Shown here: one piece after another, positions 1 through 64,000 of the stretch
Layout of the letters: each line of letters begins with the position of its first letter
Position numbering within the stretch: position 1 is the stretch's first letter
Made by a program: the position numbers and the translations under genes
DNA from: an uncultured Acidaminobacter sp.
GTDB taxonomy: Bacteria > Bacillota > Clostridia > Peptostreptococcales > Acidaminobacteraceae
DNA length: 64,000 bases
Assembly: GCA_963678925.1 (NCBI GenBank)
Contig: OY787533.1
Coordinates: 994,174-1,058,173 of the forward strand
Reading direction: 5' to 3'
Notes under the pieces: model-generated
The model's input: the letters and a program-made list of their open reading frames with translations, nothing else
Databases searched by the model: none
What the model was told of the DNA's origin: nothing

Positions 1-91
1 AATCAAGCAGAAGAAAGAAAGTCTGTTCAGTATACGCCTAAACGAACAACTTGCCTTATATAATGAAAGAAAACCAAAGTCTGAAAAGAAG

Positions 92-802
92 ATGACTAAG
101 ACTAGACTAGGCCGTGAGATTACACTGCGAATTAACCAAACTAGGAAAGAGGATAATAAAGAAATAAAAAAAACTGCCTATACTAGGCAGACTATTGATA
201 AATATTTAAGTGGGGCCATCGTCCCCTCAGCTGAGGTACTGATTGCAATGCGCGAAATATTCAACGTGTCTATTGATTACCTCTTAGGGTACTCCGATTA
301 TGTGTCACCCGAGTATCAATCTTTAAATGAAGAATATGGTCTAGATAAGCTATCAGCGGATTACCTTTTTGCTTGCAATCAGAGAAAAAATGATACAACA
401 ATTGCACTCATTAACCTTTTAATTGATGATATGGTGCAAGTGCATTTAAAAAGACACAATCAAGGAGAACCCAATAAAAATGCATATGGTGTACTTAACT
501 CGCTTGCTGAGTATCTAATTAGTGAACCTGAACAATATGTCACTATGAGGAATCTTGATTTTGTCGAATTATCTGATAGGGTAAAACATCTAGATGAATA
601 CTTGGAAAGATACCCCCACGAACAAGCTAAAGCAGAACTACGACAACTTGCTGATGATATTACATCATCATTTAAAAACTCTAAAGGCGTTAGAAAGATT
701 CAAAACATAGGCAACACTGCAACTGATACCGCAAGACTAAAGAATATAGAAACAAAATTGTACCGTCTTAGAGAAGACCTATATCGGAGAAATGCAGATT
801 AA
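92..802 (+). CDS. XRE-family helix-turn-helix transcriptional regulator (mobile-element associated)
   Basis: 236-aa ORF. N-terminal HTH_3-like stretch YTRQTIDKYLSGAIVPSAEVLIAMREIFNVSIDYLLGYSD. The C-terminal ~160 aa has no motif I recognise. Confidence 0.7.
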   Translation: MTKTRLGREITLRINQTRKEDNKEIKKTAYTRQTIDKYLSGAIVPSAEVLIAMREIFNVSIDYLLGYSDYVSPEYQSLNEEYGLDKLSADYLFACNQRKNDTTIALINLLIDDMVQVHLKRHNQGEPNKNAYGVLNSLAEYLISEPEQYVTMRNLDFVELSDRVKHLDEYLERYPHEQAKAELRQLADDITSSFKNSKGVRKIQNIGNTATDTARLKNIETKLYRLREDLYRRNAD

Positions 803-961
803 CAACGCAACTTTGTGTAGAAAGGTGACAATCTATTTGATATATGGTGTAGTAAGCTAACTCAAATATGTAGTATCATAACAAGCGCGATTGGCAAAAG
901 TAGAAATGGTCTACATCTGCTCTTTTCAAGTGTTGTCTAATATATGTACTATAAATAATGT

Positions 962-984
962 AAAAGGGTGCTGAGCACCCTTTT
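962..984 (+). terminator. Putative intrinsic terminator after the XRE gene
   Basis: AAAAGGGTGC-TGA-GCACCCTTTT hairpin with a short T run. Confidence 0.4.
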
Positions 985-1037
985 ACCAAAATGAACCGTC
1001 TTGAAAAACAAGTTGTAACACCATATCACCAAAACTC

Positions 1038-2407
1038 GAGACTGTCCCAAATTTTGTGTAAATAATCTGCCACGAAAGCAGCGAATATGAACTTTTTAGG
1101 AACTCTCGATTACGAATGGATAATCGAGAGTTCGTTTATTATCTGATCCCAGTTTCGTTGACGCTGGGACCATTTCTTTGTTGCATTTTCAGTTGCTAAG
1201 TAAAGGGACTTCATCAGTGACATGTCTGTTGGATAGACTGGTTTTCCCTTAGTTACTTTGCGGTATTGTCTGTTCAGATTTTCAATTATATTAGTCGTAT
1301 ACATGATCTTTCTGATGTTCGCTGAGTATGCAAAAAACGGAGATATAACACCCCAGTTATCTTTCCAGGATTTTATGCAGCGCGGATAATGCGAACCCCA
1401 CTTTTCTTCAAACTCAAGAAGCGTCTGATAACCTGATTCCTCATTTGGAGCTTGATAAACAGACTTAAGATCTTTCATCAGTTCTTTGATATGTTTGTAG
1501 CTGACATATCGCGTAGATGAGCGAATTTGATGAATGATGCAGCGCTGTACAATAGACTCTGGATATGTCGCTTTGATTGCTTGCTCAAAGCCTGAAAGTC
1601 CATCAACACTGAAGATTGTAACTCTCTGAACACCACGATTCTTTAAGTCTGTCAGAACCTTTAGCCAGAATTTACTCGTCTCATTTTCACCTATCCAGAT
1701 ACCTAAGACATCCTTCATACCATCTGTATTTATGCCAACAACAACGTATGCAGCTTTAGATACAATGCGGTTATTCTGTTTTACTTTGTAATGAATAGCA
1801 TCCATGAAAACAAACGGATACTCTGTTTCAAGTGGTCTGTGTTGCCACTCTTCGATGTGAGGGATGATTTTATCAGTCATACGTGAGATTGACTGTGCTG
1901 AGAGTGGCATCCCGTAGAGGTCTTCTATATGTTCTGAGATATCTCTTTGAGACATTCCTTTGCCATACATAGAGATCACTTTGTCTTCAATCGCTGAAAT
2001 ATCACTGGAGTGTTTTGGTACAATTTGTGGATCAAACTCACCGTTACGATCTCTTGGAATCTCTAGTTCAACTTCGCCAAGATCAGTCTTTACACGCTTT
2101 GTTGATTTCCCGTTTCTGTAGTTCGTTTTCTCAACTTGGCGATCGTATGGCTCATAACCAAGCTCTTCATCCAGTTCTGCTTCTAGTAGTTTCTCAACGC
2201 CAGTCTTAAGCATTTCCTTCAGCACGCTCTGTAGGTCTGTCACATCGGTGATATCCTTGTCCTGCATAAGGGCTTCTGTCAGTTCTGATATCTTGTTGTT
2301 TTTCTTCTTTCGACTCATAAAAAAATCCTCCACTCTGTAGTCTAGTTTATAACACTAACTACTTTCGTGGAAGATTTCTTGTTTTTACACTAAATTTGTT
2401 TCAGTAC
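1038..2407 (-). mobile_element. IS256-family insertion sequence, complete copy
   Basis: Single transposase ORF bounded by imperfect terminal inverted repeats. Left end: ACTGTCCCAAATTTTGTGTAAA..CCACGAAAGCAG. Reverse complement of right end: ACTGAAACAAATTTAGTGTAAA..CCACGAAAGTAG. Flanked by the 9-bp direct repeat CCAAAACTC at 1029-1037 and 2408-2416 (hand-aligned). Confidence 0.8.
1110..2318 (-). CDS. IS256-family (Mutator-type) transposase
   Basis: ORF 1110..2333. The N-terminal LKEMLKTGVEKLLEAELDEELGYEPYDR and overall ~400-aa architecture are typical of IS256 transposases. Start placed at MSRKKK. Confidence 0.9.
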   Translation of the reverse strand: MSRKKKNNKISELTEALMQDKDITDVTDLQSVLKEMLKTGVEKLLEAELDEELGYEPYDRQVEKTNYRNGKSTKRVKTDLGEVELEIPRDRNGEFDPQIVPKHSSDISAIEDKVISMYGKGMSQRDISEHIEDLYGMPLSAQSISRMTDKIIPHIEEWQHRPLETEYPFVFMDAIHYKVKQNNRIVSKAAYVVVGINTDGMKDVLGIWIGENETSKFWLKVLTDLKNRGVQRVTIFSVDGLSGFEQAIKATYPESIVQRCIIHQIRSSTRYVSYKHIKELMKDLKSVYQAPNEESGYQTLLEFEEKWGSHYPRCIKSWKDNWGVISPFFAYSANIRKIMYTTNIIENLNRQYRKVTKGKPVYPTDMSLMKSLYLATENATKKWSQRQRNWDQIINELSIIHS

Positions 2408-2676
2408 CCAAAACTCCGAGTAATCCCTTCGAAAATTACATCCCAACCTCTCATTTTTACAAAATCCATTTTAAATACCCGCCACACCTGCGTCTCAATA
2501 GACCTAATTTTTCACCAAATACTAAAATCAATATAACCACTGCAAACACTACGACACACGGATACCTATTTATCATTTTTAGTGTCTAATTTCATTTTTA
2601 CATCAATTATGTGTATGGTTAGTCGTTAACTTGTCTTAACTCGTATCTAGACAAGATTTTCAACTTAGAGACAATT

Positions 2677-2707
2677 AGAGCCAGATCGGCTTCGCCGATC
2701 TGGCTCT
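2677..2707 (-). terminator. Stem-loop downstream of the 2776 ORF
   Basis: 13-bp perfect stem AGAGCCAGATCGG-CTTCG-CCGATCTGGCTCT. The U tract is weak, so terminator function is tentative. Confidence 0.4.
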
Positions 2708-2775
2708 CTTTAATCAACATCATCAAGTAAATGATTGAGAATCCTAGTATACATCTATAATTCAATACTTAGTCT

Positions 2776-3456
2776 TTAGATTTGCTTTTCAGGGAATGTC
2801 CCAAAAGTGCCTACCACAAAATACCCATCATTCTCATACCAAGTATCTTTGTGTGTCATCAATGTTTTTTCATTATCAGAGAACCGATTATATCCAAAGA
2901 GTGTAAGTTCATCGTCTTGTTCAATTAACGTTTTCAAACCATCAAAATTTGACTCACCATCCCTAACAACTGATTGAATCAACTTCAAACAACAAGCATA
3001 ACGTTTACGTTCTTCCTTCCATAATTCAGGATTCTCTCTACTTTTGTAATAATAGCTTTCATTATATTCATAGTTAATCTTATCAATTTGCCCCTGTGCA
3101 TCTTTTATTGAGTCTCTAGAATTCTTTATGTCTTTCTGAAGCGAGCTCCCATAAGTTGAATCTTTTAGTTCAAAATAACACACATCATCTTCTCTGTACC
3201 AAATTATGTCACATCTACCATTTGAAACACCTTTATTCCCATTGTCTCTTTCCACAAATGCTTCCGAAATTACATACGAGTAACCCTCATCATTTTCCAT
3301 AATGTACTCATCAATAGACGCTAATAGTAAACTGTTAAATCCAGCTTCAACAACAGTATACGGAATATTCATACCTGTACTCAAACAGTTATTCCATATT
3401 CTTTCCAATCTCTTATCTAAATGTATCTTAACAATGTCTTCAATTGCTTTTTTCAT
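2776..3456 (-). CDS. Hypothetical protein with a PD-(D/E)XK nuclease-like motif
   Basis: ORF 2776..3468. Start moved to MKKAIEDIV, which is preceded by GGGAG at 5-nt spacing. Motif arrangement SEAFVE ... GRCDIIWYREDDVCYFELKD matches the E..D..ExK core of restriction-endonuclease-fold enzymes. No other recognisable domain. Confidence 0.5.
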   Translation of the reverse strand: MKKAIEDIVKIHLDKRLERIWNNCLSTGMNIPYTVVEAGFNSLLLASIDEYIMENDEGYSYVISEAFVERDNGNKGVSNGRCDIIWYREDDVCYFELKDSTYGSSLQKDIKNSRDSIKDAQGQIDKINYEYNESYYYKSRENPELWKEERKRYACCLKLIQSVVRDGESNFDGLKTLIEQDDELTLFGYNRFSDNEKTLMTHKDTWYENDGYFVVGTFGTFPEKQI

Positions 3457-3495
3457 AGTAACTCCCAATATTATGTATTTAAACGCCCATTATAA

Positions 3496-4212
3496 TTATT
3501 TTAAACCACTTAATATACTCGATACGTTATCATCAAGTGCTTTTATATAACTTTGATATTTAGGGTGATACGTCCAAAATACTTTCACTCCATTATTAGT
3601 GATTTCACTAATATCTACTAACGAATTGCATTTTGACGGTTTGCATTTACTTAAAACATCATTTTCTATACTCAGTGCTTGGGAAAGTGATTTATGATAG
3701 CTTGGACCTATCGCAAATACAACAACGTCAGGGTTAATAGCTTCAATCTCAAAATCGACAATCGTTTTATCAACACCATCCAGTTGTCCATTTAAATACA
3801 ACTCTTGGGTCACATCCAAACTTCTCGTTTTGCCATCCACATACAAATGCGCTTTGTCTAAATTACCCCATATTACATTGACATCTCTTGATGCAATCGA
3901 GTTAATAAACCGCCAAAATGGTGAACTATTCTTCTGTGGATGGTGTTCATCACTCAGCTGAATATCAGTGTATTCTCTACACCATTCTTGTATACCTTGT
4001 ATCGACCAATCATCTTCATATCTAAAGAAATTATTAGCTTCTTGTCCGTACACTAATACAGTTTTCTTTGAATTAGCATAAGATGATGGGACACCAATAA
4101 AGAATGGTTGAGAAAAATCTGAAAAACTTAACTTCCGAACAACATCCATCTTTTCATCTTGCCACTTTTTATATGCACTCTGTAAAACTCTCTCTACACT
4201 TATGTTATCCAT
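3496..4212 (-). CDS. Hypothetical protein, uracil-DNA-glycosylase-superfamily-like
   Basis: 238-aa ORF with an AAGGGGGG RBS. The ordered motifs parallel UDG-superfamily motif order: KTVLVYGQEAN (compare GQDPY/GEAPG motif 1), SSPFWRFIN, VIWGNLDK, INPDVVVFAIGPSY and C-terminal FWTYHPKY (compare HPSP motif 2). Assignment is by eye only. Confidence 0.4.
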   Translation of the reverse strand: MDNISVERVLQSAYKKWQDEKMDVVRKLSFSDFSQPFFIGVPSSYANSKKTVLVYGQEANNFFRYEDDWSIQGIQEWCREYTDIQLSDEHHPQKNSSPFWRFINSIASRDVNVIWGNLDKAHLYVDGKTRSLDVTQELYLNGQLDGVDKTIVDFEIEAINPDVVVFAIGPSYHKSLSQALSIENDVLSKCKPSKCNSLVDISEITNNGVKVFWTYHPKYQSYIKALDDNVSSILSGLK

Positions 4213-4481
4213 ATGCCCCCCTTATTTAAGTTGAAAATAGCTTCATTACAACATTCCACTATTTATTACCATTATATCAATTAAATAGACCAACCTACAA
4301 TATCAATTAGTGCATTAAATGTGTAGAACGGTAATATTTTATAGAGTAATTAGTGTAATAAGGTGATAGAAAACGGTAGTAAGGTAACGGTCGAGATTGG
4401 CAGATGTATGCGTTGTGGGGATTTCCGTTTTCAAGTTTCTCGCTAATACAAGTTAATACATTGCTTAATGCAATGTATTAT

Positions 4482-4515
4482 AATAATAAATTTACAGGGT
4501 CTAAGACCCTGTAAA
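4482..4515 (-). terminator. Intrinsic terminator downstream of the integrase gene
   Basis: TTTACAGGGTC-TAA-GACCCTGTAAA hairpin followed on the minus strand by TTTATTATT. Confidence 0.6.
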
Positions 4516-4588
4516 AAGAACTACTTGAAAACAGTATTAAAAAAACCCCTATCAAAACCTAACACCCATTACAATCAGCAACTCTACT

Positions 4589-5560
4589 CTACCTCATCTG
4601 TATACTTTTCTTCTTGGGTCTGAAATCCTCAAGTGGATTAAACTCATCTACAACATTAACAAGCTCCGTCACATTATGGTGATAATAGTTGTCTAGTATT
4701 TTGTAATTACTGTGACCCGTGATACGTCTTAACAATATCGGTGACATCCCTTTCCTTACTGACAGTGTAATAAATGTATGTCGAAATAAGTGTAAACTAT
4801 GCTTCTTCACACCACATTTTTTACAGTGTTTTATTACACAATATTGCAGCGTCACACGAGGTAAAGGTTCACCAAACACATTACAAAACAAAGTTTCTGT
4901 ATCGGCTCCTCCACGTATCCCTAAATACTCAATAAGTATAGAATGTAAGGTGCTTGGGATTGGTATCATCCTAGCTTTACGATTTTTCGTGTGACACAAT
5001 GAAACATACCCACCAGCTAAGTCTACATCCTTTATAAGAAGCTCTCTAAGTTCTTTGGCACGGATACCAGTCGCCAATAAAAAGTTCACTATAACCCAAT
5101 TACGATACTCTGCAAAGGTCGGGTTTTCAGGTCGTTTAAGTAGCCTTTTCAACTCCTCGTGACTGTATATCTCCTTAATATGCTCTTGCTCAACAAGTCT
5201 CGTAAACTCAATGGTATCCTTGATATATCCTTTGTGCATACCATATTTAACAACAGGTGATATCTTAAACTGATATGAGTTCACTGTTTCAGCTTTGAGC
5301 CAACCTTTCAGATGCAGAACATATCCATTTAAAAGGTCTTGAGTAATATCACTACAAAGCAAGTCCTCACCAGCAAACTTCTTGAAATAAGTATACGCAA
5401 ACTCATATCCCTTAATAGTAATCTCAGATATCCCTCTCAAACGACAATCAGTCATATACATCTTATGCAAATCATCATAAGGTATATCAGCTACCTTACA
5501 GTCTAACAGTCTTTTCCTACGCTTTGTCACTAGTGGTTTTCCTACTGGGTTTTCCAACAT
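4589..5560 (-). CDS. Tyrosine recombinase / phage-type integrase
   Basis: ORF 4589..5608. C-terminal catalytic region: ATGIRAKELRELL ... HLFRHTFITLSVRKGMSPILLRRITGHSNYKILDNYY (R, HxxR, H, Y). Start placed at MLENPV because GAGGAGG lies just upstream at 5564-5572. Confidence 0.9.
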   Translation of the reverse strand: MLENPVGKPLVTKRRKRLLDCKVADIPYDDLHKMYMTDCRLRGISEITIKGYEFAYTYFKKFAGEDLLCSDITQDLLNGYVLHLKGWLKAETVNSYQFKISPVVKYGMHKGYIKDTIEFTRLVEQEHIKEIYSHEELKRLLKRPENPTFAEYRNWVIVNFLLATGIRAKELRELLIKDVDLAGGYVSLCHTKNRKARMIPIPSTLHSILIEYLGIRGGADTETLFCNVFGEPLPRVTLQYCVIKHCKKCGVKKHSLHLFRHTFITLSVRKGMSPILLRRITGHSNYKILDNYYHHNVTELVNVVDEFNPLEDFRPKKKSIQMR

Positions 5561-5572
5561 CATAGCCTCCTC

Positions 5573-5633
5573 AAAAAAAATAAAGTGATAGGTTCCGATT
5601 ACCGCCAAAAGGCTAAAATCTACCTATCACTTT
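5573..5633 (-). terminator. Hairpin plus U-tract downstream of guaA, directly upstream of the integrase RBS
   Basis: 12-bp perfect arms AAAGTGATAGGT / ACCTATCACTTT with a 28-nt loop, followed on the minus strand by TTATTTTTTTT. Confidence 0.5.
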
Positions 5634-5686
5634 AGTGATTTTTATGATTTTTTAACAGCTACAACCGTTGCAAACACTGTAAATCT

Positions 5687-7219
5687 TTATTCCCACTCGA
5701 TAGTTGAAGGCGGCTTAGAAGTCACATCATACAGAATTCTATTTACGCCGTTCACTTCATTGACAATACGGCTTGAAATCTTATCAAGTACTTCATAAGG
5801 CAGGCGTGCCCAGTCTGAAGTCATACCGTCAATGGATGTTACCGCACGAATACCGATCGCGTGCGAGTATGTTCTTTCATCGCCCATGACACCAACGGAG
5901 CGGACATTTGGTAGCACTGTGAAGTACTGCCATACGTCTCTTTCAAGACCTGCAAGACGGATTTCCTCACGCAGGATAGCATCCGATTCACGTACCAGGT
6001 GCAGCGCATCTTCAGTGATTTCACCTAGAATACGGATTGCAAGTCCTGGTCCTGGGAATGGTTGTCTCCAAACGATTTTTTCGTCCAGGCCAACTTCCAG
6101 ACCAACCTTACGCACTTCATCCTTGAAGAGATCACGTAGTGGTTCAATCAGGCTGAACTGCATGTCTTCAGGAAGACCACCAACGTTGTGGTGACTCTTG
6201 ATAACTTCTGCCGTGTCTGTACCAGACTCGATAACGTCAGGATAAACTGTACCTTGAACAAGGTAATCAATATCTTGAAGCTTGTTTGCTTCTGCTTCAA
6301 ATACACGGATGAACTCTTCACCGATGATCTTACGCTTTGTTTCTGGATCAGAAACACCAGCAAGACGATTCATGAAACGCTCTTTTGCATCAACACGAAT
6401 GAAGTTCATGTGGAATTCGTTCTTGAAAACAGCTTCTACTTCGTCGCCTTCGTTCTTTCTCAGAAGACCGTGGTCAACGAAGATACATGTCAGCTGATCA
6501 CCTACTGCTTCGTGAACCATTACAGCCGCAACAGATGAGTCTACACCACCGCTAAGTGCGCATAGAACCTTCTTGCTGCCAACCTTCTCACGAATTCGCT
6601 CGATTTCACGCTTGGCAAAATCGCCCATGTCCCAGTCGCCTGCACAGCCACAAACCTCGTAAAGGAAGTTCGTAATCATTTGACGACCGAATGGCGTATG
6701 CTCTACCTCTGCATGGAACTGAACGCCATACAGGTTCTTGCCTTTATTCTCGATTGCCGCAACCGGACAGTTGTCCGTATCCGCAATGATATCAAATCCC
6801 TTTGGAGCTTCTGCAACGTAGTCATTATGGCTCATCCAGCACTGTGAAGACTCAATGCCTTTGAACAGCGTATCGTCACTGATGACGTTCAGCTGGATTT
6901 TTCCGTACTCTCTGTCCTTGGCACGGTCAACCTTACCGCCAAGCACATGGCTCATCAGCTGCATGCCGTAGCAGATGCCCAGTACAGGCACACCCAGTTC
7001 AAAGATCTCTTTATCCAGTGTTGGTGCACCTTCAGCGTAAACTGAATTCGGACCACCTGTAAAAATGATGCCCTTTGGCATAAGTTCTTTAGCCTTTTCA
7101 AGTGCATTCTTCCAGGATACAACTTCACTGTATACGCCCGCTTCACGTACACGACGTGCAATTAGCTGATTATACTGACCACCAAAATCAACAATCAGAA
7201 CCGTTTCTCTTCCTTGCAT
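5687..7219 (-). CDS. guaA: GMP synthase (glutamine-hydrolysing)
   Basis: ORF 5687..7231. Full-length match by eye to GuaA: GATase domain ICYGMQL, ATP-PPase SGGVDSS, C-terminal PPSTIEWE. Start at [16 protein letters not shown], preceded by GGAGG. Confidence 0.97.
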
Positions 7220-7421
7220 CTTAGCCTCCAATTATTTCAAACAACTTAGAATCAACGTTAGACACCCATTATATATATAATAATATTTAATTACCTAAAA
7301 CTAAAGGATTTCCACAAATTACATAAAATACACAGCATGGCCCTTCGGGCAGTCAGGAAGACACTCGACTCCCTCCGGTCGCTGAGTAAATCACAGCAGC
7401 CAAATCAAAGATTTGGGCTGT

Positions 7422-7481
7422 GAAATTAAAGAAAGGCTAAATAAATTTTGGACGAGTCTTGGACGAGACATTTATTTAGCC
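7422..7481 (-). terminator. Putative guaB terminator
   Basis: GGCTAAATAAAT ... ATTTATTTAGCC 12-bp arms, followed on the minus strand by TTTCTTTAATTTC. Confidence 0.45.
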
Positions 7482-7590
7482 ATTCTTATTTAATTAATCG
7501 TGTCATCAAGTCCCAGACTGTTCAAACGGGGAGATTGAACAGGGCACTCCCGGCCTCGATGGCGCGATCGTTAACGTATTTCAGAACTGT

Positions 7591-9096
<1,506 letters not shown>

Positions 9097-9330
9097 TCAT
9101 AATGAATTCTGGCCTCTCAATTCCAAAATCCAATCGATACGTCTGACGTCAGATCCGTTCCGCTTCTTTGATACTGTCAGTGCACAGACACGTATCCGGA
9201 ACATTCAAAAAATCAAAAAAGCCCGCACTCCATTTCCTCGTTTTACAATCATACACATGTTTATAAAACGTCCATAGGGGAAATGAAGTATGCCGACTTA
9301 ACCAACGTTAAAAACGCATACTCAAACTCC

Positions 9331-9403
9331 CACCCATAGACAAGATGATTATTGGCCATCTAGTAGAAACTCCCAGACCATATTACCGGGATTATACGAG
9401 TGA
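9331..9403 (-). promoter_or_regulatory. Purine riboswitch, guanine-type, in the guaB leader
   Basis: Minus-strand RNA: CACUCGUAUAAUCCCGGUAAUAUGGUCUGGGAGUUUCUACUAGAUGGCCAAUAAUCAUCUUGUCUAUGGGUG. It has the P1/P2/P3 three-way junction, the conserved UAUAAU and GAGUUUCUAC segments, and a C immediately 5' of the 3' P1 strand (guanine/hypoxanthine specificity). Confidence 0.85.
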
Positions 9404-9747
9404 TTCTTCAGCTAAAATTTTGGTTTTAAACACAATAACAAATCTTATTTCACCTGTCAACCTGAATTGTTCGTTTTTTTGACCTGTTACAAATAATTCA
9501 ATCCATCCTTATGAGATAGCAAGGGTTTCATCCACATCCCCCTAATTCATATTTCATTGATGCCATATTCGGGCTTCTATGACCCTGCCCTAGCATACCC
9601 ATATAATGCCACTTGAAATTTGAATATTCTACTATTTCCACTCAGTAAAGCTTTTAATGTTCGGTAAAATTATTCAGGTCTATCACGGTGCAATACAGTG
9701 GCTGATTGCTTCTGACCATGATAAAATAGACAGGATAAGGAGGCAAT

Positions 9748-10791
9748 ATGACACCCACTATTCATTCACTGAACTTATTCACACTCGAATTCGCCCTTAT
9801 GACATTTTTTCTCTTTAGCGCTACTACCTTATATTTTATTGGAGCCAGCATCAAACTGCAGGCCTTCAATAAAATATCGGCCGGACTATCCATCTGTGCA
9901 CTTGGCACCCTGTTTTCCATGATGGGTAGGGCTTACATCCCGCTTAGCGTGGTTTTCATTGCAGTTCTTGCCGGACAGGCTCTGATTGTCTATGGCATTT
10001 CAAAATTCACAAATATGCCTGTAAAGGCTGAGTCCATCCATGTGAAACGCAATAGACTTATGGTTGCGCTCATATGCCTGCACGGGTTTATAGCCGTCAT
10101 ACTGGCACTCATGGCTTTTAGAGCCTACTCTGAGTTTGGAAGTCTCAGTACACTGAGTGCGGACCCCTATACGAGACCCTTGCTTGCATATATTCTCGTC
10201 TTTGAAAGCTTGCGCTGTATTTTGCTGATTCTAATAGGACTGGACGGCTACAAGAACAGTTGCACAGCAAAATTTCAACAGCTCCAGCAGCTGACATATA
10301 CAGATTCGCTTACAGGCGTCCACAACAAGCGCTACGCTTCTAAAATCCTGCAAGCCGAGAAGGAACGTATCAAACGCTACAGCTCCAAATGTGCTGTAGC
10401 AATCATTGACCTTGACCATTTCAAGAATGTCAACGATACATATGGGCACAACTACGGTGATCATGTGCTTACGACCTTTACCGAAATTTGCAGAAAACAG
10501 CTGAGAAGCTTTGATACCCTTGCGCGTTATGGCGGCGAAGAATTCATTTTGATCCTTCCTGAAACAGACCTCTATCAGGGCATGCTCATTGCAGACCGCA
10601 TTCGAAAGAGTGTCCAGTCCCATATATGGGACAAGGAAAATTTCAGCCAGACCATCTGCGTCGGTGTCATCGAAGTGAACCGGGAAAACTGTATTGAAGA
10701 CACACACAGCATCATAGAACGGGCAGACACCGCCCTATATGTCGCAAAGAAGAACGGCAGAAACCATGTGGAGGCTGCTGTCTCCAAATAG
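9748..10791 (+). CDS. Membrane-anchored diguanylate cyclase (GGDEF domain)
   Basis: Hydrophobic N-terminal half with several predicted TM helices. C-terminal GGDEF domain with RYGGEEFILILPE. Confidence 0.9.
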   Translation: MTPTIHSLNLFTLEFALMTFFLFSATTLYFIGASIKLQAFNKISAGLSICALGTLFSMMGRAYIPLSVVFIAVLAGQALIVYGISKFTNMPVKAESIHVKRNRLMVALICLHGFIAVILALMAFRAYSEFGSLSTLSADPYTRPLLAYILVFESLRCILLILIGLDGYKNSCTAKFQQLQQLTYTDSLTGVHNKRYASKILQAEKERIKRYSSKCAVAIIDLDHFKNVNDTYGHNYGDHVLTTFTEICRKQLRSFDTLARYGGEEFILILPETDLYQGMLIADRIRKSVQSHIWDKENFSQTICVGVIEVNRENCIEDTHSIIERADTALYVAKKNGRNHVEAAVSK

Positions 10792-10883
10792 AAGCTGCAG
10801 TCCCAAGTAAATGCTCATATCTCTTAACTCTTATATCTTAAATAGAAATGACCTATCTATATAAAAATCAGATAGGTCATCTC

Positions 10884-11005
10884 AGACTGTAGAAAAACTC
10901 CGAGATACTGCGTTGTTGGATAAAATCCGATCTGATCACGTTCGCTAAGTACGCTCACAGAGCGAATTTTATCCGCGCCTGGTTTTTCGAAGTTTTATAC
11001 AGTCT
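10884..11005. repeat. Palindromic MITE-like intergenic element
   Basis: Outer imperfect inverted repeat AGACTGTAGAAAAACTCCGA / TCGAAGTTTTATACAGTCT. Nested inner repeat GGATAAAATCCGA / GCGAATTTTATCC. Lies between convergent genes. Confidence 0.4.
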
Positions 11006-11022
11006 GTTGTCTTGCCATACAT

Positions 11023-12543
11023 TCAGTTCACCAGTTTTGAAATATCATCCTTAATTCCATTTGAGCTGTGTGCAATGTGCTCAATATCTTCAATCATCCG
11101 TGACACACCGGCACTGACTTCTTCCGTTGTCGCGGAATACTGCTCAGCGACACTGGCCACACTGTCGAACCGGTCATGGGTATCTATTTTCAGGTTGTTG
11201 AGAATATGTGCATCTGCACTGGCCTCTATGAGCTTTTCAGCGGTTGATTTCAGGTAGTCAATGGTCTTGGCGATATTGCTGGTCGTTTCATCCACCGTAT
11301 CCATGGTTTGCGTGGACTGAACCTTGATTTTCTCAAGGGTTGTCTGGGCATTGTTGATTTGAACATCGATATTGGTAATGATGGTATTGATGCTTTGCGC
11401 ACTTTCTGAGGATTCCTCAGCCAGCTTTCGGATTTCTTCAGCTACGACAGCAAAGCCCTTGCCAGCCTCACCAGCCCGTGCCGATTCTATAGATGCGTTG
11501 AGGGCAAGCAGATTTGTCTGCCCTGCTATGGAGTCGATGTTTTGGATTGCAGCGATAATCTGTTTGAAATCGGTGAGCATGTTATCGATGATGCCTATGA
11601 TTTCACTATTGAGCTGGTCTGATGTTTCAATGGTATCCTGGAGGTTCTCCAGAGTCTTGGTGCTTTCTCGATTGAGTTCTTCACTTGCTGCAGCACCCTC
11701 TGACAAATAATTAAGGGTCTGTGCGATATTGTCGATCTTGTCTCCAAGGTCATTGAGCGTGCTCATGGAAGCGTTCAGGTTGGAAGTCTGATCAACCGCA
11801 CCCTGTGCAATTTCGTCAATGGCTTTCCCAATTTGCTCCGACACACTTACCAGTGAGCTTGTCGCATCGGACAAATCGATGAACTTCACTTCAGAATGCT
11901 GAATGCTGTCCTTCAAGAGTTCCGCGTTTGCACGCGCTTCTTCAGTCAGCTGTTCTGACTGGTTCAGGGACGCGTCGAGTTCATCGAAAATATCAATGAT
12001 GGATCTTCTGATAAATGAGGCAATCACAATAATGATCACCATTGCTACCGTTATAGTAATACGCACATTGATTGGAAGCATTCCAAGTTCCACCCTGCCG
12101 CCAAGCGTCAGAATTGAGGTTGGCGTGCGCCACATGGTGATGTAGAAGATCACCAGTGAAAAGAGGATATAGGCAACATAAGCCTTGTTGGAGTGCAGTA
12201 AAACAATAGGAATAAAGACCGTCATAAAAAGTGCAATAAGCAGCGGATTCGTTCCATATACAGGTGTGTAAACGAATGACACGCCTAGTAGGAAGAGGAA
12301 CGATAGAAAATTAATTTTAAAGTCAATGTTGGATTTAAGCCGAGAAGTGTACAGGACAATGGCGATGGTGATTACGGCAAAAATCATCGCGAATGTCGAT
12401 GAAGGATGCCACTCTCGTAAATTTACGGGCTTTAGAAAATGGCTGATCGGTACATAGATGAACATGAAGCTGAAAATAAACAGCGTTGCCTTTCGGAATG
12501 ACTTAAAGACATTTTCCTTTATTTTGAGCATTGACGTTGACAT
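11023..12543 (-). CDS. Methyl-accepting chemotaxis protein
   Basis: Multi-TM N-terminus. Signalling domain with the highly conserved [34 protein letters not shown]. Confidence 0.93.
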
Positions 12544-12668
12544 GAAACCCCTCCTTTTGGATTATTTATACTCAATAAGTCCATTTCAAAACATGTTTAA
12601 TTTGTAATACGTACTTTTATAAATCTTAAGGTTCATCTCAGCAAAACAGAGACACCATAATGCGTACA

Positions 12669-12720
12669 TAAAAAATAAAAGCCTGTCAATCTCAACGCGG
12701 AATCGGTTGAACTGACAGGC
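12669..12720 (-). terminator. Intrinsic terminator at the end of the thiamine-related operon
   Basis: GCCTGTCA...TGACAGGC hairpin followed on the minus strand by TTTTATTTTTT. Confidence 0.65.
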
Positions 12721-12751
12721 TTCATATTTTTTGTTATATCAACGCTATGCT

Positions 12752-13009
12752 TTATAGACTGCATCCATTTGTCAGGCGTACATCAATGGCAAATTTGCAC
12801 TGTGCCGCCAGCACCCTGTACATTTCTGATATAAGTGCCTGAACATCCTCAAGGGGTCCCGAGACCACTGTTGACATGGGACCTACCTGAAAATAGAGAC
12901 CAGACGCTTCTATGACTCGGATTGCCGCTTCGATATCGGCAATGTAATCAGAGCTCTGCATGGGCGTCACTTTAATTTCAGCACTTACGCCTTGACCCAT
13001 TTCAGACAT
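12752..13009 (-). CDS. MTH1187/YkoF-family (thiamine-binding, UPF0045-like) small protein, second copy
   Basis: 85-aa ORF. VSAEIKVTPM...YIADIEAAIRVIEASGLYFQVGPMSTVVSG parallels the 16156 ORF. Overlaps the upstream methyltransferase by 25 nt. Confidence 0.6.
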   Translation of the reverse strand: MSEMGQGVSAEIKVTPMQSSDYIADIEAAIRVIEASGLYFQVGPMSTVVSGPLEDVQALISEMYRVLAAQCKFAIDVRLTNGCSL

Positions 13010-13629
13010 ATGAATCCACCCCTGTTCTTGCCCTCATAGATTGATTCATCCAGCACCTCCGCCCCCGGCGGTGTGAACAGGCACTCATCCTTAGCTGTTA
13101 GCATATCCGGATAAATGTCTTCAAAATCTGAAAATGTCTTCAGAAAGGCATGACTGAATACAGATTCTTTGAAAGCCTCAGACGTATAGAGTTCTCCCCA
13201 AGGTGAATCCAGGTGAATGGCACCAATAATAACAGTACCGCCTGGCTTTACAACACGCATGAGCTCAGCAATCGCCTTATCAGGATACTCAATGAACTCA
13301 AAGGCCGCCATGGAAATGACATTGTCGAAGGTGTTGTCTTCGAATTTCAAGTCGTAGACATCCATTTCATAAAAGGATACTTCAGGAACTTTATTTCTGG
13401 CAATATCCAGCATATTGGTTGATATGTCAATGCCCGTGACCTGATGGCCCTTATCCGTCAGCTTCCGTGAAAAATTTCCTGTTCCACAGCCCACATCAAG
13501 AAAATGGGACGCCTTCAAGGCATCAATCCATTTGAAGGCGCAGGCAGTCTCAACGTCATCGACATGCTTGCCAAGGGCTGTATCGTACCAGCTATCGTAT
13601 TCCTTTGCCGCTGCATCAAATACTATCAT
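12985..13629 (-). CDS. Class I SAM-dependent methyltransferase
   Basis: Motif I: LDVGCGTGNFSRKL. Post-I DIS. 214 aa. Confidence 0.8.
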   Translation of the reverse strand: MIVFDAAAKEYDSWYDTALGKHVDDVETACAFKWIDALKASHFLDVGCGTGNFSRKLTDKGHQVTGIDISTNMLDIARNKVPEVSFYEMDVYDLKFEDNTFDNVISMAAFEFIEYPDKAIAELMRVVKPGGTVIIGAIHLDSPWGELYTSEAFKESVFSHAFLKTFSDFEDIYPDMLTAKDECLFTPPGAEVLDESIYEGKNRGGFICLKWVKA

Positions 13630-14399
13630 AAAAATTTCTCCAGTAGGTATTCCTTAAGTGATGTAAACCTTTCGTCCTGAATCATGTGCCTGTTTCTTGG
13701 CCTTGGAAGGTCAACTTCAATCTCTTCCTTTATTTCAGAGGGCCTGTCCGTCATGATATAGACACGGTCTGACAAGTATATGGCCTCTTCGATATCGTGG
13801 GTAATGAAAAGGATGGTCGCTTTCAGCTCCCGCTGAACCTCCAAAAGCCAGTCCTGCATTTTCGCCTTGGTTATGGCGTCAAGACCGCCGAAAGGTTCAT
13901 CCAGTAGCAACAGGCTCTTGCCGTCCACATAGGTGCGCATAAGCGCCGCACGCTGACGCATGCCGCCCGAAAGCTGGAAGGGGTACTTGAACATGAACTC
14001 ATCAAGACCGAATATCTCAAAAAGGTCCTTGACTTCATTTCTAGCAGCCTTCTTTCCCATTCCCTTAAGACGAAGGGACAAGGACACATTGTCGATGATT
14101 TTCGCCCATGGCAGGAGCAGATCCTTCTGATACATATAGCTGGATCTTCCCAGGCGCTTGCCTTCACTATTTCCTTCAATGATGATTTCACCCCTGTCCG
14201 GTTCGACAAGACCCGAAATCATATTGAGCAGCGTGCTCTTCCCACAGCCCGACGGGCCGACGATAGAGACGAACTCGCCGTCTCCAACATGCAGTGACAC
14301 ATCGTGTACGGCATAGGTATCATCAAACCGCTTATTGATTTTTATGAGTTCCAGTTTTCTATTCTGGAATGAATTCGTTTGTAAATGCTTCACTAGCAT
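13626..14399 (-). CDS. ABC transporter ATP-binding protein (NitT/TauT-type; ThiZ-like)
   Basis: Walker A GPSGCGKST, signature LSGGMRQR, Walker B LLLLDEP. The start is uncertain because the ORF overlaps the upstream gene by 41 nt. Confidence 0.9.
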   Translation of the reverse strand: MLVKHLQTNSFQNRKLELIKINKRFDDTYAVHDVSLHVGDGEFVSIVGPSGCGKSTLLNMISGLVEPDRGEIIIEGNSEGKRLGRSSYMYQKDLLLPWAKIIDNVSLSLRLKGMGKKAARNEVKDLFEIFGLDEFMFKYPFQLSGGMRQRAALMRTYVDGKSLLLLDEPFGGLDAITKAKMQDWLLEVQRELKATILFITHDIEEAIYLSDRVYIMTDRPSEIKEEIEVDLPRPRNRHMIQDERFTSLKEYLLEKFL

Positions 14400-15420
14400 T
14401 CAGCTCACTCTCTAGCAGACCTTGTTCATACATCCAGCTTGAATAGTTGCTCCATTTTTCTTCAGTCATTTCGCCCCATCTGTCAGCACCCTTTGCGTAC
14501 TCGTCAGCAAGGTATTTTTGTGATGCCACAGCAATATCTCTGTCAATTTCCGGCGCTTCAGTCAAGAGTGCTTCAACCGCTTCTTCCGGGCTGCTGATTG
14601 CAAACTCGTAGCCTTTTGAAGTTGCTTGCATGAATGCCTTTACCAGCTCTGGGTCTTCGGCAATCAGGTTCTCATTTGCGATGATGACTGGTGTGTAGAA
14701 ATCAAGATTTTCTTCGAAATCCTGAAGCTTGATGAAGTTGATCGGCGCGTCCTTAAGCTCAGCAGCAACGCCATCCCATCCGTAGTAAATCCATGTGAAG
14801 TCTGCATGGTCCTTTGTAGCCGCAAAGAAATCAAGTGCGCCAAGGTCTACCATTTCAAGCTTTTCAAAATCCGCACCTTCATTGTCCATAAGACCTTTTA
14901 GAACAGCAACTTCAGCAGGTGAGCCCCAGCCGCCGTATCTTTTGCCTTCAAAATCCTTTGGCGTTTCAATGCCTTTTTCAACAGGGGATGCAAATCCAGA
15001 AGTGTTGTTTTGAATAATTGCCGCAATCGCCTTAATTGGAAGTGGTTCAGTAGCGGTTCTTGCATATGTAACTTCTTCCTGGTATGAAATACCGAATTCA
15101 CCTTGACCCGCAGCGATCAATGATGCCGTACCGCCTTCAGTAGGCTGGATGATTTCTACATCAAGACCCGCTTCTTCGTAGAATCCATTTGCCTTTGCAG
15201 CGTAGAGTCCTGTGTGGTTTGTGTTTGGAACCCAGTCCAGAACCACTGTAACCTTTGTCAGTTCCTTAGCAGGTTCAGCAGCTTCCTCACCTGCAGTTTC
15301 TGTTGCTTGTTCCTCTGTTGCTTCATTTGCAGCAGCTGGTTCCTCAGTAGCCTTTGGCTGACAGCCCATCATTGAAAATGCTGTCATAAATACCAGCAGC
15401 AGTGCCATTATCTTTTTCAT
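14359..15420 (-). CDS. ABC substrate-binding lipoprotein, NMT1/THI5-like (ThiY-like)
   Basis: Signal peptide with lipobox MMGC, low-complexity linker, then an NMT1-like binding domain (VVLDWVPNTNHTGLY). Confidence 0.8.
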   Translation of the reverse strand: MKKIMALLLVFMTAFSMMGCQPKATEEPAAANEATEEQATETAGEEAAEPAKELTKVTVVLDWVPNTNHTGLYAAKANGFYEEAGLDVEIIQPTEGGTASLIAAGQGEFGISYQEEVTYARTATEPLPIKAIAAIIQNNTSGFASPVEKGIETPKDFEGKRYGGWGSPAEVAVLKGLMDNEGADFEKLEMVDLGALDFFAATKDHADFTWIYYGWDGVAAELKDAPINFIKLQDFEENLDFYTPVIIANENLIAEDPELVKAFMQATSKGYEFAISSPEEAVEALLTEAPEIDRDIAVASQKYLADEYAKGADRWGEMTEEKWSNYSSWMYEQGLLESELNASEAFTNEFIPE

Positions 15421-16184
15421 TTTTTATCCTCCTTGGTCCAGGGCATGAGCACGCCCTGCAGTGCAACAATAAACTTAAATAATATGATGCTTAAGAAAAC
15501 AATTATCAAAATAGCCGCAAACATCTTATCAAAGGCAAATGAGTTCTTAACGCGCATCATGTACACGCCAAGCCCCTTTGAGCCGCCAAGCCATTCACCG
15601 ATAATCGCACCCATCACTGCATATGTCGCCGAAATACGTATTCCTGAAAACATGGCCGCAAGGGCATAAGGGATTTTAATATGGATAAATCTCTTAATGG
15701 GACCTGCACCCATGGATCTTGTCAGGTTTATCAAATCGCGGTCAACACCCTCAAGTCCGTCTGTCAGACTGATTACAATTGGAAATATGCAAACGAGTAT
15801 GACAATGACTACCTTGGGCATCATGCCAAAACCGAACCACATGGCAAACAGAGGTGCCAGTACGATAATTGGAATGGTCTGACTGATTACGAGTATGGGA
15901 TAAAAGCCTTTTTTGAAGAATGGAATCATATCCATTACAAGCGCCAGAATAATTGCCAGTGCAATTGCAGCCGTAAATCCGACTGCTGCTTCCTGAAGGG
16001 TAACGAGGGTATGCATCCACAAATTTGACCGGTCGGCGAACAGCTGCATGACCACCTTTGACGGCGGTGGCAATATGTAGGCCTCGACCACGCCAAAACG
16101 CGTTACCGACTCCCAAAGCAGGAGAAGCGCTCCAAGAAATACAGCAACAGGCAGTCTATCTGTATTTATAAACTTTTTCATCAA
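15417..16184 (-). CDS. ABC transporter permease (ThiX-like)
   Basis: 255-aa polytopic protein in the BPD_transp_1 style, translationally coupled to its neighbours. Confidence 0.85.
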   Translation of the reverse strand: MMKKFINTDRLPVAVFLGALLLLWESVTRFGVVEAYILPPPSKVVMQLFADRSNLWMHTLVTLQEAAVGFTAAIALAIILALVMDMIPFFKKGFYPILVISQTIPIIVLAPLFAMWFGFGMMPKVVIVILVCIFPIVISLTDGLEGVDRDLINLTRSMGAGPIKRFIHIKIPYALAAMFSGIRISATYAVMGAIIGEWLGGSKGLGVYMMRVKNSFAFDKMFAAILIIVFLSIILFKFIVALQGVLMPWTKEDKK

Positions 16185-16440
16185 TAGTCACTCCAGTAGG
16201 TTTGTAATCGATTTTTACCATGGAAACGACTCTTTCAGCACCTGCTTCAACACAGATGTCCTGAGCTTTCTTAACAATATCCAGCAGGGCATCGAGTTCA
16301 CCCTCCATTGTTGTTTCCATTGGTCCTACCTCATATTTTACACCTGTTGAAGCAATATACTCGATTACTTTATCTACAACCGGATATATTTCCTTTTCAG
16401 GCACTGAAGGTATGATTTGCAAGCTTACATTCGACTTCAT
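16156..16440 (-). CDS. MTH1187/YkoF-family thiamine-binding protein
   Basis: 94 aa. VSLQIIPSVPEKEIYPVVDKVIEYIASTGVKYEVGPMETTMEGELD. First gene after the TPP riboswitch. Confidence 0.75.
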   Translation of the reverse strand: MKSNVSLQIIPSVPEKEIYPVVDKVIEYIASTGVKYEVGPMETTMEGELDALLDIVKKAQDICVEAGAERVVSMVKIDYKPTGVTIDEKVYKYR

Positions 16441-16500
16441 ACTGCCTCCTTCCCGACTCTGCTTGTGCAGAAATCACTCCATAGAAATATCAACTTCCAC

Positions 16501-16537
16501 CAAAAAACATAAAACCCCACGCAAAATGCATGGGGTC
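16501..16537 (-). terminator. Riboswitch expression-platform terminator
   Basis: Minus strand: CCCCAUGC-AUUUU-GCGUGGGG followed by UUUUAUGUUUUUU. Confidence 0.75.
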
Positions 16538-16569
16538 TTTGATTGAATGGATTTGAGTTTTAAGCCAAA

Positions 16570-16649
16570 CACTTTCCTACGCCAGCATGATCCGGATCAG
16601 GTTCAAAGGGTCGTGACATGGTCACTCTCAGCAGATGCTCCCCTAGTGC
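16570..16649 (-). promoter_or_regulatory. TPP (THI-box) riboswitch
   Basis: Minus-strand RNA: GCACUAGGGGAGCAUCUGCUGAGAGUGACCAUGUCACGACCCUUUGAACCUGAUCCGGAUCAUGCUGGCGUAGGAAAGUG. It contains the conserved CUGAGA, ACCCUUUGAACCUGAUC and GGAU..AUGC..GCGUAGGAA blocks. Confidence 0.92.
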
Positions 16650-16745
16650 ATTTATTCAGTTTCCTTCATAAAAAGGTGCAGACTGACCGTCTGCACCTAA
16701 GAGTTTAACACGATTGATATTCTTTGTAAAGCTGATGAAAACAGC

Positions 16746-18398
<1,653 letters not shown>

Positions 18399-18494
18399 TT
18401 AAAGTATTCTTAAGTAAACGTTTATATTCATGTAAGTATGTTTTTACATATGGCACACGCACGGTCTGCCGTATGTCCTTTGCTCGAAGCCTAT

Positions 18495-18758
18495 TTATTC
18501 AATTACTGCCAGAAGCTTTGAGTCTTCTATAATAATGAGTTCTTCACCGTCGTATTTCACGTCAGTTCCTGAAAACTTCGGATAAATCACCCGGTCGCCC
18601 ACCTTAACCTGTATTTCCTCTTCTGGTCCTACAGCAACAACTTCAGCCACCTGTGGCTGCTCCTGAGCTTGACCAGGAAGAATAATACCGCTTGCTGTCT
18701 TATCTTCGGCTTCAACCTTCTTGATAACTACTCGATTTCCCAATGGTCTGATTGCCAT
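18495..18758 (-). CDS. groS: Co-chaperonin GroES
   Basis: 87 aa. MAIRPLGNRVVIKKVEAEDKTASGIILP. Confidence 0.98.
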   Translation of the reverse strand: MAIRPLGNRVVIKKVEAEDKTASGIILPGQAQEQPQVAEVVAVGPEEEIQVKVGDRVIYPKFSGTDVKYDGEELIIIEDSKLLAVIE

Positions 18759-18898
18759 CTTAAATTCCTCCTCATTTTCATTCAGTCTTTCATTGTCACT
18801 GGCATAATGGCCATTTCATATTGTAATAATTGCAGTCCAAGTCACCCGGACCGCTCTGTATTAATGATAATACAGTTGCATTGTAAATTCAAGCATTT

Positions 18899-18925
18899 TT
18901 AGCACTCATCAAAACCGAGTGCTAA
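18899..18925. promoter_or_regulatory. CIRCE operator (HrcA binding site) upstream of groES-groEL
   Basis: Perfect TTAGCACTC-N9-GAGTGCTAA. Confidence 0.95.
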
Positions 18926-19017
18926 TAAACTAAAAACAATGCTCAAACCTGCATATTTCAACAGGTCTGAGCATTTTCCATTTACTTCTATTGCATCTGT
19001 TAATAATTTTTTTACAA

Positions 19018-19383
19018 TTATTCATGACGGATATGGTCAAATCCCATATCGAGTATTCCGTCAATATGCTCATCATCAAGGGAATAGTACATGATTTTTC
19101 CATCACGTCTTGCCCGAACCAGTCTGGCCTGCTTCAGGACACGAAGCTGATGGGAAATTGCCGACTGGGTCATGTCCAGGGATACGGCGAGGTCACAAAC
19201 GCACATCTCATTGCCTCTCAGGACCGTAATGATTTTGATACGCGTCAAATCTCCCAGCACCTTGAACAGATTGGCAAGTTCGTTTAGCTCATTCTCGTTT
19301 TCTAGTCTTGAACGCACTGCATCTACAACTTCCTGATGGATAACATTGCAGTCGCACCTATACGTTCTCAAGTCATCAGACAT
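19018..19383 (-). CDS. ArsR/SmtB-family metalloregulatory transcriptional repressor
   Basis: LGDLTRIKIITVLRGNEMCVCDLAVSLDMTQSAISHQLRVLKQARLV, with a CVC metal-site motif and an N-terminal CDCNVIH. Confidence 0.9.
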   Translation of the reverse strand: MSDDLRTYRCDCNVIHQEVVDAVRSRLENENELNELANLFKVLGDLTRIKIITVLRGNEMCVCDLAVSLDMTQSAISHQLRVLKQARLVRARRDGKIMYYSLDDEHIDGILDMGFDHIRHE

Positions 19384-19422
19384 TGGTAAACCTCCGTCAT
19401 TTCTATCTTCAAATTCTATGAA

Positions 19423-20634
19423 TTAATTGTCAAATACTGCAGTCGTCCACTTGGCAGCCTCAATATAGGCATCGGGAAAAACATTGAGTCCCACATCATA
19501 TGCCTTTGCTTTCAGAAACAGGTAATCCCAGTTTCCCTTTTCGTAAGCGGTCACAATACGGAAGAGGTCTGAAAATGCATTTTTTTCTCCAAGTATGCCC
19601 GCTTTCACATCATCCTCTAGGGGAAGCACAGTCAGTGCGTTCTCCATGCTCTGACCCATAAGGGTATCGATCATGGAAAACATGCCCATGAGAAAGACCT
19701 CCGTCCTTCTGGACTCAAGATCAAATTGATTGGACAGGATTTCACCCATTCTGCCACGCAAAAGGGAAACGCGTATGATTTCATCGGGCTTTCCTTCAGC
19801 AAGTTCCCTGAGCATGACAATGGAAATCCATTTGCGTATTTCCTTGAAGCCCAGCATGACAAGGGCATGCTTGATGGAGGTCACCCTGCTGTTTGTATAA
19901 AACGCCGCACTGTTAATCAGTCGCAGGAGCTTATAAGACAAGGAGACATCGGCCTCAATGACGCTGGCAATACGCTCGTACTCGGGCACGTCCGAATCGA
20001 GCTCCTCCAGAATTTTTATATAGTTCAAACTGGCTGGCTTGATGTCGGTATGCTTCATGATAACGGGCTTTGAAAAGAAATAGCCCTGAAAATAGGCATA
20101 ACCATATGCCATGGCTTCTTCGAACTGTTCCAGTGTCTCAATTTTCTCAGCAAGGAAACGGATGTTTCGGTTTCCATACTTTTGAATGATCATTTTTCTT
20201 TCCTGCGGTGTTGTGAGTAAAAAGTCGACCTTGATAATGTCTGCCAGGTCCAAAATCGATTCATAGGGATAGTCCAGCACAAAGTCGTCCAGCGCAATGG
20301 TGTAGCCCTTTTCTTTCAGGCGCTTGCACGACGCGATAAACTCCGGGTCGGGAACGATGTCCTCCAGTATCTCTATGACCAGATTTTCATTTGAAAAAAC
20401 GGTTGGAATCTCATCAATAATGAGCTGCTTGGTAAAATTGATGAAAGCAAGACGATTTTGAGTCAGTGTTTCAAGACCTGCCAGCATCAGGGCATTACCG
20501 ACAACACTCGATGTTGCCTGATCCCCATCTATTACACCAGAAACATTTCTTTCACCGGTTCTGTAGAGAAGCTCATAGGCGTAAACGTTCTTTTTCTTAT
20601 CAAAAATGGGTTGACGTGCAATGAAAACTTCCAT
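19423..20634 (-). CDS. EAL plus HDOD domain protein (c-di-GMP phosphodiesterase-like)
   Basis: ORF 19423..20652, with start placed at MEVFIARQPIFDKKKNVYAYELLYR, typical of EAL-HDOD proteins. C-terminal HDOD-like region. Confidence 0.8.
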   Translation of the reverse strand: MEVFIARQPIFDKKKNVYAYELLYRTGERNVSGVIDGDQATSSVVGNALMLAGLETLTQNRLAFINFTKQLIIDEIPTVFSNENLVIEILEDIVPDPEFIASCKRLKEKGYTIALDDFVLDYPYESILDLADIIKVDFLLTTPQERKMIIQKYGNRNIRFLAEKIETLEQFEEAMAYGYAYFQGYFFSKPVIMKHTDIKPASLNYIKILEELDSDVPEYERIASVIEADVSLSYKLLRLINSAAFYTNSRVTSIKHALVMLGFKEIRKWISIVMLRELAEGKPDEIIRVSLLRGRMGEILSNQFDLESRRTEVFLMGMFSMIDTLMGQSMENALTVLPLEDDVKAGILGEKNAFSDLFRIVTAYEKGNWDYLFLKAKAYDVGLNVFPDAYIEAAKWTTAVFDN

Positions 20635-20663
20635 GTAGCCACCTCCGAACAACGTGTCGATAA

Positions 20664-21806
20664 TTAGCTCTTTACATATTTACCGACAGAATGATTGGGA
20701 ATTTCATATTGTACACCTTCAATTACTATGTTTTTTTCTTGCATCAGGTCTATTTCGATCATTTCTACGGTTGTAGCCAGCTGCTTGATTATTTTTATGA
20801 CTGGTCGCAGTGGGAAGTTCTCATAAAGATGCTCTACAATCCCAATTTCGCCGTTGGACAGCTTAACAAGCGTGCCCTTCGGATAAGGGGTGATGAGCTT
20901 GATAAAGCTTTTTACCAGTGGCCCGTCTAGCTGCCTATTAGCATGGCCAAGCAGAAACTCGATGGCCTCACTCGGTGGAAGTGCCGGTCTGTATGGCCTG
21001 TCTGATGTGAGGGCGTCGTATACATCTGCGATTGCAACAATCTTACTCAGCTGATGTATGTTGTCCTCAGTCAGTCCGTGAGGATATCCAGAACCGTCCA
21101 GCCACTCGTGGTGCTGAAGAACAATCATGCGCACGTGACTGTTGATATCGACATCATCCTTGAGGTGCTGATAGCCCATATAGGAGTGCTTTTCAATCTC
21201 TGCACGTTCCTCAGCTGTAAGCTCACCTGTCTTATTCAAAATCTCATCGGAGATGAAATTGTATCCGATATCATGGAAGAGGGCACCGACAGCAAGGTTC
21301 TCAAGATCATCCTCTGAAAGCCCTTGGTCCATACCCAGCAGCACGGAGAGCACCGCTACATTCACTGTATGCTGGTACAGATAATCTTCCATCTGTTTAA
21401 TGTCCTGAATATTGATGGTCAGGTTCTTTCTGTTGAGCAAGACGTCAATAATGCCAGACGCAGTCTGCTTGAGTCCACCCAAATACTCGTACCGCATTTC
21501 AGACAGCTTCCACTGCCCCATTTTTCCAGCATCGTATGCCTTGACGTAATCATCAAAGGCGTCATAGCTATCCTTAACGTTCTTAATCGATTCCACACGG
21601 GTTTTCGTATCGATCAGATCGTCTATGGTATCCGTACTGAATGCATCATTTATATATAAAGACTTGAATCCGAGCTGGGTCGCACGGTCCATCTTTGCAT
21701 TATCAAGTTCTATGCCCGCTCGCAGGAGTACTCTACCGTCTGCGCTGTATAGCGTTTTTGCCAGTTTTGTCCCCTCGGGAATCAAATTGATTGGAACAAT
21801 CCTCAT
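20664..21806 (-). CDS. HD-GYP domain protein (c-di-GMP phosphodiesterase)
   Basis: ALFHDIGY and HHEWLDGSGYPHGL motifs. Confidence 0.88.
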   Translation of the reverse strand: MRIVPINLIPEGTKLAKTLYSADGRVLLRAGIELDNAKMDRATQLGFKSLYINDAFSTDTIDDLIDTKTRVESIKNVKDSYDAFDDYVKAYDAGKMGQWKLSEMRYEYLGGLKQTASGIIDVLLNRKNLTINIQDIKQMEDYLYQHTVNVAVLSVLLGMDQGLSEDDLENLAVGALFHDIGYNFISDEILNKTGELTAEERAEIEKHSYMGYQHLKDDVDINSHVRMIVLQHHEWLDGSGYPHGLTEDNIHQLSKIVAIADVYDALTSDRPYRPALPPSEAIEFLLGHANRQLDGPLVKSFIKLITPYPKGTLVKLSNGEIGIVEHLYENFPLRPVIKIIKQLATTVEMIEIDLMQEKNIVIEGVQYEIPNHSVGKYVKS

Positions 21807-21847
21807 ATTTCTCGTCTCCCTATTTTAAATAGCACAATAAGAATATC

Positions 21848-22726
21848 TTAACCTTTTCCTTCTCTAATATAGTAAAACAGATATTGCTGTACATATCCAG
21901 CATAGTTTTTAAATTCACTATCGGCAAATTCAAGGATTTCCTTCTGTGATACGTTCTCACTCAAAAAATACTTAGATACCACTTTTTTTACCCAAGTATC
22001 TACAGGAAATGCGTGCATTTGATTAAATCCAAATAACAATATGCAATCGGCAACCTTCTTTCCAACGCCCATAAGACGCAGGAGTTCCTTCTCTGCCTCT
22101 TTTGGGGGCATTGTCAGAACCGATTCAATTTCTACATCACCTCGTGCAATCATTTGGGCACTGGCCTTGATGTACTTGTCTCTGTAGCCCACGCCACATT
22201 CGCGAAGTGCCTCAACAGAAGCTTCTGCAAGTACCTCTGGCTTTGGAAAAGCATAGCACAGCTGACCGTCAGGACCTTCAAAGGACTCTCCGTATCGCTC
22301 CGAGATTTTCTCAATGGCGTTTTGTATTCTTGGAATGTTGTTGTTTGCCGAAATGATAAAGGAAATGATTATTTCCCACGGGTCCTGTTTCAAGATGCGA
22401 ATGCCATATCCATACTCCGCAGCATCTTTCAGAACCTCGTATTTTACAGATATTATATCCTTAATATATGAATAATCTGTTTCCAGATCAAAATAATGCT
22501 TCCATATGCGTTCAAATTCCACTTGTGTACATGGGGACAGCGTTACCGTGTCCTCACTTTGTTCAACACGCAGAAACTTTCCAAAGGCAATGCCTTCATA
22601 GACCATATCGTCAACTTTTCTAAATCGAAAGGCCTGTCCGCAATCAAAAATCTGACCTACATTGAAGTCCTTGACGTCAGTTAATACAAGACTTTTATCC
22701 TGTTCTCGAACCTTCATGTGTCTCAC
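21848..22726 (-). CDS. 8-oxoguanine DNA glycosylase (Ogg, HhH-GPD family)
   Basis: 292 aa. Has an OGG_N-like N-terminus and the HhH-GPD motif LMGVGKKVADCILLFGF ... FPVDTWV. Confidence 0.85.
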   Translation of the reverse strand: MRHMKVREQDKSLVLTDVKDFNVGQIFDCGQAFRFRKVDDMVYEGIAFGKFLRVEQSEDTVTLSPCTQVEFERIWKHYFDLETDYSYIKDIISVKYEVLKDAAEYGYGIRILKQDPWEIIISFIISANNNIPRIQNAIEKISERYGESFEGPDGQLCYAFPKPEVLAEASVEALRECGVGYRDKYIKASAQMIARGDVEIESVLTMPPKEAEKELLRLMGVGKKVADCILLFGFNQMHAFPVDTWVKKVVSKYFLSENVSQKEILEFADSEFKNYAGYVQQYLFYYIREGKG

Positions 22727-22792
22727 CTCTACAATCTACACCTCTATTGTATCATTTATCTGGTTTTTTGGCTTGGGGAAATGCGCGGGGAT

Positions 22793-23104
22793 GGGCACAA
22801 CAGGCCTCTAGCTTTTTCGACTAGTTTCTTGGTTTTATTAGAAATGCCAGAGCAACCTGCGGCTGCTCATGTCGCGTAACGCGCCATATATTGAAGTAGG
22901 AGTGAATCACCTGTTTTGTGCTGGGCACAACAGGCCTCTAGCTTTTTCGACCGGCTGCTTGGTTAGATTCGAAATGCCAGAGCAACCTGCGGTTGCTCAT
23001 GTCGCGTAACGCGCCATATATTGAAGCAGGAGTGAATCACCTGTTCTGTGCTGGGCACAACAGGTGATTCACTCCTACTTCAATGCATTTCTTTGTTTTT
23101 CGCG
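22793..23104 (+). repeat. Structured intergenic repeat family, locus A (two 130-bp tandem units plus closing arm)
   Basis: GGGCACAACAGG recurs at 22793, 22923 and 23053 (period 130, hand-counted). Units are near-identical. The final unit closes a ~25-bp hairpin TTGAAGCAGGAGTGAATCACCTGTT / AACAGGTGATTCACTCCTACTTCAA. Confidence 0.8.
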
Positions 23105-23105
23105 T

Positions 23106-23160
23106 AAAAAAAAAGCAATCAACAAATTTCGATGGTCAGTCGAGGTGTTTGTGTGATTGC
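23106..23160 (-). terminator. Second terminator of the orphan cobalamin-riboswitch transcription unit
   Basis: Minus strand: GCAAUCACACAAA...UUUGUUGAUUGC followed by nine U. Confidence 0.55.
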
Positions 23161-23266
23161 AAACGCTTTATTACGTGTTGTATTTTTGTCCCTAGGTGAG
23201 AGTATTAAAGCCGATTAGCGGAGGATGCCAATGCGGGATTTGATGTGGGACGCAATACCTTATGCG

Positions 23267-23299
23267 TAAAAAAGCCTTCCTCAAATACTGAGGAAGGCT
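23267..23299 (-). terminator. Cobalamin riboswitch expression-platform terminator
   Basis: Minus strand: AGCCUUCCUCA-GUAUU-UGAGGAAGGCU followed by UUUUUU. Confidence 0.8.
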
Positions 23300-23365
23300 G
23301 AACTTGTAAACTAAACTGTTGTTTACAATACACCTATCCACGTAGGTTTGAGTACTTTGTTCTCA

Positions 23366-23492
23366 GGCAGGTCTCCTGGCTTAGGTTCATAGCTTTTCTC
23401 CCCTTCCCGGCTTAGAGCCAGTGGATTTTGAAAAAAACTCCCCATTACAGTGGCGGGACCGCGTCGGAATTAAACCGAACTTCCCTATTAAG
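23366..23492 (-). promoter_or_regulatory. Cobalamin (B12) riboswitch with no downstream ORF
   Basis: Minus-strand RNA: AAUAGGGAAGUUCGGUUUAAUUCCGACGCGGUCCCGCCACUGUAAUGGGG...CCACUGG...GGGAAGGGG...AGCCAGGAGACCUGCC. The B12 box GCCACUG and all conserved blocks are present. Confidence 0.9.
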
Positions 23493-23536
23493 TCAAATGT
23501 TGACACCTGTAAACACATGTTATGGACTTCTCATTT

Positions 23537-23565
23537 ATTGTAACCACTACATCTTGTATTGTCAA
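23537..23565 (-). promoter_or_regulatory. Sigma-70/SigA-type promoter for the orphan riboswitch unit
   Basis: Minus strand: TTGACA-17 nt-TACAAT, about 40 nt upstream of the aptamer. Confidence 0.55.
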
Positions 23566-23589
23566 TAGGTTAAGCTATATTTTACCAGC

Positions 23590-25338
23590 TTATGCCTTCG
23601 TGTGGGGGTGTTCATGTATGCATAAGTCGACGAACTCGAAATTCACAACATCAAAAAGCCCCACATCTGTCAGCTTTAGCTCTGGTATAACTGGAAGCGC
23701 CAGAAATGCCAACAGCATAAATGGATCGATTTCCCGGTTCACACCAATGTCATAGGCACAGGCCATTAGAACCTCATGCTTGTCATCCATATCACTCAGC
23801 GGCTCATCTGACATGATTCCGGCGACCTGAAGCGGCAATGCGCCTGCAACCTCACCGTCTTTGATGACGACCAGCCCGCCACCAATCTCTTCAATGGCTC
23901 GTGCTGCAGCGGCTATGTTCTCATCTGTATCTCCGATGATAATCAGATTGTGGGAATCATGGGCAACCGTAGAGGCAATGGCTCCGTTTTTAAGTTCAAA
24001 TCCTTCCACCAGTCCCAATCCTACGTTCCCAGTCGCCTTATGCCGCTCAATGACTGCGAGCTTTAGAATATCCAGTTCCTTGACATACTCAAACTTGCCC
24101 TCCTTCATGCCCACCTTACGTGTAACATGCTCAGTCACAAGGGACTTCGGCATAATTTTCATGACACGGGCGATGTCCGACTCCATATGGAGTTCGAGGC
24201 TTGATTTATCAAATTTTCCAATGTTGATGGTATTCCTAACTCGGGGATCATCCAACGTTTGCACCTCAAAGAGCGCCTTGCCGCCGTCTGCAACTAACTT
24301 GCCCTTCTTGAACACCTTTTGCACCTCAAAGGTTCTTAAGTTGTCAATGACAATCAGATCGGCCAAATATCCAGGGGCTATCGCTCCTCTGTCATACAGC
24401 CTGTAGCACTCTGCGGCGTTGAGTGTTGCCATTCTAATGGCCGAAAGTGCCGGCAGCCCGCACTCCATGGCAAGACGCACATTGTTATCAATATGCCCAT
24501 CCTTAAGTATATCGCCAGGGTGCCTGTCATCCGTACAGAACAAGCATCTGCGCAGGTTCTCCTTCGAGACACCTTCCACCAGTGTCGTCAAATTGCGCGC
24601 TGCAGAGCCCTCCCTGATGAGAATGTACATGCCAAGTCGAAGCCTGTTAAGCATCTCTTCCACAGTTTCACATTCATGTTCGGTCCGCACCCCTGCAGAA
24701 ACATAGGCATTCAGTTCCGTTCCCGCAATAATCGGTCCGTGGCCATCGATTATTTTCCCGTGTTTCTCAGCCAGGTTGATTTTGTCAACAACTCTGTCAG
24801 CCCCGGATATAACTGCGGGATAATCCATCAATTCTCCCAGACCAAGCACACGGGGATGGTTCATCAACCTGGACAAATCCGCCGCATTCAAGACTGCACC
24901 AGCATTTTCAAAATCAGTAGATGGCACACAGGAAGGCAGCATGACAAAGACGTCCATGGGAATATCCTCGCTTGCTTTAAGTATATAGTCTATACCATCC
25001 ATGCCGCATACATTGGCAACTTCATGGGGATCAGCAATGATGGTCGTTGTGCCTCTTGGAACAATAGCCCTTGAAAACTGTTCAGGGGTTGCCATGGATG
25101 ATTCAATGTGTACGTGACCGTCTATAAGACCCGGTGCAACATATTTGCCTTCCAAGTCAATGATCTCTTCACCCTCATAGGTACCGCCTACACCAGCAAT
25201 TCTTCCGTCTACAACAGCAATATCACCACTCATGATTTCTTCGGTGAAGACATTGATAATTTTTGCACCTCTGAGAACCACGTCCGCTTTCTCACGTCCC
25301 GCAGACACCGCAATTCGCCTTTTGATTTCTTCTCTCAT
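23590..25338 (-). CDS. Adenine deaminase-family amidohydrolase, paralog 1
   Basis: ORF 23590..25437. Start placed at MREEIKRRIAV after AAGGGGGA. Metal-binding GLIDGHVHIESSM and Ade-type C-terminal domain. Confidence 0.85.
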   Translation of the reverse strand: MREEIKRRIAVSAGREKADVVLRGAKIINVFTEEIMSGDIAVVDGRIAGVGGTYEGEEIIDLEGKYVAPGLIDGHVHIESSMATPEQFSRAIVPRGTTTIIADPHEVANVCGMDGIDYILKASEDIPMDVFVMLPSCVPSTDFENAGAVLNAADLSRLMNHPRVLGLGELMDYPAVISGADRVVDKINLAEKHGKIIDGHGPIIAGTELNAYVSAGVRTEHECETVEEMLNRLRLGMYILIREGSAARNLTTLVEGVSKENLRRCLFCTDDRHPGDILKDGHIDNNVRLAMECGLPALSAIRMATLNAAECYRLYDRGAIAPGYLADLIVIDNLRTFEVQKVFKKGKLVADGGKALFEVQTLDDPRVRNTINIGKFDKSSLELHMESDIARVMKIMPKSLVTEHVTRKVGMKEGKFEYVKELDILKLAVIERHKATGNVGLGLVEGFELKNGAIASTVAHDSHNLIIIGDTDENIAAAARAIEEIGGGLVVIKDGEVAGALPLQVAGIMSDEPLSDMDDKHEVLMACAYDIGVNREIDPFMLLAFLALPVIPELKLTDVGLFDVVNFEFVDLCIHEHPHTKA

Positions 25339-25357
25339 ATTTTCCCCCTTGTACGCC

Positions 25358-26359
25358 CTAGAGAAATGTCTTGCCTGATTTTTCAATGGCTTTGAGTACC
25401 CGTTCCGGTGTTGCCGGCACTTCAAGAATCCGGACACCTATGGCGTCATATATCGCGTTGAGTATTGCCGGTGCGACAGGTACCATGACTGGTTCTCCAA
25501 TCCCTTTGGCCCCAAATGGCGCTGTAGATTCCGGCTCTTCAATAAGTTCCTTCTGAATTTCAGGTATATCCATGGATGTCGGGATAATGTATTTTGCAAA
25601 CTTGTTGTTTTTTATCGCACCCTGATCCACATTCAAGTCTTCATAAAGCGCATAGCCAAGTCCCATGACAAAACCGCCGTCAATCTGTCCCTCAACAAGC
25701 TCCGGATTAATCGCACGACCGACATCCTGGACGCAATAGGCTTTTGTAACATGTACCCTTCCCGTATCTGTGTCGACATCGACTTCCACGCCATATGCAT
25801 TAAAGGTGTATGGCCAGTACGGCGCACCAAGGCCCGTTTCGGGGTCCATTTGCGTCGTCTGGGCAATAAATTCCTCCGTTACGCTGAGTACTTCGTCCTC
25901 TTTTTCAAGACGGGTGGCCACAGCTTCAAGTGTCGTTCTCTTTTCAGGCAGCATTTCAAGCCAGATTTCCCCGCCAGCCGTTTTCAGACCAACTGAGGAG
26001 TTCAGCCCCATTTGCACCGCAGCATGCCTGAAGAGTTCCTCCTTAAAGGCCTTTGCTGCTTTAAGCACTGCATTTCCTGTATTGTAGGTCTGACGACTTG
26101 CAGCAGCGGTGCCTGAATCCCTGAAGGTATCGGTATCTTCACTGAGCATAACGACCTCGGCAGGGTCGATTTCGAAAACCTCTGCACACATTTGCGGCAT
26201 AATGGTTTTTGCCCCCTGTCCAACCTCGGTTGCACCCACACGTAAAATGATTTCACCGCTAGGACCCAGTTCAACCGTGGCTATGGAAACATCCGGAAAT
26301 CCGTTTCCATAACCCGTTCCATACCAACCAAGCGCAATGCCCTTTCCATGCTTAATCAT
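25358..26359 (-). CDS. Xanthine-dehydrogenase-family molybdopterin subunit, C-terminal half (NdhM-like medium subunit)
   Basis: ORF 25358..26368. Aldehyde oxidase/XDH Mo-binding C-terminal region (GQGAKT..., FGAKGIGEP). The ATG at 26359 overlaps the upstream stop as ATGATTAA. Confidence 0.85.
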   Translation of the reverse strand: MIKHGKGIALGWYGTGYGNGFPDVSIATVELGPSGEIILRVGATEVGQGAKTIMPQMCAEVFEIDPAEVVMLSEDTDTFRDSGTAAASRQTYNTGNAVLKAAKAFKEELFRHAAVQMGLNSSVGLKTAGGEIWLEMLPEKRTTLEAVATRLEKEDEVLSVTEEFIAQTTQMDPETGLGAPYWPYTFNAYGVEVDVDTDTGRVHVTKAYCVQDVGRAINPELVEGQIDGGFVMGLGYALYEDLNVDQGAIKNNKFAKYIIPTSMDIPEIQKELIEEPESTAPFGAKGIGEPVMVPVAPAILNAIYDAIGVRILEVPATPERVLKAIEKSGKTFL

Positions 26360-27614
26360 CCGTCCCACCGCCTTCCATCATCTTTTGAAGCGCATCCAGA
26401 CAGCGGATGAGCGGCACGCTTTCCGTAAGAACCTGTCCATTGGGTGTCATCGAACCCACCTTCATGCAGTTGATACGCCGGATTTCAAATGGGTCCATCC
26501 CAAGTTCAGCCGCCACACAGTCGATCTGCTGCTCATAGGCGATTGGCACCTGGGTTGCACCAAATCCGCGCATGGCACCGCAAAATGGATTGTTTGTATA
26601 AACAGCTATACTGTCCACTTTCACATTGGGGATTTCGTAGGGGCCTGGTACATGGACGCCGGCTTTTCTGAGCACATTGATTGCCCATGACGCATATGCA
26701 CCCGTATCACCGACTATGTAAGCCTCTGTCGCAATTATTTTTCCATCACGGCTTGCGCCAGTCTTCATTTTCATCGAGAGCGGATGTCTTTTCGAATGTG
26801 CATAGAAGGACTCCTCCCTGGAATAGGTGACCTTGACAGGACGCCCAGTAAGCAGGGTGGCAAGTCCGAGATGTATTTGCATGGTGATGTCTTCCCGTCC
26901 GCCGAAAGCACCGCCTACAATCGGATTTCTAATGATGACGCCGTCCTCTTCAAGGCCAAGGGCTTCGGCAACCTCAACACGGTCAAAATGCGGATATTGA
27001 GAAGACGCCACGATTACCAGCTTGTCCTCTTCCATATAGGACAAGCCACTCTCAAGCTGCAGAAAGACATGGTCTACAAAGGGTGAATAATAGGTGTTTT
27101 CAATAACCACATCGGCCTTTTCAAACGCCGCATCAACGTCCCCTCTTCTGCATTTATAGTGATAAATAATATTGGAAACATTATCATGCACCTGTACAGC
27201 GTCTGGCTTCATTGCCTCAAGAGGATCAAAAAGGGCAGGAAGCACTTCATACTCAATCTTGACCTTTTGTGCTGCAAGCTGTGCCTCTTCCTCCGTCTCT
27301 GCCACCACAAAAGCTATGGGGTCCCCAATGCGTCTGACTTTCTTTTCACAGAGGACTTCGTGGTCTTTGAACAAGACCCCGTGGTGGTTCATCACTGTAA
27401 CATCCTGTGCGGTGATGACTTTCAGCACACCAGGCATTTGCTCAGCCGCTGACGTGTCACAGGTAAAATAGGCGTGGGCCTTATCTGAACGCACCGTATG
27501 GCCATAGGCCATCCCCTCCATCTTCATGTCCTGAGGATACAGCGCCTGACCTGTCAGTTTGTCAACAGCGTCCTTTCTTCTATACCGTTTCCCAACGGTT
27601 TTGAATGTCGCCAT
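26352..27614 (-). CDS. Xanthine-dehydrogenase-family molybdopterin subunit, N-terminal half (NdhL-like large subunit)
   Basis: 420 aa. Has the a/b-hammerhead N-terminus (KDAVDKLTGQALYPQD) and the first Mo-cofactor binding region (GGAFGGRED). Confidence 0.85.
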   Translation of the reverse strand: MATFKTVGKRYRRKDAVDKLTGQALYPQDMKMEGMAYGHTVRSDKAHAYFTCDTSAAEQMPGVLKVITAQDVTVMNHHGVLFKDHEVLCEKKVRRIGDPIAFVVAETEEEAQLAAQKVKIEYEVLPALFDPLEAMKPDAVQVHDNVSNIIYHYKCRRGDVDAAFEKADVVIENTYYSPFVDHVFLQLESGLSYMEEDKLVIVASSQYPHFDRVEVAEALGLEEDGVIIRNPIVGGAFGGREDITMQIHLGLATLLTGRPVKVTYSREESFYAHSKRHPLSMKMKTGASRDGKIIATEAYIVGDTGAYASWAINVLRKAGVHVPGPYEIPNVKVDSIAVYTNNPFCGAMRGFGATQVPIAYEQQIDCVAAELGMDPFEIRRINCMKVGSMTPNGQVLTESVPLIRCLDALQKMMEGGGTDD

Positions 27615-27615
27615 T

Positions 27616-28104
27616 TTACGCCTCCTCGCTTGACTTCGAGTTTTTCTTCATTTCAGCAGCCAGCTTGACAGATGAAAGAATTTTGTCATATCCCGTACAT
27701 CTGCAGAGATTTCCTGAAATCGCCTGCTTTATATCGTCTTCACTTGGATTGTCATTTTTATCGAGAAGGGCTTTCGACGAAAGCACCATACCGGGTATGC
27801 AGAATCCGCACTGTACTGCGCCATTGTCTAGAAATGCCTGCTGAACCGGATCGAGTGCCTCCTCGCTTCCAAGACCTTCAATGGTTACAACATGCTTTTC
27901 ATGGCACTGCGCCGCAAGAACCAGACAGGAATCAACAGCACGCCCCTCCAAAATAACCGTACATGCGCCACATTCCCCTTCTCCACAGCCTTCCTTTGTG
28001 CCTGTAAGACCCAAGTCTTCACGCAGGAAATCAAGGAGGCGTAGGCCTGGTTGAATTTCCCTTTCAATCCAATCTCCGTTTACATTTATTTTAAGGCTGA
28101 ACAT
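27616..28104 (-). CDS. Xanthine-dehydrogenase-family [2Fe-2S] subunit
   Basis: ORF 27616..28119. Cysteine motifs GCGEGECGACTV, CGFCIPG and CRCTGY. Start probably at MFSLKINVNGD, 8 nt after GGAGG. Confidence 0.92.
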   Translation of the reverse strand: MFSLKINVNGDWIEREIQPGLRLLDFLREDLGLTGTKEGCGEGECGACTVILEGRAVDSCLVLAAQCHEKHVVTIEGLGSEEALDPVQQAFLDNGAVQCGFCIPGMVLSSKALLDKNDNPSEDDIKQAISGNLCRCTGYDKILSSVKLAAEMKKNSKSSEEA

Positions 28105-28984
28105 TTTTTGCGCCTCCATTCTCCCTAAGGTCTACAATTTTGAAGAGCACATTTTTTATAACACCACGTATGGCCTGCTTCTTATACGGCATAGAACTCC
28201 GACCGCTGAGCCGTTTCTCGATTTCAGCCTCGAAGGCATCGGCTGCCTTTTCAATCAGTGCAGTGTTTAAAAGTTCTCCTTCCAGCAAGGCTTCAAGTTC
28301 GTACTCCCGTGTCGGCGTCAGTCCAATGGAGCCGGATCCTATTCTGCAACACTTTATGTTGCGCTCATTATCAAGCTCGACATAGGCCGAGGCACTGATT
28401 CTAGAAATAGCCAGCGCATTTCTAAGGCCCAGTTTTTCAAAAGCCAGCAAACCACCAGCCTGGTCTATGTCTCGGAACCGAATATGCGTGATCATTTCCG
28501 TTGGTCTCAGGTCAACACGCCCTTTTCCCAAGTAAAATTCAGATAAGGGCACTTGACGTTTTCCATCTGCACATTCCAGCATAACTTCCGCATCCAGTGC
28601 AAGCAGCGGTGGTGCACTGTCAGCTGCAGGAGATCCATTCGCAATATTCCCGCCCAGTGTGGCGGCATTTCTTATTTGCGGGGACCCTACACTCTTGCAG
28701 GCCTCCCACAAACCTTGACAGGTGCTGCGGATTGTTTCATTTTCTACCACTTCAGAAAAAGTCACAAGACCACCTATCGTGACATATCCATCTTGAATTC
28801 GTATGGCCTTGAGTTCACGAACACTTGATATGTCTATAACCGCAGGGCATGTATTCTTCCCTTCTCTTACATGCACGAGTAGGTCTGTGCATCCAGCAGC
28901 AATTTGCGCCTTCTTGCCATACCTATTTAAGAGCTGTAGTGCTTCATCTACTGATGTCGCACGATAAAAATTCTCTATTTTCAT
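28091..28984 (-). CDS. Xanthine-dehydrogenase-family FAD-binding subunit
   Basis: 297 aa. FAD_binding_5/CO-dehydrogenase flavoprotein pattern (AAGCTDLLV, ATLGGNIANGSPAADS). Confidence 0.88.
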   Translation of the reverse strand: MKIENFYRATSVDEALQLLNRYGKKAQIAAGCTDLLVHVREGKNTCPAVIDISSVRELKAIRIQDGYVTIGGLVTFSEVVENETIRSTCQGLWEACKSVGSPQIRNAATLGGNIANGSPAADSAPPLLALDAEVMLECADGKRQVPLSEFYLGKGRVDLRPTEMITHIRFRDIDQAGGLLAFEKLGLRNALAISRISASAYVELDNERNIKCCRIGSGSIGLTPTREYELEALLEGELLNTALIEKAADAFEAEIEKRLSGRSSMPYKKQAIRGVIKNVLFKIVDLRENGGAKNVQP

Positions 28985-29212
28985 TGAAGCCCCCTATCGT
29001 CCCTAGTGAATTTAAAACTTAATGCCAAAATCAAAGAGCGCCCTCTTTGTTTGCCGCATTAAGCTTCAACGACTGTCCCAATCGTCAAATCGAACGAATA
29101 TTAAATATTTTCTGATAATATTCGTCGCACTTATATACAATTTGAGCCCCTACGAAATGTAGAGGCTCAATATGTTTATTTTTTCATTTCCCTAATACAC
29201 ATTCAAATTCCA

Positions 29213-30529
29213 CTATTTCACAATCAGCGGAAGAATTAGCTTAAGCGCGAACAGGAAGGCAATGAAGAACGTCATTTTCGGTACTTCTTTTGAACGACCT
29301 GTAAATAGTTTCAGAAGAATGTAAGACATGATGCCCCACATGATACCTTCTGCAATGGAGTAAGCAAGTGGCATCATGATGATTCCAAAGAATGCTGGAA
29401 TTGATTCTGTAAAATCATCAAAATCAATTTCCTTGATTGGCGACATCATGAATAGACCTACAAGAATAAGCGCTGGCGCTGTTGCAGCTGAAGGAATAAT
29501 TCCAAACAGTGGTGCAAAGAACAGTGCCAGGAAGAAGAATACAGCTGTAGTAACAGCAGTAAGACCTGTACGTCCACCTTCTGCAACCCCTGCAGCAGAC
29601 TCTACGAAAGTCGTTACTGTTGATGTACCCAGACAAGCACCTACTGTCGTACCAACGGCATCGGCAAAGAGTGCTTTTTTAGCTTCTGGAAGCTTTCCTT
29701 CTTCATCGAGCATACCTGCTTTTGTAGAAACACCAATCAGTGTGCCAACTGTATCGAACATATCTACAAAGAGGAATGTGAAAAGAATGAAGATAAAATC
29801 AAACGAACCAACGTTTGACCATTCAAACGCGAACCAGATTGGTTTCGGTGGCATTGACACCAGCGATTCTGGAAGCTGAACAATACCGAATGGAATACCA
29901 ACGATTGTTGTAGCAACTATACCGATAAAGAGTGCTCCTTTAACGTCCATTGCCAGCAGAACACCCGTAAGAATGATACCGATGATCGCTACAAGTGGCG
30001 CGCCGCTTGTAATTTCACCTAGAGCCAGTGGAACACCAGCGCCCTGGACGATGATGCCTGCATTGTACAGACCGATGAAAGCGATAAACAGACCAATACC
30101 AACCGATATTGCGCGTTTGAGATTCAGCGGAATACAATTAAGTATGGCTTCGCGGATATTTAAGAATGTCAGGATTAGGAAAATAATACCTTCAACGAAT
30201 ACTGCTGTAAGTGCGAACTGCCAAGTATATCCCATACCAAGAACGACTGTAAATGCGAAGAATGCATTAAGCCCCATACCTGGTGCAAGTGCAAAAGGCA
30301 GGTTAGCGTATAGCCCCATTACAAGTGTTGCAACAACAGATGCCAGAGCTGTCGCAGTAAATACTGAACCAAAGTCCATTCCCGTTGCAGAAAGCATGCC
30401 CGGGTTAACTGCAAGTATGTATCCCATCGTCATGAAAGTCGTCAAGCCAGCAATAATCTCTGTGCTTGCATTCGTACCATGTTCCTTGAGCTTAAAGAAC
30501 TTTTCAAGGAAACCTGCTTGATTAGTCAT
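29213..30529 (-). CDS. NCS2/AzgA-type purine (adenine/guanine/hypoxanthine) permease
   Basis: ORF 29213..30601. Start placed at MTNQAGFLEKFFKLKEHGTNASTEIIAGLTTFMTMGYILAVNP, the typical N-terminus of this family. Confidence 0.88.
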   Translation of the reverse strand: MTNQAGFLEKFFKLKEHGTNASTEIIAGLTTFMTMGYILAVNPGMLSATGMDFGSVFTATALASVVATLVMGLYANLPFALAPGMGLNAFFAFTVVLGMGYTWQFALTAVFVEGIIFLILTFLNIREAILNCIPLNLKRAISVGIGLFIAFIGLYNAGIIVQGAGVPLALGEITSGAPLVAIIGIILTGVLLAMDVKGALFIGIVATTIVGIPFGIVQLPESLVSMPPKPIWFAFEWSNVGSFDFIFILFTFLFVDMFDTVGTLIGVSTKAGMLDEEGKLPEAKKALFADAVGTTVGACLGTSTVTTFVESAAGVAEGGRTGLTAVTTAVFFFLALFFAPLFGIIPSAATAPALILVGLFMMSPIKEIDFDDFTESIPAFFGIIMMPLAYSIAEGIMWGIMSYILLKLFTGRSKEVPKMTFFIAFLFALKLILPLIVK

Positions 30530-30683
30530 TAAATGACCCCCTGTTTTTCTTTGAGTCTCCGTCCCCCTGCGTCCAAGACCTGTCCTCCTTTCTTTATTCA
30601 ATTTGACGGAAGTATGTCCAATCCATTCTAACGCCTACACTACACCTTTGTAAATGGAGATTTCGGGATTTAAACAACTTTAA

Positions 30684-32498
30684 TTATTCGCCTATTGTTG
30701 GCGGTAGAATTTCAAAATTCTCAACATCAACAATTCCCTTATCGGTAATCTTCCATTTTGGACTTGTCGAGAGTGCCAGGAACGACAAATGCATAAACGG
30801 CGCATGGATTTTACAACCTAAATCTTCTTTTGCTTTTCTTTCAAGATCGCTGATTTTCCGGCTTACTTCTGACCCTTTCAGCTGATCTGTAATGAGCCCG
30901 CCCACCGGAAGCGGCAGTTCATCGACAACACGACCACCCTTTGCGAGCGCTATGCCGCCACCCATGGATATGACCCTATTTACAGCCACAGCCATGTCCT
31001 CATAGCTGGCACCAGTAACCAGGATGTTGTGGGTATCATGGGCAATCGACTCTGCAATGGCACCCTGCTTGATGCCGAAGCCTTTGACAAAGCCCTTGCC
31101 GATATTTCCGTTTCTGCCATAGCGTTCAAGACAGTGCATAGGGAGGACGTCCTGATCCACATCTGGCTCGACCACACCAGCACTTACCTTCAGCACTGCC
31201 TCAAGTGCATCCGATAGATTCTGGTCTGGTATGACACCAATCACATTGCAGCGTGCAGTCTTCCCTGTTGCCTCAACAGAAAGTTCAGCTGCAGTTGTTG
31301 GCGTTCTTTTAACTGAGTTCTTAACTGTGTCAGGATATGTATAGACGGGAATGTCTATGAGCATTTCCCCACCGGCCGCCATGAGTTCTCCTTCAATGAA
31401 GACCGCATCGACAACCATGTTGTCCAAATCGCTTATAATTGCAATATCCGCTAAATTTCCAGGAAGCAAAGCGCCCCTGTCCTTAAAGCCGAAATATGTT
31501 GCCGGATTTATTGTACACATTTGAATCGCTTCTACAGGCGACACGCCCTCAGCGATCGTCCGTTTGACAATTTCATTCATGTGGCCCAGCTTTTCAAGAT
31601 CCTCTGCAACCATATCATCTGTTGCGAGCACAGCGCGTCTTGAGTCCATGCCCTCTTCGGTAATGGCGCGTACGCACTCTGCCATATTACGCTGTGTTGA
31701 TCCTTCGCGCATGAAGACATACACACCATTTCTCAGTTTCTCAACCGACTCGGCCTTGGTTGTTGTCTCGTGACAGGAACAGGTTCCGCCAGTTGCGATG
31801 ATATGCGCAGCCAGATTCTTTCCAAAAAGCTCAGGCGCATTGCCGTCAACAACCTTGCCAAGACTTCTGGCATATGCCGTTGAGGCCAACAGGTCATCAA
31901 TGATTTCCGGTGTGTGATTATAGACATGCTGTGCATTGGAGAAACCCTGAAGTTCCCCAATACCAATGATATTCTTGTAATTGAGCAGGTCTTCCATGTC
32001 CTTTGAAGTGACATCTACACCTGCTGTTTCAAGGCGCGGACAATCTGGTGTTAGCGCCGGAACAACGAGGTGTACATGGTTGGGTACAACCCCTGCCTCG
32101 TCTGCCATGGCTTTCATGCCCACAGGTCCCAGGGCGTTCCCGATTTCATGCGGATCAGCGACAAGAGTCGTTGTTCCTGAAGGTATGGAGAGTCTTGCAA
32201 ACTCTGATATTGTAAGCATTGAGCTCTCAAAATGCATGTGTGAGTCGATAAAGCCTGGCGCAAGATACTTCCCGCTTACATCTATGACCAATGTTTTAGG
32301 GCCGACAAGAGACGCGTCATCGCTGAGCGCAAGGACATATTTGCCCTTGATTGCCAAGTCAACCTTAACGAGTTCACGTGTCACGGTATTTACCACATGA
32401 CCGCCTTGAAGGACCAAATCGGCATAATCGTGCTCACCCATAAGCGCATCGATCATGCGTCTATAGTCGATGGCTTGTTTTATGACACTTGGATTCAA
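30684..32498 (-). CDS. Adenine deaminase-family amidohydrolase, paralog 2
   Basis: 604 aa. GFIDSHMHFESSM and the same two-domain architecture as paralog 1, but clearly divergent in sequence. Confidence 0.85.
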   Translation of the reverse strand: MNPSVIKQAIDYRRMIDALMGEHDYADLVLQGGHVVNTVTRELVKVDLAIKGKYVLALSDDASLVGPKTLVIDVSGKYLAPGFIDSHMHFESSMLTISEFARLSIPSGTTTLVADPHEIGNALGPVGMKAMADEAGVVPNHVHLVVPALTPDCPRLETAGVDVTSKDMEDLLNYKNIIGIGELQGFSNAQHVYNHTPEIIDDLLASTAYARSLGKVVDGNAPELFGKNLAAHIIATGGTCSCHETTTKAESVEKLRNGVYVFMREGSTQRNMAECVRAITEEGMDSRRAVLATDDMVAEDLEKLGHMNEIVKRTIAEGVSPVEAIQMCTINPATYFGFKDRGALLPGNLADIAIISDLDNMVVDAVFIEGELMAAGGEMLIDIPVYTYPDTVKNSVKRTPTTAAELSVEATGKTARCNVIGVIPDQNLSDALEAVLKVSAGVVEPDVDQDVLPMHCLERYGRNGNIGKGFVKGFGIKQGAIAESIAHDTHNILVTGASYEDMAVAVNRVISMGGGIALAKGGRVVDELPLPVGGLITDQLKGSEVSRKISDLERKAKEDLGCKIHAPFMHLSFLALSTSPKWKITDKGIVDVENFEILPPTIGE

Positions 32499-32500
32499 AG

Positions 32501-32797
32501 CTATTCACCCCTTTTTCCCCACTCCAGATTCGAAGCGATATCAATCTGGTCAATAATACCGACAACGGCGCCGTCAATAGGTGCATCTGGTGCGTCACAC
32601 GCTTTTCTGGCGGCTGTGCCCGTACAAAACAGAACCAGTTCGCCATTACCCGCACCAACGGTATCGACCCCGACAATCGGTTGACCGATTGGATTATTAT
32701 TCATATCAACAGGCTGGATCAGCATAAGTTTCTTCCCTACCAGTCTGTCGTCTTTTCGCGTTGCCACTACGGTTCCAATTATTACTCCTGTTTTCAT
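32501..32797 (-). CDS. BMC vertex protein (BMC-P; EutN/CcmL/PduN family)
   Basis: 98 aa. MKTGVIIGTVVATRKDDRLVGKKLMLIQPV...VDTVGAGNGELVL is the canonical EutN pattern. Confidence 0.9.
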   Translation of the reverse strand: MKTGVIIGTVVATRKDDRLVGKKLMLIQPVDMNNNPIGQPIVGVDTVGAGNGELVLFCTGTAARKACDAPDAPIDGAVVGIIDQIDIASNLEWGKRGE

Positions 32798-32821
32798 TAA
32801 ATCTCTCCCTTGTCGTCAGTG

Positions 32822-33649
32822 CTACTGACGCTGGTAGACGATTCGAATTCCTCTGGAAATCGCCGCGTCCCTACCGAGCGGCGTTAGAATCTGTCCCTTT
32901 GTGATAGTAATTTCTTCAGCACCGGTAAGTGCCTTAATGTCACTTTCAGTCAGAAGCCTCTTAGAAGAAATCTCCGAAACGGTCAATTCACGCTTGCCCA
33001 CTGATACACCAGGCTTTTCACGCCTAGGTTGATCAGCGCTCTGCATGCGCCCTCGCGCTTTGCCGCCATTGAGCTCACGCAGGTAGTCATAGTGATCCAA
33101 AATGCGTGCACCAAATCCCTTCAGGGCCGAAACATGCCCCTGCATGATTCTCTTCATGGCCCTGTTGCTGTCTATGCTGAACCATCCATCAAAGACAGAG
33201 TTGGTGTTAAGAAGCACATCCTTTTTGGTGACAAGCGCCTGCCATATAAGCAGGGATGCCAGTTCGTCCTGTATGCCCACCGCAGTTTTCGCCAGGGTGT
33301 TTTGCGTCATATTGGGAACAAGCAGCAGATCCATCTGATCTATCAGGTCCTGTATATGGACGCCCTCAGACTCAAGCAGGACCTTCTTGGACTGCACACT
33401 TTCCTGAATAGCCTCCACAGAAAGAAGGCTCTCTGCGCTTCTGGTCAAAATAACCACCGTCTTCCAACCATCGTCACGCATTGCGCGAAGTGCACCATAT
33501 GCCTCGGTCAGACAAATATCACTTCCACACAGCAGAACAGCACAAGTTTTTTCTGGAGGCATTTCGGATGATTTTCCAACAGTCGTTCCACCTGAAACCT
33601 TCATATTGAGTTTTCCAAAGGCACGAATAATACGTTCTCTATCAGTCAC
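32822..33649 (-). CDS. Uncharacterised BMC-locus protein with a divergent flavoprotein (UbiX/HFCD)-like core and a C-terminal extension
   Basis: 275 aa. CAVLLCGSDICLTEAYG ... VVILTRSA ... LLLVPNMTQNTLAKTAVGIQDELAS parallels the flavoprotein-family pattern (GS..A, vvmT.sA, lv.PaTaNtlaK.a.GiaDnL). A linker rich in R/K/G/P follows, then a ~50-aa tail LTESDIKALTGAEEITITKGQILTPLGRDAAISRGIRIV. Confidence 0.45.
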   Translation of the reverse strand: MTDRERIIRAFGKLNMKVSGGTTVGKSSEMPPEKTCAVLLCGSDICLTEAYGALRAMRDDGWKTVVILTRSAESLLSVEAIQESVQSKKVLLESEGVHIQDLIDQMDLLLVPNMTQNTLAKTAVGIQDELASLLIWQALVTKKDVLLNTNSVFDGWFSIDSNRAMKRIMQGHVSALKGFGARILDHYDYLRELNGGKARGRMQSADQPRREKPGVSVGKRELTVSEISSKRLLTESDIKALTGAEEITITKGQILTPLGRDAAISRGIRIVYQRQ

Positions 33650-33675
33650 CTGACATGCCTCCCTATTTTAGTCAA

Positions 33676-33951
33676 TTAGAGTTCAGATAAAACAACACGC
33701 TCCACTTCTGAATGCGGTCTTGGGATAACATGCACTGAATGCAGCTCGCCAACACGTGATGCAGCATCTGCACCTGCATCTGTAGCAGCCTTAACAGCAC
33801 CAACATCGCCACGTACCATAACCGTTACAAGGCCGAAACCTATTTTTTCATAGCCAACCAGTGTGACATTTGCAGCCTTTACCATTGCATCTGCTGCTTC
33901 AATTGCGCCTACCAGACCTTTAGTTTCCACCAAACCCAAAGCTTGACTCAT
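33676..33951 (-). CDS. BMC shell hexamer protein (BMC-H; PduA/EutM type)
   Basis: ORF 33676..33990. Start at [29 protein letters not shown], preceded by AGGAGG. Canonical BMC domain. Confidence 0.93.
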
Positions 33952-33990
33952 AATAATCCTCCTTAAATTCTGTGCACGATGCACCTTCAA

Positions 33991-34335
33991 TTATTCTTCT
34001 GACTGATCCGTCTTGTTTTCATTTTTATCAGCTTGCTTCTTTTGTCCTCCGAAGGCTCCGACAAGTTTGCCGACGTCTTCATGCGGCCTTGGCAGCACAT
34101 GTGACGACATGACTTTCCCAACAGCACTTGCAGCTTCAACACCGCTTTCGACAGCTGCCTGAACAGCTGCGACCTGTCCCGTCAAATTGACAGTCACGCT
34201 CACAACACTTCCAACACCAATGACTTTTTCAACTGCAATGCACTTCACATCAGCTGTTTTGACGGCTGCGTCAAGTGCTGCTGCGGCTGCTGCAAGTCCA
34301 ATGGTTTCAATTAAGCCCAACGCTTCACCTTGCAC
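33991..34335 (-). CDS. BMC shell hexamer protein (BMC-H) with a charged C-terminal tail
   Basis: MQGEALGLIETIGLAAAAAALDAAVKTADVKCIAVEKV... BMC domain plus the ~25-aa tail GGQKKQADKNENKTDQSEE. Confidence 0.9.
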   Translation of the reverse strand: MQGEALGLIETIGLAAAAAALDAAVKTADVKCIAVEKVIGVGSVVSVTVNLTGQVAAVQAAVESGVEAASAVGKVMSSHVLPRPHEDVGKLVGAFGGQKKQADKNENKTDQSEE

Positions 34336-34351
34336 TTAATACACCCCCGCT

Positions 34352-34681
34352 CTACTTTCTTTTACTTTGAACAAATGCCTCCAGATTCATTTTGTTTCCC
34401 GAGTCCGTACGTGGTACACGACTTCTGGAAACAGATTTTTCAGGACCTTTATTGTATGTTCCCGCAAAATGTTCGAGGGCATCCTTTTTCCTGCTGGTAC
34501 TCACGGGCTTTCTCTGCTTGACAGGGTCAATCAGCTGTTTTAAAACACCCTCTTCATCCTGTGAGAGATGGCTGTGTCCTTGCCCTTCATAGCTGTCTAT
34601 GGTCGTCATTGTCTCTGCAGTCGGCCCGAGTTTCTTGTCGACAATGCGCTGCATGATTCTAAGCGTCAATGCATTTGCCAT
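34352..34681 (-). CDS. Small basic hypothetical protein inside the shell operon
   Basis: 109 aa with no recognisable domain. The N-terminal ANALTLRIMQRIVDKKL could form an amphipathic helix. The remainder is K/R/S-rich and probably disordered. Confidence 0.4.
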   Translation of the reverse strand: MANALTLRIMQRIVDKKLGPTAETMTTIDSYEGQGHSHLSQDEEGVLKQLIDPVKQRKPVSTSRKKDALEHFAGTYNKGPEKSVSRSRVPRTDSGNKMNLEAFVQSKRK

Positions 34682-34698
34682 ATGTCTTCCTCCTAACT

Positions 34699-34968
34699 CT
34701 AAGCCTCAAATAGGATGTCCATATCCCCTTCAGGTCGTGGAATGACATTGATGCCAATAACATCTGCCATGTGCGCTGCACCATCCTGCGCAGCAGCAAT
34801 TGCCGAGTTGACAGCTGCTACTTCGCCTTCAATAACGACACTGATGACACCCGACCCAACCACATTGAAGTCTTTTATTGTCACATCGGCTGACTTCACC
34901 ATAATATCTGCTGCATAGCACGCAGCGACATAGCTTCTGATTTCAAAAAAACCAAGTGCCTTCTTCAT
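34699..34968 (-). CDS. BMC shell hexamer protein (BMC-H), divergent
   Basis: 89 aa. KKALGFFEIRSYVAACYAADIMVKSADVTIKDF...VIPRPEGD. Confidence 0.85.
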   Translation of the reverse strand: MKKALGFFEIRSYVAACYAADIMVKSADVTIKDFNVVGSGVISVVIEGEVAAVNSAIAAAQDGAAHMADVIGINVIPRPEGDMDILFEA

Positions 34969-36335
34969 CGCTTACGTCCCTCCAATTCTACACCCGGAAA
35001 GAACCGCTTAAGGTCAATCGCTTCGTATCCAGGTATTTTAGCCTTTTCAAACCCTTTTCCAAGTTCCCCAAGGGGCTTTGTTGCGTCAACACCCATTTTG
35101 TCTGTTGTGTTTTCAAGCAGATGGGAAGGGTCAAGTCCGGTTCCCTGGGCGCCTGAAATAATGATGATATCCTTGGAAGCCTGAACCCTTGATGCGATTG
35201 CACCTTCAACATCGCCTGGATCAAATATATCAATGTCATCATCAACTATGACAACGTGTTTCATGTCTTTGGTACTGCTCAGGGCAGTAATGATTGCCGT
35301 TCTTGCATCGCCCGGAAGCTTCTTTTTGATGGAGACGAGTCCATGAAATCTGCATCCGGCTCCAATTGTCACATTAACATCCTTCACTTCTACAAAACGG
35401 TTCACATGGGCATACAGCTCAACGTCCCTAATGAGTCCATTTGACAGATGCTCTTCCTTGCACGGCGCGGAAATCTGCATAATCGGATCATTGCGGTGGG
35501 TAACCGCCTTCACCCGCATAACCGGATGAGACTTGACCGATCCGTAGTATCCCATAAGTTCTCCAAAGGGACCCTCAATCTCAGATTCGCGTGCTGCTAT
35601 AACACCTTCGAGCACGATCTCAGCATCTGCCGGAACCTCCAGATCAACCGTTTTGCATTTTACGATACGAAGCGGTTCACCTCTCAGCGCACTGTCAATG
35701 GCATGCTTGTCCACACCGTAAATATCTGTGCCGACCTGTGAAGCCAAACAGTAGTTATAGTCATAACCCAGAACAACAGCGATTTCCATGTCCTTTCCTT
35801 CAGACTTGTAGCGCTGAAGCATCCCTGACAGGGGCTCTGAGGTCACAAGTACGCTCAGACTGTTTCTGCCATTGAACTGAAGCCTGCGAATTGATGTAAA
35901 TGTATCGCCCGTTTCAGGGTCTTTAACCACGACAACCCCAGCTGTAATAAAGCTGGAGGAATCATGCTCATGAAATGTCGGAAGCGGCAGAAGCTTTCCA
36001 ATGTCGATTCCGTTTCTGATTACATTCTCATGCACCGGGCCGCTTTGAACCAGCGCTGGTTTCATGGGTCTTGTGATGGCACTCATGTATTTGATCAGCC
36101 TGTTTTCACGTGTTGTACCCGTAAAGTCATAGAACATTTCACGGTCACCAAACATGGCTCCTATCACTGGCATCTTATGCCCTTTGACGTTCTTGAAAAG
36201 CACAGGTGTCGTATTGCCCAGCTTCTCAAGAATTCCACCCATTTCATATTTCAAGTCTACCTGCTCTCCACATTCGAGCAGGTGATATTTTTCCTTTAAC
36301 TTTGGAAGACAAGCCCGCAGCATTTGCTCAGCCAA
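34965..36335 (-). CDS. UbiD-family (prFMN-dependent) reversible decarboxylase
   Basis: 456 aa. UbiD pattern FITAGVVVVKDPETGDTFTSIRRLQ ... AEIVLEGVI...EGPFGELMGYYG. Its stop overlaps the start of the BMC-H gene by 4 nt. Confidence 0.88.
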   Translation of the reverse strand: MAEQMLRACLPKLKEKYHLLECGEQVDLKYEMGGILEKLGNTTPVLFKNVKGHKMPVIGAMFGDREMFYDFTGTTRENRLIKYMSAITRPMKPALVQSGPVHENVIRNGIDIGKLLPLPTFHEHDSSSFITAGVVVVKDPETGDTFTSIRRLQFNGRNSLSVLVTSEPLSGMLQRYKSEGKDMEIAVVLGYDYNYCLASQVGTDIYGVDKHAIDSALRGEPLRIVKCKTVDLEVPADAEIVLEGVIAARESEIEGPFGELMGYYGSVKSHPVMRVKAVTHRNDPIMQISAPCKEEHLSNGLIRDVELYAHVNRFVEVKDVNVTIGAGCRFHGLVSIKKKLPGDARTAIITALSSTKDMKHVVIVDDDIDIFDPGDVEGAIASRVQASKDIIIISGAQGTGLDPSHLLENTTDKMGVDATKPLGELGKGFEKAKIPGYEAIDLKRFFPGVELEGRKR

Positions 36336-36355
36336 GCTATCACCTCCTTATTCAT

Positions 36356-36910
36356 CTAAGTCCACCTTCTAAAAAGCCCGCCATCCAGTCCCAGCTGGTC
36401 GAGTATACGCCCCACCATGATTAGAACCAGATCGTCAATTGACTCAGGCTTGTGATAAAACCCCGGTGACGCAGGCATCATGACGGCACCTGCACGAGAA
36501 AGCTTAAGCATGTTTTCCAGATGGATATCGGTAAGCGGCGTTTCCCGAGGAACAACCACGAGCGGTCTTTTCTCCTTCAAAGTGACATCGGCTGCACGCT
36601 GTACCAGATTTGTGCTCAGACCGTTTGCGACGGCGCCAAGTGTATTCATGGAACAGGGTATAATGACCATACCATCGGTTTTGAAGGACCCGCTGGCAAT
36701 GGCAGCTGCAAGATTGTCATTCTCGTATACCACCGATGCCAAGGACGCCACCTCGCTGATTGTAAAATCGCATTCGTGCTCAAGGACGTATGCGCCCATT
36801 CTGGAAACAGCCACATGGGTTTCTATATCCAGCTCCCTTAAGGCCGTTAGGAGCGCAACTGCATAAATGCTGCAGCTGCCCCCCGTAATTCCGACCACGA
36901 TTCTTTTCAT
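36356..36910 (-). CDS. ubiX: Flavin prenyltransferase UbiX (prFMN synthase)
   Basis: 184 aa. MKRIVVGITGGSCSIYAVALLTAL ... IIPCSMNTLGAVANG. Confidence 0.9.
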   Translation of the reverse strand: MKRIVVGITGGSCSIYAVALLTALRELDIETHVAVSRMGAYVLEHECDFTISEVASLASVVYENDNLAAAIASGSFKTDGMVIIPCSMNTLGAVANGLSTNLVQRAADVTLKEKRPLVVVPRETPLTDIHLENMLKLSRAGAVMMPASPGFYHKPESIDDLVLIMVGRILDQLGLDGGLFRRWT

Positions 36911-36912
36911 GA

Positions 36913-37524
36913 CTATTCCACTTTATTGGCTTGATCCCCGCCGCCTAACCACGGATCTTCGCCTTTTTCCCATGCCTGGATATACTCATCCAGATCCATA
37001 ACTTTTGTGAAGATTGAAAGGTCTTTCAGACCATATTCATGCATTTCATCTGTTTTTGACGCACAGCAGTCAGCCAGCGTAATAACCTTATAAGCGTTAT
37101 ATAGGGCATCTGCCGCAGTCGATCGAACGCATACGTTTGTCCAGACACCTGTCACAACCACTGTATCGAGATTTTCTTCTCTCAGATAAAGGTCCAGGTC
37201 TGTATGTGCGAACGCCGAGTGACGACGCTTTGGAATTCTGTACTCTTCCCCTTCAGGGTATAGTTCCTGGATGAAGTCAGAACCCCAAGTTCCAGCAACT
37301 GCATGCACAGGACGCACTCTAAAATCAGCATCATTCTTTCTGTGTGCCTCTTGAATATGGATGAGCTGAATGTCATCCTTGCCTTCTGCGTTTCTTGCGC
37401 GAACCCATTCAAAGAGCTTTTGCAGATTCGGGATGATGTCATCGCCGCCTGGACAGCGAAGCGGTGCCTTCTCACCGATAAAATCATTCAGCATGTCGAT
37501 AATTACAATACCATGTCGTGGCAT
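36913..37524 (-). CDS. Isochorismatase-family cysteine hydrolase (nicotinamidase / N-carbamoylsarcosine amidase-like)
   Basis: ORF 36913..37593. Start placed at MPRHGIVIIDMLNDF. D (IIDMLND), K (PKRRHSAF) and C (VWTNVCV) triad positions are present. Confidence 0.8.
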   Translation of the reverse strand: MPRHGIVIIDMLNDFIGEKAPLRCPGGDDIIPNLQKLFEWVRARNAEGKDDIQLIHIQEAHRKNDADFRVRPVHAVAGTWGSDFIQELYPEGEEYRIPKRRHSAFAHTDLDLYLREENLDTVVVTGVWTNVCVRSTAADALYNAYKVITLADCCASKTDEMHEYGLKDLSIFTKVMDLDEYIQAWEKGEDPWLGGGDQANKVE

Positions 37525-37662
37525 TTGATTCACTCCTTCTAACCGTGTATGCATCACATTCGTTTTCATAACGATGTGCGTGAATTTTCTCAATTGACTT
37601 CTTGTTGACGCTATTCTGATAATTTAATAGATGACAGGTTGCTGCAGACTCATCTGAGCCAC

Positions 37663-39228
37663 TTAGTCATTGACGCTTTTGTAAGTGATTTTCTTATCAA
37701 GTTTTTGGATACTCTGACGTTTAACCCACTTACCAAAGCCTGGATTCACCATGATCCCCTTGATTCCGTTGACTTCACCCTTCACCTTTTCAGGATGTTC
37801 TTTACGGTAGCTCACTTTATACTCTTCCGACCAGTTTTCTTCAGTTGTGTTGAAGACTGAGTCCCAGTCATTGAACTGTGGCAGTACGCCTTCTTCGCCG
37901 TCGCAGTAAACCAGGTTTCCGCGGACAATCGTCTTGACCGGTTTGCCTTTTAGCTTCATGCCGTGCAGCGGATTGTACTTGGCCATGGTAACTTGTTCCT
38001 TCTGGTCAATTGTCCACTCGCGCTCAAGATCAATAACGGTCAAATCAGCGTCTGAACCAATATACATGGCACCTTTTTTAGGATAGAGTCCCATGTGCTT
38101 GGCAGCGTTAGTTGACGTAACCTCAACAAGCTTGCTCAGTGAGATGCGTCCTTTATTGTATCCTTCTGAAACAACAATCGGTACCATGGTCTCAACACCA
38201 GGTATACCAGGGAACGCAGTCCAGATATCTCGACCTGCCTTTTCAGATTCTATTTCGTATGGTGCATGGTCAGTCGCTACAAAATCAATGTATCCATTTC
38301 GAAGTGCTTCCCAGTGCATTTCATTGTCTTTTTTTGTTCTGAGTGGCGGTGCGATTTTTGCGTAGGCACCATGCTCTGTCATTGCTTCCTGATAATTCAG
38401 GGTCAAATAATGCGGACACGTTTCAGCCGTCACATCAAGACCGCGCAGTTTAGCTTCCCCTACCAATTTGGCGCCAATGCCTGTCGACATATGTACGATA
38501 TGAAGTCTGGCACCTGTGTGCTCTGCAAAGCTGATTCCCAGCTCAATCGCCACTTTTTCTGCCAGTTCCATTCTTGCTTCAGCCCAGGCTGGTCCATCCA
38601 TGCGACCCTCTTCACGGAACTTATTCACATAGAAATCGCACATTGCAAAGTTTTCAGCATGTATTCCAACAGGCAGGCCTGTCTTGGAAACCGCTGCAAA
38701 GCATTCCAGCATTTCCGGATCTGTAACACGCGGATATGTAGGTACTGATGGTGTCATGTAAACCTTGAAAGCAAGAACACCTTCATCGGCCTGTTTCTGA
38801 ACATTGTCGAGCCAACCCCGTCTGACATCCTCACCTGTCACACCGCCCCACAGACCAAAATCACATAAAGCCTGCGGCTGCCAGTGCTTAATTTTTTCAT
38901 GAAGCTGTTCTACACTTCTTACTGAAGGTACCGAACAGCAAGGCATATCAACAACTGTGGTCACGCCGCCAGTAACTGCTGCAGCAGAACCTGTCAATGT
39001 CGTCTCACGGTGGTCGAAGCCCTGGAACATAAAGTGAGTATGCGAGTCAATACATCCCGGTATCGTCAGATTGCCTTCAGCATCAATCACTTCTTCAAAC
39101 TCTATACCTTCAAGTGTGTCAACGAAACCTGCAATTTTCTCGTCTTTCACTAGAATATTGGTCAGGACCGTGTCATCTCCCTGAGGGATTCTCGCGTTTT
39201 TCACGATAACATCGTACTTCATTCCCAT
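37663..39228 (-). CDS. Cyclic amidohydrolase (dihydropyrimidinase/allantoinase/hydantoinase-like)
   Basis: 521 aa. Has DSHTH, AFKVYM (carboxylated-Lys position), GIHAEN, LHIVHMS and ATDHAP. Carries an insertion near the C-terminus relative to what I expect for ~450-460-aa family members. Confidence 0.85.
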   Translation of the reverse strand: MGMKYDVIVKNARIPQGDDTVLTNILVKDEKIAGFVDTLEGIEFEEVIDAEGNLTIPGCIDSHTHFMFQGFDHRETTLTGSAAAVTGGVTTVVDMPCCSVPSVRSVEQLHEKIKHWQPQALCDFGLWGGVTGEDVRRGWLDNVQKQADEGVLAFKVYMTPSVPTYPRVTDPEMLECFAAVSKTGLPVGIHAENFAMCDFYVNKFREEGRMDGPAWAEARMELAEKVAIELGISFAEHTGARLHIVHMSTGIGAKLVGEAKLRGLDVTAETCPHYLTLNYQEAMTEHGAYAKIAPPLRTKKDNEMHWEALRNGYIDFVATDHAPYEIESEKAGRDIWTAFPGIPGVETMVPIVVSEGYNKGRISLSKLVEVTSTNAAKHMGLYPKKGAMYIGSDADLTVIDLEREWTIDQKEQVTMAKYNPLHGMKLKGKPVKTIVRGNLVYCDGEEGVLPQFNDWDSVFNTTEENWSEEYKVSYRKEHPEKVKGEVNGIKGIMVNPGFGKWVKRQSIQKLDKKITYKSVND

Positions 39229-39462
39229 TCGCCTCCTTAATTTACACCTGGCAATCGTAAATTATGCCAGCACCTCAGATTTACGATTTGTGTGTCTGTG
39301 AGAAAGCCACATCATATCACTTATACCCAGCTAACTTGAAAACCCCACGAAACACAGTAATCACAGAATATTCTGTAAATAAATCATCAATCTGAGGCGC
39401 GGCATAATTCAATACCGCGCCATATTAATTTTTCCCTCTATAGAACTTATGCAGATTTGCCC

Positions 39463-41133
39463 TTAGAACAAACCAACAATTTCTCCATCTTCGAGAATAT
39501 CAATCTTGTTTGCAGCTGGAACCTTTGGCAGACCAGGCATACGCATGATGTCGCCTGTCATTGCAATCAGGAATCCAGCACCTGCTGATGCCTTCACTTC
39601 ACTGATGTTTACAGTAAAGCCACTTGGACGACCAAGCAGTGCAGGGTTGTCAGACAGTGAGTACTGTGTCTTTGCCATACAAATTGGCAGATCACCCAGT
39701 CCGTCTTCCTCGAACTTCTTGATATCCTTAAGTGCCTTGCTTGAGAATTTCACACCATCAGCACCGTAGATTTCCTTAGCGATTTTCTCGATTTTTTCCT
39801 TTGCAGGAAGCTCAAGATCATAAAGTGGAGAGAAGTGTGCCTTGCCAGACTCTGCAACCTCGATTACCTTCTCAGCAAGCTTCACGCCGCCTTCTCCGCC
39901 TTTAGCCCAAACTTCAGAAAGAACTGCATCCGCACCCATTTCACGACAACGATCTTCAACAAAAGTAAGCTCTTTGTCTGTATCTGTTGGGAATGCGTTG
40001 ATTGCAACAACCGCAGGTACACCGAACTTCTGAACGTTTTCGATTTGCTTTTCCAGGTTGCCGAAACCAGCTGCAAGTGCTTCCATGTTTTCTTCACCAA
40101 GCTTGTCCTTCTTAACACCGCCGTGGTTCTTAAGCGCTCGTACTGTTGCTACGATAACAACCGCTGCAGGCTTAAGGTCCGCATAACGACACTTGATGTT
40201 GAAGAATTTCTCAGCGCCAAGATCTGCGCCGAATCCAGCCTCTGTTACGACATAATCAGCAAGTTTCATTGCCAGTTTTGTTGCAACAACTGAGTTACAG
40301 CCATGCGCGATATTCGCGAACGGACCGCCGTGAATCAGTGCTGGTGTATTTTCAAGTGTCTGTACAAGGTTAGGCATCAGGGCATCTTTAAGAAGAAGTG
40401 CCATTGCGCCAACCGCATCCAGCTCACCAGCCGTAACCGGCTTCTTGTCATATGTGTATCCAACAACCATTCGGCTCAGTCTAGCCTTCAGGTCTTGCAT
40501 ATCTGTCGCAAGGCAAAGGATTGCCATGATTTCTGATGCAACAGCTATATCAAATCCATCAACACGTGTCACACCATTGCCTTTTTTACCAAGACCAATT
40601 GTGATTTCACGAAGCGAACGGTCATTCATATCGATTGCACGTCTCCAAAGAATACGCTTTGGATCGATGTTCAGCTTGTTTCCTTGGTGCAGATGATTGT
40701 CAAGAAGTGCTGCAAGAAGATTGTTTGCAGTTGTCACGGCGTGGATATCGCCTGTAAAGTGCAGGTTGATATCATCCATAGGAACAACTTGTGCGTGACC
40801 GCCGCCAGCTGCACCGCCCTTAACACCAAAGCATGGTCCAAGAGATGGCTCGCGAAGTGCTGTAAATGTCTTCTTGCCAATCTTGTTAAGACCCATTGAA
40901 AGACCAACGTTTGTTGTCGTCTTGCCTTCACCTGCAGCAGTCGGATTGATTGCTGTAACCAGAATCAGTTTTGCATCAGGTGCATCTTTATAACGGTCCA
41001 TGACATCTAGATGGATTTTCGCTTTATACTTCCCGTAAAGCTCCAGATCATCCTCAGACAGTCCTAGATTTGCTGCAATCTCCACGATTGGCTGCATCTT
41101 TGCTTCCTGTGCAATTTGAACATCAGTTTTCAT
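39463..41133 (-). CDS. fhs: Formate--tetrahydrofolate ligase
   Basis: 556 aa. [16 protein letters not shown]-loop, full-length FTHFS. Confidence 0.97.
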
Positions 41134-41375
41134 TACAGTAGTTCCTCCTTTTTACTTCGTTCTCCTAATTATCCTAACCCGCAGTCACTTTAGTTACCTA
41201 TGCTCAAATAAATAAAGCGTGCATTAATTCGGGCACTTTCACAGTTTTGAGTATATAGTCAAACCGACTATCAATCGTCAAACTGCGTTTTACCCGTAAA
41301 CTGCCCGAATTAATTTATTAAAAGAACGCGCTTTCCTAATGCGAGTCCCTTTAATTATGATTAACAGGGCACGGT

Positions 41376-42308
41376 CTAGTCTTCCATCAGGTGTGTTTCC
41401 ATGATTGAGGATACATTGAAGTTTTCAAGGCCGAGGAAATACTCAAGAGAGTTCAGCAGATATTCCAGCTTGACTGGTCCAACTATTTCAGACCCTGTCA
41501 CAGCAACGCCATATCGTGCCGCTTCAGACTTTACAAAATTGAAGGTCCTGTACAGAGGCGTCTTGCCGCAGTCGAACATGTTCATTGATACGACAACCCC
41601 TTCGTGGTCTGGGAACTTGAGTCCAACAGAACGCACTGTTGAGAATCCGCCCGACGGACCACGAACCGCCTTCGCAATTTTCTTGGCAATGGACAGATCT
41701 TCCGTTGCCAGGAATACATTGTAAGCAGTCAGACCTTCCATATCTGCACTGACAATCGTTGCACCCATTTTAGGGTCCAGCTTGCCATCTTTTGAAATAT
41801 CAGGCTTTCGCGCATCACGGTCTGGATGATTTTCATCTTCCAGGAGCGCCTTCAGACCTTCATATTGTCCTTTTCTTATGTATCCAAGCGCCTTGCGCTC
41901 TTCACTTCTTGAGTTGACGCCTGAGAAGAAAATTGGTACATTGTGCTTCTCATGAAGTTCTGCGCCAATTTCTTCTGCCAGTGCCTTTACCTCATCAATA
42001 TCGATATTCTTGAACGGGAACAGCGGAATCGTATCCTGTCCACCAATTCGAGGATGCGCACCTTCCTGGTCTCGCATATCTATAAGCTCATAGGATTTCG
42101 CAGCCATGGCCATCATAGCCTTTTTCAAAGGACCGGGTTCACCGATACAGGTAATGACGGTTCTGTTGAAATCATGTTCCGGCTCATAACTGATCAGCTT
42201 GACACCTTCAACTTTTCTAACCTCGTCAACAATTGCTTCAATGACGTCCTTGTTTCGTCCGTCACTGAAATTTGGAACTGCAAGTATGTATTTCTTGCCA
42301 CCTGACAT
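41376..42308 (-). CDS. Formiminotransferase (FTCD N-terminal type; glutamate/glycine formimidoyltransferase)
   Basis: 310 aa. ILAVPNFSDGRNKDVIEAIVDEV and a two-subdomain FT architecture. No fused cyclodeaminase domain. Confidence 0.88.
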   Translation of the reverse strand: MSGGKKYILAVPNFSDGRNKDVIEAIVDEVRKVEGVKLISYEPEHDFNRTVITCIGEPGPLKKAMMAMAAKSYELIDMRDQEGAHPRIGGQDTIPLFPFKNIDIDEVKALAEEIGAELHEKHNVPIFFSGVNSRSEERKALGYIRKGQYEGLKALLEDENHPDRDARKPDISKDGKLDPKMGATIVSADMEGLTAYNVFLATEDLSIAKKIAKAVRGPSGGFSTVRSVGLKFPDHEGVVVSMNMFDCGKTPLYRTFNFVKSEAARYGVAVTGSEIVGPVKLEYLLNSLEYFLGLENFNVSSIMETHLMED

Positions 42309-42762
42309 GATTTGACCTCCCTTTATTTTACCATCTTTTTATGCACTTTCACCAAATAAGTATCCACCTTGGCACAATACCCCTCAACGCTTTGCCCTAA
42401 ACGGGTATTCACTCTGCCGCATCTTAGCCCTTTTACAAGGTCCATTGTCTATTTTTGATAAAGCGAGCGAATATTTTGAATATTCAACGCGAAAAGTTTG
42501 TTTCATTTTGATAAGGGTCAAAATAGGTTTTTTTTGAGAAAATGGTTATAACACAAAGCTATTGAGTACATAATATAGTGAATCATTCATTTCGATAATG
42601 TTAAAACTCAACAAAGATTCGCATAAGTGTTTGTTTTTTAAAAAAATTCTAAATACTTCTAATTATTAGAAAACACGTTCCACTTGCAGTGTCATTACCA
42701 ATTCACCACGTATTTTCACACGCATATGCGCAAGAACAACTCAAGGAAAGGGGTTAATTATA

Positions 42763-43452
42763 TTGAAGCTTATTGACCTGTCACAGGAGATTTTTCAGGG
42801 AATGTCTGTATTTCCAATGCATCAGCCTACTTTTATAATGACCAACATGACACACGAGGAAAATATGAAGCAAACAGGGTCTACTAAGTTGGGCTTTTCG
42901 GCTCGAAATCTGCTTATAAGCGAGCACGGCGGAACACATAGCGATGGCGTCTGGGAGTACAAGCCATCGGGTCAGACCATTGATAAAATGCCCATGGAAT
43001 ACTTCTGGGGCAGTGCCATTTGTGTTGATTTGACAGCTATTCCCACAAATAGATACATAGAACCTCGCGATTTGGAGCAGGCAGTCAGGAAATCAGGACA
43101 GGAAATTCGTGAGGGCGACATTTTCCTAATGTATACGGGCCACTACGATAGAAATTTTGGAACAGACAAGTGGCAGACTGAATATACGGGCCTTTCCTAC
43201 AAAGCTGCAAAATGGCTGGCCGAAAAAGGGGTTGTCAACATTGGTGTAGATGCTCCAGCCATCGACCATCCAAGTGACCCGGATTTTTCTGGGCATATCA
43301 TCTGCGGTGAGTACGATATTACAAACACAGAAAACCTGTGCTGTCTTGACAAGGTAGTCAACAAAAGATTCCTATATTTTGGACTGCCTTTGAAAATTCG
43401 AGATGGTTCCGGATCTCCAATTCGTGCTGTAGCCCTTCTTGATGAGGCCTAA
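42763..43452 (+). CDS. Cyclase-family metal hydrolase (kynurenine-formamidase-like)
   Basis: 229 aa. TTG start 9 nt after AAGGAAAGGGG. HGGTHSD motif. Divergent from the purine cluster promoter region. Confidence 0.75.
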   Translation: MKLIDLSQEIFQGMSVFPMHQPTFIMTNMTHEENMKQTGSTKLGFSARNLLISEHGGTHSDGVWEYKPSGQTIDKMPMEYFWGSAICVDLTAIPTNRYIEPRDLEQAVRKSGQEIREGDIFLMYTGHYDRNFGTDKWQTEYTGLSYKAAKWLAEKGVVNIGVDAPAIDHPSDPDFSGHIICGEYDITNTENLCCLDKVVNKRFLYFGLPLKIRDGSGSPIRAVALLDEA

Positions 43453-43500
43453 AATAAGGGAAATTGATTTCCTGATCAAAACAATTCGATAAAAATAGTA

Positions 43501-43539
43501 AAAAAATCGACAAACTTCTACATTTGTCGATTTTTTTTG
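43501..43539 (+). terminator. Intrinsic terminator after the cyclase gene
   Basis: ATCGACAAA...TTTGTCGAT followed by TTTTTTT. Confidence 0.8.
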
Positions 43540-43915
43540 AAATAAATTGAAAATTTCACGCTTGCGCATGATATAATTATTGGGTATTATGACCTAAAGA
43601 ATATTCATTATTATACATATTCTGACATATCATTCAAATGTATTTCATTTCCTATCCATCTGTTGTCATTCCAGTTTTTCGGACTGGATTAAATTTTCAG
43701 AATCTTTTGCGCTTGTATCGATTATCAATTGGTATTCATTTTGAGTTGAGTTTGACAGCCCCAGTTCTTCCATTGAAATTTACAGATAAGGACACTGTAT
43801 GAAGTGACCTTAGTCTCTAGTATGGGCCACACATTTTTTGTAAATTTAAAGTGGGACACTTTATAACAAAGCTGTTTATTAAAAACATTCATTTAGAGTA
43901 TTTGGGGGTCATCCA

Positions 43916-45499
43916 GTGATTATTTTTGAAAATGAAAAACTGAAAATTTCAACTCATAATGAAGAGGTTTATCTTACTGTGAATGGCTATGGTATTACAA
44001 CAATGGACTTTAACGGCATTTTAAGCACATTGCCGCAAATAAAGCTCAGCTCTTTCACAGTGCTTCAGGGCGCACTTCAGAATGCTGACAGCACGCCTGT
44101 GAAAATCGGTTCACTCAAGCCTGAAATAGAACTCGAAATCTCTTCTGATGAAATGTCCGCTTTTGTGCGTGTCAACTTCTCTCAAGACAAGTGCCATGCC
44201 ATGAAAACTGAGATTTCAACAAAAATCCTAAACCTGCTGCACGAAAGCGGTATAAGTGAGGGTATTCTCTCAGAAGCACTGGAATCCGGTTTCAAGCCCG
44301 GACAAAAGCTTCTGGTTGCAAGGGGCAAGCACCCGACTGCAGGACAGGATGCCAAATACAGATACTATAAGCTTTCTGAGCGTAATCCCGAGCTTGATAC
44401 AAGCGGAAAAACGGACCACTATGAACTCAATTTGATTGATAACGTTAAAAAGTATGATTGGCTTGGTGAGAAAAGACCACCTGTACCCGGCACAAGCGGC
44501 TATACGGTATACGGACGTGCCTTGCCTCCAAAATTAGGGCGTGACTATTCCCTCAAATATGATAAGGGGGCCATTGATCTGATTGTTGAAGATGGCATTG
44601 AGGTACTTCGGGCAAAACATGACGGTGCCGTCAGATTTAAAGACGGAAAAATCACCGTCGACAACCACCTGCACATCCATGGCGACGTTGACTTTTCTAC
44701 AGGAAATATCAAGTTTGATGGCTTTGTGACAATTGAGGGAACCGTCAAAGATAAGTTCTACGTTGAAGCCACCAAGGATATTGAAATCAAGGGTGCAAAC
44801 GGAGTAGGCGCAGTTGCCCGCATTGAATCTCAGGACGGCAGCATCTACATACGCGGAGGGATTAACGGAAAAAACGAGGCAATGATCATTGCAAAAACGG
44901 ATATTTTCGCAAAGTTCTCCAACGAGGCGATCCTGCTCGCAGGCAATACAATCCACATCGGTCTTTACGCCATTGACAGCACACTGAAAGCCGACTGTAT
45001 TAATCTCGACCCTCAGAAGGGCCGAATCATTGGCGGTGAAATTCATGCAGCCCACAAAATCAGCTCCGGTTCGATTGGAAATGCCCAAGAGCGTAAAACA
45101 AAGCTCAACGTACAGGGCTTTGAGCGCCTTGATATCAAGACGCAGCTCGAAGCAACACGTATTCGCTTTCAGGAGATTATTTCAAAGGCAAATCATCTGA
45201 AGCGCCAGCTCGAGATCTTTGAGATGAATTTCGAGACCCTTGATCCGAAAGCTAAAACCACCTACAAAGGCATGATGGTAAACTATGAAAATATCATCGA
45301 TGATATCAACCGAACAAATAAGGAAGTCGTAAGGCTTGAAAACATGCTCCGCACACGCGGCGAAGGCGAGGTCAAGGTCATGAACAACATCTTTCCGAGA
45401 ACATTCCTTGAAATCAAGTCCATTCAGAAGCATGTCAACAAACTTATGAAGGGTTCCTTTTACGTTAAAGACCGGCAGCTTCATACTGCCTTAGATTGA
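43916..45499 (+). CDS. FapA/DUF342-family protein
   Basis: 527 aa, GTG start. N-terminal MIIFENEKLKIS...EVYLTV. Central beta-helix-like repeats (HIHGDVDFSTGNIKFDGFVTIEGTV...) and a C-terminal coiled coil are typical of DUF342. Confidence 0.75.
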   Translation: MIIFENEKLKISTHNEEVYLTVNGYGITTMDFNGILSTLPQIKLSSFTVLQGALQNADSTPVKIGSLKPEIELEISSDEMSAFVRVNFSQDKCHAMKTEISTKILNLLHESGISEGILSEALESGFKPGQKLLVARGKHPTAGQDAKYRYYKLSERNPELDTSGKTDHYELNLIDNVKKYDWLGEKRPPVPGTSGYTVYGRALPPKLGRDYSLKYDKGAIDLIVEDGIEVLRAKHDGAVRFKDGKITVDNHLHIHGDVDFSTGNIKFDGFVTIEGTVKDKFYVEATKDIEIKGANGVGAVARIESQDGSIYIRGGINGKNEAMIIAKTDIFAKFSNEAILLAGNTIHIGLYAIDSTLKADCINLDPQKGRIIGGEIHAAHKISSGSIGNAQERKTKLNVQGFERLDIKTQLEATRIRFQEIISKANHLKRQLEIFEMNFETLDPKAKTTYKGMMVNYENIIDDINRTNKEVVRLENMLRTRGEGEVKVMNNIFPRTFLEIKSIQKHVNKLMKGSFYVKDRQLHTALD

Positions 45500-47358
45500 G
45501 CGGAAGGTGTTGTAAATTGTTAATTGACATGCAAAATCCTTACGAAGCATTACTGCGGTCCATTGAGTTCTTTTCGCAGAATCTCCACATTGACCAGATT
45601 ACACAATATGGATTTGAACTCTTCAAGGATCTGATCGATCCAAAGCAAGCTGTACTCTACATGCTTTCAGATGAAGTTTTCCATCCTGTATACGCCCATA
45701 ACTACAAGGAATCGCTTCCCGACATAACCTGCTGCAGCAAACATAGTGACTTTGCTATCTACAATGGTTTTATACTCGATAATAAGACCGTCATGAAAAA
45801 ATATTTTGAAGGTGACTTTCTAGACAGGCTGAACGTGGCATATATAATGCCCCTCATTTCCGGAAACCGACTCATCGGTTTCATTCTCTTCAACCGAAAA
45901 GAGGATCCGAGTCAACTGGATTTCACTTTTATGATACAGTTCAATCATTTGATGAATTTCTCGATTGAAAAAGCTTTGAAGTTTGAAGAACATACACGAA
46001 TGAAAAGTGAAATCACCAAACGTCTTTTCAGCCTTTCTTCCTTGTCTCATACGACAATGCTGCTCATGTCGGAACTTGAAAAATCGAAAATCCACCAGAT
46101 TTGCATTGATGTTATCCGCGAAATGACATCGAGTTCTGTCACTGCAATTTTCACGCAGGATACAGTCACTGGCCACCTTGCAACACGCGTTTACAAGGAC
46201 ATTGTTCATTTCGAAAAGAAACATCTGAGTTTAATCCTTACCAAGCCGGATACAACTCCATCCCGTATGGTATATCACGTTAAGCGTGACCGGAAGAAAC
46301 TCTCACTAATTTTTGAAAACGCTGAAATTCTTGACACCTACCCGTCTGAATATCTTATTTTGCTGGCCGGGCCTTCCATTTCAGGATGTATAACCATTGC
46401 AGCTCCCGTCGGGCCTGTAAGCTATGATGATACACTTCTGGAGCAACTCAGTATCGTCGCAGGCATTGCCCAGCTCGCCCTGACCAATGCCGAGCAGTTT
46501 GATGAGATCCATATGCGAAAGGAGTCTTTCAAGCTTCAGAACCAGCAGCTTCGAAAACTCAATAAGGCTGTTCGAACCATCAACTCTTCTGAAACACTTG
46601 AGGAGCTTTGTGAGAGCACCTTGAACACGTTGCAGTTTACCTTTGGCATTGAGACAGCATTCCTTGCCCTTCGATCATCAGATACGCTCGGCTTAGCAGA
46701 TTACAGAGTGACTGCATCAATTGGGCTGGACGACGCTATCTCTTCGGCCCCCTATTCCGCTTGCTTCACTAACGCACTTGATGGAAGCAGCATCCACAGC
46801 TATACAGCCTGTGACTTGGGTGTCTATCTGCAGCCTGACCTGGTTCAAAATATCACAGACTCCAACTGTCTGATCATAGCACCAATCACTACCTCGTCCT
46901 GGTCCTTTGATCCAGAAGGGTATCTTGTCCTGCTCAAACAGAACAGGGCCCTCACAGAAGAACAGTGCATTCTTGTAGAAAGTCTTTGCAACAGCATTGC
47001 GCCTGCAATTATGCAGCTTAAGCAACTTTCACAGCTTGGCGAAACGCACATACCTTGCCCTGAAAAGAAACTCCGAGCCCTATTTGATACCTATGAAAAT
47101 GACAAAACTGAGTTCGGTATTGACTATAGGGTGTCCATGAAACGAATGCCACACACGCCATTTACACAAATGGACTACACCCCTTTTAAAGCCTATGATT
47201 TTGTTCATCTTCATGACATTCTGATTGTATACGCTCAAACAGACACGTCTGATTTATCTATGGACATTCATCTTATGCCCACCAGTTTTGAAGAAATCAT
47301 AGACCAAGTTCAGAAATACGACATACCCGAAGTCAGACAATCTGTCTCATGTTCCTAG
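45496..47358 (+). CDS. Hypothetical protein with about three GAF-like modules
   Basis: 620 aa, coupled to FapA (TTGA overlap). Alternative start at MQNPYE (45529). Segments such as YIMPLISGNRLIGFILFNRKE and CLIIAPIT...GYLVLLKQNRALTEEQ resemble GAF cores. No recognisable output domain. Confidence 0.45.
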   Translation: MSGRCCKLLIDMQNPYEALLRSIEFFSQNLHIDQITQYGFELFKDLIDPKQAVLYMLSDEVFHPVYAHNYKESLPDITCCSKHSDFAIYNGFILDNKTVMKKYFEGDFLDRLNVAYIMPLISGNRLIGFILFNRKEDPSQLDFTFMIQFNHLMNFSIEKALKFEEHTRMKSEITKRLFSLSSLSHTTMLLMSELEKSKIHQICIDVIREMTSSSVTAIFTQDTVTGHLATRVYKDIVHFEKKHLSLILTKPDTTPSRMVYHVKRDRKKLSLIFENAEILDTYPSEYLILLAGPSISGCITIAAPVGPVSYDDTLLEQLSIVAGIAQLALTNAEQFDEIHMRKESFKLQNQQLRKLNKAVRTINSSETLEELCESTLNTLQFTFGIETAFLALRSSDTLGLADYRVTASIGLDDAISSAPYSACFTNALDGSSIHSYTACDLGVYLQPDLVQNITDSNCLIIAPITTSSWSFDPEGYLVLLKQNRALTEEQCILVESLCNSIAPAIMQLKQLSQLGETHIPCPEKKLRALFDTYENDKTEFGIDYRVSMKRMPHTPFTQMDYTPFKAYDFVHLHDILIVYAQTDTSDLSMDIHLMPTSFEEIIDQVQKYDIPEVRQSVSCS

Positions 47359-47445
47359 GCAAAAAGGACGAACACGCCTCATATGCAATCGGGTTGCGAG
47401 ACAGTCAGAGCAGTTCTGCTTCCTGGTTCAATTCTATTTGCACTA

Positions 47446-47480
47446 TAAAAAAAGCGATGCTGTTTGGCATCGCTTTTTCT
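47446..47480. terminator. Bidirectional terminator between convergent genes
   Basis: AAAAAAAGCGATGC-TGTTTG-GCATCGCTTTTT. Confidence 0.8.
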
Positions 47481-47489
47481 TTGACATTA

Positions 47490-48983
47490 TTATGCAATTG
47501 CATCTTCAACGGACTGATAGCTTTCAGCCTTCGATTTCTTTTTCAGTCTTACATCAGGTTCACTTGGCAGCTTGAATAGGGGGATAAACCTATCGAGTCC
47601 AGTCAAAGTGAGAATTAGAATCGAGCCAACTGCAATCATTGCTGTAAAGTTGTATTTTATTAATGTCATCGGAGTAAATGTATATAATGGATAAACCATA
47701 CTTGCAATACCCACATAGAAAGCAATATATACATGCCATGGAATCAGCTGAGAGCCGAATACGCCAAGCGCATCACCAAAAGTGGCATTTCTCAGACGAA
47801 GCGTGTACAGGTCTTCTTCACTGCCTTCAACATTATCGTCAAGCAATTCTTTAATCATAGGGCCAATTGTTACAATTTGTGCCATTTCGTCTGCGAGAGC
47901 TGCATTGCCGAGAATAGACAATGTGCCGTTCCAGAACATCAGCTGGCGTACATTTTGCGAAATCCTTGCGATACCTCTTGATAGGGGCGCAAACGCTTTC
48001 ATCGTACCCATAATACCGCCAAAGGCGCCTACCCACATCATCATGACAATTACCCAAGAACCCGCACCTTCAAATCCTGCTGAAATGAGACCCAGGAATG
48101 ACGAAACACTTTCTACAGTTCCTGCTGCAAGGCCGAAAACCAAAGATGATATAATGCCAAGACCCAGACATGCGACTGTCGGAACACCTTTAACCGCAAC
48201 AATCAATACAAGAATCAGTGGAATGATCATAAACATTGGTACACCATTTTGTACTTGTACAAGAAGCTCTACGGCTGATGCTCTGGCTTCGCCCAGCTTC
48301 ACCCAAACGTCTTGCGGTATTTGGTCAATGGCTTCTACAGCGCTTCCAACTTCTGTTGGCAAACCCATAGCTATACTCACAGCAAAGAAGACAACTGAAG
48401 CTGTAATCAGACATAAAATCGACCATACGCCTTGATGACGAATACGTTTTATGACCTCAACACGCTGAATACCCGAGCTTACGACTGTAGTATCTGAAAT
48501 AAGTCCTATGTTGTCGCCAAAACATGCACCACCTGCAATTGCAGCCGTTGTCAGTGCAACATCACCGCCAACAATGTGGTTTAGCCATAAGAATACCGGT
48601 GCACAGGCAGCAAATGTTCCCCACGAAGTTCCCGTTGCCACTGATAGAACAGATGTCACCAGCAGGCCTGTCACTGCCACAGTACGTGCTGTCAGACCAA
48701 GTTTGAGTGCCATGATAACGATTGACGCACCTACACCTGTAGACATGAAGCACTCCGCCATTGCATAGGCAAGCATAAGAATAAAAAATACGAGCTGCAT
48801 TTCTTTTACATTGTCAACAGCTGCATCAAGCAGTCTGTTAAACGTCAGTTTTTCTGTGAACATTGCCACAAGCGCAGCGTATAGTGTAGCAATTGGCGCA
48901 GCAAGCAATGCATCCATACCAGAAATCATTAAACCTGCCATTAAGAAGATCGGTGTTAATTTAATTATTGATATCATGATCAT
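47490..48983 (-). CDS. NhaC-family Na+/H+ antiporter-like transporter
   Basis: 497-aa polytopic protein. The N-terminal region and overall pattern resemble NhaC/C4-carboxylate antiporter family members. Confidence 0.7.
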   Translation of the reverse strand: MIMISIIKLTPIFLMAGLMISGMDALLAAPIATLYAALVAMFTEKLTFNRLLDAAVDNVKEMQLVFFILMLAYAMAECFMSTGVGASIVIMALKLGLTARTVAVTGLLVTSVLSVATGTSWGTFAACAPVFLWLNHIVGGDVALTTAAIAGGACFGDNIGLISDTTVVSSGIQRVEVIKRIRHQGVWSILCLITASVVFFAVSIAMGLPTEVGSAVEAIDQIPQDVWVKLGEARASAVELLVQVQNGVPMFMIIPLILVLIVAVKGVPTVACLGLGIISSLVFGLAAGTVESVSSFLGLISAGFEGAGSWVIVMMMWVGAFGGIMGTMKAFAPLSRGIARISQNVRQLMFWNGTLSILGNAALADEMAQIVTIGPMIKELLDDNVEGSEEDLYTLRLRNATFGDALGVFGSQLIPWHVYIAFYVGIASMVYPLYTFTPMTLIKYNFTAMIAVGSILILTLTGLDRFIPLFKLPSEPDVRLKKKSKAESYQSVEDAIA

Positions 48984-49343
48984 ACTCCCCTTTTGAATAT
49001 GCCTTTAGTTCAGTTCAGTACTCTACTTCTGCTTAAGCACCTTGATTATAGCAGAGATATTTTGCCAGTCAAAGATATTTTTTTCACAATTTCGAACTTT
49101 TTTTAATTCACTTAGAAAAATACAAGAAGATGCCTAAAAATACTGAAAACACAATTGCTTGAGTATTTTCAATTATGTGATAGTTTATAATTTTACCTGT
49201 ATATTCATTAGTTTTCCAGATGTATTTTCTTGATTTTTTGCGTATTTCGTCAATTTATTAACATATTTTAACCTGTAAATTTTCTACCTTGATGCCTTTA
49301 CATCATAAGCATCTATACATCTCTTCAGGCAAAAACGGATATA

Positions 49344-49376
49344 TAAAAAGACCTTGGCATGAAATTGCCAAGGTCT
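49344..49376 (-). terminator. Terminator after the sensor kinase gene
   Basis: Minus strand: GACCUUGGCA-AUUUCA-UGCCAAGGUC followed by UUUUU. Confidence 0.75.
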
Positions 49377-49404
49377 GAGTCCTTGCTATGCTTATATGCC
49401 GATA

Positions 49405-51351
49405 TCAGCTCACTTGAAATTTCGGCAGTTTAATTGTAAATGTGGTTCCTACACCAACTTCACTCTCAACGGATATTTCACCATCGTTCTCCATAATAAG
49501 CTGCCGGCATATGGCCAAACCAATACCCGTTCCATCAGATTTAGAAGTATAAAAAGGTTCAAAGACCTTTTCAATGGTATCCTTGGGGATGCCTGACCCA
49601 CTGTCACTCACCTTGATAACAACCCTGTCCTTTTCAGGTGTTGCGACAAGATGGATGTGTCCACGCTCAGCCAAGGCTTCATAGCTGTTCATGACAAGGT
49701 TAATCAAAACCTGCTTCAGATGACTTGTGTCACCCCAGCAGATCAGTCCACCTGCATCTGCCATGAAGTTCACACGCTTCTCAACAACTTTCTGCTTGAA
49801 GAGGCGGTCGACTTCTTCAAACAGATCATCCAGCTCAACGTAATCCGGTTGGGAACTGTTGGGCTTGGTATAGTCAAGCAGGTTCATCAGCAGGACATTG
49901 AGTCGTTTGATTTCATCAGGTACAACACTCATGAAATAGTCCTGGAACTCATTATCATCCCAGTTTTTAGGAAGCTTTTTCACATATGCATCTATTGAGT
50001 TCAAAGGATTTTTCAGCTCATGGGCAATCCCGGCAGAGAGTCGGCTCAAGGAATTGAGCTTGTCATTCTGACTCAAGAGGTCCATAAGACCCTTTTCGTT
50101 TGTAAAATCGTTGATCAGAAGGATGGTTCCCTCCGTTCCTTCCGGTCCCTTTATTGGAATAAAGCTATACTGCACATGGACTGTTTCACCTGTTTCACGT
50201 TCAAAGGCAACCGCATCGGTATAGGCTCTCCCGGCCAAGGCATCCTGATAGCCTGTAACCTGAATTTTACTTGCAATATCAAGCCGTCTCCAGTCTTGCC
50301 CTAGCTTGATGCGTTCCTTAAGTATTTTACGTGCTGCCGAATTGTACTGGATAACACTTTGGGTATTGTCCATTACAATGATTCCGCTGGTGATACTCTC
50401 CAGTATATTGTCCTTCTGACGATTGCTTTTTTCAAGAAGCTGCTGATTCAAATGAAGTTCATCCGTTCTGCGCTGGACTTCTTTTTGCAGGCTGTGATTG
50501 AGCCAAATTACAAGCGAGATTCCCAGCATACTTACACCGAATACCAAGCCCAGTATAATGACCAGTTCGCCCATGTATCTTGGTTCTTTGCCCACAAACT
50601 CACCAAACCATCTGGAGTAGATTTTGTCATAGACAGAATTTTTCCGAATTCTCGCAAGACCTTCATTGAGGTCATCGCTCAGGGCATCATTCCCCAAGCG
50701 AACCGCTATGGCTGAAGGCTTTCCAACCAGTTCTTCGCCAACTATCTTGACCTGATCCCCAAGCTTGTCCTTTTGTATGATGTATTTACCAGTCAGACTA
50801 TTTCCGACAACCGCATCTACATCACCACGCAGAAGGGCTCCAATCGCCTCTGGCTGACTGGCTACGCCCACGAGCTTGATGGATTCAATTTCTTCAAGAT
50901 ACTCCTGATTCACATCTGCGCTCTGATAGGCAACGCGCACATTTTTCAAATCATTCAAACCGGATATGTATGTTGTCTCTGCCCTTACAAATATGGCATC
51001 GGTGTGCTCAATTGTCGGATCTGTAAAAGCATAGGTTTCCATTCTCTTGTCCGTTATGGACATAAACTGGACAGCGTCCACCTGATTGTTTTCAAGGGCC
51101 TGCATGGCATCTTCCCATTCCATAGGAAGAAACTCCACTTTGTAGCCAGCTTCCTTTGCAACAGCATTCATGATATCTACAGCATAACCTTTGAATTCAC
51201 CATTTTCATCAATGTATTCATAGGGTGGGTAATTGCTGTCACCTGCAACATGGAGGATTTTATCCTCAGCAAACGAAGGTAAGACGGCGCATATTGAAAA
51301 AACAAGAGCCATTAAGACAAAGACTTTATACAGTTTTTTTAGCACGTACAC
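49405..51351 (-). CDS. Sensor histidine kinase with extracytoplasmic solute-binding (SBP family 3) domain, PAS, HisKA and HATPase
   Basis: 648 aa. Signal/TM, then PPYEY...GYAVDIMNAVAKEAG SBP_bac_3-like domain, TM, PAS-like region, H-box AGIAHELKNPLNSI, and G-boxes DSGSGIP / GTGIGLAIC. No response regulator adjacent. Confidence 0.88.
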   Translation of the reverse strand: MYVLKKLYKVFVLMALVFSICAVLPSFAEDKILHVAGDSNYPPYEYIDENGEFKGYAVDIMNAVAKEAGYKVEFLPMEWEDAMQALENNQVDAVQFMSITDKRMETYAFTDPTIEHTDAIFVRAETTYISGLNDLKNVRVAYQSADVNQEYLEEIESIKLVGVASQPEAIGALLRGDVDAVVGNSLTGKYIIQKDKLGDQVKIVGEELVGKPSAIAVRLGNDALSDDLNEGLARIRKNSVYDKIYSRWFGEFVGKEPRYMGELVIILGLVFGVSMLGISLVIWLNHSLQKEVQRRTDELHLNQQLLEKSNRQKDNILESITSGIIVMDNTQSVIQYNSAARKILKERIKLGQDWRRLDIASKIQVTGYQDALAGRAYTDAVAFERETGETVHVQYSFIPIKGPEGTEGTILLINDFTNEKGLMDLLSQNDKLNSLSRLSAGIAHELKNPLNSIDAYVKKLPKNWDDNEFQDYFMSVVPDEIKRLNVLLMNLLDYTKPNSSQPDYVELDDLFEEVDRLFKQKVVEKRVNFMADAGGLICWGDTSHLKQVLINLVMNSYEALAERGHIHLVATPEKDRVVIKVSDSGSGIPKDTIEKVFEPFYTSKSDGTGIGLAICRQLIMENDGEISVESEVGVGTTFTIKLPKFQVS

Positions 51352-51518
51352 CCCTCCTTTACTGATGTAGAAACACGTTTATCCATATTAAGGTATGTGC
51401 ATTTTCGTGCACAGCTCAATAGTATATATCTCCACACTGTATAGAATAGCAGATATTCGACAAAATTCCTATTTATTTGACAACAATAAGCTCACATTTT
51501 CATAACATTTAACAAAGA

Positions 51519-51554
51519 ACAAAAAAAGACTGAGTATGGATTCACACTCAGTCT
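51519..51554 (-). terminator. Terminator after the MFS gene
   Basis: Minus strand: AGACUGAGU...ACUCAGUCU followed by UUUUUUU. Confidence 0.75.
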
Positions 51555-51562
51555 CTTAAGAC

Positions 51563-52819
51563 TTAATTGATATGCGCTTTTGCAGGTCGTGTCATGCTTT
51601 TCCCTTTTTCCCGTTGGTCCAGTACATACATGGCTATGATGGAGATTGTCATGAGGGCAGAAATCAAATGCCAGGCCTTAGCGATGGCCATATACTCAAG
51701 TGCAATTCCCATCAAATACGGACTGACCGTATGTCCAAGTCCTATGATCATTGGGAGTACCGAGTTCATGCGTCCGCGGTGGGAAGCCGGTGTATGGTTG
51801 ATAATAAACGGCATAAAGCTGATTACGACAATAATCTCACCAAGCGTCATTAGAAATACAGTCAGGAAAAATGCCGGCTTTGTATCAATGAACCCTAGAA
51901 CACCAAAGCCAAACAGGTAGAAGAAGCCACCGATGACGATACGCCATGTATTTCGTCTGCCATCCAGCTTCGAAGTCAGGTATGGTGTGAATAGGATTAC
52001 TATAAGACCGTTAAAGCTCGCAAGCAATCCATAAAGCGCCGCACCCGATTTACCGTAGACTTCAGATGCATGCAGGGGAATCAGGAAGGACCACTGCTGA
52101 TATACGAAATTGTATCCGAGCATAATCAGTGAGAAATAGATGAGTATTGGCCGGTTGAGGATAACCCGGAAAATACTGCCCTCTTCATTCTTTTCTGCGT
52201 CTGATAGGGCTGTGTCGTCTTTTGAGAGGCCAATGGTTTCCGGAATCATTAGAACGATGAGTGCAACTCCAATCAAAGCCGTTACAGCATCTCCCATGAA
52301 GAAGAGGAAAAACATCCTTTTTGAAAAGAGAAGCCCCCCCAGTGTTGGCCCAATGGCAAACCCCAGGTTGAAGCCCAGGTATGTCAGCGAGAATGCATTC
52401 TCTCTATTTTCCTTATTTGTCAGGTCTGCGACAAGGGCGCCGTGTGCCGGGTCGGACATGCCATAACAAAACATTGCAGCCATGAGCATGACCAGGGTCA
52501 TCATGGTAATCGGCATAAATGCGCAAACCATGTAAAACAGGGCTGCGATGGTATCAAAGATCACCAGGATTTTTTTTCGCCCTATGCTGTCTACAAGTTT
52601 TCCACCAAGCAAACTGCTAAAGGTGAAAATGAAGCCACCAATCATCATTACAAATCCGGACTCCTTTGGAGACATGTTAAGCTCCTGATTCATGAGTATA
52701 ATCAGCAGCGGAAACACAAATACCCCCATGGCATTGATTACACGCGCAAAGAAAATCACGTAGATTTCCCGCGGTAGCCCTCTATATGCTTTTAAATAGT
52801 TCATTATCATCTGTTTCAT
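51563..52819 (-). CDS. MFS transporter
   Basis: ORF 51563..52864. Start placed at MKQMIMNYLKAYRG. 12-TM-like pattern, with GGKLVDSIGRKK loop motif A. Confidence 0.85.
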   Translation of the reverse strand: MKQMIMNYLKAYRGLPREIYVIFFARVINAMGVFVFPLLIILMNQELNMSPKESGFVMMIGGFIFTFSSLLGGKLVDSIGRKKILVIFDTIAALFYMVCAFMPITMMTLVMLMAAMFCYGMSDPAHGALVADLTNKENRENAFSLTYLGFNLGFAIGPTLGGLLFSKRMFFLFFMGDAVTALIGVALIVLMIPETIGLSKDDTALSDAEKNEEGSIFRVILNRPILIYFSLIMLGYNFVYQQWSFLIPLHASEVYGKSGAALYGLLASFNGLIVILFTPYLTSKLDGRRNTWRIVIGGFFYLFGFGVLGFIDTKPAFFLTVFLMTLGEIIVVISFMPFIINHTPASHRGRMNSVLPMIIGLGHTVSPYLMGIALEYMAIAKAWHLISALMTISIIAMYVLDQREKGKSMTRPAKAHIN

Positions 52820-53090
52820 GTTTATCACCCGTCCGCTTTCCACATCTGTCATACATCGATGCAAATCATGGCATGAAAGATTCAGCGTTCGCTTCGAGTA
52901 CTGTGTTTAATAGTTACCCATTTCAGGGATTTCAATTCAACTTAACATTAAACTTTATTTAACGTTAAGTTTATTTTACTCGTTTCTTTTAATGGTGTCA
53001 AGTCTTATAGTGTGACTGGTCAAGCTCTCATTTGATTTCTACATTAAAAAAGAAGACATTCACAGTTTTCATGCGAACATCTTCTTCAAA

Positions 53091-53426
53091 TCATTTCATG
53101 TTTCTGTTAAACACCACAAGTACATCTGGCTCTTCCAGATCCCACTTAAAACCAAACTCTTCGATTCTGGTCTTTTCAATATACGCCTTGATATTGCGAT
53201 TTAGCCCGACCGGATTCAATGGGGGTATTACATCTTCATTAAAAGTAAAATACATCTTCGGGGTAATCGCACATCCACTTACGCCTACACGCCTTGGAAC
53301 GACGCCATCATACGTCTGCTTTCTCAGATGGTCGGCCAGGCGCGAGAACAGTGCAGTCTCTCTGTATGGGTTGTCCAGAAGCCTTGAATCTGCCAGTCTG
53401 ATTTCAAACTGTATTAACCGATCCAT
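53091..53426 (-). CDS. Hypothetical protein
   Basis: ORF 53091..53489. Probable start at MDRLIQFEIRL. No recognisable motif. Confidence 0.4.
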   Translation of the reverse strand: MDRLIQFEIRLADSRLLDNPYRETALFSRLADHLRKQTYDGVVPRRVGVSGCAITPKMYFTFNEDVIPPLNPVGLNRNIKAYIEKTRIEEFGFKWDLEEPDVLVVFNRNMK

Positions 53427-53606
53427 GGTTCCTCCTTCCTCACGCGAATATAACATACCCCCAAAACTTAAAATATAACAAAACATCAATATTCTTTATA
53501 CAGGCATGCTGTAAAATGGGTATAAGGGGACCACACAGTATTTTCATCACACGCTTTCCACCATCGAAAACCGGCTTACAAGACTATTGTATAAAGGAGT
53601 TGCCTT

Positions 53607-54230
53607 ATGTATACACTGCCTGAGCTCGAACCGAACTTTGACCTGCGCCACCGCGCACGGTCCATCCTCCAGGATAATTGGTGGCCATGCATCAGCATCA
53701 CAATCATATATTTGATTGTTCAGTTTGTCCTGAACAGGATTCCCATTATTGGCAGTCACATCAGCTTTATTATTTCAGGACCCCTCAATTTGGGATTTGC
53801 AATTTTCTATTTGAACTTCATACGTTCTGAAGACCCGGACTACAATGACTTTTTCGCAGGATTTCAAGATTTTGGAAGAAGTCTCGCCGCAATCATACTG
53901 CTAGCTGTCTTTATTCTTGCATGGGCAGTCCTGCTCGTTATTCCAGGTATCATTGCCGCGTATAGATATTCCATGACCTTTTATATTTTGTCAGACAATC
54001 CGGATATAAGTGCGATTGATGCCCTGCGCCTTAGCTCCGACATGATGGAAGGGGCAAAAATGAAGCTCTTCCAGCTCCACTTGAGCTTTATAGGCTGGGC
54101 CCTTCTTACAGCCCTAACCGCTGGAGTTGGTCAGGTCCTTCTCATTCCTTATGTCATGACGAGTCAAGCCTACTTCTATGAGAACCTGAAGGCTGCCTAT
54201 GAGGCAGATGTGTATCCAGTGCTGGAATAA
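53607..54230 (+). CDS. DUF975-family integral membrane protein
   Basis: 207 aa. N-terminal RHRARSILQDNWWPCISITIIYLIV and a 4-5 TM pattern typical of DUF975. Confidence 0.7.
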   Translation: MYTLPELEPNFDLRHRARSILQDNWWPCISITIIYLIVQFVLNRIPIIGSHISFIISGPLNLGFAIFYLNFIRSEDPDYNDFFAGFQDFGRSLAAIILLAVFILAWAVLLVIPGIIAAYRYSMTFYILSDNPDISAIDALRLSSDMMEGAKMKLFQLHLSFIGWALLTALTAGVGQVLLIPYVMTSQAYFYENLKAAYEADVYPVLE

Positions 54231-54435
54231 TGGACAGGGCAATCTACGATTGCCCATGTCGTTAGATACGCTTTTGCTGATTTACTTTTTAGTCAGTAGA
54301 ATAATGGACAGGGCAATCTGTGATTGCCCATGTCGTTAGGCGCGCCATATACTCAAAAATAAGAGAAGACCCAGTTTTGTGCGAGCACAACTGGGTCTTC
54401 TCTTATTTTTGAGTGCATTGCTTTGTCTTTTACGG
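54226..54435 (+). repeat. Structured intergenic repeat family, locus B
   Basis: AATAATGGACAGGGCAATCT-N2-GATTGCCCATGTCGTTAG occurs twice. The second copy continues into GCGCGCCATATA, then a 26-bp perfect hairpin ACTCAAAAATAAGAGAAGACCCAGTT / AACTGGGTCTTCTCTTATTTTTGAGT, then GCATTGCTTTGTCTTTTACGG. Confidence 0.8.
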
Positions 54436-54439
54436 ATTC

Positions 54440-56098
54440 TTACAAATCCAATATTTTCATTATTTTCAGGGCGGTTTGCAGGCCGTAGCGCTCGCCTTCA
54501 TCATCCAGGTTCTTACCTGTGATTTCCTGAATTCTGTTGATTCTGTAGAGGACTGTATTGTAATGCGTAAACAGTTTCTCTGACATTTTCTTCAGATTGC
54601 CATTGGTTTCAAAATAAATTATAAGTGACTTAACGAGTTCCGTGTCCCGTTTTCTATCATAAATAACCAGCGGCTTGAGTGTTGCTTCATAAAAACTTAC
54701 AAGCTCCTCTTTCAGATGATCCTGACAGAATATCTTATAAATGCCCAAATCTTCAAAATCAATGATTGTATCATCGACAAAGTTTACAGAAGCTTCAACT
54801 GCCTTTTCAGCATCACGGAGAGACTTATAGGTATTTTCAAGCCCCTTGTAGACACGTCCGATTCCAATTCTGAAATTCAGGGCGTTCATCTTGGTGTTGA
54901 GGATGTTCTCTATGGTCACAGCAGACTGCGAAGCATTCTTAGCATGCTCGTCCCGACTCCTCCACATATAGAGTATGTGGATTTTCCTGCCCTTGTTCGC
55001 CATCAAGTATGTTCTAGAGCCGTCACGACACGCCAGGTCTATCATGTACATAGCCTTAATCAGCGCCTGACTGTAGGCACTGTCATCCTGAGTTTCATTG
55101 GATCCCTCTTCAAACATGACCGTCAGGATACTATAATGACCCTCTTTGTCGAACCGGTAGTAGTTCGCACGCTCCAGCGCCTTTTCCTTACGCTTCTGAT
55201 CAAGAGATATCAGATCTTCGAAGAACTCCGCCTTGTATTTGTTCTCAACCTCTTGTACAGAGATACGCTTGAGAAACTCCATGGCAATCACATTGGAGGT
55301 AGATTCAAGACTTAGAACATCGAAGTTTGTCAGTTCTCTCCAAATACCATAGGTAATCAGATGGCCGTATACATTGTTACGCACAATAATCGGCACCATC
55401 AACCGGTCCACTGTCTGACCGCTGATAATAACCTGATCCTTCGATGACTTATTGGATTTAAAGCTCGACTTGCTTTTTCTAAGACTCTGGTTTATATCTT
55501 CAACAAGGACCTTATAGAGGGCATCAGTACTATCGCCAATATGAATGCATTCCTCAAAGTGATGATCTTTTACAAGAATAGGATTTTCAATGCTTTTGGC
55601 AAGGTTGCCCAAAATATCCTCAATGCCGCCACCTTTAAGCACGGCTTTCATATTATCCTTATGAAGTGTTTCAACTTTTCGAATTATGGACGACTGTCTG
55701 TCGAATATTTCCTTAAAAACAGGCGTCATAATATCTGTAAATGGCACATTGTAATCGAGTTCAATAATTGGAAACTTGAGCTCATTTGCCATGTTTACAA
55801 CCTCATCAGGCAGCTTGTCCAAATACGGATACACTTTGATGCCAATGCCGGATAGCTTCTTGCGGCTGCTCTCCTTTATGAGATTCAGTTGTGTTGTCAA
55901 GTCAGATGTCTTAAAGAAGTATGCCGTAGTTAAAAGAAACTCTCCACGGTCCACCCAATTTAGAATATCTGGGTCTGCCATAACATTTACTTGAGTGATG
56001 ATGTTGTTCAGGCCATCCTCGCCTGCAAGAATTGTGCAATTTTTCATGCTATCCATTTTCAAAATATCCCGGATGGCTACGCCTGTTTCTCTTATCAC
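54440..56098 (-). CDS. PucR-family transcriptional regulator (purine catabolism regulator-like)
   Basis: 552 aa. N-terminal PucR-type domain (ILKMDSMKNCTILAGEDGLNNIITQVNVM), central GGDEF-like linker region and C-terminal HTH (LFTHYNTVLYRINRIQEITG). Confidence 0.8.
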   Translation of the reverse strand: MIRETGVAIRDILKMDSMKNCTILAGEDGLNNIITQVNVMADPDILNWVDRGEFLLTTAYFFKTSDLTTQLNLIKESSRKKLSGIGIKVYPYLDKLPDEVVNMANELKFPIIELDYNVPFTDIMTPVFKEIFDRQSSIIRKVETLHKDNMKAVLKGGGIEDILGNLAKSIENPILVKDHHFEECIHIGDSTDALYKVLVEDINQSLRKSKSSFKSNKSSKDQVIISGQTVDRLMVPIIVRNNVYGHLITYGIWRELTNFDVLSLESTSNVIAMEFLKRISVQEVENKYKAEFFEDLISLDQKRKEKALERANYYRFDKEGHYSILTVMFEEGSNETQDDSAYSQALIKAMYMIDLACRDGSRTYLMANKGRKIHILYMWRSRDEHAKNASQSAVTIENILNTKMNALNFRIGIGRVYKGLENTYKSLRDAEKAVEASVNFVDDTIIDFEDLGIYKIFCQDHLKEELVSFYEATLKPLVIYDRKRDTELVKSLIIYFETNGNLKKMSEKLFTHYNTVLYRINRIQEITGKNLDDEGERYGLQTALKIMKILDL

Positions 56099-56233
56099 TA
56101 TTCCACCTTCTTCATCTGGTATGGTTTATAAATTTAATATAAGATTATCATAACAATATCAATTATACAACAAATTCCTTTGTTACTATATACTAAATAA
56201 AAATAAGCTGAGGGAAATCCATCGATCTTTCCA

Positions 56234-56263
56234 CAAAAAAGAGACGCTTATGCAAGCGTCTCC
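56234..56263 (-). terminator. Terminator after cobT
   Basis: Minus strand: GGAGACGCUU-GCAU-AAGCGUCUC followed by UUUUUU. Confidence 0.8.
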
Positions 56264-56286
56264 GTTCACGCATTCAGTATTCAGTT

Positions 56287-57345
56287 CTACTTTTCAGCAG
56301 GCGGTAATGTAAAGCCGCCTTCACTGAAGGAAACCATCTCTGATTCCATATGAAGCGCTGCATTCAAGATGCCAAACATCAATGCCGCACCTGTACCTTC
56401 CCCAAGGCGCATATCCATTGCCAGGGGCGGATCAAGCTCCAAATATCCTGCTGCAATCTGTGCACCTGGCTCCATGGACCGATGCGAGGGAATCAGATAC
56501 CCTTTGACTTCCGGCTTGATTGTCACCGCGAGCGTCGCAGCTGCAAGGGCTATGAAACCATCTACAATTACTGGAACATTTCTTGAAGCACATCCCAATA
56601 TGACACCTGCCATACCACCAATATCAAGGCCGCCAACCTTGGCCAGCACATCAACACCATCCCTTGGATCTGGCTGATTGATTGAAATGGATTTTTTAAT
56701 GACATCCACCTTGTGCTTGACCAAATCTCTAGGAAGATTCGCACCCGGCCCTGTAACGATTTCAGGATCAGTTCCTGTTATCACTGAAACAATGGCCGAT
56801 GATGGTGTGGTATTGGCGATTCCCATCTCACCAATGCCCATTATTCTGGTGCCTTCATCAATTTTCTGACAGGCTACTTCTATGCCAACTTCGAGAGCCT
56901 TAATGGCTTCCTCTCGACTCATTGCCGACCCCTTTGCCAGGTTATGTGTGCCCTTTGGCATGATTTTTCTGTGAAGCACTTCCGTGCCGCTCATATCTGC
57001 ATCGATGCCGATATCGACGACGACGACTTCTGCGCCCGCCGCCTTCGACAGAGCGCAGACCCCAGTGAGTCCCTTTGTCATATTCACAGCCTGAACCATG
57101 GTTACCGCTCGCGGACTGACCGCAACACCTTCTTCAAATACGCCATGATCAGACGCCATGACGACAATGGCCTTCTTATCGAGTGTCGGCTTCATGGTCT
57201 TCTGTATCCCGCAAAGCTGTACAAAGTAAGATTCAAGCTTACCTAGACTGCCCTCCGGCTTTATCAAATCATCGACTCTAAATTTTGCACTTTCCATGGT
57301 CTTGCTGCATACGGGTTGGATTTCTTGAATCACGCGTTCAAGCAT
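56287..57345 (-). CDS. cobT: Nicotinate-nucleotide--dimethylbenzimidazole phosphoribosyltransferase
   Basis: 352 aa. KPEGSLGKLE, GIANTT and GEGTGA motifs. Confidence 0.93.
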   Translation of the reverse strand: MLERVIQEIQPVCSKTMESAKFRVDDLIKPEGSLGKLESYFVQLCGIQKTMKPTLDKKAIVVMASDHGVFEEGVAVSPRAVTMVQAVNMTKGLTGVCALSKAAGAEVVVVDIGIDADMSGTEVLHRKIMPKGTHNLAKGSAMSREEAIKALEVGIEVACQKIDEGTRIMGIGEMGIANTTPSSAIVSVITGTDPEIVTGPGANLPRDLVKHKVDVIKKSISINQPDPRDGVDVLAKVGGLDIGGMAGVILGCASRNVPVIVDGFIALAAATLAVTIKPEVKGYLIPSHRSMEPGAQIAAGYLELDPPLAMDMRLGEGTGAALMFGILNAALHMESEMVSFSEGGFTLPPAEK

Positions 57346-57508
57346 AGCGCTTCCTCCTTATAATGCATGCAATAAAAAAACGACACCTCGTCGCGGCATC
57401 GCAGTCTAAGTCGTGATTCAGTTTTCTTCTTTATATAGAAGAACCACGACATTTGCATGCGCAAACAATCGTGGACGTTACCATAATCCATTTAATATCC
57501 ATTCTGCT

Positions 57509-57635
57509 GGCAGGTCTCCTGGCTCAGTATCAACGTTCATTTCGCCTTCCCAACTTTCGCAGTCAGTGGCATGTGAAACAAACTCCTCATTACAGTGGCG
57601 GGACCGCGCTGGAATTGAACCAGCTTCCCTATTCT
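57509..57635 (-). promoter_or_regulatory. Cobalamin riboswitch in the cobT leader
   Basis: Minus-strand RNA: AAUAGGGAAGCUGGUUCAAUUCCAGCGCGGUCCCGCCACUGUAAUGAGGAG ... CCACUGACUGCGAAAGUUGGGAAGG ... AGCCAGGAGACCUGCC. Confidence 0.9.
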
Positions 57636-57744
57636 CCCTTGCGGGCACCTTCAGAAATATAAATTTGTCGAGCACATAAGCTCTATATGTATTATAAACG
57701 AAGACGGCACGGCAAATCAATAACCTTTATTGATATTTATTTGT

Positions 57745-57935
57745 GCAATCTAACGATTTCTCATGTCGCTTGAAGCACTTAATTGTCCCTATTTGAATCG
57801 CAATGTACAGAGCAATCTTACGATTGCTCATGTCGTTAGGCACGCCATATACTTGAGTACAGAAGAGGCTCAATTTTTGTGCGAGTACAAATAAAACCTC
57901 TTCTGTACTCAAGTGCACTGCTTTGCCTTTTACGC
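57745..57935 (+). repeat. Structured intergenic repeat family, locus C
   Basis: A degenerate first module (GCAATCTAACGATTTCTCATGTCGC) followed by a full module: GAGCAATC-TTA-CGATTGCTCATGTCGTTAGGCACGCCATATA, then hairpin ACTTGAGTACAGAAGAGG...CCTCTTCTGTACTCAAGT, then GCACTGCTTTGCCTTTTACGC. Confidence 0.8.
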
Positions 57936-57961
57936 AAAAAGGACCGTCCTAAGACGGTCCT
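57936..57961 (-). terminator. gdhA terminator
   Basis: Minus strand: AGGACCGUC-UUAG-GACGGUCCU followed by UUUUU. Confidence 0.75.
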
Positions 57962-58010
57962 TGTAATTGTTCTATTAATTCGCTCGCCAGAGCATGTAAG
58001 AATTTATATC

Positions 58011-59357
58011 TTAGTAGTTACCTTGTGCGTGCATTGCTTCTGCAACTTTTAGGAAGCCTGCGATGTTAGCACCAGCAACTAGGTCGTAACCGAAGCCGTA
58101 TTCTTCAGCAGCTTTCATAGAGTTGTCATGGATGTTAACCATGATTTGGTGAAGCTTAGCGTCAACTTCTTCTGCAGTCCAAGACATTCTCATAGAGTTT
58201 TGAGACATTTCTAGAGCTGAAGTAGCAACACCACCAGCGTTAGCTGCCTTAGCAGGACCAACTAGAACGCCATTCTTTTGTAGGTAAGAAAGTGCTTCGT
58301 TAGTTGTAGGCATGTTTGAACCTTCGCAAACGAACTTGATGCCGTTAGCAACGATCTTCTCAGCATGCTCCATGTGGATCTCATTTTGAGTAGCACATGG
58401 GATAACAACGTCAACTTTAACGCCCCAAGGTCTTTCGCCAGCGAAGAACTCAGCACCAAACTTGTCAGCGTAATCTTTAACACGGTCGTTACCAGAAGCA
58501 CGCATTTCAAGTAGGTAGTTGATTTTTTCGTCAGTGTTAACACCATCAGCATCGTAAACGTATCCGTCTGGACCAGATAGAGTAACAACTTTACCGCCTA
58601 GGTCACGGATCTTGATGCAAGCGCCCCAAGTTACGTTACCGAAGCCTGAAAGTGCAACAGTTTTGCCTTCGAATGAAGTACCTTCATGCTTAAGCATTTC
58701 TTCACAGAAGTAAGTGATACCGAAGCCAGTAGCTTCTGGACGGATTAGAGAACCACCGTAAGGTAGACCTTTACCAGTTAGAACGCCATTTTCGAATGCG
58801 CCACGGATTCTTCTGTATTGTCCGTATAGGTAGCCGATTTCACGACCGCCAACACCGATGTCGCCAGCAGGAACGTCAACGTCAGGACCGATGTGTCTGT
58901 ATAGCTCAGTCATGAAAGACTGGCAGAAACGCATAACTTCAGCGTCTGATTTACCGTTAGGATCGAAGTCAGAACCACCTTTACCGCCGCCGATTGGAAG
59001 ACCAGTCAGTGAGTTCTTGAAGATTTGCTCGAAACCTAGGAATTTGATGATTCCGATGTAAACTGATTTGTGGAAACGTAGACCACCTTTATAAGGTCCG
59101 ATAGCACCATTGAACTGAACACGGAAACCTCTGTTAACTTGAAGTTTACCAGCATCGTCAACCCAAGGTACACGGAATGCGATTTGTCTTTCAGGCTCAG
59201 CCATTCTCTCAAGAATGTTTGCTTCTACCCACTGTGGGTTCTTTTCTAGAACTGGAGCTAGTGAGTGGAATACTTCTTCAACAGCTTGTAGAAATTCTGC
59301 TTCGCTTGAATTTCTAGCTTTAACACGATCCAATACTTCTTGAATGTAAGACGTCAT
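58011..59357 (-). CDS. gdhA: NADP-specific glutamate dehydrogenase
   Basis: 448 aa. GGGKGGSDFDP catalytic Lys region and a Rossmann GFGNV motif. Confidence 0.96.
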   Translation of the reverse strand: MTSYIQEVLDRVKARNSSEAEFLQAVEEVFHSLAPVLEKNPQWVEANILERMAEPERQIAFRVPWVDDAGKLQVNRGFRVQFNGAIGPYKGGLRFHKSVYIGIIKFLGFEQIFKNSLTGLPIGGGKGGSDFDPNGKSDAEVMRFCQSFMTELYRHIGPDVDVPAGDIGVGGREIGYLYGQYRRIRGAFENGVLTGKGLPYGGSLIRPEATGFGITYFCEEMLKHEGTSFEGKTVALSGFGNVTWGACIKIRDLGGKVVTLSGPDGYVYDADGVNTDEKINYLLEMRASGNDRVKDYADKFGAEFFAGERPWGVKVDVVIPCATQNEIHMEHAEKIVANGIKFVCEGSNMPTTNEALSYLQKNGVLVGPAKAANAGGVATSALEMSQNSMRMSWTAEEVDAKLHQIMVNIHDNSMKAAEEYGFGYDLVAGANIAGFLKVAEAMHAQGNY

Positions 59358-59717
59358 TTGAACCTCTCCCTTTATGTGGTTTAATCATTTGGAAATCTGA
59401 CTCTCAGATTTCGTTATCTAATTGCCCTTCTGAGGGCTAAAAACGATGTGACTTTCAAAGCCAAATGCAAGTCAGCAATCGTTTTCCTGCAATATTTTTA
59501 AAAAATGGCTCCGCTTTTAACGTAATTTATAGCCATTCCACCTCGAATTGCCTTATTTTTGAAATGTTCACTTTCGAAAATTGCAAATCATGTAATATTT
59601 ATAAGTTTTTATGTATAAATTTGCATTCGTGTATTCATATACATCTCAAATTTCATGTCCAACACGAGCTTCAAATGGAGTATAACATATGATTTTTCGT
59701 TTGTAAACAGTCTTACA

Positions 59718-60530
59718 TTATTTTAAAAATAAATTTTTTACAACAACATTTACGCGCTTTACATTAAATCCGGTCATATGCTCAACAGCTGATTTTACCT
59801 TAGTTTGAACCTCATATCCAACTTCAGTCAATTTGCATCCAAGCACAAAAACACCTTCAACATCCAGGAAAATTTCATCGTTAATTTTCTGAATTTTGAA
59901 TTTACTCATTTTGTGGAAGCCTTCAATGTTTTTAGTTGCACGGCTTGCAATCTGCATAATTGTCTTATTAGACACTGTATAATTACCCATATATGAGAAA
60001 GTCGGACGCATAACTGTCTTCTCTCCGATTTCAACATCCTTGTCACGTCTTCTTACGAAGGCCTTGACCGCATCCAAAAAATAGCCTGAGAAGTCTTTTT
60101 TTATCTCCAGTGTAGGCAATGGAATAACGTGTTTTCCATAGCGCATACGCTGATATTTTGCCTCATCTATTTCTTCCTGCGTTGCTATATCTTCAATATG
60201 AATAATCTCCTTAATTTCAGGTAGCCCCAGCGACGCTGCAATCTGCTTCACCATCCTGTCAGAAGTACCAAGGAGCAGCACCTTCTTAGGGCTAAATTCA
60301 TTTAGCGCTTCAACGGCTTCGTTTCTGTGATCTTCATGGAAAAACAGCGCACGCTTGACCGCTGAAATCTTCGTCTGTTCCTTCTTTGCAGAACGTCCTG
60401 CAAGCTTTCGCGTTCCATTTATCAAAACACCATCATCGACGACCAAATCAATATTCTTTTCATGGGCAACACCCATTGCTCGATAGCTTTTTCCGGTACC
60501 GGCTTTGCCGACAAGTGCATATACTTCCAT
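59718..60530 (-). CDS. P-loop NTPase fused to an Asp23/Gls24-like C-terminal domain
   Basis: 270 aa. Walker A at residues 8-15 (GKAGTGKS). The C-terminal ~110 aa (VSNKTIMQIASRATKNIEGF...VFVLGCKL.EVGYEVQTKVKSAVEHMTGFNVKRVNVVVKNL) follows the Asp23-family pattern. Confidence 0.55.
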   Translation of the reverse strand: MEVYALVGKAGTGKSYRAMGVAHEKNIDLVVDDGVLINGTRKLAGRSAKKEQTKISAVKRALFFHEDHRNEAVEALNEFSPKKVLLLGTSDRMVKQIAASLGLPEIKEIIHIEDIATQEEIDEAKYQRMRYGKHVIPLPTLEIKKDFSGYFLDAVKAFVRRRDKDVEIGEKTVMRPTFSYMGNYTVSNKTIMQIASRATKNIEGFHKMSKFKIQKINDEIFLDVEGVFVLGCKLTEVGYEVQTKVKSAVEHMTGFNVKRVNVVVKNLFLK

Positions 60531-60751
60531 CTCTTTAAGTCTCCTAATATATCTTCACTGTCTAAATTGACACATCCATTATATCAATTTCCCGCCCAGG
60601 AACAAATAAACATTCTGTGAATCATGAGTAAAACTTTGACACCCAAAGCTACTGAAATTGCTCGGTTTGTGATAATAGTTTTCAATTAATTGTTTTTGTA
60701 TTGAAAATCATTATACATTAGCGTTTTTTTTCTAAATTTCCTTTGATTTAA

Positions 60752-60780
60752 TTGTTTCAAAAAAAATCATTGGGTATAAT
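60752..60780 (+). promoter_or_regulatory. Putative SigA promoter for the ferredoxin gene
   Basis: TTGTTT-17 nt-TATAAT, about 70 nt upstream of the start codon. Confidence 0.45.
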
Positions 60781-60848
60781 GCACTTGAGGTTACTCGTAA
60801 CCACGTTAACGAAGAAAGTACATATTTAAATCCTAGGAGGAAATTATC

Positions 60849-61019
60849 ATGGCATACGTAATTAACGATTCATGTATCTCTTGTGGCGCTTGCGAGCCTG
60901 AGTGCCCAGTTAGCTGTATCTCTGCTGGCGACAGCATCTACACAATCGACGCTGGTTCTTGCATCGACTGTGGCGCTTGCGCTAACGTTTGTCCAGTTGA
61001 CGCTCCACAACCAGAATAG
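60849..61019 (+). CDS. fdx: Clostridial-type 2x[4Fe-4S] ferredoxin (below the ORF-track length cutoff)
   Basis: Hand translation: MAYVINDSCISCGACEPECPVSCISAGDSIYTIDAGSCIDCGACANVCPVDAPQPE (56 aa). Two CxxCxxCxxxCP motifs. AGGAGG sits 8 nt upstream. Terminator follows. Confidence 0.93.
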   Translation: MAYVINDSCISCGACEPECPVSCISAGDSIYTIDAGSCIDCGACANVCPVDAPQPE

Positions 61020-61053
61020 TTTGGAGCCGGTCTAACCGGAACAGATCAAGACT

Positions 61054-61080
61054 AAAACACCAACATTTGTTGGTGTTTTT
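61054..61080 (+). terminator. Ferredoxin terminator
   Basis: AAAACACCAACA-TTT-GTTGGTGTTTT followed by T-rich sequence. Confidence 0.85.
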
Positions 61081-61107
61081 CTTTGCGAAAAAGACAAAGC
61101 CGAGCAT

Positions 61108-61167
61108 AAAAATAGTGGAAATCCATAAATTTGAGTTCACTCACATTTATGGATTTCCACTATTTTT
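61108..61167. repeat. 23-bp perfect inverted repeat (long hairpin)
   Basis: AAAAATAGTGGAAATCCATAAAT - 14 nt - ATTTATGGATTTCCACTATTTTT. Confidence 0.85.
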
Positions 61168-61180
61168 TATATTAGTCGTG

Positions 61181-61434
61181 ACTAACGACTTGAATGACAT
61201 GGTAATGTCATTCAGTGCTCGGTTTTATTCAATTGAACCAATGACTAGAATGACACGCCAATGTCATTCAGTGCCCACCTTTATTCAAACAAACTAACGA
61301 CTAGAATGGCACGCCAATGCCATTCAGCGCTCGGCTTTATTCTATCAAACTAACGACTTGAATCGCATGCAATGCCATTCAGTGCCCGCCTTTATTCAAT
61401 CGAACTAACGACCAGAACAGCACGCCAGTGCCCC
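61181..61434 (+). repeat. Tandem array of about 4.5 units of a ~56-bp hairpin-containing repeat
   Basis: Units start at 61181, 61237, 61293, 61349 and 61404 (hand-counted). Consensus: ACTAACGACTWGAATGRCACGCCAATGYCATTCAGTGCYCRSCTTTATTCAA. Each unit has a GAATGACA/TGTCATTC-type hairpin, and unit 3 carries a compensatory G/C change. Confidence 0.85.
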
Positions 61435-61505
61435 AATCCCCCGCAAACGAAAAAGACCCAGTCAACATCAAATGCCGACCAGGTCCTCAATATTTCAACT
61501 CAACA

Positions 61506-62810
61506 TTAGCAAATATCGCCTTTTACACGTGCATAGACCTTCTGAATGGACATGCCCTGTACAAGCGTTGAAAATGCAACGACTGCATAGGTGCTCGTCA
61601 CGATGAAGTAATACTCGCTGCCATGGAAATACTTTGATGTTCCAAGCGCCAGTGCGATACAAATCCCACCTTTAAGACCGCCCCAGGTAAGGAGCTTTGA
61701 CAGTGCAATCTGGTCCTTGCGTTTTCTCTCTTTTGTATAGTTCTCCACCTGCATTTTTGTATCTCTGCTGAAGAAGTATACAGGCCCTAAAATGGACACA
61801 AAACGGGCTATGAGCGCCATGAGAATTGCGGACACAAATATGATGATAAAACCGTTTGTCGAGTGCAGGAAGAGTACCGAGAAGCCAATGAGGATATAGA
61901 GAATCCCGTTCAGCATCTTATCGACAACCTTCCAGAACACATAGAAATTGGAGTAGTAGGTTTCGTTGTCTTCATGAATCCGATGCATATTGCTAGCAAA
62001 GAAGATGCCTACAACAACTGCAGCAGTAGGACCAGACACGCCAAAATACTCGCTGAGCGCATAAGATGTCGTTACAGCTGCCAGGCTTACTATGATTTCA
62101 AGGTGCTTCTGGTTGGTAGACTTGAAGACCATGAACAGTAAGAATGATACGCCAAGTCCCAGAATGACTGCACCGAAAATGCTGGTTGTTATCGTTTGGA
62201 AAAAGCTCACTGTCGGATCTACGCCAACTGCATTGCTTATCTCTGTGAAGGTTACAAAAAGCGCGACGGCAATCCCGTCATTGAAAAGTGATTCACCTTC
62301 CATGATGAGGGAGATGCGTTCAGGTAACCCTGCCTTTTTCAAGATGCTCATTGCAGAAATCGGGTCTGTCGGCGCAATGATGCTACCCAGAATACACGAC
62401 TCAATAAATGACATTTGAAGCCCAACAAAACGTGCTACAAAATAGGCCATGGTTGCATACAGAAGTGTCGCCACAAAAGTTGAAAAGAATGCAAGTGATG
62501 AAATCAAATACTTGTCATGGGTCAAATCGTGAAACTTGATTTTCGCCGAACCGCTGAATAAGAGAAAACAAATGAATCCGTTCATGATAATTTCGTTGAG
62601 ATCAAGTCCGTTGAAGGCTTCAGCAAAACTGACAAATGTCGTAATGCCAAACATCTCAAGAATCAAAATAATCATCGATATCAGAAATGCGGTTGTCATA
62701 AGACCAATTTCCACAGGCAGCTTCAGGACTTTCTCGTTGAAGAAACTGATGGAAATAAGTCCAATGAAAATCATAGACATCAGGCTAAGTAGATCATAAT
62801 TCAGTAACAT
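61506..62810 (-). CDS. CPA1-family cation:proton (Na+/H+) antiporter
   Basis: 434-aa polytopic protein. ESLFNDGIAVALF motif typical of NhaP/CPA1. Confidence 0.88.
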   Translation of the reverse strand: MLLNYDLLSLMSMIFIGLISISFFNEKVLKLPVEIGLMTTAFLISMIILILEMFGITTFVSFAEAFNGLDLNEIIMNGFICFLLFSGSAKIKFHDLTHDKYLISSLAFFSTFVATLLYATMAYFVARFVGLQMSFIESCILGSIIAPTDPISAMSILKKAGLPERISLIMEGESLFNDGIAVALFVTFTEISNAVGVDPTVSFFQTITTSIFGAVILGLGVSFLLFMVFKSTNQKHLEIIVSLAAVTTSYALSEYFGVSGPTAAVVVGIFFASNMHRIHEDNETYYSNFYVFWKVVDKMLNGILYILIGFSVLFLHSTNGFIIIFVSAILMALIARFVSILGPVYFFSRDTKMQVENYTKERKRKDQIALSKLLTWGGLKGGICIALALGTSKYFHGSEYYFIVTSTYAVVAFSTLVQGMSIQKVYARVKGDIC

Positions 62811-63123
62811 AATTCACACTCCCAATTTCATTTTGATGTGTTGCGGATATGTATGACTTGAATATCCCCATATACTGCTGTGTACAAAGACCAGCATTCA
62901 AGTCCGTACAGATTTCGCAGGTCCTATTTTGTTTTTTTGAACCCAGTTCCCCATTATATGCTTCTCTTTTAAAATTTCAATCCCTTTTTTCACAACTTCT
63001 TCATGAATACGTTTTCTAATCTCATACCCAACTTATGCCATTTGCACCAGATAACCTGCCCTAACCCCGCTTTTACACCACAAAAAAACTGCTCCAATCG
63101 ATCAATCCCAATCAGAACAGCTT

Positions 63124-63618
63124 TTATTCATTTTCATCGATATTGTATTTTCCAACCATGGTCTGGTTTATACGGCTCAGAAACTTCAGAACTGCCTTTT
63201 GCTCATTGATTGTCGAATTCTCCATGACAAATCCAACCAGGTCATTCTCCTGCTCCTGAAGCTTTTCAAACAAGGCACGACCCTCATCGGTCAGATTCAG
63301 AAGATATACCCTGCCATCATAAGGTGACCGCTGCTTTTCAATGTATCTGCCCTTTGACAGCTTGCTGATGCTTGTTGACACAATACCTCTATCCACATCG
63401 ATTTCATTGATCAGATCGTATATGGACATATCGTCCTTGAGTCCGACAAGTCTGAGCACCATGACATCGACAAAGCTGAACTTCTCGTTTCGTCCATTGA
63501 TCTTGAGCCCACGCCGATCCACTGACAGTAACTTGGTCAGCACACGCTCCATCATGATTTCTATTTCGTTATACAAATGTGCCAAGTCCATCACCGTCCT
63601 ACATTCTGTATTACACAC
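63124..63618 (-). CDS. MarR-family transcriptional regulator
   Basis: 164 aa. Winged-HTH region DLINEIDVDRGIVSTSISKLSKGRYIEKQRSPYDGRVYLLNLTDEGRAL. The start may be the internal MDLAHLY (63591). Confidence 0.85.
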   Translation of the reverse strand: MCNTECRTVMDLAHLYNEIEIMMERVLTKLLSVDRRGLKINGRNEKFSFVDVMVLRLVGLKDDMSIYDLINEIDVDRGIVSTSISKLSKGRYIEKQRSPYDGRVYLLNLTDEGRALFEKLQEQENDLVGFVMENSTINEQKAVLKFLSRINQTMVGKYNIDENE

Positions 63619-63923
63619 GATTCATTACTAATTGATAATCAATTTCGTTTATTATAGCACAGGCATAATTGTACGTAAAGTGGGCCTTTTTTGGCCGACT
63701 ATTCAGTCACCTTAAAAAGAGTTACATTTTTTTCCATTCACCTTATTCATTGAAATATGCGTGCTTGGCACCGATTTAAGACCTATTTTCCATAAAACCG
63801 CTAAATACCCATATTTAAAAACAAAATACCTGAAAACGTTATCAATACTGTATTTCGATTGCATTTCAGATTTAGAGGCGTATAATGGGTTTTGGCTTTA
63901 ATATAAGAGAAGAGGTGAAAACA

Positions 63924-64000
63924 GTGTTCAACAGAACCTTCTGGATGTGTTTGATTGCACTTATCGCACTTACTATGGCAAGCGGTCTGGCAAGTACAGA
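63924..64000 (+). CDS. 5' end of an ORF encoding a signal-peptide/TM-bearing protein (truncated by the window edge)
   Basis: GTG start 6 nt after AGAGGTGA. VFNRTFWMCLIALIALTMASGLAST. Confidence 0.3.
   Translation, partial: MFNRTFWMCLIALIALTMASGLAST

Follow-up and report, generated by a model that had tools for sequence, protein, structure and literature searches.

The region described here is very probably a complete bacterial microcompartment (BMC) locus of the BUF1/Xau type from an Acidaminobacter-like relative of Clostridium, encoding purine fermentation by the oxygen-independent xanthinase (Rabinowitz) pathway together with a shell that would confine labile intermediates. It lies in a 64,000-nt stretch of DNA, hereafter the window, which matches an uncultured Acidaminobacter MAG. 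As shown by the ORF listing and by Pfam and NCBIfam searches, all 20 ORFs of the first-pass annotation were found at the coordinates and with the domains that it had given, 19 of them on the minus strand from 42308 to 23590 and one divergent on the plus strand at 42763-43452 (Table 1). Each of its domain calls was matched by Pfam, and the shell ORFs matched BMC-H and BMC-P profiles. The domain identities, the membership of the locus type and the conserved synteny were established in the present analysis.

Table 1. Features of the cluster and the matches on which they were assigned.
Feature	Coordinates	Strand	Match
Cyclase-family metal hydrolase, divergent, candidate 4-imidazolone hydrolase	42763..43452	+	PF04199, 1e-33
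Divergent intergenic region	42309..42762	.	between operon and cyclase gene
Formiminotransferase	41376..42308	-	FTCD_N/FTCD 4e-54; TIGR02024 287.9 bits, cutoff 221
Formate-THF ligase (fhs)	39463..41133	-	PF01268, 1e-276, full length
Cyclic amidohydrolase, candidate xanthine amidohydrolase ("xanthinase")	37663..39228	-	Amidohydro_1
Isochorismatase-like cysteine hydrolase, candidate 4-ureido-5-imidazolecarboxylate amidohydrolase	36913..37593	-	PF00857, 1e-43
UbiX flavin prenyltransferase, prFMN for UbiD	36356..36910	-	Flavoprotein/UbiX 9e-48; TIGR00421 238 bits, cutoff 109
UbiD-family decarboxylase, candidate 4-amino-5-imidazolecarboxylate decarboxylase	34965..36335	-	UbiD N, core, C domains
BMC-H 1, shell hexamer	34699..34968	-	PF00936, 2e-18
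109-aa protein, candidate shell/cargo adaptor	34352..34681	-	no family match
BMC-H 2, shell hexamer, charged C-terminal tail	33991..34335	-	PF00936, 3.5e-21
BMC-H 3, shell hexamer, PduA/EutM-like	33676..33990	-	PF00936, 2e-30
275-aa accessory protein	32822..33649	-	PF02441 1e-9 (weak); TIGR02536 eut_hyp 1.5e-8
BMC-P, pentameric vertex protein	32501..32797	-	PF03319 (EutN_CcmL), 3e-30
Adenine-deaminase paralog 2, candidate 4-aminoimidazole aminohydrolase	30684..32498	-	Adenine_deam_C + Amidohydro_1
NCS2-family nucleobase permease	29213..30601	-	PF00860 (Xan_ur_permease), 1.5e-43
XDH-type molybdenum hydroxylase, four genes	25358..28984	-	Pfam
XDH FAD subunit	28091..28984	-	FAD_binding_5/CO_deh_flav_C
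XDH 2Fe-2S subunit	27616..28119	-	Fer2/Fer2_2
XDH Mo-N subunit	26352..27614	-	MoCoBD_1
XDH Mo-C subunit	25358..26368	-	MoCoBD_2
Adenine deaminase (paralog 1), bona fide, adenine -> hypoxanthine	23590..25437	-	Adenine_deam_C; TIGR01178 636 bits, cutoff 472.5

The gaps between genes were mainly tiny or overlapping, with larger exceptions of 235-243 nt on either side of fhs and of 229 nt upstream of the XDH genes, ahead of which a 12-bp hairpin was located at 29142-29170. The divergent intergenic region is presumed to serve as promoter/operator of both the operon and the cyclase gene; it contained -35/-10 sites resembling the consensus on both strands and no Rfam family at gathering score. The Rfam search detected no purine riboswitch in the cluster, and the closest PucR regulator was encoded about 11 kb away. 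As the annotation had reported, neither aldehyde dehydrogenase nor phosphotransacylase, and neither FTCD_C cyclodeaminase nor FolD, was found by Pfam among the 20 cluster and 30 flanking ORFs, a set leaving out a few window ORFs of 75-94 aa. No BMC-domain gene other than those of the cluster was present in the window.

The locus type is already known, having been catalogued in 2014-2021 and its enzymes characterised in 2023, and the present locus is a further member. Ravcheev et al. (2019) proposed that the Xau locus encodes a BMC for anaerobic xanthine utilisation (PMC6620236). The catalogue of Sutter et al. (2021) listed 46 BUF1 and a further 55 BUF1B loci, with Acidaminobacter already among the BUF1 genera and a satellite PduT-like BMC-T for Acidaminobacter DSM 2784 (PMC8217296); its HMMs for UbiD, isochorismatase, Adenine_deam_C and the permease are BUF1-specific and that for the cyclase is generic (PMC8217296 Supplementary Data 2). 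PMC12507026 credits Tong et al. (2023) with characterising the enzymes of the "xanthinase pathway", and both this text and 10.1101/2025.04.24.650524 cite the pathway gene cluster as identified and characterised. A 2024 paper still called BUF1 a "proposed xanthine degrading BMC". The purine-degradation BMC read from the sequence by the first-pass annotation is the published Xau/BUF1 type and fits the conserved synteny, and the catalogue with a xanthine-utilisation locus type that it mentioned exists and includes the present locus; the novelty that it implied was not upheld. The pathway chemistry and the enzymatic characterisation of the orthologous cluster are taken from this literature.

Gene by gene, the cluster was collinear with the BUF/Xau/BUF1 reference locus of Alkaliphilus metalliredigens QYMF, the shared order being cyclase, FTCD, FTHFS, amidohydrolase, isochorismatase, UbiX, UbiD, BMC, unknown, BMC, BMC, flavoprotein-like, EutN, adenine-deaminase-like and permease. 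Xanthinase, isochorismatase, UbiX, UbiD, three BMC-H, BMC-P and the adenine-deaminase paralog occurred together in 56 of the 60 related loci with enough flank. Where at least 4 kb of upstream sequence was available, the cyclase gene was found in 63/67 related loci, and where at least 10 kb of downstream sequence was available, the permease gene was found in 43/55. The conservation with purine genes that the annotation had proposed to examine was found in relatives that included the classical purine fermenter Gottschalkia purinilytica, which has the same core; the G. acidurici genes for the amidohydrolase and the cyclase are separated from any shell gene.

It could be argued that the cluster breaks down another N- or O-heterocycle (furan, pyrrole or imidazole carboxylates, nicotinate or pyrimidines) and that the purine genes are mere neighbours. 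JGI labels the UbiD homologs 2,5-furandicarboxylate decarboxylase, public annotations make the amidohydrolase a dihydroorotase/allantoinase, and only FTCD, UbiX and adenine deaminase 1 exceeded their NCBIfam equivalog cutoffs, all other enzymes falling below theirs. However, permease, XDH, two adenine-deaminase-family genes, FTCD and fhs recur together across related loci, obligate purine fermenters carry the cluster, and PucR purine regulators and an FTCD_C cyclodeaminase adjoin it in A. metalliredigens and G. purinilytica. Together with the biochemical characterisation of the xanthinase cluster, as reported in the citing literature, these facts make this explanation very unlikely.

The nearest relatives of the core enzymes are consistent with xanthinase chemistry, to which we assigned the hydrolases step by step as follows. 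The 521-aa cyclic amidohydrolase scored under all allantoinase, hydantoinase and dihydroorotase equivalog cutoffs, had L-hydantoinase (1gkr) as its nearest PDB entry and shared 68-74% identity with Gottschalkia proteins and 68% with that of A. metalliredigens; in keeping with L-hydantoinase/allantoinase relatives, this dihydropyrimidinase-like enzyme would open the pyrimidine ring of xanthine to give 4-ureido-5-imidazolecarboxylate. The isochorismatase-like hydrolase matched PDB 3hb7 (5e-108), followed by N-carbamoylsarcosine amidase, RutB and biuret hydrolase, as suits a ureido hydrolase that would strip the carbamoyl group to yield 4-amino-5-imidazolecarboxylate, NH3 and CO2. Its true start is probably Met24 (37524), because the 3hb7 alignment begins only at residue 24. 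UbiD (nearest PDB 6h6v, 2e-99), with prFMN made by UbiX, would then release CO2 to form 4-aminoimidazole, in line with UbiD enzymes whose substrates are five-membered heteroaromatic acids.

Adenine-deaminase paralog 2, 33% identical to paralog 1, scored 465.8 against TIGR01178, slightly below the cutoff of 472.5, and keeps the metal-site motifs in comparison with 3nqb; its gene follows BMC-P in related loci. With its metal site intact, an enzyme of the adenine deaminase kind fits the deamination of 4-aminoimidazole to 4-imidazolone, the step that it would catalyse. The nearest solved structures to the cyclase-family hydrolase were kynurenine formamidase and isatin hydrolase, and such lactam and formamide hydrolases fit the opening of the 4-imidazolone ring to N-formiminoglycine. 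This differs from the scheme of Ravcheev et al., who judged by gene order that the ring is first opened by the cyclase and that imidazolone is opened by the dihydroorotase-like enzyme (PMC6620236). From its context, the formiminotransferase would act on N-formiminoglycine, the glycine and not the glutamate form, and with THF give glycine and 5-formimino-THF. Cyclodeaminase and cyclohydrolase, encoded outside the window, would lead to 10-formyl-THF, from which formate-THF ligase would produce formate and ATP.

Feeder steps, probably cytosolic, would supply this route. The permease would bring in purines, and adenine deaminase 1 and the XDH-type molybdoenzyme, predicted to interconvert hypoxanthine, xanthine and urate, would channel adenine, hypoxanthine and urate to xanthine. 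Because the Mo subunit is divided between two genes, the XDH subunits all stayed under the equivalog cutoffs of their top NCBIfam matches, XdhB, XdhC, PucD and Se-dependent XDH. With its GTG start, the adenine deaminase 1 ORF shares 80 nt with the Mo-C gene and is probably annotated too long.

Three BMC-H proteins and one BMC-P would form the shell around part of the route. The BMC-H 1 gene overlaps the stop codon of UbiD and lies immediately after it in 61/62 mapped loci. BMC-H 3 matched the PduA and EutM structures at about 1e-38. It is highly improbable that these genes are an evolutionary relic, or that their products form open scaffolds or sheets and leave the enzymes in the cytosol. The set is minimal, with no BMC-T protein in the window, no encapsulation peptide was recognised on any cluster enzyme, and neither an image of a BUF1 compartment nor its purification was found in the literature, nor an experimental demonstration that a BUF1 shell forms or encloses enzymes. 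Nevertheless, the shell ORFs are intact and strongly conserved from Acidaminobacteraceae to Tissierellaceae and Alkaliphilus; BMC-H 3, the most conserved of them, is typically about 80-95% identical between loci; the order UbiD, BMC-H, small ORF, BMC-H, BMC-H, ORF, BMC-P is kept, with its spacing, in 61 of the 62 mapped loci; and the pentamer gene, required only for vertex closure, is always retained.

Two accessory proteins are encoded between the shell genes. The 109-aa protein, without Pfam or NCBIfam matches and with just 8 HMMER matches among 1.84 billion representative proteins, is mostly of low complexity and probably disordered, with three short conserved amphipathic motifs. Among the 61 loci in which three BMC-H genes were mapped, 60 have an ORF of 70-225 aa in its place (N-terminal consensus NPLARVIMNNISKK), and all 61 have an ORF in the place of the 275-aa protein. 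The 275-aa protein consists of an N-terminal amphipathic helix, a linker, an HFCD/UbiX-fold flavoprotein-like domain, a second linker and a small conserved C-terminal domain; its AF2 model (pLDDT 77.5) gave EpiD, UbiX and PPC-decarboxylase as best Foldseek matches. The N-terminal amphipathic helices of the accessory proteins resemble encapsulation peptides, with a hydrophobic moment of 0.80 against 0.68 for the 99th percentile over all 11-mer windows taken from the cluster proteins. Conserved position and helices of this kind make both proteins candidates for organising cargo.

What the shell holds, and why, might differ even if the pathway is right. The cargo might be all of the hydrolytic route, xanthinase included, so that a raised local concentration offsets slow turnover, or UbiD alone, so that prFMN is protected or matured with the help of the UbiX-fold accessory protein, in place of trapping aminoimidazole and imidazolone. 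Xanthinase is slow according to the literature (kcat 0.1 per second) and has a conserved, moderately amphipathic C-terminal tail (moment 0.65) after a variable insertion; the shell genes are always immediately preceded by UbiX and UbiD, and the second UbiX-fold protein, with its N-terminal helix, is encoded between BMC-H 3 and BMC-P. On the other hand, PF02441-type accessory proteins occur in many UbiD-free BMC types, TIGR02536 is a family of ethanolamine loci, nine PF02441 HMMs are listed in the catalogue, and the accessory proteins of Romboutsia and Paraclostridium have no flavoprotein domain though UbiD is retained. We regard such a cargo as unlikely.

Most probably, the UbiD and deaminase steps at least take place inside the shell, since their genes lie immediately on either side of the shell genes, and this enclosure would confine the labile aminoimidazole and imidazolone. 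The amphipathic helices at the N-termini of the 109-aa and 275-aa proteins suggest that both tether or organise the cargo, and a conserved accessory pair with encapsulation-peptide-like helices is possibly a detail of this locus type not described before.

The first-pass annotation had proposed that shell genes lie inside an anaerobic purine-degradation cluster. This finding is real and was correctly read, and the locus belongs to a known catalogued type of microcompartment (BMC) locus, the xanthine type BUF1 or Xau. The ORF map reproduced the proposed layout of 19 minus-strand genes running from 42308 to 23590 and one divergent plus-strand gene, and the proposed gene identities were each borne out by Pfam and NCBIfam. 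Genes on both sides were unrelated according to Pfam (OGG glycosylase, HD-GYP/EAL proteins and GroEL on one side, FapA and GAF proteins on the other), and the cluster therefore has the limits first proposed. Among 50 ORFs searched with Pfam (20 cluster and 30 flanking), there was no aldehyde dehydrogenase (PF00171), PduL or PTA, and neither a cyclodeaminase (FTCD_C) nor FolD. No further BMC-domain gene, BMC-T gene or second shell locus was found in the window. A scan of a genome collection put the window in an uncultured Acidaminobacter sp. MAG. In the closest record, OY762511.1, the amidohydrolase was 100% identical and the other cluster proteins were 95–100% identical, although an exact-sequence look-up found no entry for the amidohydrolase. 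Fusibacter sp. JL216-2, Marinisporobacter balticus and a second Acidaminobacter MAG are further close relatives.

Features of the purine-degradation cluster and of the surrounding window
Feature	Coordinates	Strand	Place	Match or description
Formiminotransferase (FTCD)		-	first in transcription order	FTCD_N/FTCD; TIGR02024 above cutoff
Formate-THF ligase (FTHFS, fhs)		-	second in transcription order	Pfam
Cyclic amidohydrolase (xanthinase candidate)	37663-39228	-		dihydropyrimidinase/allantoinase-like; under all equivalog cutoffs (NCBIfam)
Isochorismatase-family hydrolase		-	after amidohydrolase	Pfam
UbiX, then UbiD		-	between isochorismatase-family hydrolase and first BMC-H	Pfam/NCBIfam
BMC-H, three genes		-	first before, other two after 109-aa protein	PF00936
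109-aa protein	34352-34681	-	between BMC-H genes 1 and 2	no family
275-aa protein	32822-33649	-	between BMC-H3 and BMC-P	weak PF02441 match
BMC-P		-	after 275-aa protein	EutN_CcmL, PF03319
Adenine-deaminase paralog (Ade2)		-	after BMC-P	TIGR01178, 465.8 bits vs 472.5-bit cutoff
NCS2 permease		-	after Ade2	Pfam (Xan_ur_permease)
XDH-type molybdoenzyme, four genes		-	after permease	Mo subunit split; Pfam/NCBIfam
Bona fide adenine deaminase 1		-	last cluster gene	TIGR01178, 636 bits
Cyclase-family metal hydrolase	42763-43452	+	divergent	Pfam
Hairpin	29142-29170	-	gap between permease and first XDH gene	12 bp, GC-containing, no clear U-tract
PucR-family purine catabolism regulator	54440-56098	-	~11 kb off cluster
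Purine riboswitch	9317-9419	-	upstream of guaB and GMP synthase
guaB/IMP dehydrogenase	7591-9096
GMP synthase	5687-7231
Cobalamin riboswitch, full-length	23349-23525	-	65 nt downstream of adenine deaminase 1 stop codon	116.7 bits
Tandem repeat	22792-23064		ahead of OGG glycosylase gene at 22726	130-nt unit, 2.1 copies, 93% matches
TPP riboswitch	16557-16654	-	upstream of ABC transporter operon	ordinary
ABC transporter operon	12985-16440			NMT1/THI5-type
Second cobalamin riboswitch	57492-57667	-	upstream of phosphoribosyltransferase	ordinary
Phosphoribosyltransferase	56287-57345			CobT-type
Low-GC region	1-6000			35-37% GC vs ~45% elsewhere
Transposase	1110-2333		in low-GC region	Mutator family
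Two ORFs	2776-4212		in low-GC region	no family
Integrase	4589-5608		in low-GC region, beside guaA	phage type

The xanthine locus type that the first-pass annotation ascribed to a BMC catalogue does exist, as Xau (PMC6620236) and as BUF1 (PMC8217296). Its reference locus is Amet_4568-4587 of Alkaliphilus metalliredigens QYMF (Axen 2014; Ravcheev 2019, PMC6620236; Sutter 2021, PMC8217296). Ravcheev et al. 2019 started from the locus called "BMC of unknown function" in Axen et al. 2014 and, from homology only, rebuilt Pricer and Rabinowitz's anaerobic route for xanthine; they introduced the name Xau and proposed the locus as a third BMC paradigm (PMC6620236). The catalogue of Sutter et al. 2021 mentions the proposed xanthine role and contains 46 BUF1 loci and 55 loci of BUF1B, from Bacilli; its HMMs with names ending in _buf1 cover UbiD, isochorismatase, Adenine_deam_C and permease, the cyclase HMM being generic, and BUF1 in its shell trees already includes Acidaminobacter DSM 2784 and both Gottschalkia species (PMC8217296).

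As expected of BUF1/Xau, the shell genes of the locus comprised three PF00936 genes and one PF03319 gene (Pfam/NCBIfam); the shell ORFs thus matched the profiles against which the first-pass annotation had suggested checking them. All five BUF1 type enzymes were found with Pfam (UbiD, isochorismatase, an Adenine_deam_C protein, Xan_ur_permease and cyclase). The A. metalliredigens locus, retrieved via its amidohydrolase ortholog, and the window locus had 15 genes in identical order from the divergent cyclase through the permease: cyclase, FTCD, fhs, amidohydrolase, isochorismatase, UbiX, UbiD, BMC-H, small unknown, BMC-H, BMC-H, flavoprotein-like, BMC-P, adenine-deaminase-like and permease. Recognisable genes were 53–89% identical in tblastn, whereas the flavoprotein-like accessory protein was only 26% identical to its counterpart and the small ORF had no tblastn match, its product being 109 aa in the window and 183 aa in A. 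metalliredigens. Aldehyde dehydrogenase was absent from both loci. Unlike in the reference, the XDH genes and the bona fide adenine deaminase directly followed on the same strand, and the window amidohydrolase had a ~50-aa insertion ahead of its conserved C-terminal tail. PucR lay ~11 kb off and FTCD_C was lacking in the window, whereas A. metalliredigens has both immediately upstream. With respect to BUF1B, the permease was located downstream as in BUF1 and not at the start, and the host is a relative of Clostridium, not a Bacillus. An example of a BUF1 shell clade is H_seafoam, as against H_treeGreen in BUF1B (PMC8217296).

To compare gene content, the 20 window proteins were searched with tblastn against 84 fetched loci. 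Sixty loci extended 7.5 kb or more past the amidohydrolase on its downstream side, and 56 of them had the full core of eight genes, made up of isochorismatase, UbiX, UbiD, the three BMC-H genes, BMC-P and the adenine-deaminase paralog. The cyclase was detected in 63 of 67 loci with an upstream flank. The order UbiD, BMC-H, small ORF, BMC-H, BMC-H, ORF, BMC-P was kept in 61 of 62 mapped loci. These loci came from Acidaminobacteraceae, Peptostreptococcaceae (Romboutsia, Paraclostridium), Tissierellaceae, Alkaliphilus, Natronincola and others. Gottschalkia purinilytica is a classical obligate purine fermenter. Its contig LGSS01000029 carried the complete core and the shell genes together, and a second amidohydrolase copy was located on another contig, near PucR, FTCD_C, cyclase and FTCD. 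The neighbourhood conservation that the first-pass annotation had put forward as a check was thus found across related loci, G. purinilytica included; with the synteny and the shell-profile results, all computational refutation tests named there favour its interpretation.

G. acidurici 9a has its amidohydrolase and cyclase genes apart from shell genes, none of which was found within 10 kb of the amidohydrolase. This genome was rejected as a shell-less counter-example because Curi_c11990, elsewhere in it, is a BUF1 shell gene according to the catalogue (PMC8217296). Three Tissierellaceae/Tissierella MAG loci were composed differently. L041 and L044 combined shell genes with the amidohydrolase, the isochorismatase and XDH subunits, but UbiX, UbiD and the adenine-deaminase paralog were all missing within reach; L055 had the amidohydrolase, isochorismatase, BMC-P, adenine-deaminase paralog and XDH subunits, with no UbiX, UbiD or BMC-H match. 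Such variants could represent second shell loci with a different gene complement.

The pathway chemistry of purinolytic clostridia was worked out by Rabinowitz and Barker in the 1950s. The first-pass annotation had seen almost every enzyme class that this route needs, and candidates were present for every step from xanthine to formiminoglycine and for the formiminotransferase, namely the cyclic amidohydrolase, the isochorismatase-like hydrolase, UbiD with UbiX, the adenine-deaminase paralog, the cyclase hydrolase and FTCD. The abstract of Tong et al. 2023 reportedly describes four different hydrolase families and a UbiD/UbiX decarboxylase; the window cluster resembles that pathway in having one enzyme class per step, and an orthologous core is present in G. 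purinilytica. PMC12507026 describes the pathway genes as "only recently identified" and cites Tong et al. 2023 for their characterisation (Cell Chem Biol 30:1104; PMID 37164019). "Xanthinase pathway" is the name used in the citing papers, which place it in Clostridia and Bacilli (PMC12507026; 10.1101/2025.04.24.650524), and a xanthinase kcat of 0.1 per second is quoted in papers citing Tong et al. 2023. Microcompartments are not mentioned in these two citing papers (PMC12507026; 10.1101/2025.04.24.650524).

In the proposed route, the permease would import purines, and adenine deaminase 1 and XDH would convert adenine, hypoxanthine and urate to xanthine. The cyclic amidohydrolase, whose nearest solved relatives are L-hydantoinase and allantoinase, would open the six-membered ring (step 1), and the adjacent isochorismatase-like hydrolase would take off the ureido carbamoyl group (step 2). 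The best PDB match of the latter was 3hb7 (5e-108), annotated only as isochorismatase hydrolase; next nearest were three carbamoyl or ureido hydrolases, namely N-carbamoylsarcosine amidase, RutB and biuret hydrolase. UbiD with UbiX would decarboxylate the aminoimidazole carboxylate (step 3). The structure nearest to UbiD was 6h6v, presumably a furandicarboxylate decarboxylase, and UbiD homologs bear that name in the JGI annotation. Family chemistry and gene adjacency make these enzymes candidates for steps 1–3.

The assignment of steps 4 and 5 is one that we infer. The adenine-deaminase paralog is the natural candidate for deaminating 4-aminoimidazole (step 4). Aligned with the Agrobacterium tumefaciens enzyme, it retains HxH, DPHE and TDD, which we take to be the metal-site motifs of the family. 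The cyclase-family enzyme, with kynurenine formamidase and isatin hydrolase as relatives, is the natural candidate for opening the lactam of 4-imidazolone (step 5). FTCD and FTHFS would finish the route to glycine, formate and ATP (steps 6–7), the cyclodeaminase and cyclohydrolase steps presumably being encoded elsewhere. Ravcheev et al., guided by gene order, had the cyclase catalyse the first ring opening and reserved the last one for the dihydroorotase-like enzyme (PMC6620236). The xanthinase candidates fell into length classes, with a short form of 471 aa (Alkaliphilus, Natronincola, Crassaminicella) and longer forms of ~515–566 aa (Acidaminobacter, Tissierella, Gottschalkia) that have a 45–65-aa insertion just ahead of the C-terminal tail (alignment columns 447–509). 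The tail itself, G-x-G-x-F-V-K-R-Q-S-I-Q-x-L, was kept in all of them.

Like the cluster, the 2,8-dioxopurine or reductive uric-acid pathway of gut bacteria breaks down purines anaerobically and has an XDH-family molybdoenzyme at its start. The end product of that pathway is pyruvate, reached with enzymes of the YgfK, YgeX, YgeW and YqeA types, and the papers describing it do not mention a shell (10.1101/2025.04.24.650524; PMC12507026). Its markers are the YgfK-type reductase, the YgeX diaminopropionate ammonia-lyase and the YgeW and YqeA carbamoyl-transfer/kinase genes, and its authors declare it distinct from the xanthinase route. The general Pfam scan of the 20 cluster ORFs showed no YgfK, YgeX, YgeW or YqeA candidate, and membership in a 2,8-dioxopurine cluster was not borne out.

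The shell proteins are homologous to those of the Pdu, Eut, Grm and Cut metabolosomes, with PduA/EutM-like BMC-H (~1e-38) and EutN/CcmL-like BMC-P, and a PF02441/TIGR02536-type accessory protein is common to the window locus and Firmicute Eut loci. The presumed logic, trapping of a reactive intermediate, is also common to them. It has been hypothesised, in the first-pass annotation and by Ravcheev et al., that the shell would trap the labile aminoimidazole and imidazolone. Unlike those four metabolosomes, the window locus has no aldehyde intermediate, no core of AldDh, phosphotransacylase and alcohol dehydrogenase and no NAD/CoA recycling, and its chemistry is hydrolytic and decarboxylative. 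A canonical aldehyde-processing metabolosome was ruled out, as neither these three enzymes nor an aldehyde-producing signature enzyme occurred among the cluster and flanking ORFs submitted to Pfam. Encapsulation is still a proposal for BUF1, since a 2024 PNAS paper writes of "the proposed Xanthine degrading BMC". Gene position suggests that the UbiD and deaminase steps may take place inside the shell.

Again unlike in Pdu, Eut, Grm and Cut, encapsulation peptides were not detected on the window enzymes. None of the cluster enzymes had an obvious terminal amphipathic extension. In UbiD, Ade2, isochorismatase, cyclase and FTCD, the termini had unremarkable hydrophobic moments (0.48–0.58). In a scan with a PSSM of the N-terminal motif of the small 109-aa protein, no enzyme exceeded the shuffle maximum of 13.8; UbiX scored best (6.2), and the small protein itself scored 30.6. 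The C-terminal tail of the amidohydrolase was conserved and moderately amphipathic, but C-terminal tails in the amidohydrolase family also mediate oligomerisation, and for this reason it was not called an encapsulation peptide.

The two accessory proteins between the shell genes were examined individually. The 109-aa protein had no Pfam or NCBIfam match and only 8 HMMER matches among 1.84 billion representatives, and its family is recognisable only via position and short motifs. An ORF of 70–225 aa occupied its position in 60 of 61 loci with three mapped BMC-H genes. All 60 positional orthologs had the N-terminal motif, with the consensus NPLARVIMNNISKK (also written NPLARVIMNNI-KK). A central motif, L-S/T-x-x-EE-x-LL-x-x-II, was present as a strict pattern in 38 of 59, and a C-terminal motif reads I-T-L-E/D-E-A-x-x-x-I-K. 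The motifs are linked by variable low-complexity stretches, and the family is fast-evolving, low-complexity and probably disordered.

The AlphaFold model of the 275-aa protein (pLDDT 77.5) consisted of an N-terminal helix (3–12), a disordered linker, a confident HFCD/UbiX-fold domain (34–193; Foldseek top matches EpiD, UbiX and PPC decarboxylase), a second linker and a small C-terminal domain (224–272). The sequence of the last domain, which contains ITPLAKD, was kept in nearly all 61 loci, and the protein weakly matched the ethanolamine-locus family TIGR02536. In 11 Romboutsia/Paraclostridium/Peptostreptococcaceae loci (L010, L011, L012, L015, L026, L029–L031, L037, L043, L071), a short form of 110–146 aa between BMC-H3 and BMC-P had an N-terminal amphipathic helix and the ITPxAKD C-domain without the flavoprotein-fold domain. 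Whatever the accessory protein does, it can thus do without its flavin-like domain. A prFMN-handling role for this UbiX-fold protein was rejected as the leading idea, because homologs occur in ethanolamine and other BMC loci and because the Romboutsia/Paraclostridium short forms coexist with UbiD.

The N-terminal helices of both accessory proteins had a hydrophobic moment of 0.80, the 99th percentile for 11-mer windows of the cluster proteins being 0.68; we take 0.80 to fall within the range that encapsulation peptides of Pdu and Eut span. From these sequence features, we propose only tentatively that cargo targeting in BUF1 would be carried out by the 109-aa and 275-aa proteins as organisers, not by encapsulation peptides borne on the enzymes. 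The second organiser may consist of the N-terminal amphipathic helix and the conserved C-terminal domain of ~45 aa, with the HFCD/UbiX-fold domain added in most loci. If true, this would be a carboxysome-like scaffold solution (cf. CsoS2, CcmN) in a catabolic, non-aldehyde BMC. No description of an organiser or adaptor role for the two proteins was found in the accessible literature.

No Rfam family reached its gathering score inside the cluster, and no purine riboswitch or other cis-regulatory RNA was found there. The divergent intergenic region holds consensus promoter-like sites. Read-through may be attenuated at the hairpin between the permease and XDH genes, which would make XDH and adenine deaminase 1 a unit tuned separately. 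Unrelated genes separate the PucR gene of the window from the cluster; PucR and FTCD_C adjoin the cluster in A. metalliredigens (L001) and G. purinilytica (L084). Purine induction of the cluster thus appears plausible in the window organism. The sole purine riboswitch of the window precedes guaB, and none occurs in the cluster, so it serves biosynthesis and not the degradation cluster.

Several other features were recorded in the window. The cobalamin riboswitch downstream of adenine deaminase 1 was followed on its strand by no ORF of at least 50 aa; it resembles an orphan riboswitch or a leftover from a B12-regulated gene that has been lost. The low-GC region at the start of the window, with its transposase and integrase genes, is probably an integrated mobile element.

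BUF1/Xau has the best claim to be a third functional class of BMC, neither carboxysome nor aldehyde metabolosome. Its enzymes bypass uric acid without oxygen, and this bypass has already been put to use in engineered probiotics for gout models. The window copy adds little in itself: it is a further Acidaminobacter example of a catalogued type and displays the conservation of the architecture. The same core is carried by the cultured Alkaliphilus metalliredigens, Gottschalkia purinilytica and Paraclostridium bifermentans, and an uncultured MAG is no easier test bed. The conserved small adaptor-like protein offers a concrete experimental handle on whether a shell forms, what it would contain and what purpose it would serve.

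Follow-up and report, generated by a model that had tools for sequence, protein, structure and literature searches.

A UbiX flavin prenyltransferase and a UbiD-family decarboxylase encoded next to each other in an uncultured Acidaminobacter sp. are likely to be jointly responsible for step 4 in anaerobic purine fermentation by the xanthinase (Rabinowitz) pathway, in which 4-amino-5-imidazolecarboxylate is decarboxylated to 4-aminoimidazole and CO2. This assignment is made from sequence and gene context in a 64,000-nucleotide stretch of contig OY787533.1 (referred to below as the window). In the proposed reaction, UbiX would prenylate FMNH2 to prFMN, the cofactor with which UbiD would act covalently on the imidazole ring. 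The UbiD protein is a further example of an already predicted enzyme, and its functional assignment is well supported and not new.

Both genes of the pair are real and are located on the minus strand, as described in an earlier note on this DNA. UbiX (36356-36910, 184 aa; PF02441, E 9e-48) scored 238 bits against TIGR00421 (cutoff 109) in a family model search. It is followed by the 456-aa XauD orthologue UbiD (34965-36335), whose UbiD_N, UbiD and UbiD_C domains span the full length of the protein and all exceed the Pfam cutoffs (TIGR00148, 309 bits against a cutoff of 245). The UbiD start codon is a TTG at 36335, 20 nt past the UbiX stop, with AAGGAGGTG a few nucleotides upstream. At the other end of the gene, the UbiD stop (TGA) and the start (ATG) of BMC-H shell gene 1 share the letters ATGA, confirming a 4-nt overlap at 34965-34968, and the junction reads cgtaagcgATGAagaag; the sequence GGAGGG is found 9 nt upstream of this shell gene start, within the UbiD coding sequence.

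The earlier note had presented the pair as translationally coupled to the shell gene. The overlap itself stands, but a special significance does not, since three further junctions of the window show an identical ATGA overlap (13626-13629, 15417-15420 and 45496-45499) and, among the matches listed, UbiD overlaps the shell gene in only 9 of the 71 related loci whose shell-gene start could be placed. In 52 of these 71 loci the two genes are separated by a spacer of 0-25 nt, and many of the spacer-bearing loci have a visible Shine-Dalgarno sequence of their own (GGTGG/GGAGG type) before the shell gene. The overlap is lineage-specific and reflects only tight operon packing in this lineage, and translational coupling was discarded as evidence for co-assembly on account of the rarity of the overlap among the related loci and its frequency elsewhere in the window.

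For the analysis of conservation, 80 of 139 matching loci were compared, with Gottschalkia, C. cylindrosporum and the Bacilli lying outside the 80. Among these listed matches, all from Clostridia-type anaerobes, the order UbiX-UbiD-shell gene is kept in 80/80 loci, and a BMC gene lies directly 3' of UbiD in every one of them. UbiX adjoins UbiD in 79 of the 80, the single exception being a locus cut short by a contig end. The longer order isochorismatase-UbiX-UbiD-BMC-BMC-BMC-(flavoprotein)-EutN-adenine-deaminase-like is likewise retained in all 80 listed matches. It is the gene order, not the overlap, that is the conserved feature. One metagenome-assembled genome (OY762511.1) is 99% identical to the window.

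The UbiX/UbiD pair sits within a purine operon of approximately 19 kb. Upstream, a metal hydrolase of the cyclase/kynurenine-formamidase family (42763-43452, plus strand; PF04199, E 1e-33) is divergently transcribed. It brings the conserved hydrolases of the locus to four, occupies the position of Amet_4587 (XauA), and in tblastn searches was 68-99% identical in 56 loci and divergent in 55 of them (among the matches listed). The minus strand then encodes a formiminotransferase (41376-42308; FTCD_N and FTCD, TIGR02024 288 bits), probably a glycine formiminotransferase, a formate-tetrahydrofolate ligase (39463-41133; PF01268, 919 bits), and a hydantoinase/allantoinase-like cyclic amidohydrolase with an Amidohydro_1 domain (37663-39228). 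The latter matches both allantoinase and hydantoinase models below their cutoffs, with 1GKR as the best PDB match (E 1e-82), and would catalyze a ring-opening step, as a xanthine amidohydrolase or an imidazolonase. Its C-terminus bears the conserved motif GfGqFvKRQsIQkL, outside the part that aligns with solved homologues. This motif may be an encapsulation peptide, but for such a peptide it is more conserved in sequence than usual, and it is not strongly amphipathic. An isochorismatase-family amidohydrolase (36913-37593, minus strand; PF00857, E 1e-43; PDB 3HB7, E 5e-108) is the putative 4-ureido-5-imidazolecarboxylate amidohydrolase; its orthologues begin at MPRH, and translation probably starts at M24 (37524).

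On the other side of the shell genes, an adenine-deaminase-like amidohydrolase (30684-32498, minus strand; Adenine_deam_C and Amidohydro_1) is the candidate 4-aminoimidazole deaminase. Its TIGR01178 score of 466 bits is just under the cutoff of 472, its best PDB match is 3NQB, and it is 66-92% identical across the listed loci, one near-identical locus aside. The possibility that its N-terminal helix is an encapsulation peptide was weakened, as the alignment with 3NQB, a solved adenine deaminase, already sets in at residue 14 and the helix has an unremarkable hydrophobic moment. A xanthine/uracil-family permease (29213-30601, minus strand; PF00860, E 2e-43) precedes a terminator-like hairpin (29142-29170, minus strand; 12-bp stem with 6 GC pairs), which closes the transcription unit running from FTCD to the permease. 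Further along the minus strand are the xanthine dehydrogenase subunits (25358-28984; FAD, 2Fe-2S and two molybdopterin-binding parts, recognized by PF00941/PF03450, PF01799/PF00111, PF02738/PF01315 and PF20256) and an adenine deaminase proper (23590-25437; TIGR01178, 636 bits against a cutoff of 472). A PucR-family regulator of purine catabolism (54440-56098, minus strand; PF07905 and PF13556) is located 12 kb from the operon in the window and adjoins it in 45 related loci (among the matches listed).

Every other enzyme type needed by the Rabinowitz xanthine pathway is present in the cluster, which combines cyclase-family, hydantoinase-like, isochorismatase-like and adenine-deaminase-like hydrolases with UbiD, FTCD and xanthine dehydrogenase, and UbiD is the sole decarboxylase among the annotated genes of the locus. 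In the predicted sequence of reactions, the isochorismatase-like enzyme would convert 4-ureido-5-imidazolecarboxylate to the UbiD substrate, and the adenine-deaminase-like enzyme would take the amino group off the labile 4-aminoimidazole. The cyclic amidohydrolase would then open the ring of 4-imidazolone to give formiminoglycine, from which the formiminotransferase and formate-tetrahydrofolate ligase would harvest the C1 unit as ATP. The enzymes of the xanthinase pathway were reportedly characterized in 2023 by Tong and colleagues and reportedly comprise four hydrolases of different families and a prFMN-dependent decarboxylase. This enzyme set would correspond exactly to the four hydrolases and UbiD of the window, the pathway and the kind of cluster being the same. 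According to Li et al. 2025 (PMC12507026), the gene cluster of the xanthinase pathway is present in Clostridia and Bacilli, and its identification is credited to Tong et al. 2023 (Cell Chem Biol 30:1104). A keyword literature search returned nothing on UbiD together with a xanthine microcompartment, or on prFMN together with aminoimidazole and purine.

The predicted xanthine-utilisation microcompartment locus Xau of Alkaliphilus metalliredigens QYMF contains Amet_4581, assigned by Ravcheev et al. 2019 (PMC6620236) as XauD, the 4-amino-5-imidazolecarboxylate decarboxylase acting at step 4 inside the BMC. The earlier note had treated the link between such a decarboxylase and a microcompartment as novel, which was too strong given this proposal. 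The window, whose genome belongs to a different family from A. metalliredigens, matches the QYMF locus (CP000724.1, 4683704-4705059; reference Amet_4568-4587) gene for gene. It also agrees with the list of functions given by Ravcheev et al. 2019 and has the enzymes expected of a Xau locus, namely two hydrolases for ring opening, two other amidohydrolases, a single decarboxylase, a formiminotransferase and xanthine dehydrogenase. The two share the order cyclase-family hydrolase, FTCD, FTHFS, amidohydrolase, isochorismatase, UbiX, UbiD, three BMC-H, flavoprotein, EutN, adenine-deaminase-like, permease and XDH, and a small unannotated ORF is found among the BMC-H genes of QYMF, as in the window. 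The UbiD of this locus is 55% identical to that of the window and a syntenic orthologue, and gene counting places it at Amet_4581. This identity and synteny with XauD, together with the presence of the rest of the pathway, give good support to the guess of the earlier note that the window UbiD is a 4-amino-5-imidazolecarboxylate decarboxylase. The loci differ at the UbiD/shell junction (overlap in the window, an 18-nt spacer in QYMF), in the position of PucR (adjacent to the locus in QYMF), and in a formimino-THF cyclodeaminase, which is present in QYMF but missing from the window ORFs that were scanned.

The closest solved structure to the window UbiD is that of its nearest characterized relative, HmfF from Pelotomaculum thermopropionicum (PDB 6H6V; E 2e-99, aligned end to end), a 2,5-furandicarboxylate decarboxylase whose substrate is also a five-membered heteroaromatic acid. 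Alternatively, UbiD could act on another heteroaromatic acid, for example a furan or pyrrole carboxylate (as its relatives HmfF/HudA do), xanthine-8-carboxylate or, directly, 4-ureido-5-imidazolecarboxylate, which we consider improbable. HmfF and the window UbiD share the E-R-E residues and H296/R303/R329, the latter conserved in both the Xau-type and HmfF clades, and many database entries for these UbiD proteins read '2,5-furandicarboxylate decarboxylase 1', but such names are automatic transfers. HmfF is only 41% identical to the window protein, and the sequences split cleanly into two clades, with at least 50% identity within and at most 47% between them. Seven positions discriminate the Xau-type from the HmfF clade, including R150/H, K210/E and M261/P. 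The gene context of HmfF-type enzymes (AFOR/alcohol dehydrogenase or meta-cleavage genes) is unrelated and contains no purine or BMC genes. With HmfF in a separate clade and context, the finding that the earlier note named as refuting its assignment, placement in a clade of known unrelated specificity, was not obtained. The P. thermopropionicum HmfF was considered as a hidden Xau-type enzyme and discarded, its neighbours being AFOR, Fe-ADH, ThiS and ThiF and its clade a separate one. A UbiD active on a purine carboxylate does exist, as Cupriavidus sp. LA-1 has the xanthine-8-carboxylate decarboxylase LA1_0150 with the UbiX protein LA1_0144 (PMC12391406). It resembles the window system in being a UbiX/UbiD pair for a purine-type imidazole-ring carboxylate within a purine/pterin catabolic cluster; however, its host is an aerobic soil bacterium, no microcompartment is involved, the assays contained K+ and Mn2+, and its authors see no close relationship to the other members of the UbiD family (PMC12391406). 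The classical pathway includes one decarboxylation and no more, and the locus has a single annotated decarboxylase, in favour of the assignment of UbiD to step 4.

The catalytic E-R-E residues R151/E254/E259 (Fdc1 R173/E277/E282; mapped to Fdc1 from a HMMER alignment) are invariant in 120 members of the Xau-type clade and in the HmfF clade. In contrast to HmfF, which retains the metal ligands N147/H169/E210 (N/H/E in 119/119 sequences of its clade), all three Mn2+ ligands are replaced in the window UbiD, with F146/P168/K210 at the positions of Fdc1 N168/H191/E233. Across the Xau-type clade, these positions hold Y/H/F, L/M/P and K, respectively. Such replacements could point to a degenerate paralogue, non-catalytic or devoid of cofactor after the loss of its prFMN-anchoring ligands, but this is highly improbable in view of the invariant E-R-E network and of UbiX, which stays adjacent in essentially every listed locus. 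The residues found instead are in turn conserved and positively charged, K210 occurring in at least 95% of clade members and R150 in 120/120, suggesting that the phosphate site has been remodelled, not lost. A Lys at the position of the Fdc1 Glu is also present in 30 of 141 nearest UbiD family representatives, which likewise speaks against degeneration, and the Mn2+ ligands are thus typical of the UbiD superfamily and not defining. With all three ligand positions substituted, cofactor binding in the Xau-type enzyme must, judging from the alignment, differ from that in every alignable UbiD structure. An exhaustive search recovered only three full-length clusters at 50% identity within the clade, after which the score falls from 498 to 322 bits. 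The replacement of all three canonical Mn2+ ligands is a side result of this work that may be new.

The stretch from UbiD to the adenine-deaminase-like gene includes three BMC-H genes and one BMC-P gene, all on the minus strand: BMC-H shell protein 1 (34699-34968, 89 aa; PF00936, E 2e-18), 2 (33991-34335; PF00936, E 4e-21) and 3 (33676-33990; PF00936, E 2e-30), and the EutN/CcmL vertex protein (32501-32797; PF03319, E 3e-30). BMC-H 3 is the most conserved of the shell proteins (77-95% identical across the listed related loci) and is probably the major one. The scanned ORFs of the locus included no BMC-T gene. The same region encodes a flavoprotein-like BMC accessory protein of 275 aa (32822-33649, minus strand; PF02441, E 1e-9), whose match to TIGR02536 is weak and far below the cutoff. 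It is present in most of the listed loci with an identity of only 21-54%, and a PDB sequence search gave no relative.

A small disordered protein of 109 aa is encoded between the shell genes (34352-34681, minus strand) and is a candidate cargo adaptor or scaffold. It has no match in Pfam or NCBIfam, and an equivalent ORF fills the same slot in 78 of the 80 loci (among the matches listed). Its orthologues evolve fast and are disordered with conserved short helices and the N-terminal consensus MANPLARVIMNNIVKK. AlphaFold2 modelling (pTM 0.20) placed helices at residues 4-17, 41-51, 65-75 and 100-108, and the hydrophobic moment of the N-terminal helix, 0.50, reaches or exceeds the 95th percentile of operon-protein windows and is similar to that of the PduD peptide. 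This candidate adaptor is a second side result that may be new.

The shell probably encloses the making and consuming of the unstable 4-aminoimidazole and 4-imidazolone, and a shell around these steps would place UbiD inside; overall, the odds that UbiD is encapsulated are roughly even. The suggestion that UbiD is the signature, possibly encapsulated enzyme of the compartment gained no support specific to this protein. The overlap is lineage-specific, and neither an encapsulation-peptide-like segment nor an N- or C-terminal extension was found in 81 UbiD orthologues, whose alignment (n = 81) runs from ME.QMLR to IDI.KYFPN and leaves no more than a short variable tail. The length of UbiD (445-473 aa) is like that of the non-BMC HmfF (448 aa), and approximately 80 UbiX orthologues also showed no terminal extension. 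UbiD may instead work in the cytosol with the proposed activity, while the shell encloses only later steps (those of aminoimidazole deaminase and of imidazolone hydrolase, for example) or different enzymes, an arrangement that we rate at somewhat below an even chance and in which the adjacency to shell genes would result only from the pathway being one operon. The absence of extensions or encapsulation-peptide-like segments from both proteins and the poor conservation of the overlap are consistent with a cytosolic UbiD, as are the conserved terminal motifs, found only on the adenine-deaminase-like and hydantoinase-like enzymes, and Ravcheev et al. 2019 (PMC6620236) already put some pathway steps outside the shell. 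Against it, the order of UbiD followed by BMC-H is invariant (among the matches listed), and the helix-bearing disordered protein could recruit cargo that has no peptide of its own. Many known BMC cargo proteins also lack their own targeting peptide. The product 4-aminoimidazole was reportedly described as labile by Rabinowitz in 1956, and this lability would favour its production within the shell.

A more specific proposal, which we regard as rather unlikely, would have the Xau UbiD anchor the prFMN phosphate by Lys210 and Arg150 in place of the Mn2+/K+ site of alignable UbiD structures, and enter the microcompartment via the 109-aa disordered protein and not by a peptide of its own. If true, this protein would represent a type of dedicated cargo adaptor for which catabolic BMCs offer no described precedent. 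With a separate disordered protein as the helix-bearing element, the logic would resemble that of carboxysomal CsoS2/CcmN, unlike the cargo tags of Pdu/Eut. The window shell resembles the Pdu and Eut metabolosomes in its BMC-H and BMC-P proteins, but the system differs from them in having no aldehyde dehydrogenase, CoA or NAD chemistry and no clear targeting peptide on its signature enzymes. A 2024 preprint from the Kerfeld group still lists Xau as a 'proposed' BMC, without aldehyde dehydrogenase and with no evidence of NADH involvement.

The window adds a new genome, that of an Acidaminobacter-type anaerobe, to a known type of locus that is strictly conserved in at least 80 species of Clostridia-type anaerobes, and the xanthinase pathway is of applied interest for purine-clearing probiotics. 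The UbiD clade in which all three canonical metal ligands are replaced allows the need for Mn2+ in prFMN binding to be tested, and the 109-aa protein provides a handle on cargo recruitment by a non-aldehyde microcompartment free of cofactor recycling.

The UbiD-family gene (34965-36335, minus strand) starts with TTG at 36335, encodes a 456-aa protein with the domains UbiD_N, UbiD and UbiD_C, and follows the gene for the prFMN synthase partner UbiX (36356-36910, minus strand; 184 aa; PF02441, E 9e-48; TIGR00421, 238 bits, cutoff 109) after a 20-nt spacer containing AAGGAGGTG. Directly 3' of UbiD lies an 89-aa BMC-domain gene (34699-34968, minus strand), and its ATG start overlaps the TGA stop of UbiD by 4 nt (ATGA). 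The arrangement described in the earlier note, a full-length UbiD 3' of UbiX with its stop overlapping the start of a BMC gene, is therefore exact by coordinates and domain matches. The pair belongs to a tight minus-strand unit that begins with formiminotransferase, formate-THF ligase, a hydantoinase/allantoinase-like amidohydrolase and an isochorismatase-like amidohydrolase, and continues after UbiX and UbiD with BMC-H, a 109-aa ORF, two further BMC-H genes, a flavoprotein-like protein, an EutN-type BMC-P, an adenine-deaminase-like amidohydrolase and a xanthine/uracil permease. A terminator-like hairpin (29170-29142) closes the unit, and beyond it are xanthine dehydrogenase (XDH) subunits and a true adenine deaminase. 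A cyclase/kynurenine-formamidase-family hydrolase (42763-43452, plus strand) is divergent upstream; with 68-99% identity across the 56 loci that have it, it ranks among the best-conserved enzymes here. Together with the hydantoinase-like enzyme it is a candidate for the ring-opening steps. A PucR regulator is encoded at 54440-56098 and was found in 45 related loci.

Two start sites in this region deserve comment. Orthologues of the isochorismatase-like protein (36913-37593, minus strand) and the near-identical structural-genomics structure 3HB7 start at MPRH, which is M24, and the ORF as listed probably starts too early, with M24 (codon 37524) the better choice. The listed GTG start of the true adenine deaminase (23590-25437, minus strand) overlaps an XDH gene by 80 nt. 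Its start is probably an internal Met near residue 34, because the family-model alignment begins only at residue 52.

Related loci were sampled as 80 of 139 matching, with UbiD identities of 49-99%; among these, a protein from an uncultured Acidaminobacter MAG shares 99% and a Fusibacter protein 85%. All 80 retrieved loci, from Acidaminobacteraceae, Peptostreptococcaceae, Alkaliphilus and relatives, Tissierellaceae, Romboutsia and others, have UbiX-UbiD followed by the shell block and an adenine-deaminase-like gene, and nearly all that are long enough to show it carry hydantoinase-like and isochorismatase-like genes 5' of the pair. Ravcheev et al. 2019 (PMC6620236) described Amet_4568-4587 of Alkaliphilus metalliredigens as a predicted xanthine-utilisation (Xau) microcompartment, gave the name XauD to its sole decarboxylase, Amet_4581, as the enzyme for step 4 in the Rabinowitz pathway, and left XDH and the THF-dependent reaction outside its shell. 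The gene order of this locus is identical to that of the window, and its UbiD (P0075), which falls at 4581 by gene counting, is 55% identical to the window protein. Li et al. 2025 (PMC12507026) credit a "xanthinase pathway" gene cluster to Tong et al. 2023, and report it from Clostridia and Bacilli with hydrolytic and decarboxylative steps. Besides UbiD, the window encodes hydrolases of exactly four families. The abstract of Tong et al. 2023 reportedly lists four hydrolases from different families and a prFMN-dependent decarboxylase. Synteny with the XauD locus and the pathway gene set thus support the earlier assignment of UbiD as a 4-amino-5-imidazolecarboxylate decarboxylase; the assignment is sound but not a discovery, since both XauD and the Tong et al. 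cluster predate it.

The nearest solved structure is HmfF from P. thermopropionicum (6H6V; E 2e-99, 41% identity). The sequences fell into two clean groups, 120 Xau-type and 119 HmfF-type; identities were 50% or more inside each group and did not exceed 47% across the two, and HmfF-type genes differ in context, lying beside AFOR/alcohol dehydrogenase or meta-cleavage genes. In an exhaustive phmmer search against 1.84 billion representatives, the Xau clade comprised only three full-length clusters at 50% identity, after which the score falls from 498 to 322 bits. The window UbiD is separate from the HmfF clade and does not fall in a clade of unrelated specificity lacking purine neighbours, the placement that would have spoken against the earlier note's assignment.

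The earlier note also suggested that UbiD may be the signature, possibly encapsulated, enzyme of the compartment, an idea that gains no support from the overlap. Within the window 4-nt overlaps occur at three other gene junctions; among 71 related loci UbiD overlaps the shell gene by 4 nt in nine and is spaced from it by 0-25 nt in 52, many with a visible Shine-Dalgarno of their own, so the junction is nothing unusual. No terminal extensions were seen on UbiD or UbiX in about 80 orthologues, and UbiD lengths (445-473 aa) match the non-BMC HmfF (448 aa). The adenine-deaminase-like enzyme has a conserved N-terminal motif (iKxAmEYRxlIDvLM), with a solved adenine deaminase aligning from residue 14 onward, and the hydantoinase-like enzyme a conserved C-terminal GfGqFvKRQsIQkL outside the region aligned with solved homologues; neither was convincing as an encapsulation peptide. 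The latter, strongly conserved motif ends a C-terminal extension (about residues 446-521) of the hydantoinase-like protein (37663-39228, minus strand); in some lineages an insert of about 60 aa, which varies between lineages, precedes the motif. The case for enclosure of UbiD consequently comes from pathway logic and the invariant gene order, at roughly even odds. The decarboxylase product and the next pathway intermediate are said, after Rabinowitz, to be labile. The Kerfeld group still terms Xau a "proposed" BMC.

The 109-aa ORF (34352-34681, minus strand), placed after the first BMC-H gene and before the second, has no family match, and by tblastn it matched the three nearest loci only. An ORF of 67-208 aa occupies the same slot in 78 of the 80 retrieved loci, and in A. 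metalliredigens (positions 11668-12219 of locus L084); the protein type is fast-evolving. These ORFs share an N-terminal helix with the consensus MANPLARVIMNNIVKK, in many cases a middle helix L..EE.LL..LIHK (49 of 78 by a loose pattern), as a rule one or more ..(S/T)L(D/E)EL..K helices (55 of 78 have one or two, likewise by a loose pattern), linkers rich in K, N and S (13.5%, 9.9% and 9.3%), and in some a terminal IPKVSLNSIGKK. A profile search with the family returned 86 proteins, all "hypothetical" and without Pfam domain, and every match with an organism name was from a Xau-type taxon. AlphaFold2 gave the 109-aa protein a pTM of 0.20; residues 4-17, 41-51 and 100-108 form confident helices and the rest is disordered. 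The hydrophobic moment of its N-terminal helix (0.50) reaches or exceeds the 95th percentile of background. Short conserved helices at the N-terminus, in the middle and at the C-terminus, joined by disordered linkers, suggest a candidate cargo adaptor or scaffold. We know of no description of such a shell-block protein.

The 275-aa flavoprotein-like protein of the shell block (32822-33649, minus strand) has a weak PF02441 match in its N-terminal half and a C-terminal motif ...ITPLGRDAAISRGIRIV, occurs in most loci, where identities are only 21-54%, and had no relative in a PDB sequence search; a tie to prFMN handling in an anaerobe would be pure speculation. Just past the purine locus, FapA-domain and double-GAF genes (43916-47358, plus strand; junction overlapping by 4 nt) appear unconnected with it. 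Next to guaA (5687-7231) and guaB (7591-9096), positions 1-5600 form a low-GC (35-37%) island that is likely a mobile element integrated at this site. It encodes a transposase of the Mutator family (1110-2333), a tyrosine integrase (4589-5608) and an HTH protein; two further ORFs lack a family match.

In the UbiD active site, R151, E254 and E259 (Fdc1 R173, E277 and E282) are invariant. The Mn2+ ligands of Fdc1 are N168, H191 and E233 (PMC4947166), and HMMER alignment maps them to F146, P168 and K210 of the window UbiD. These positions are Y/H/F, L/M/P and K (at least 95%) in the Xau clade versus N (119/119), H (119/119) and E (at least 95%) in the HmfF clade; N/H/E are also retained in TtnD and Fdc1. 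Position 150 is Arg throughout the Xau clade and His in the HmfF clade. Thirty of the 141 nearest family representatives carry Lys at the Glu position (77 have N-H-E), so the variant extends beyond the Xau clade; it was not found in any alignable UbiD structure. A conserved Lys and Arg replace the three canonical Mn2+ ligands in Xau-type UbiD, with the Glu-Arg-Glu network kept, and we infer that the phosphate anchor may be remodelled and possibly metal-independent. Tong et al. 2023 may already have addressed this question. The replacement of the Mn2+ ligands and the conserved disordered shell-block protein raise the interest of the locus slightly.
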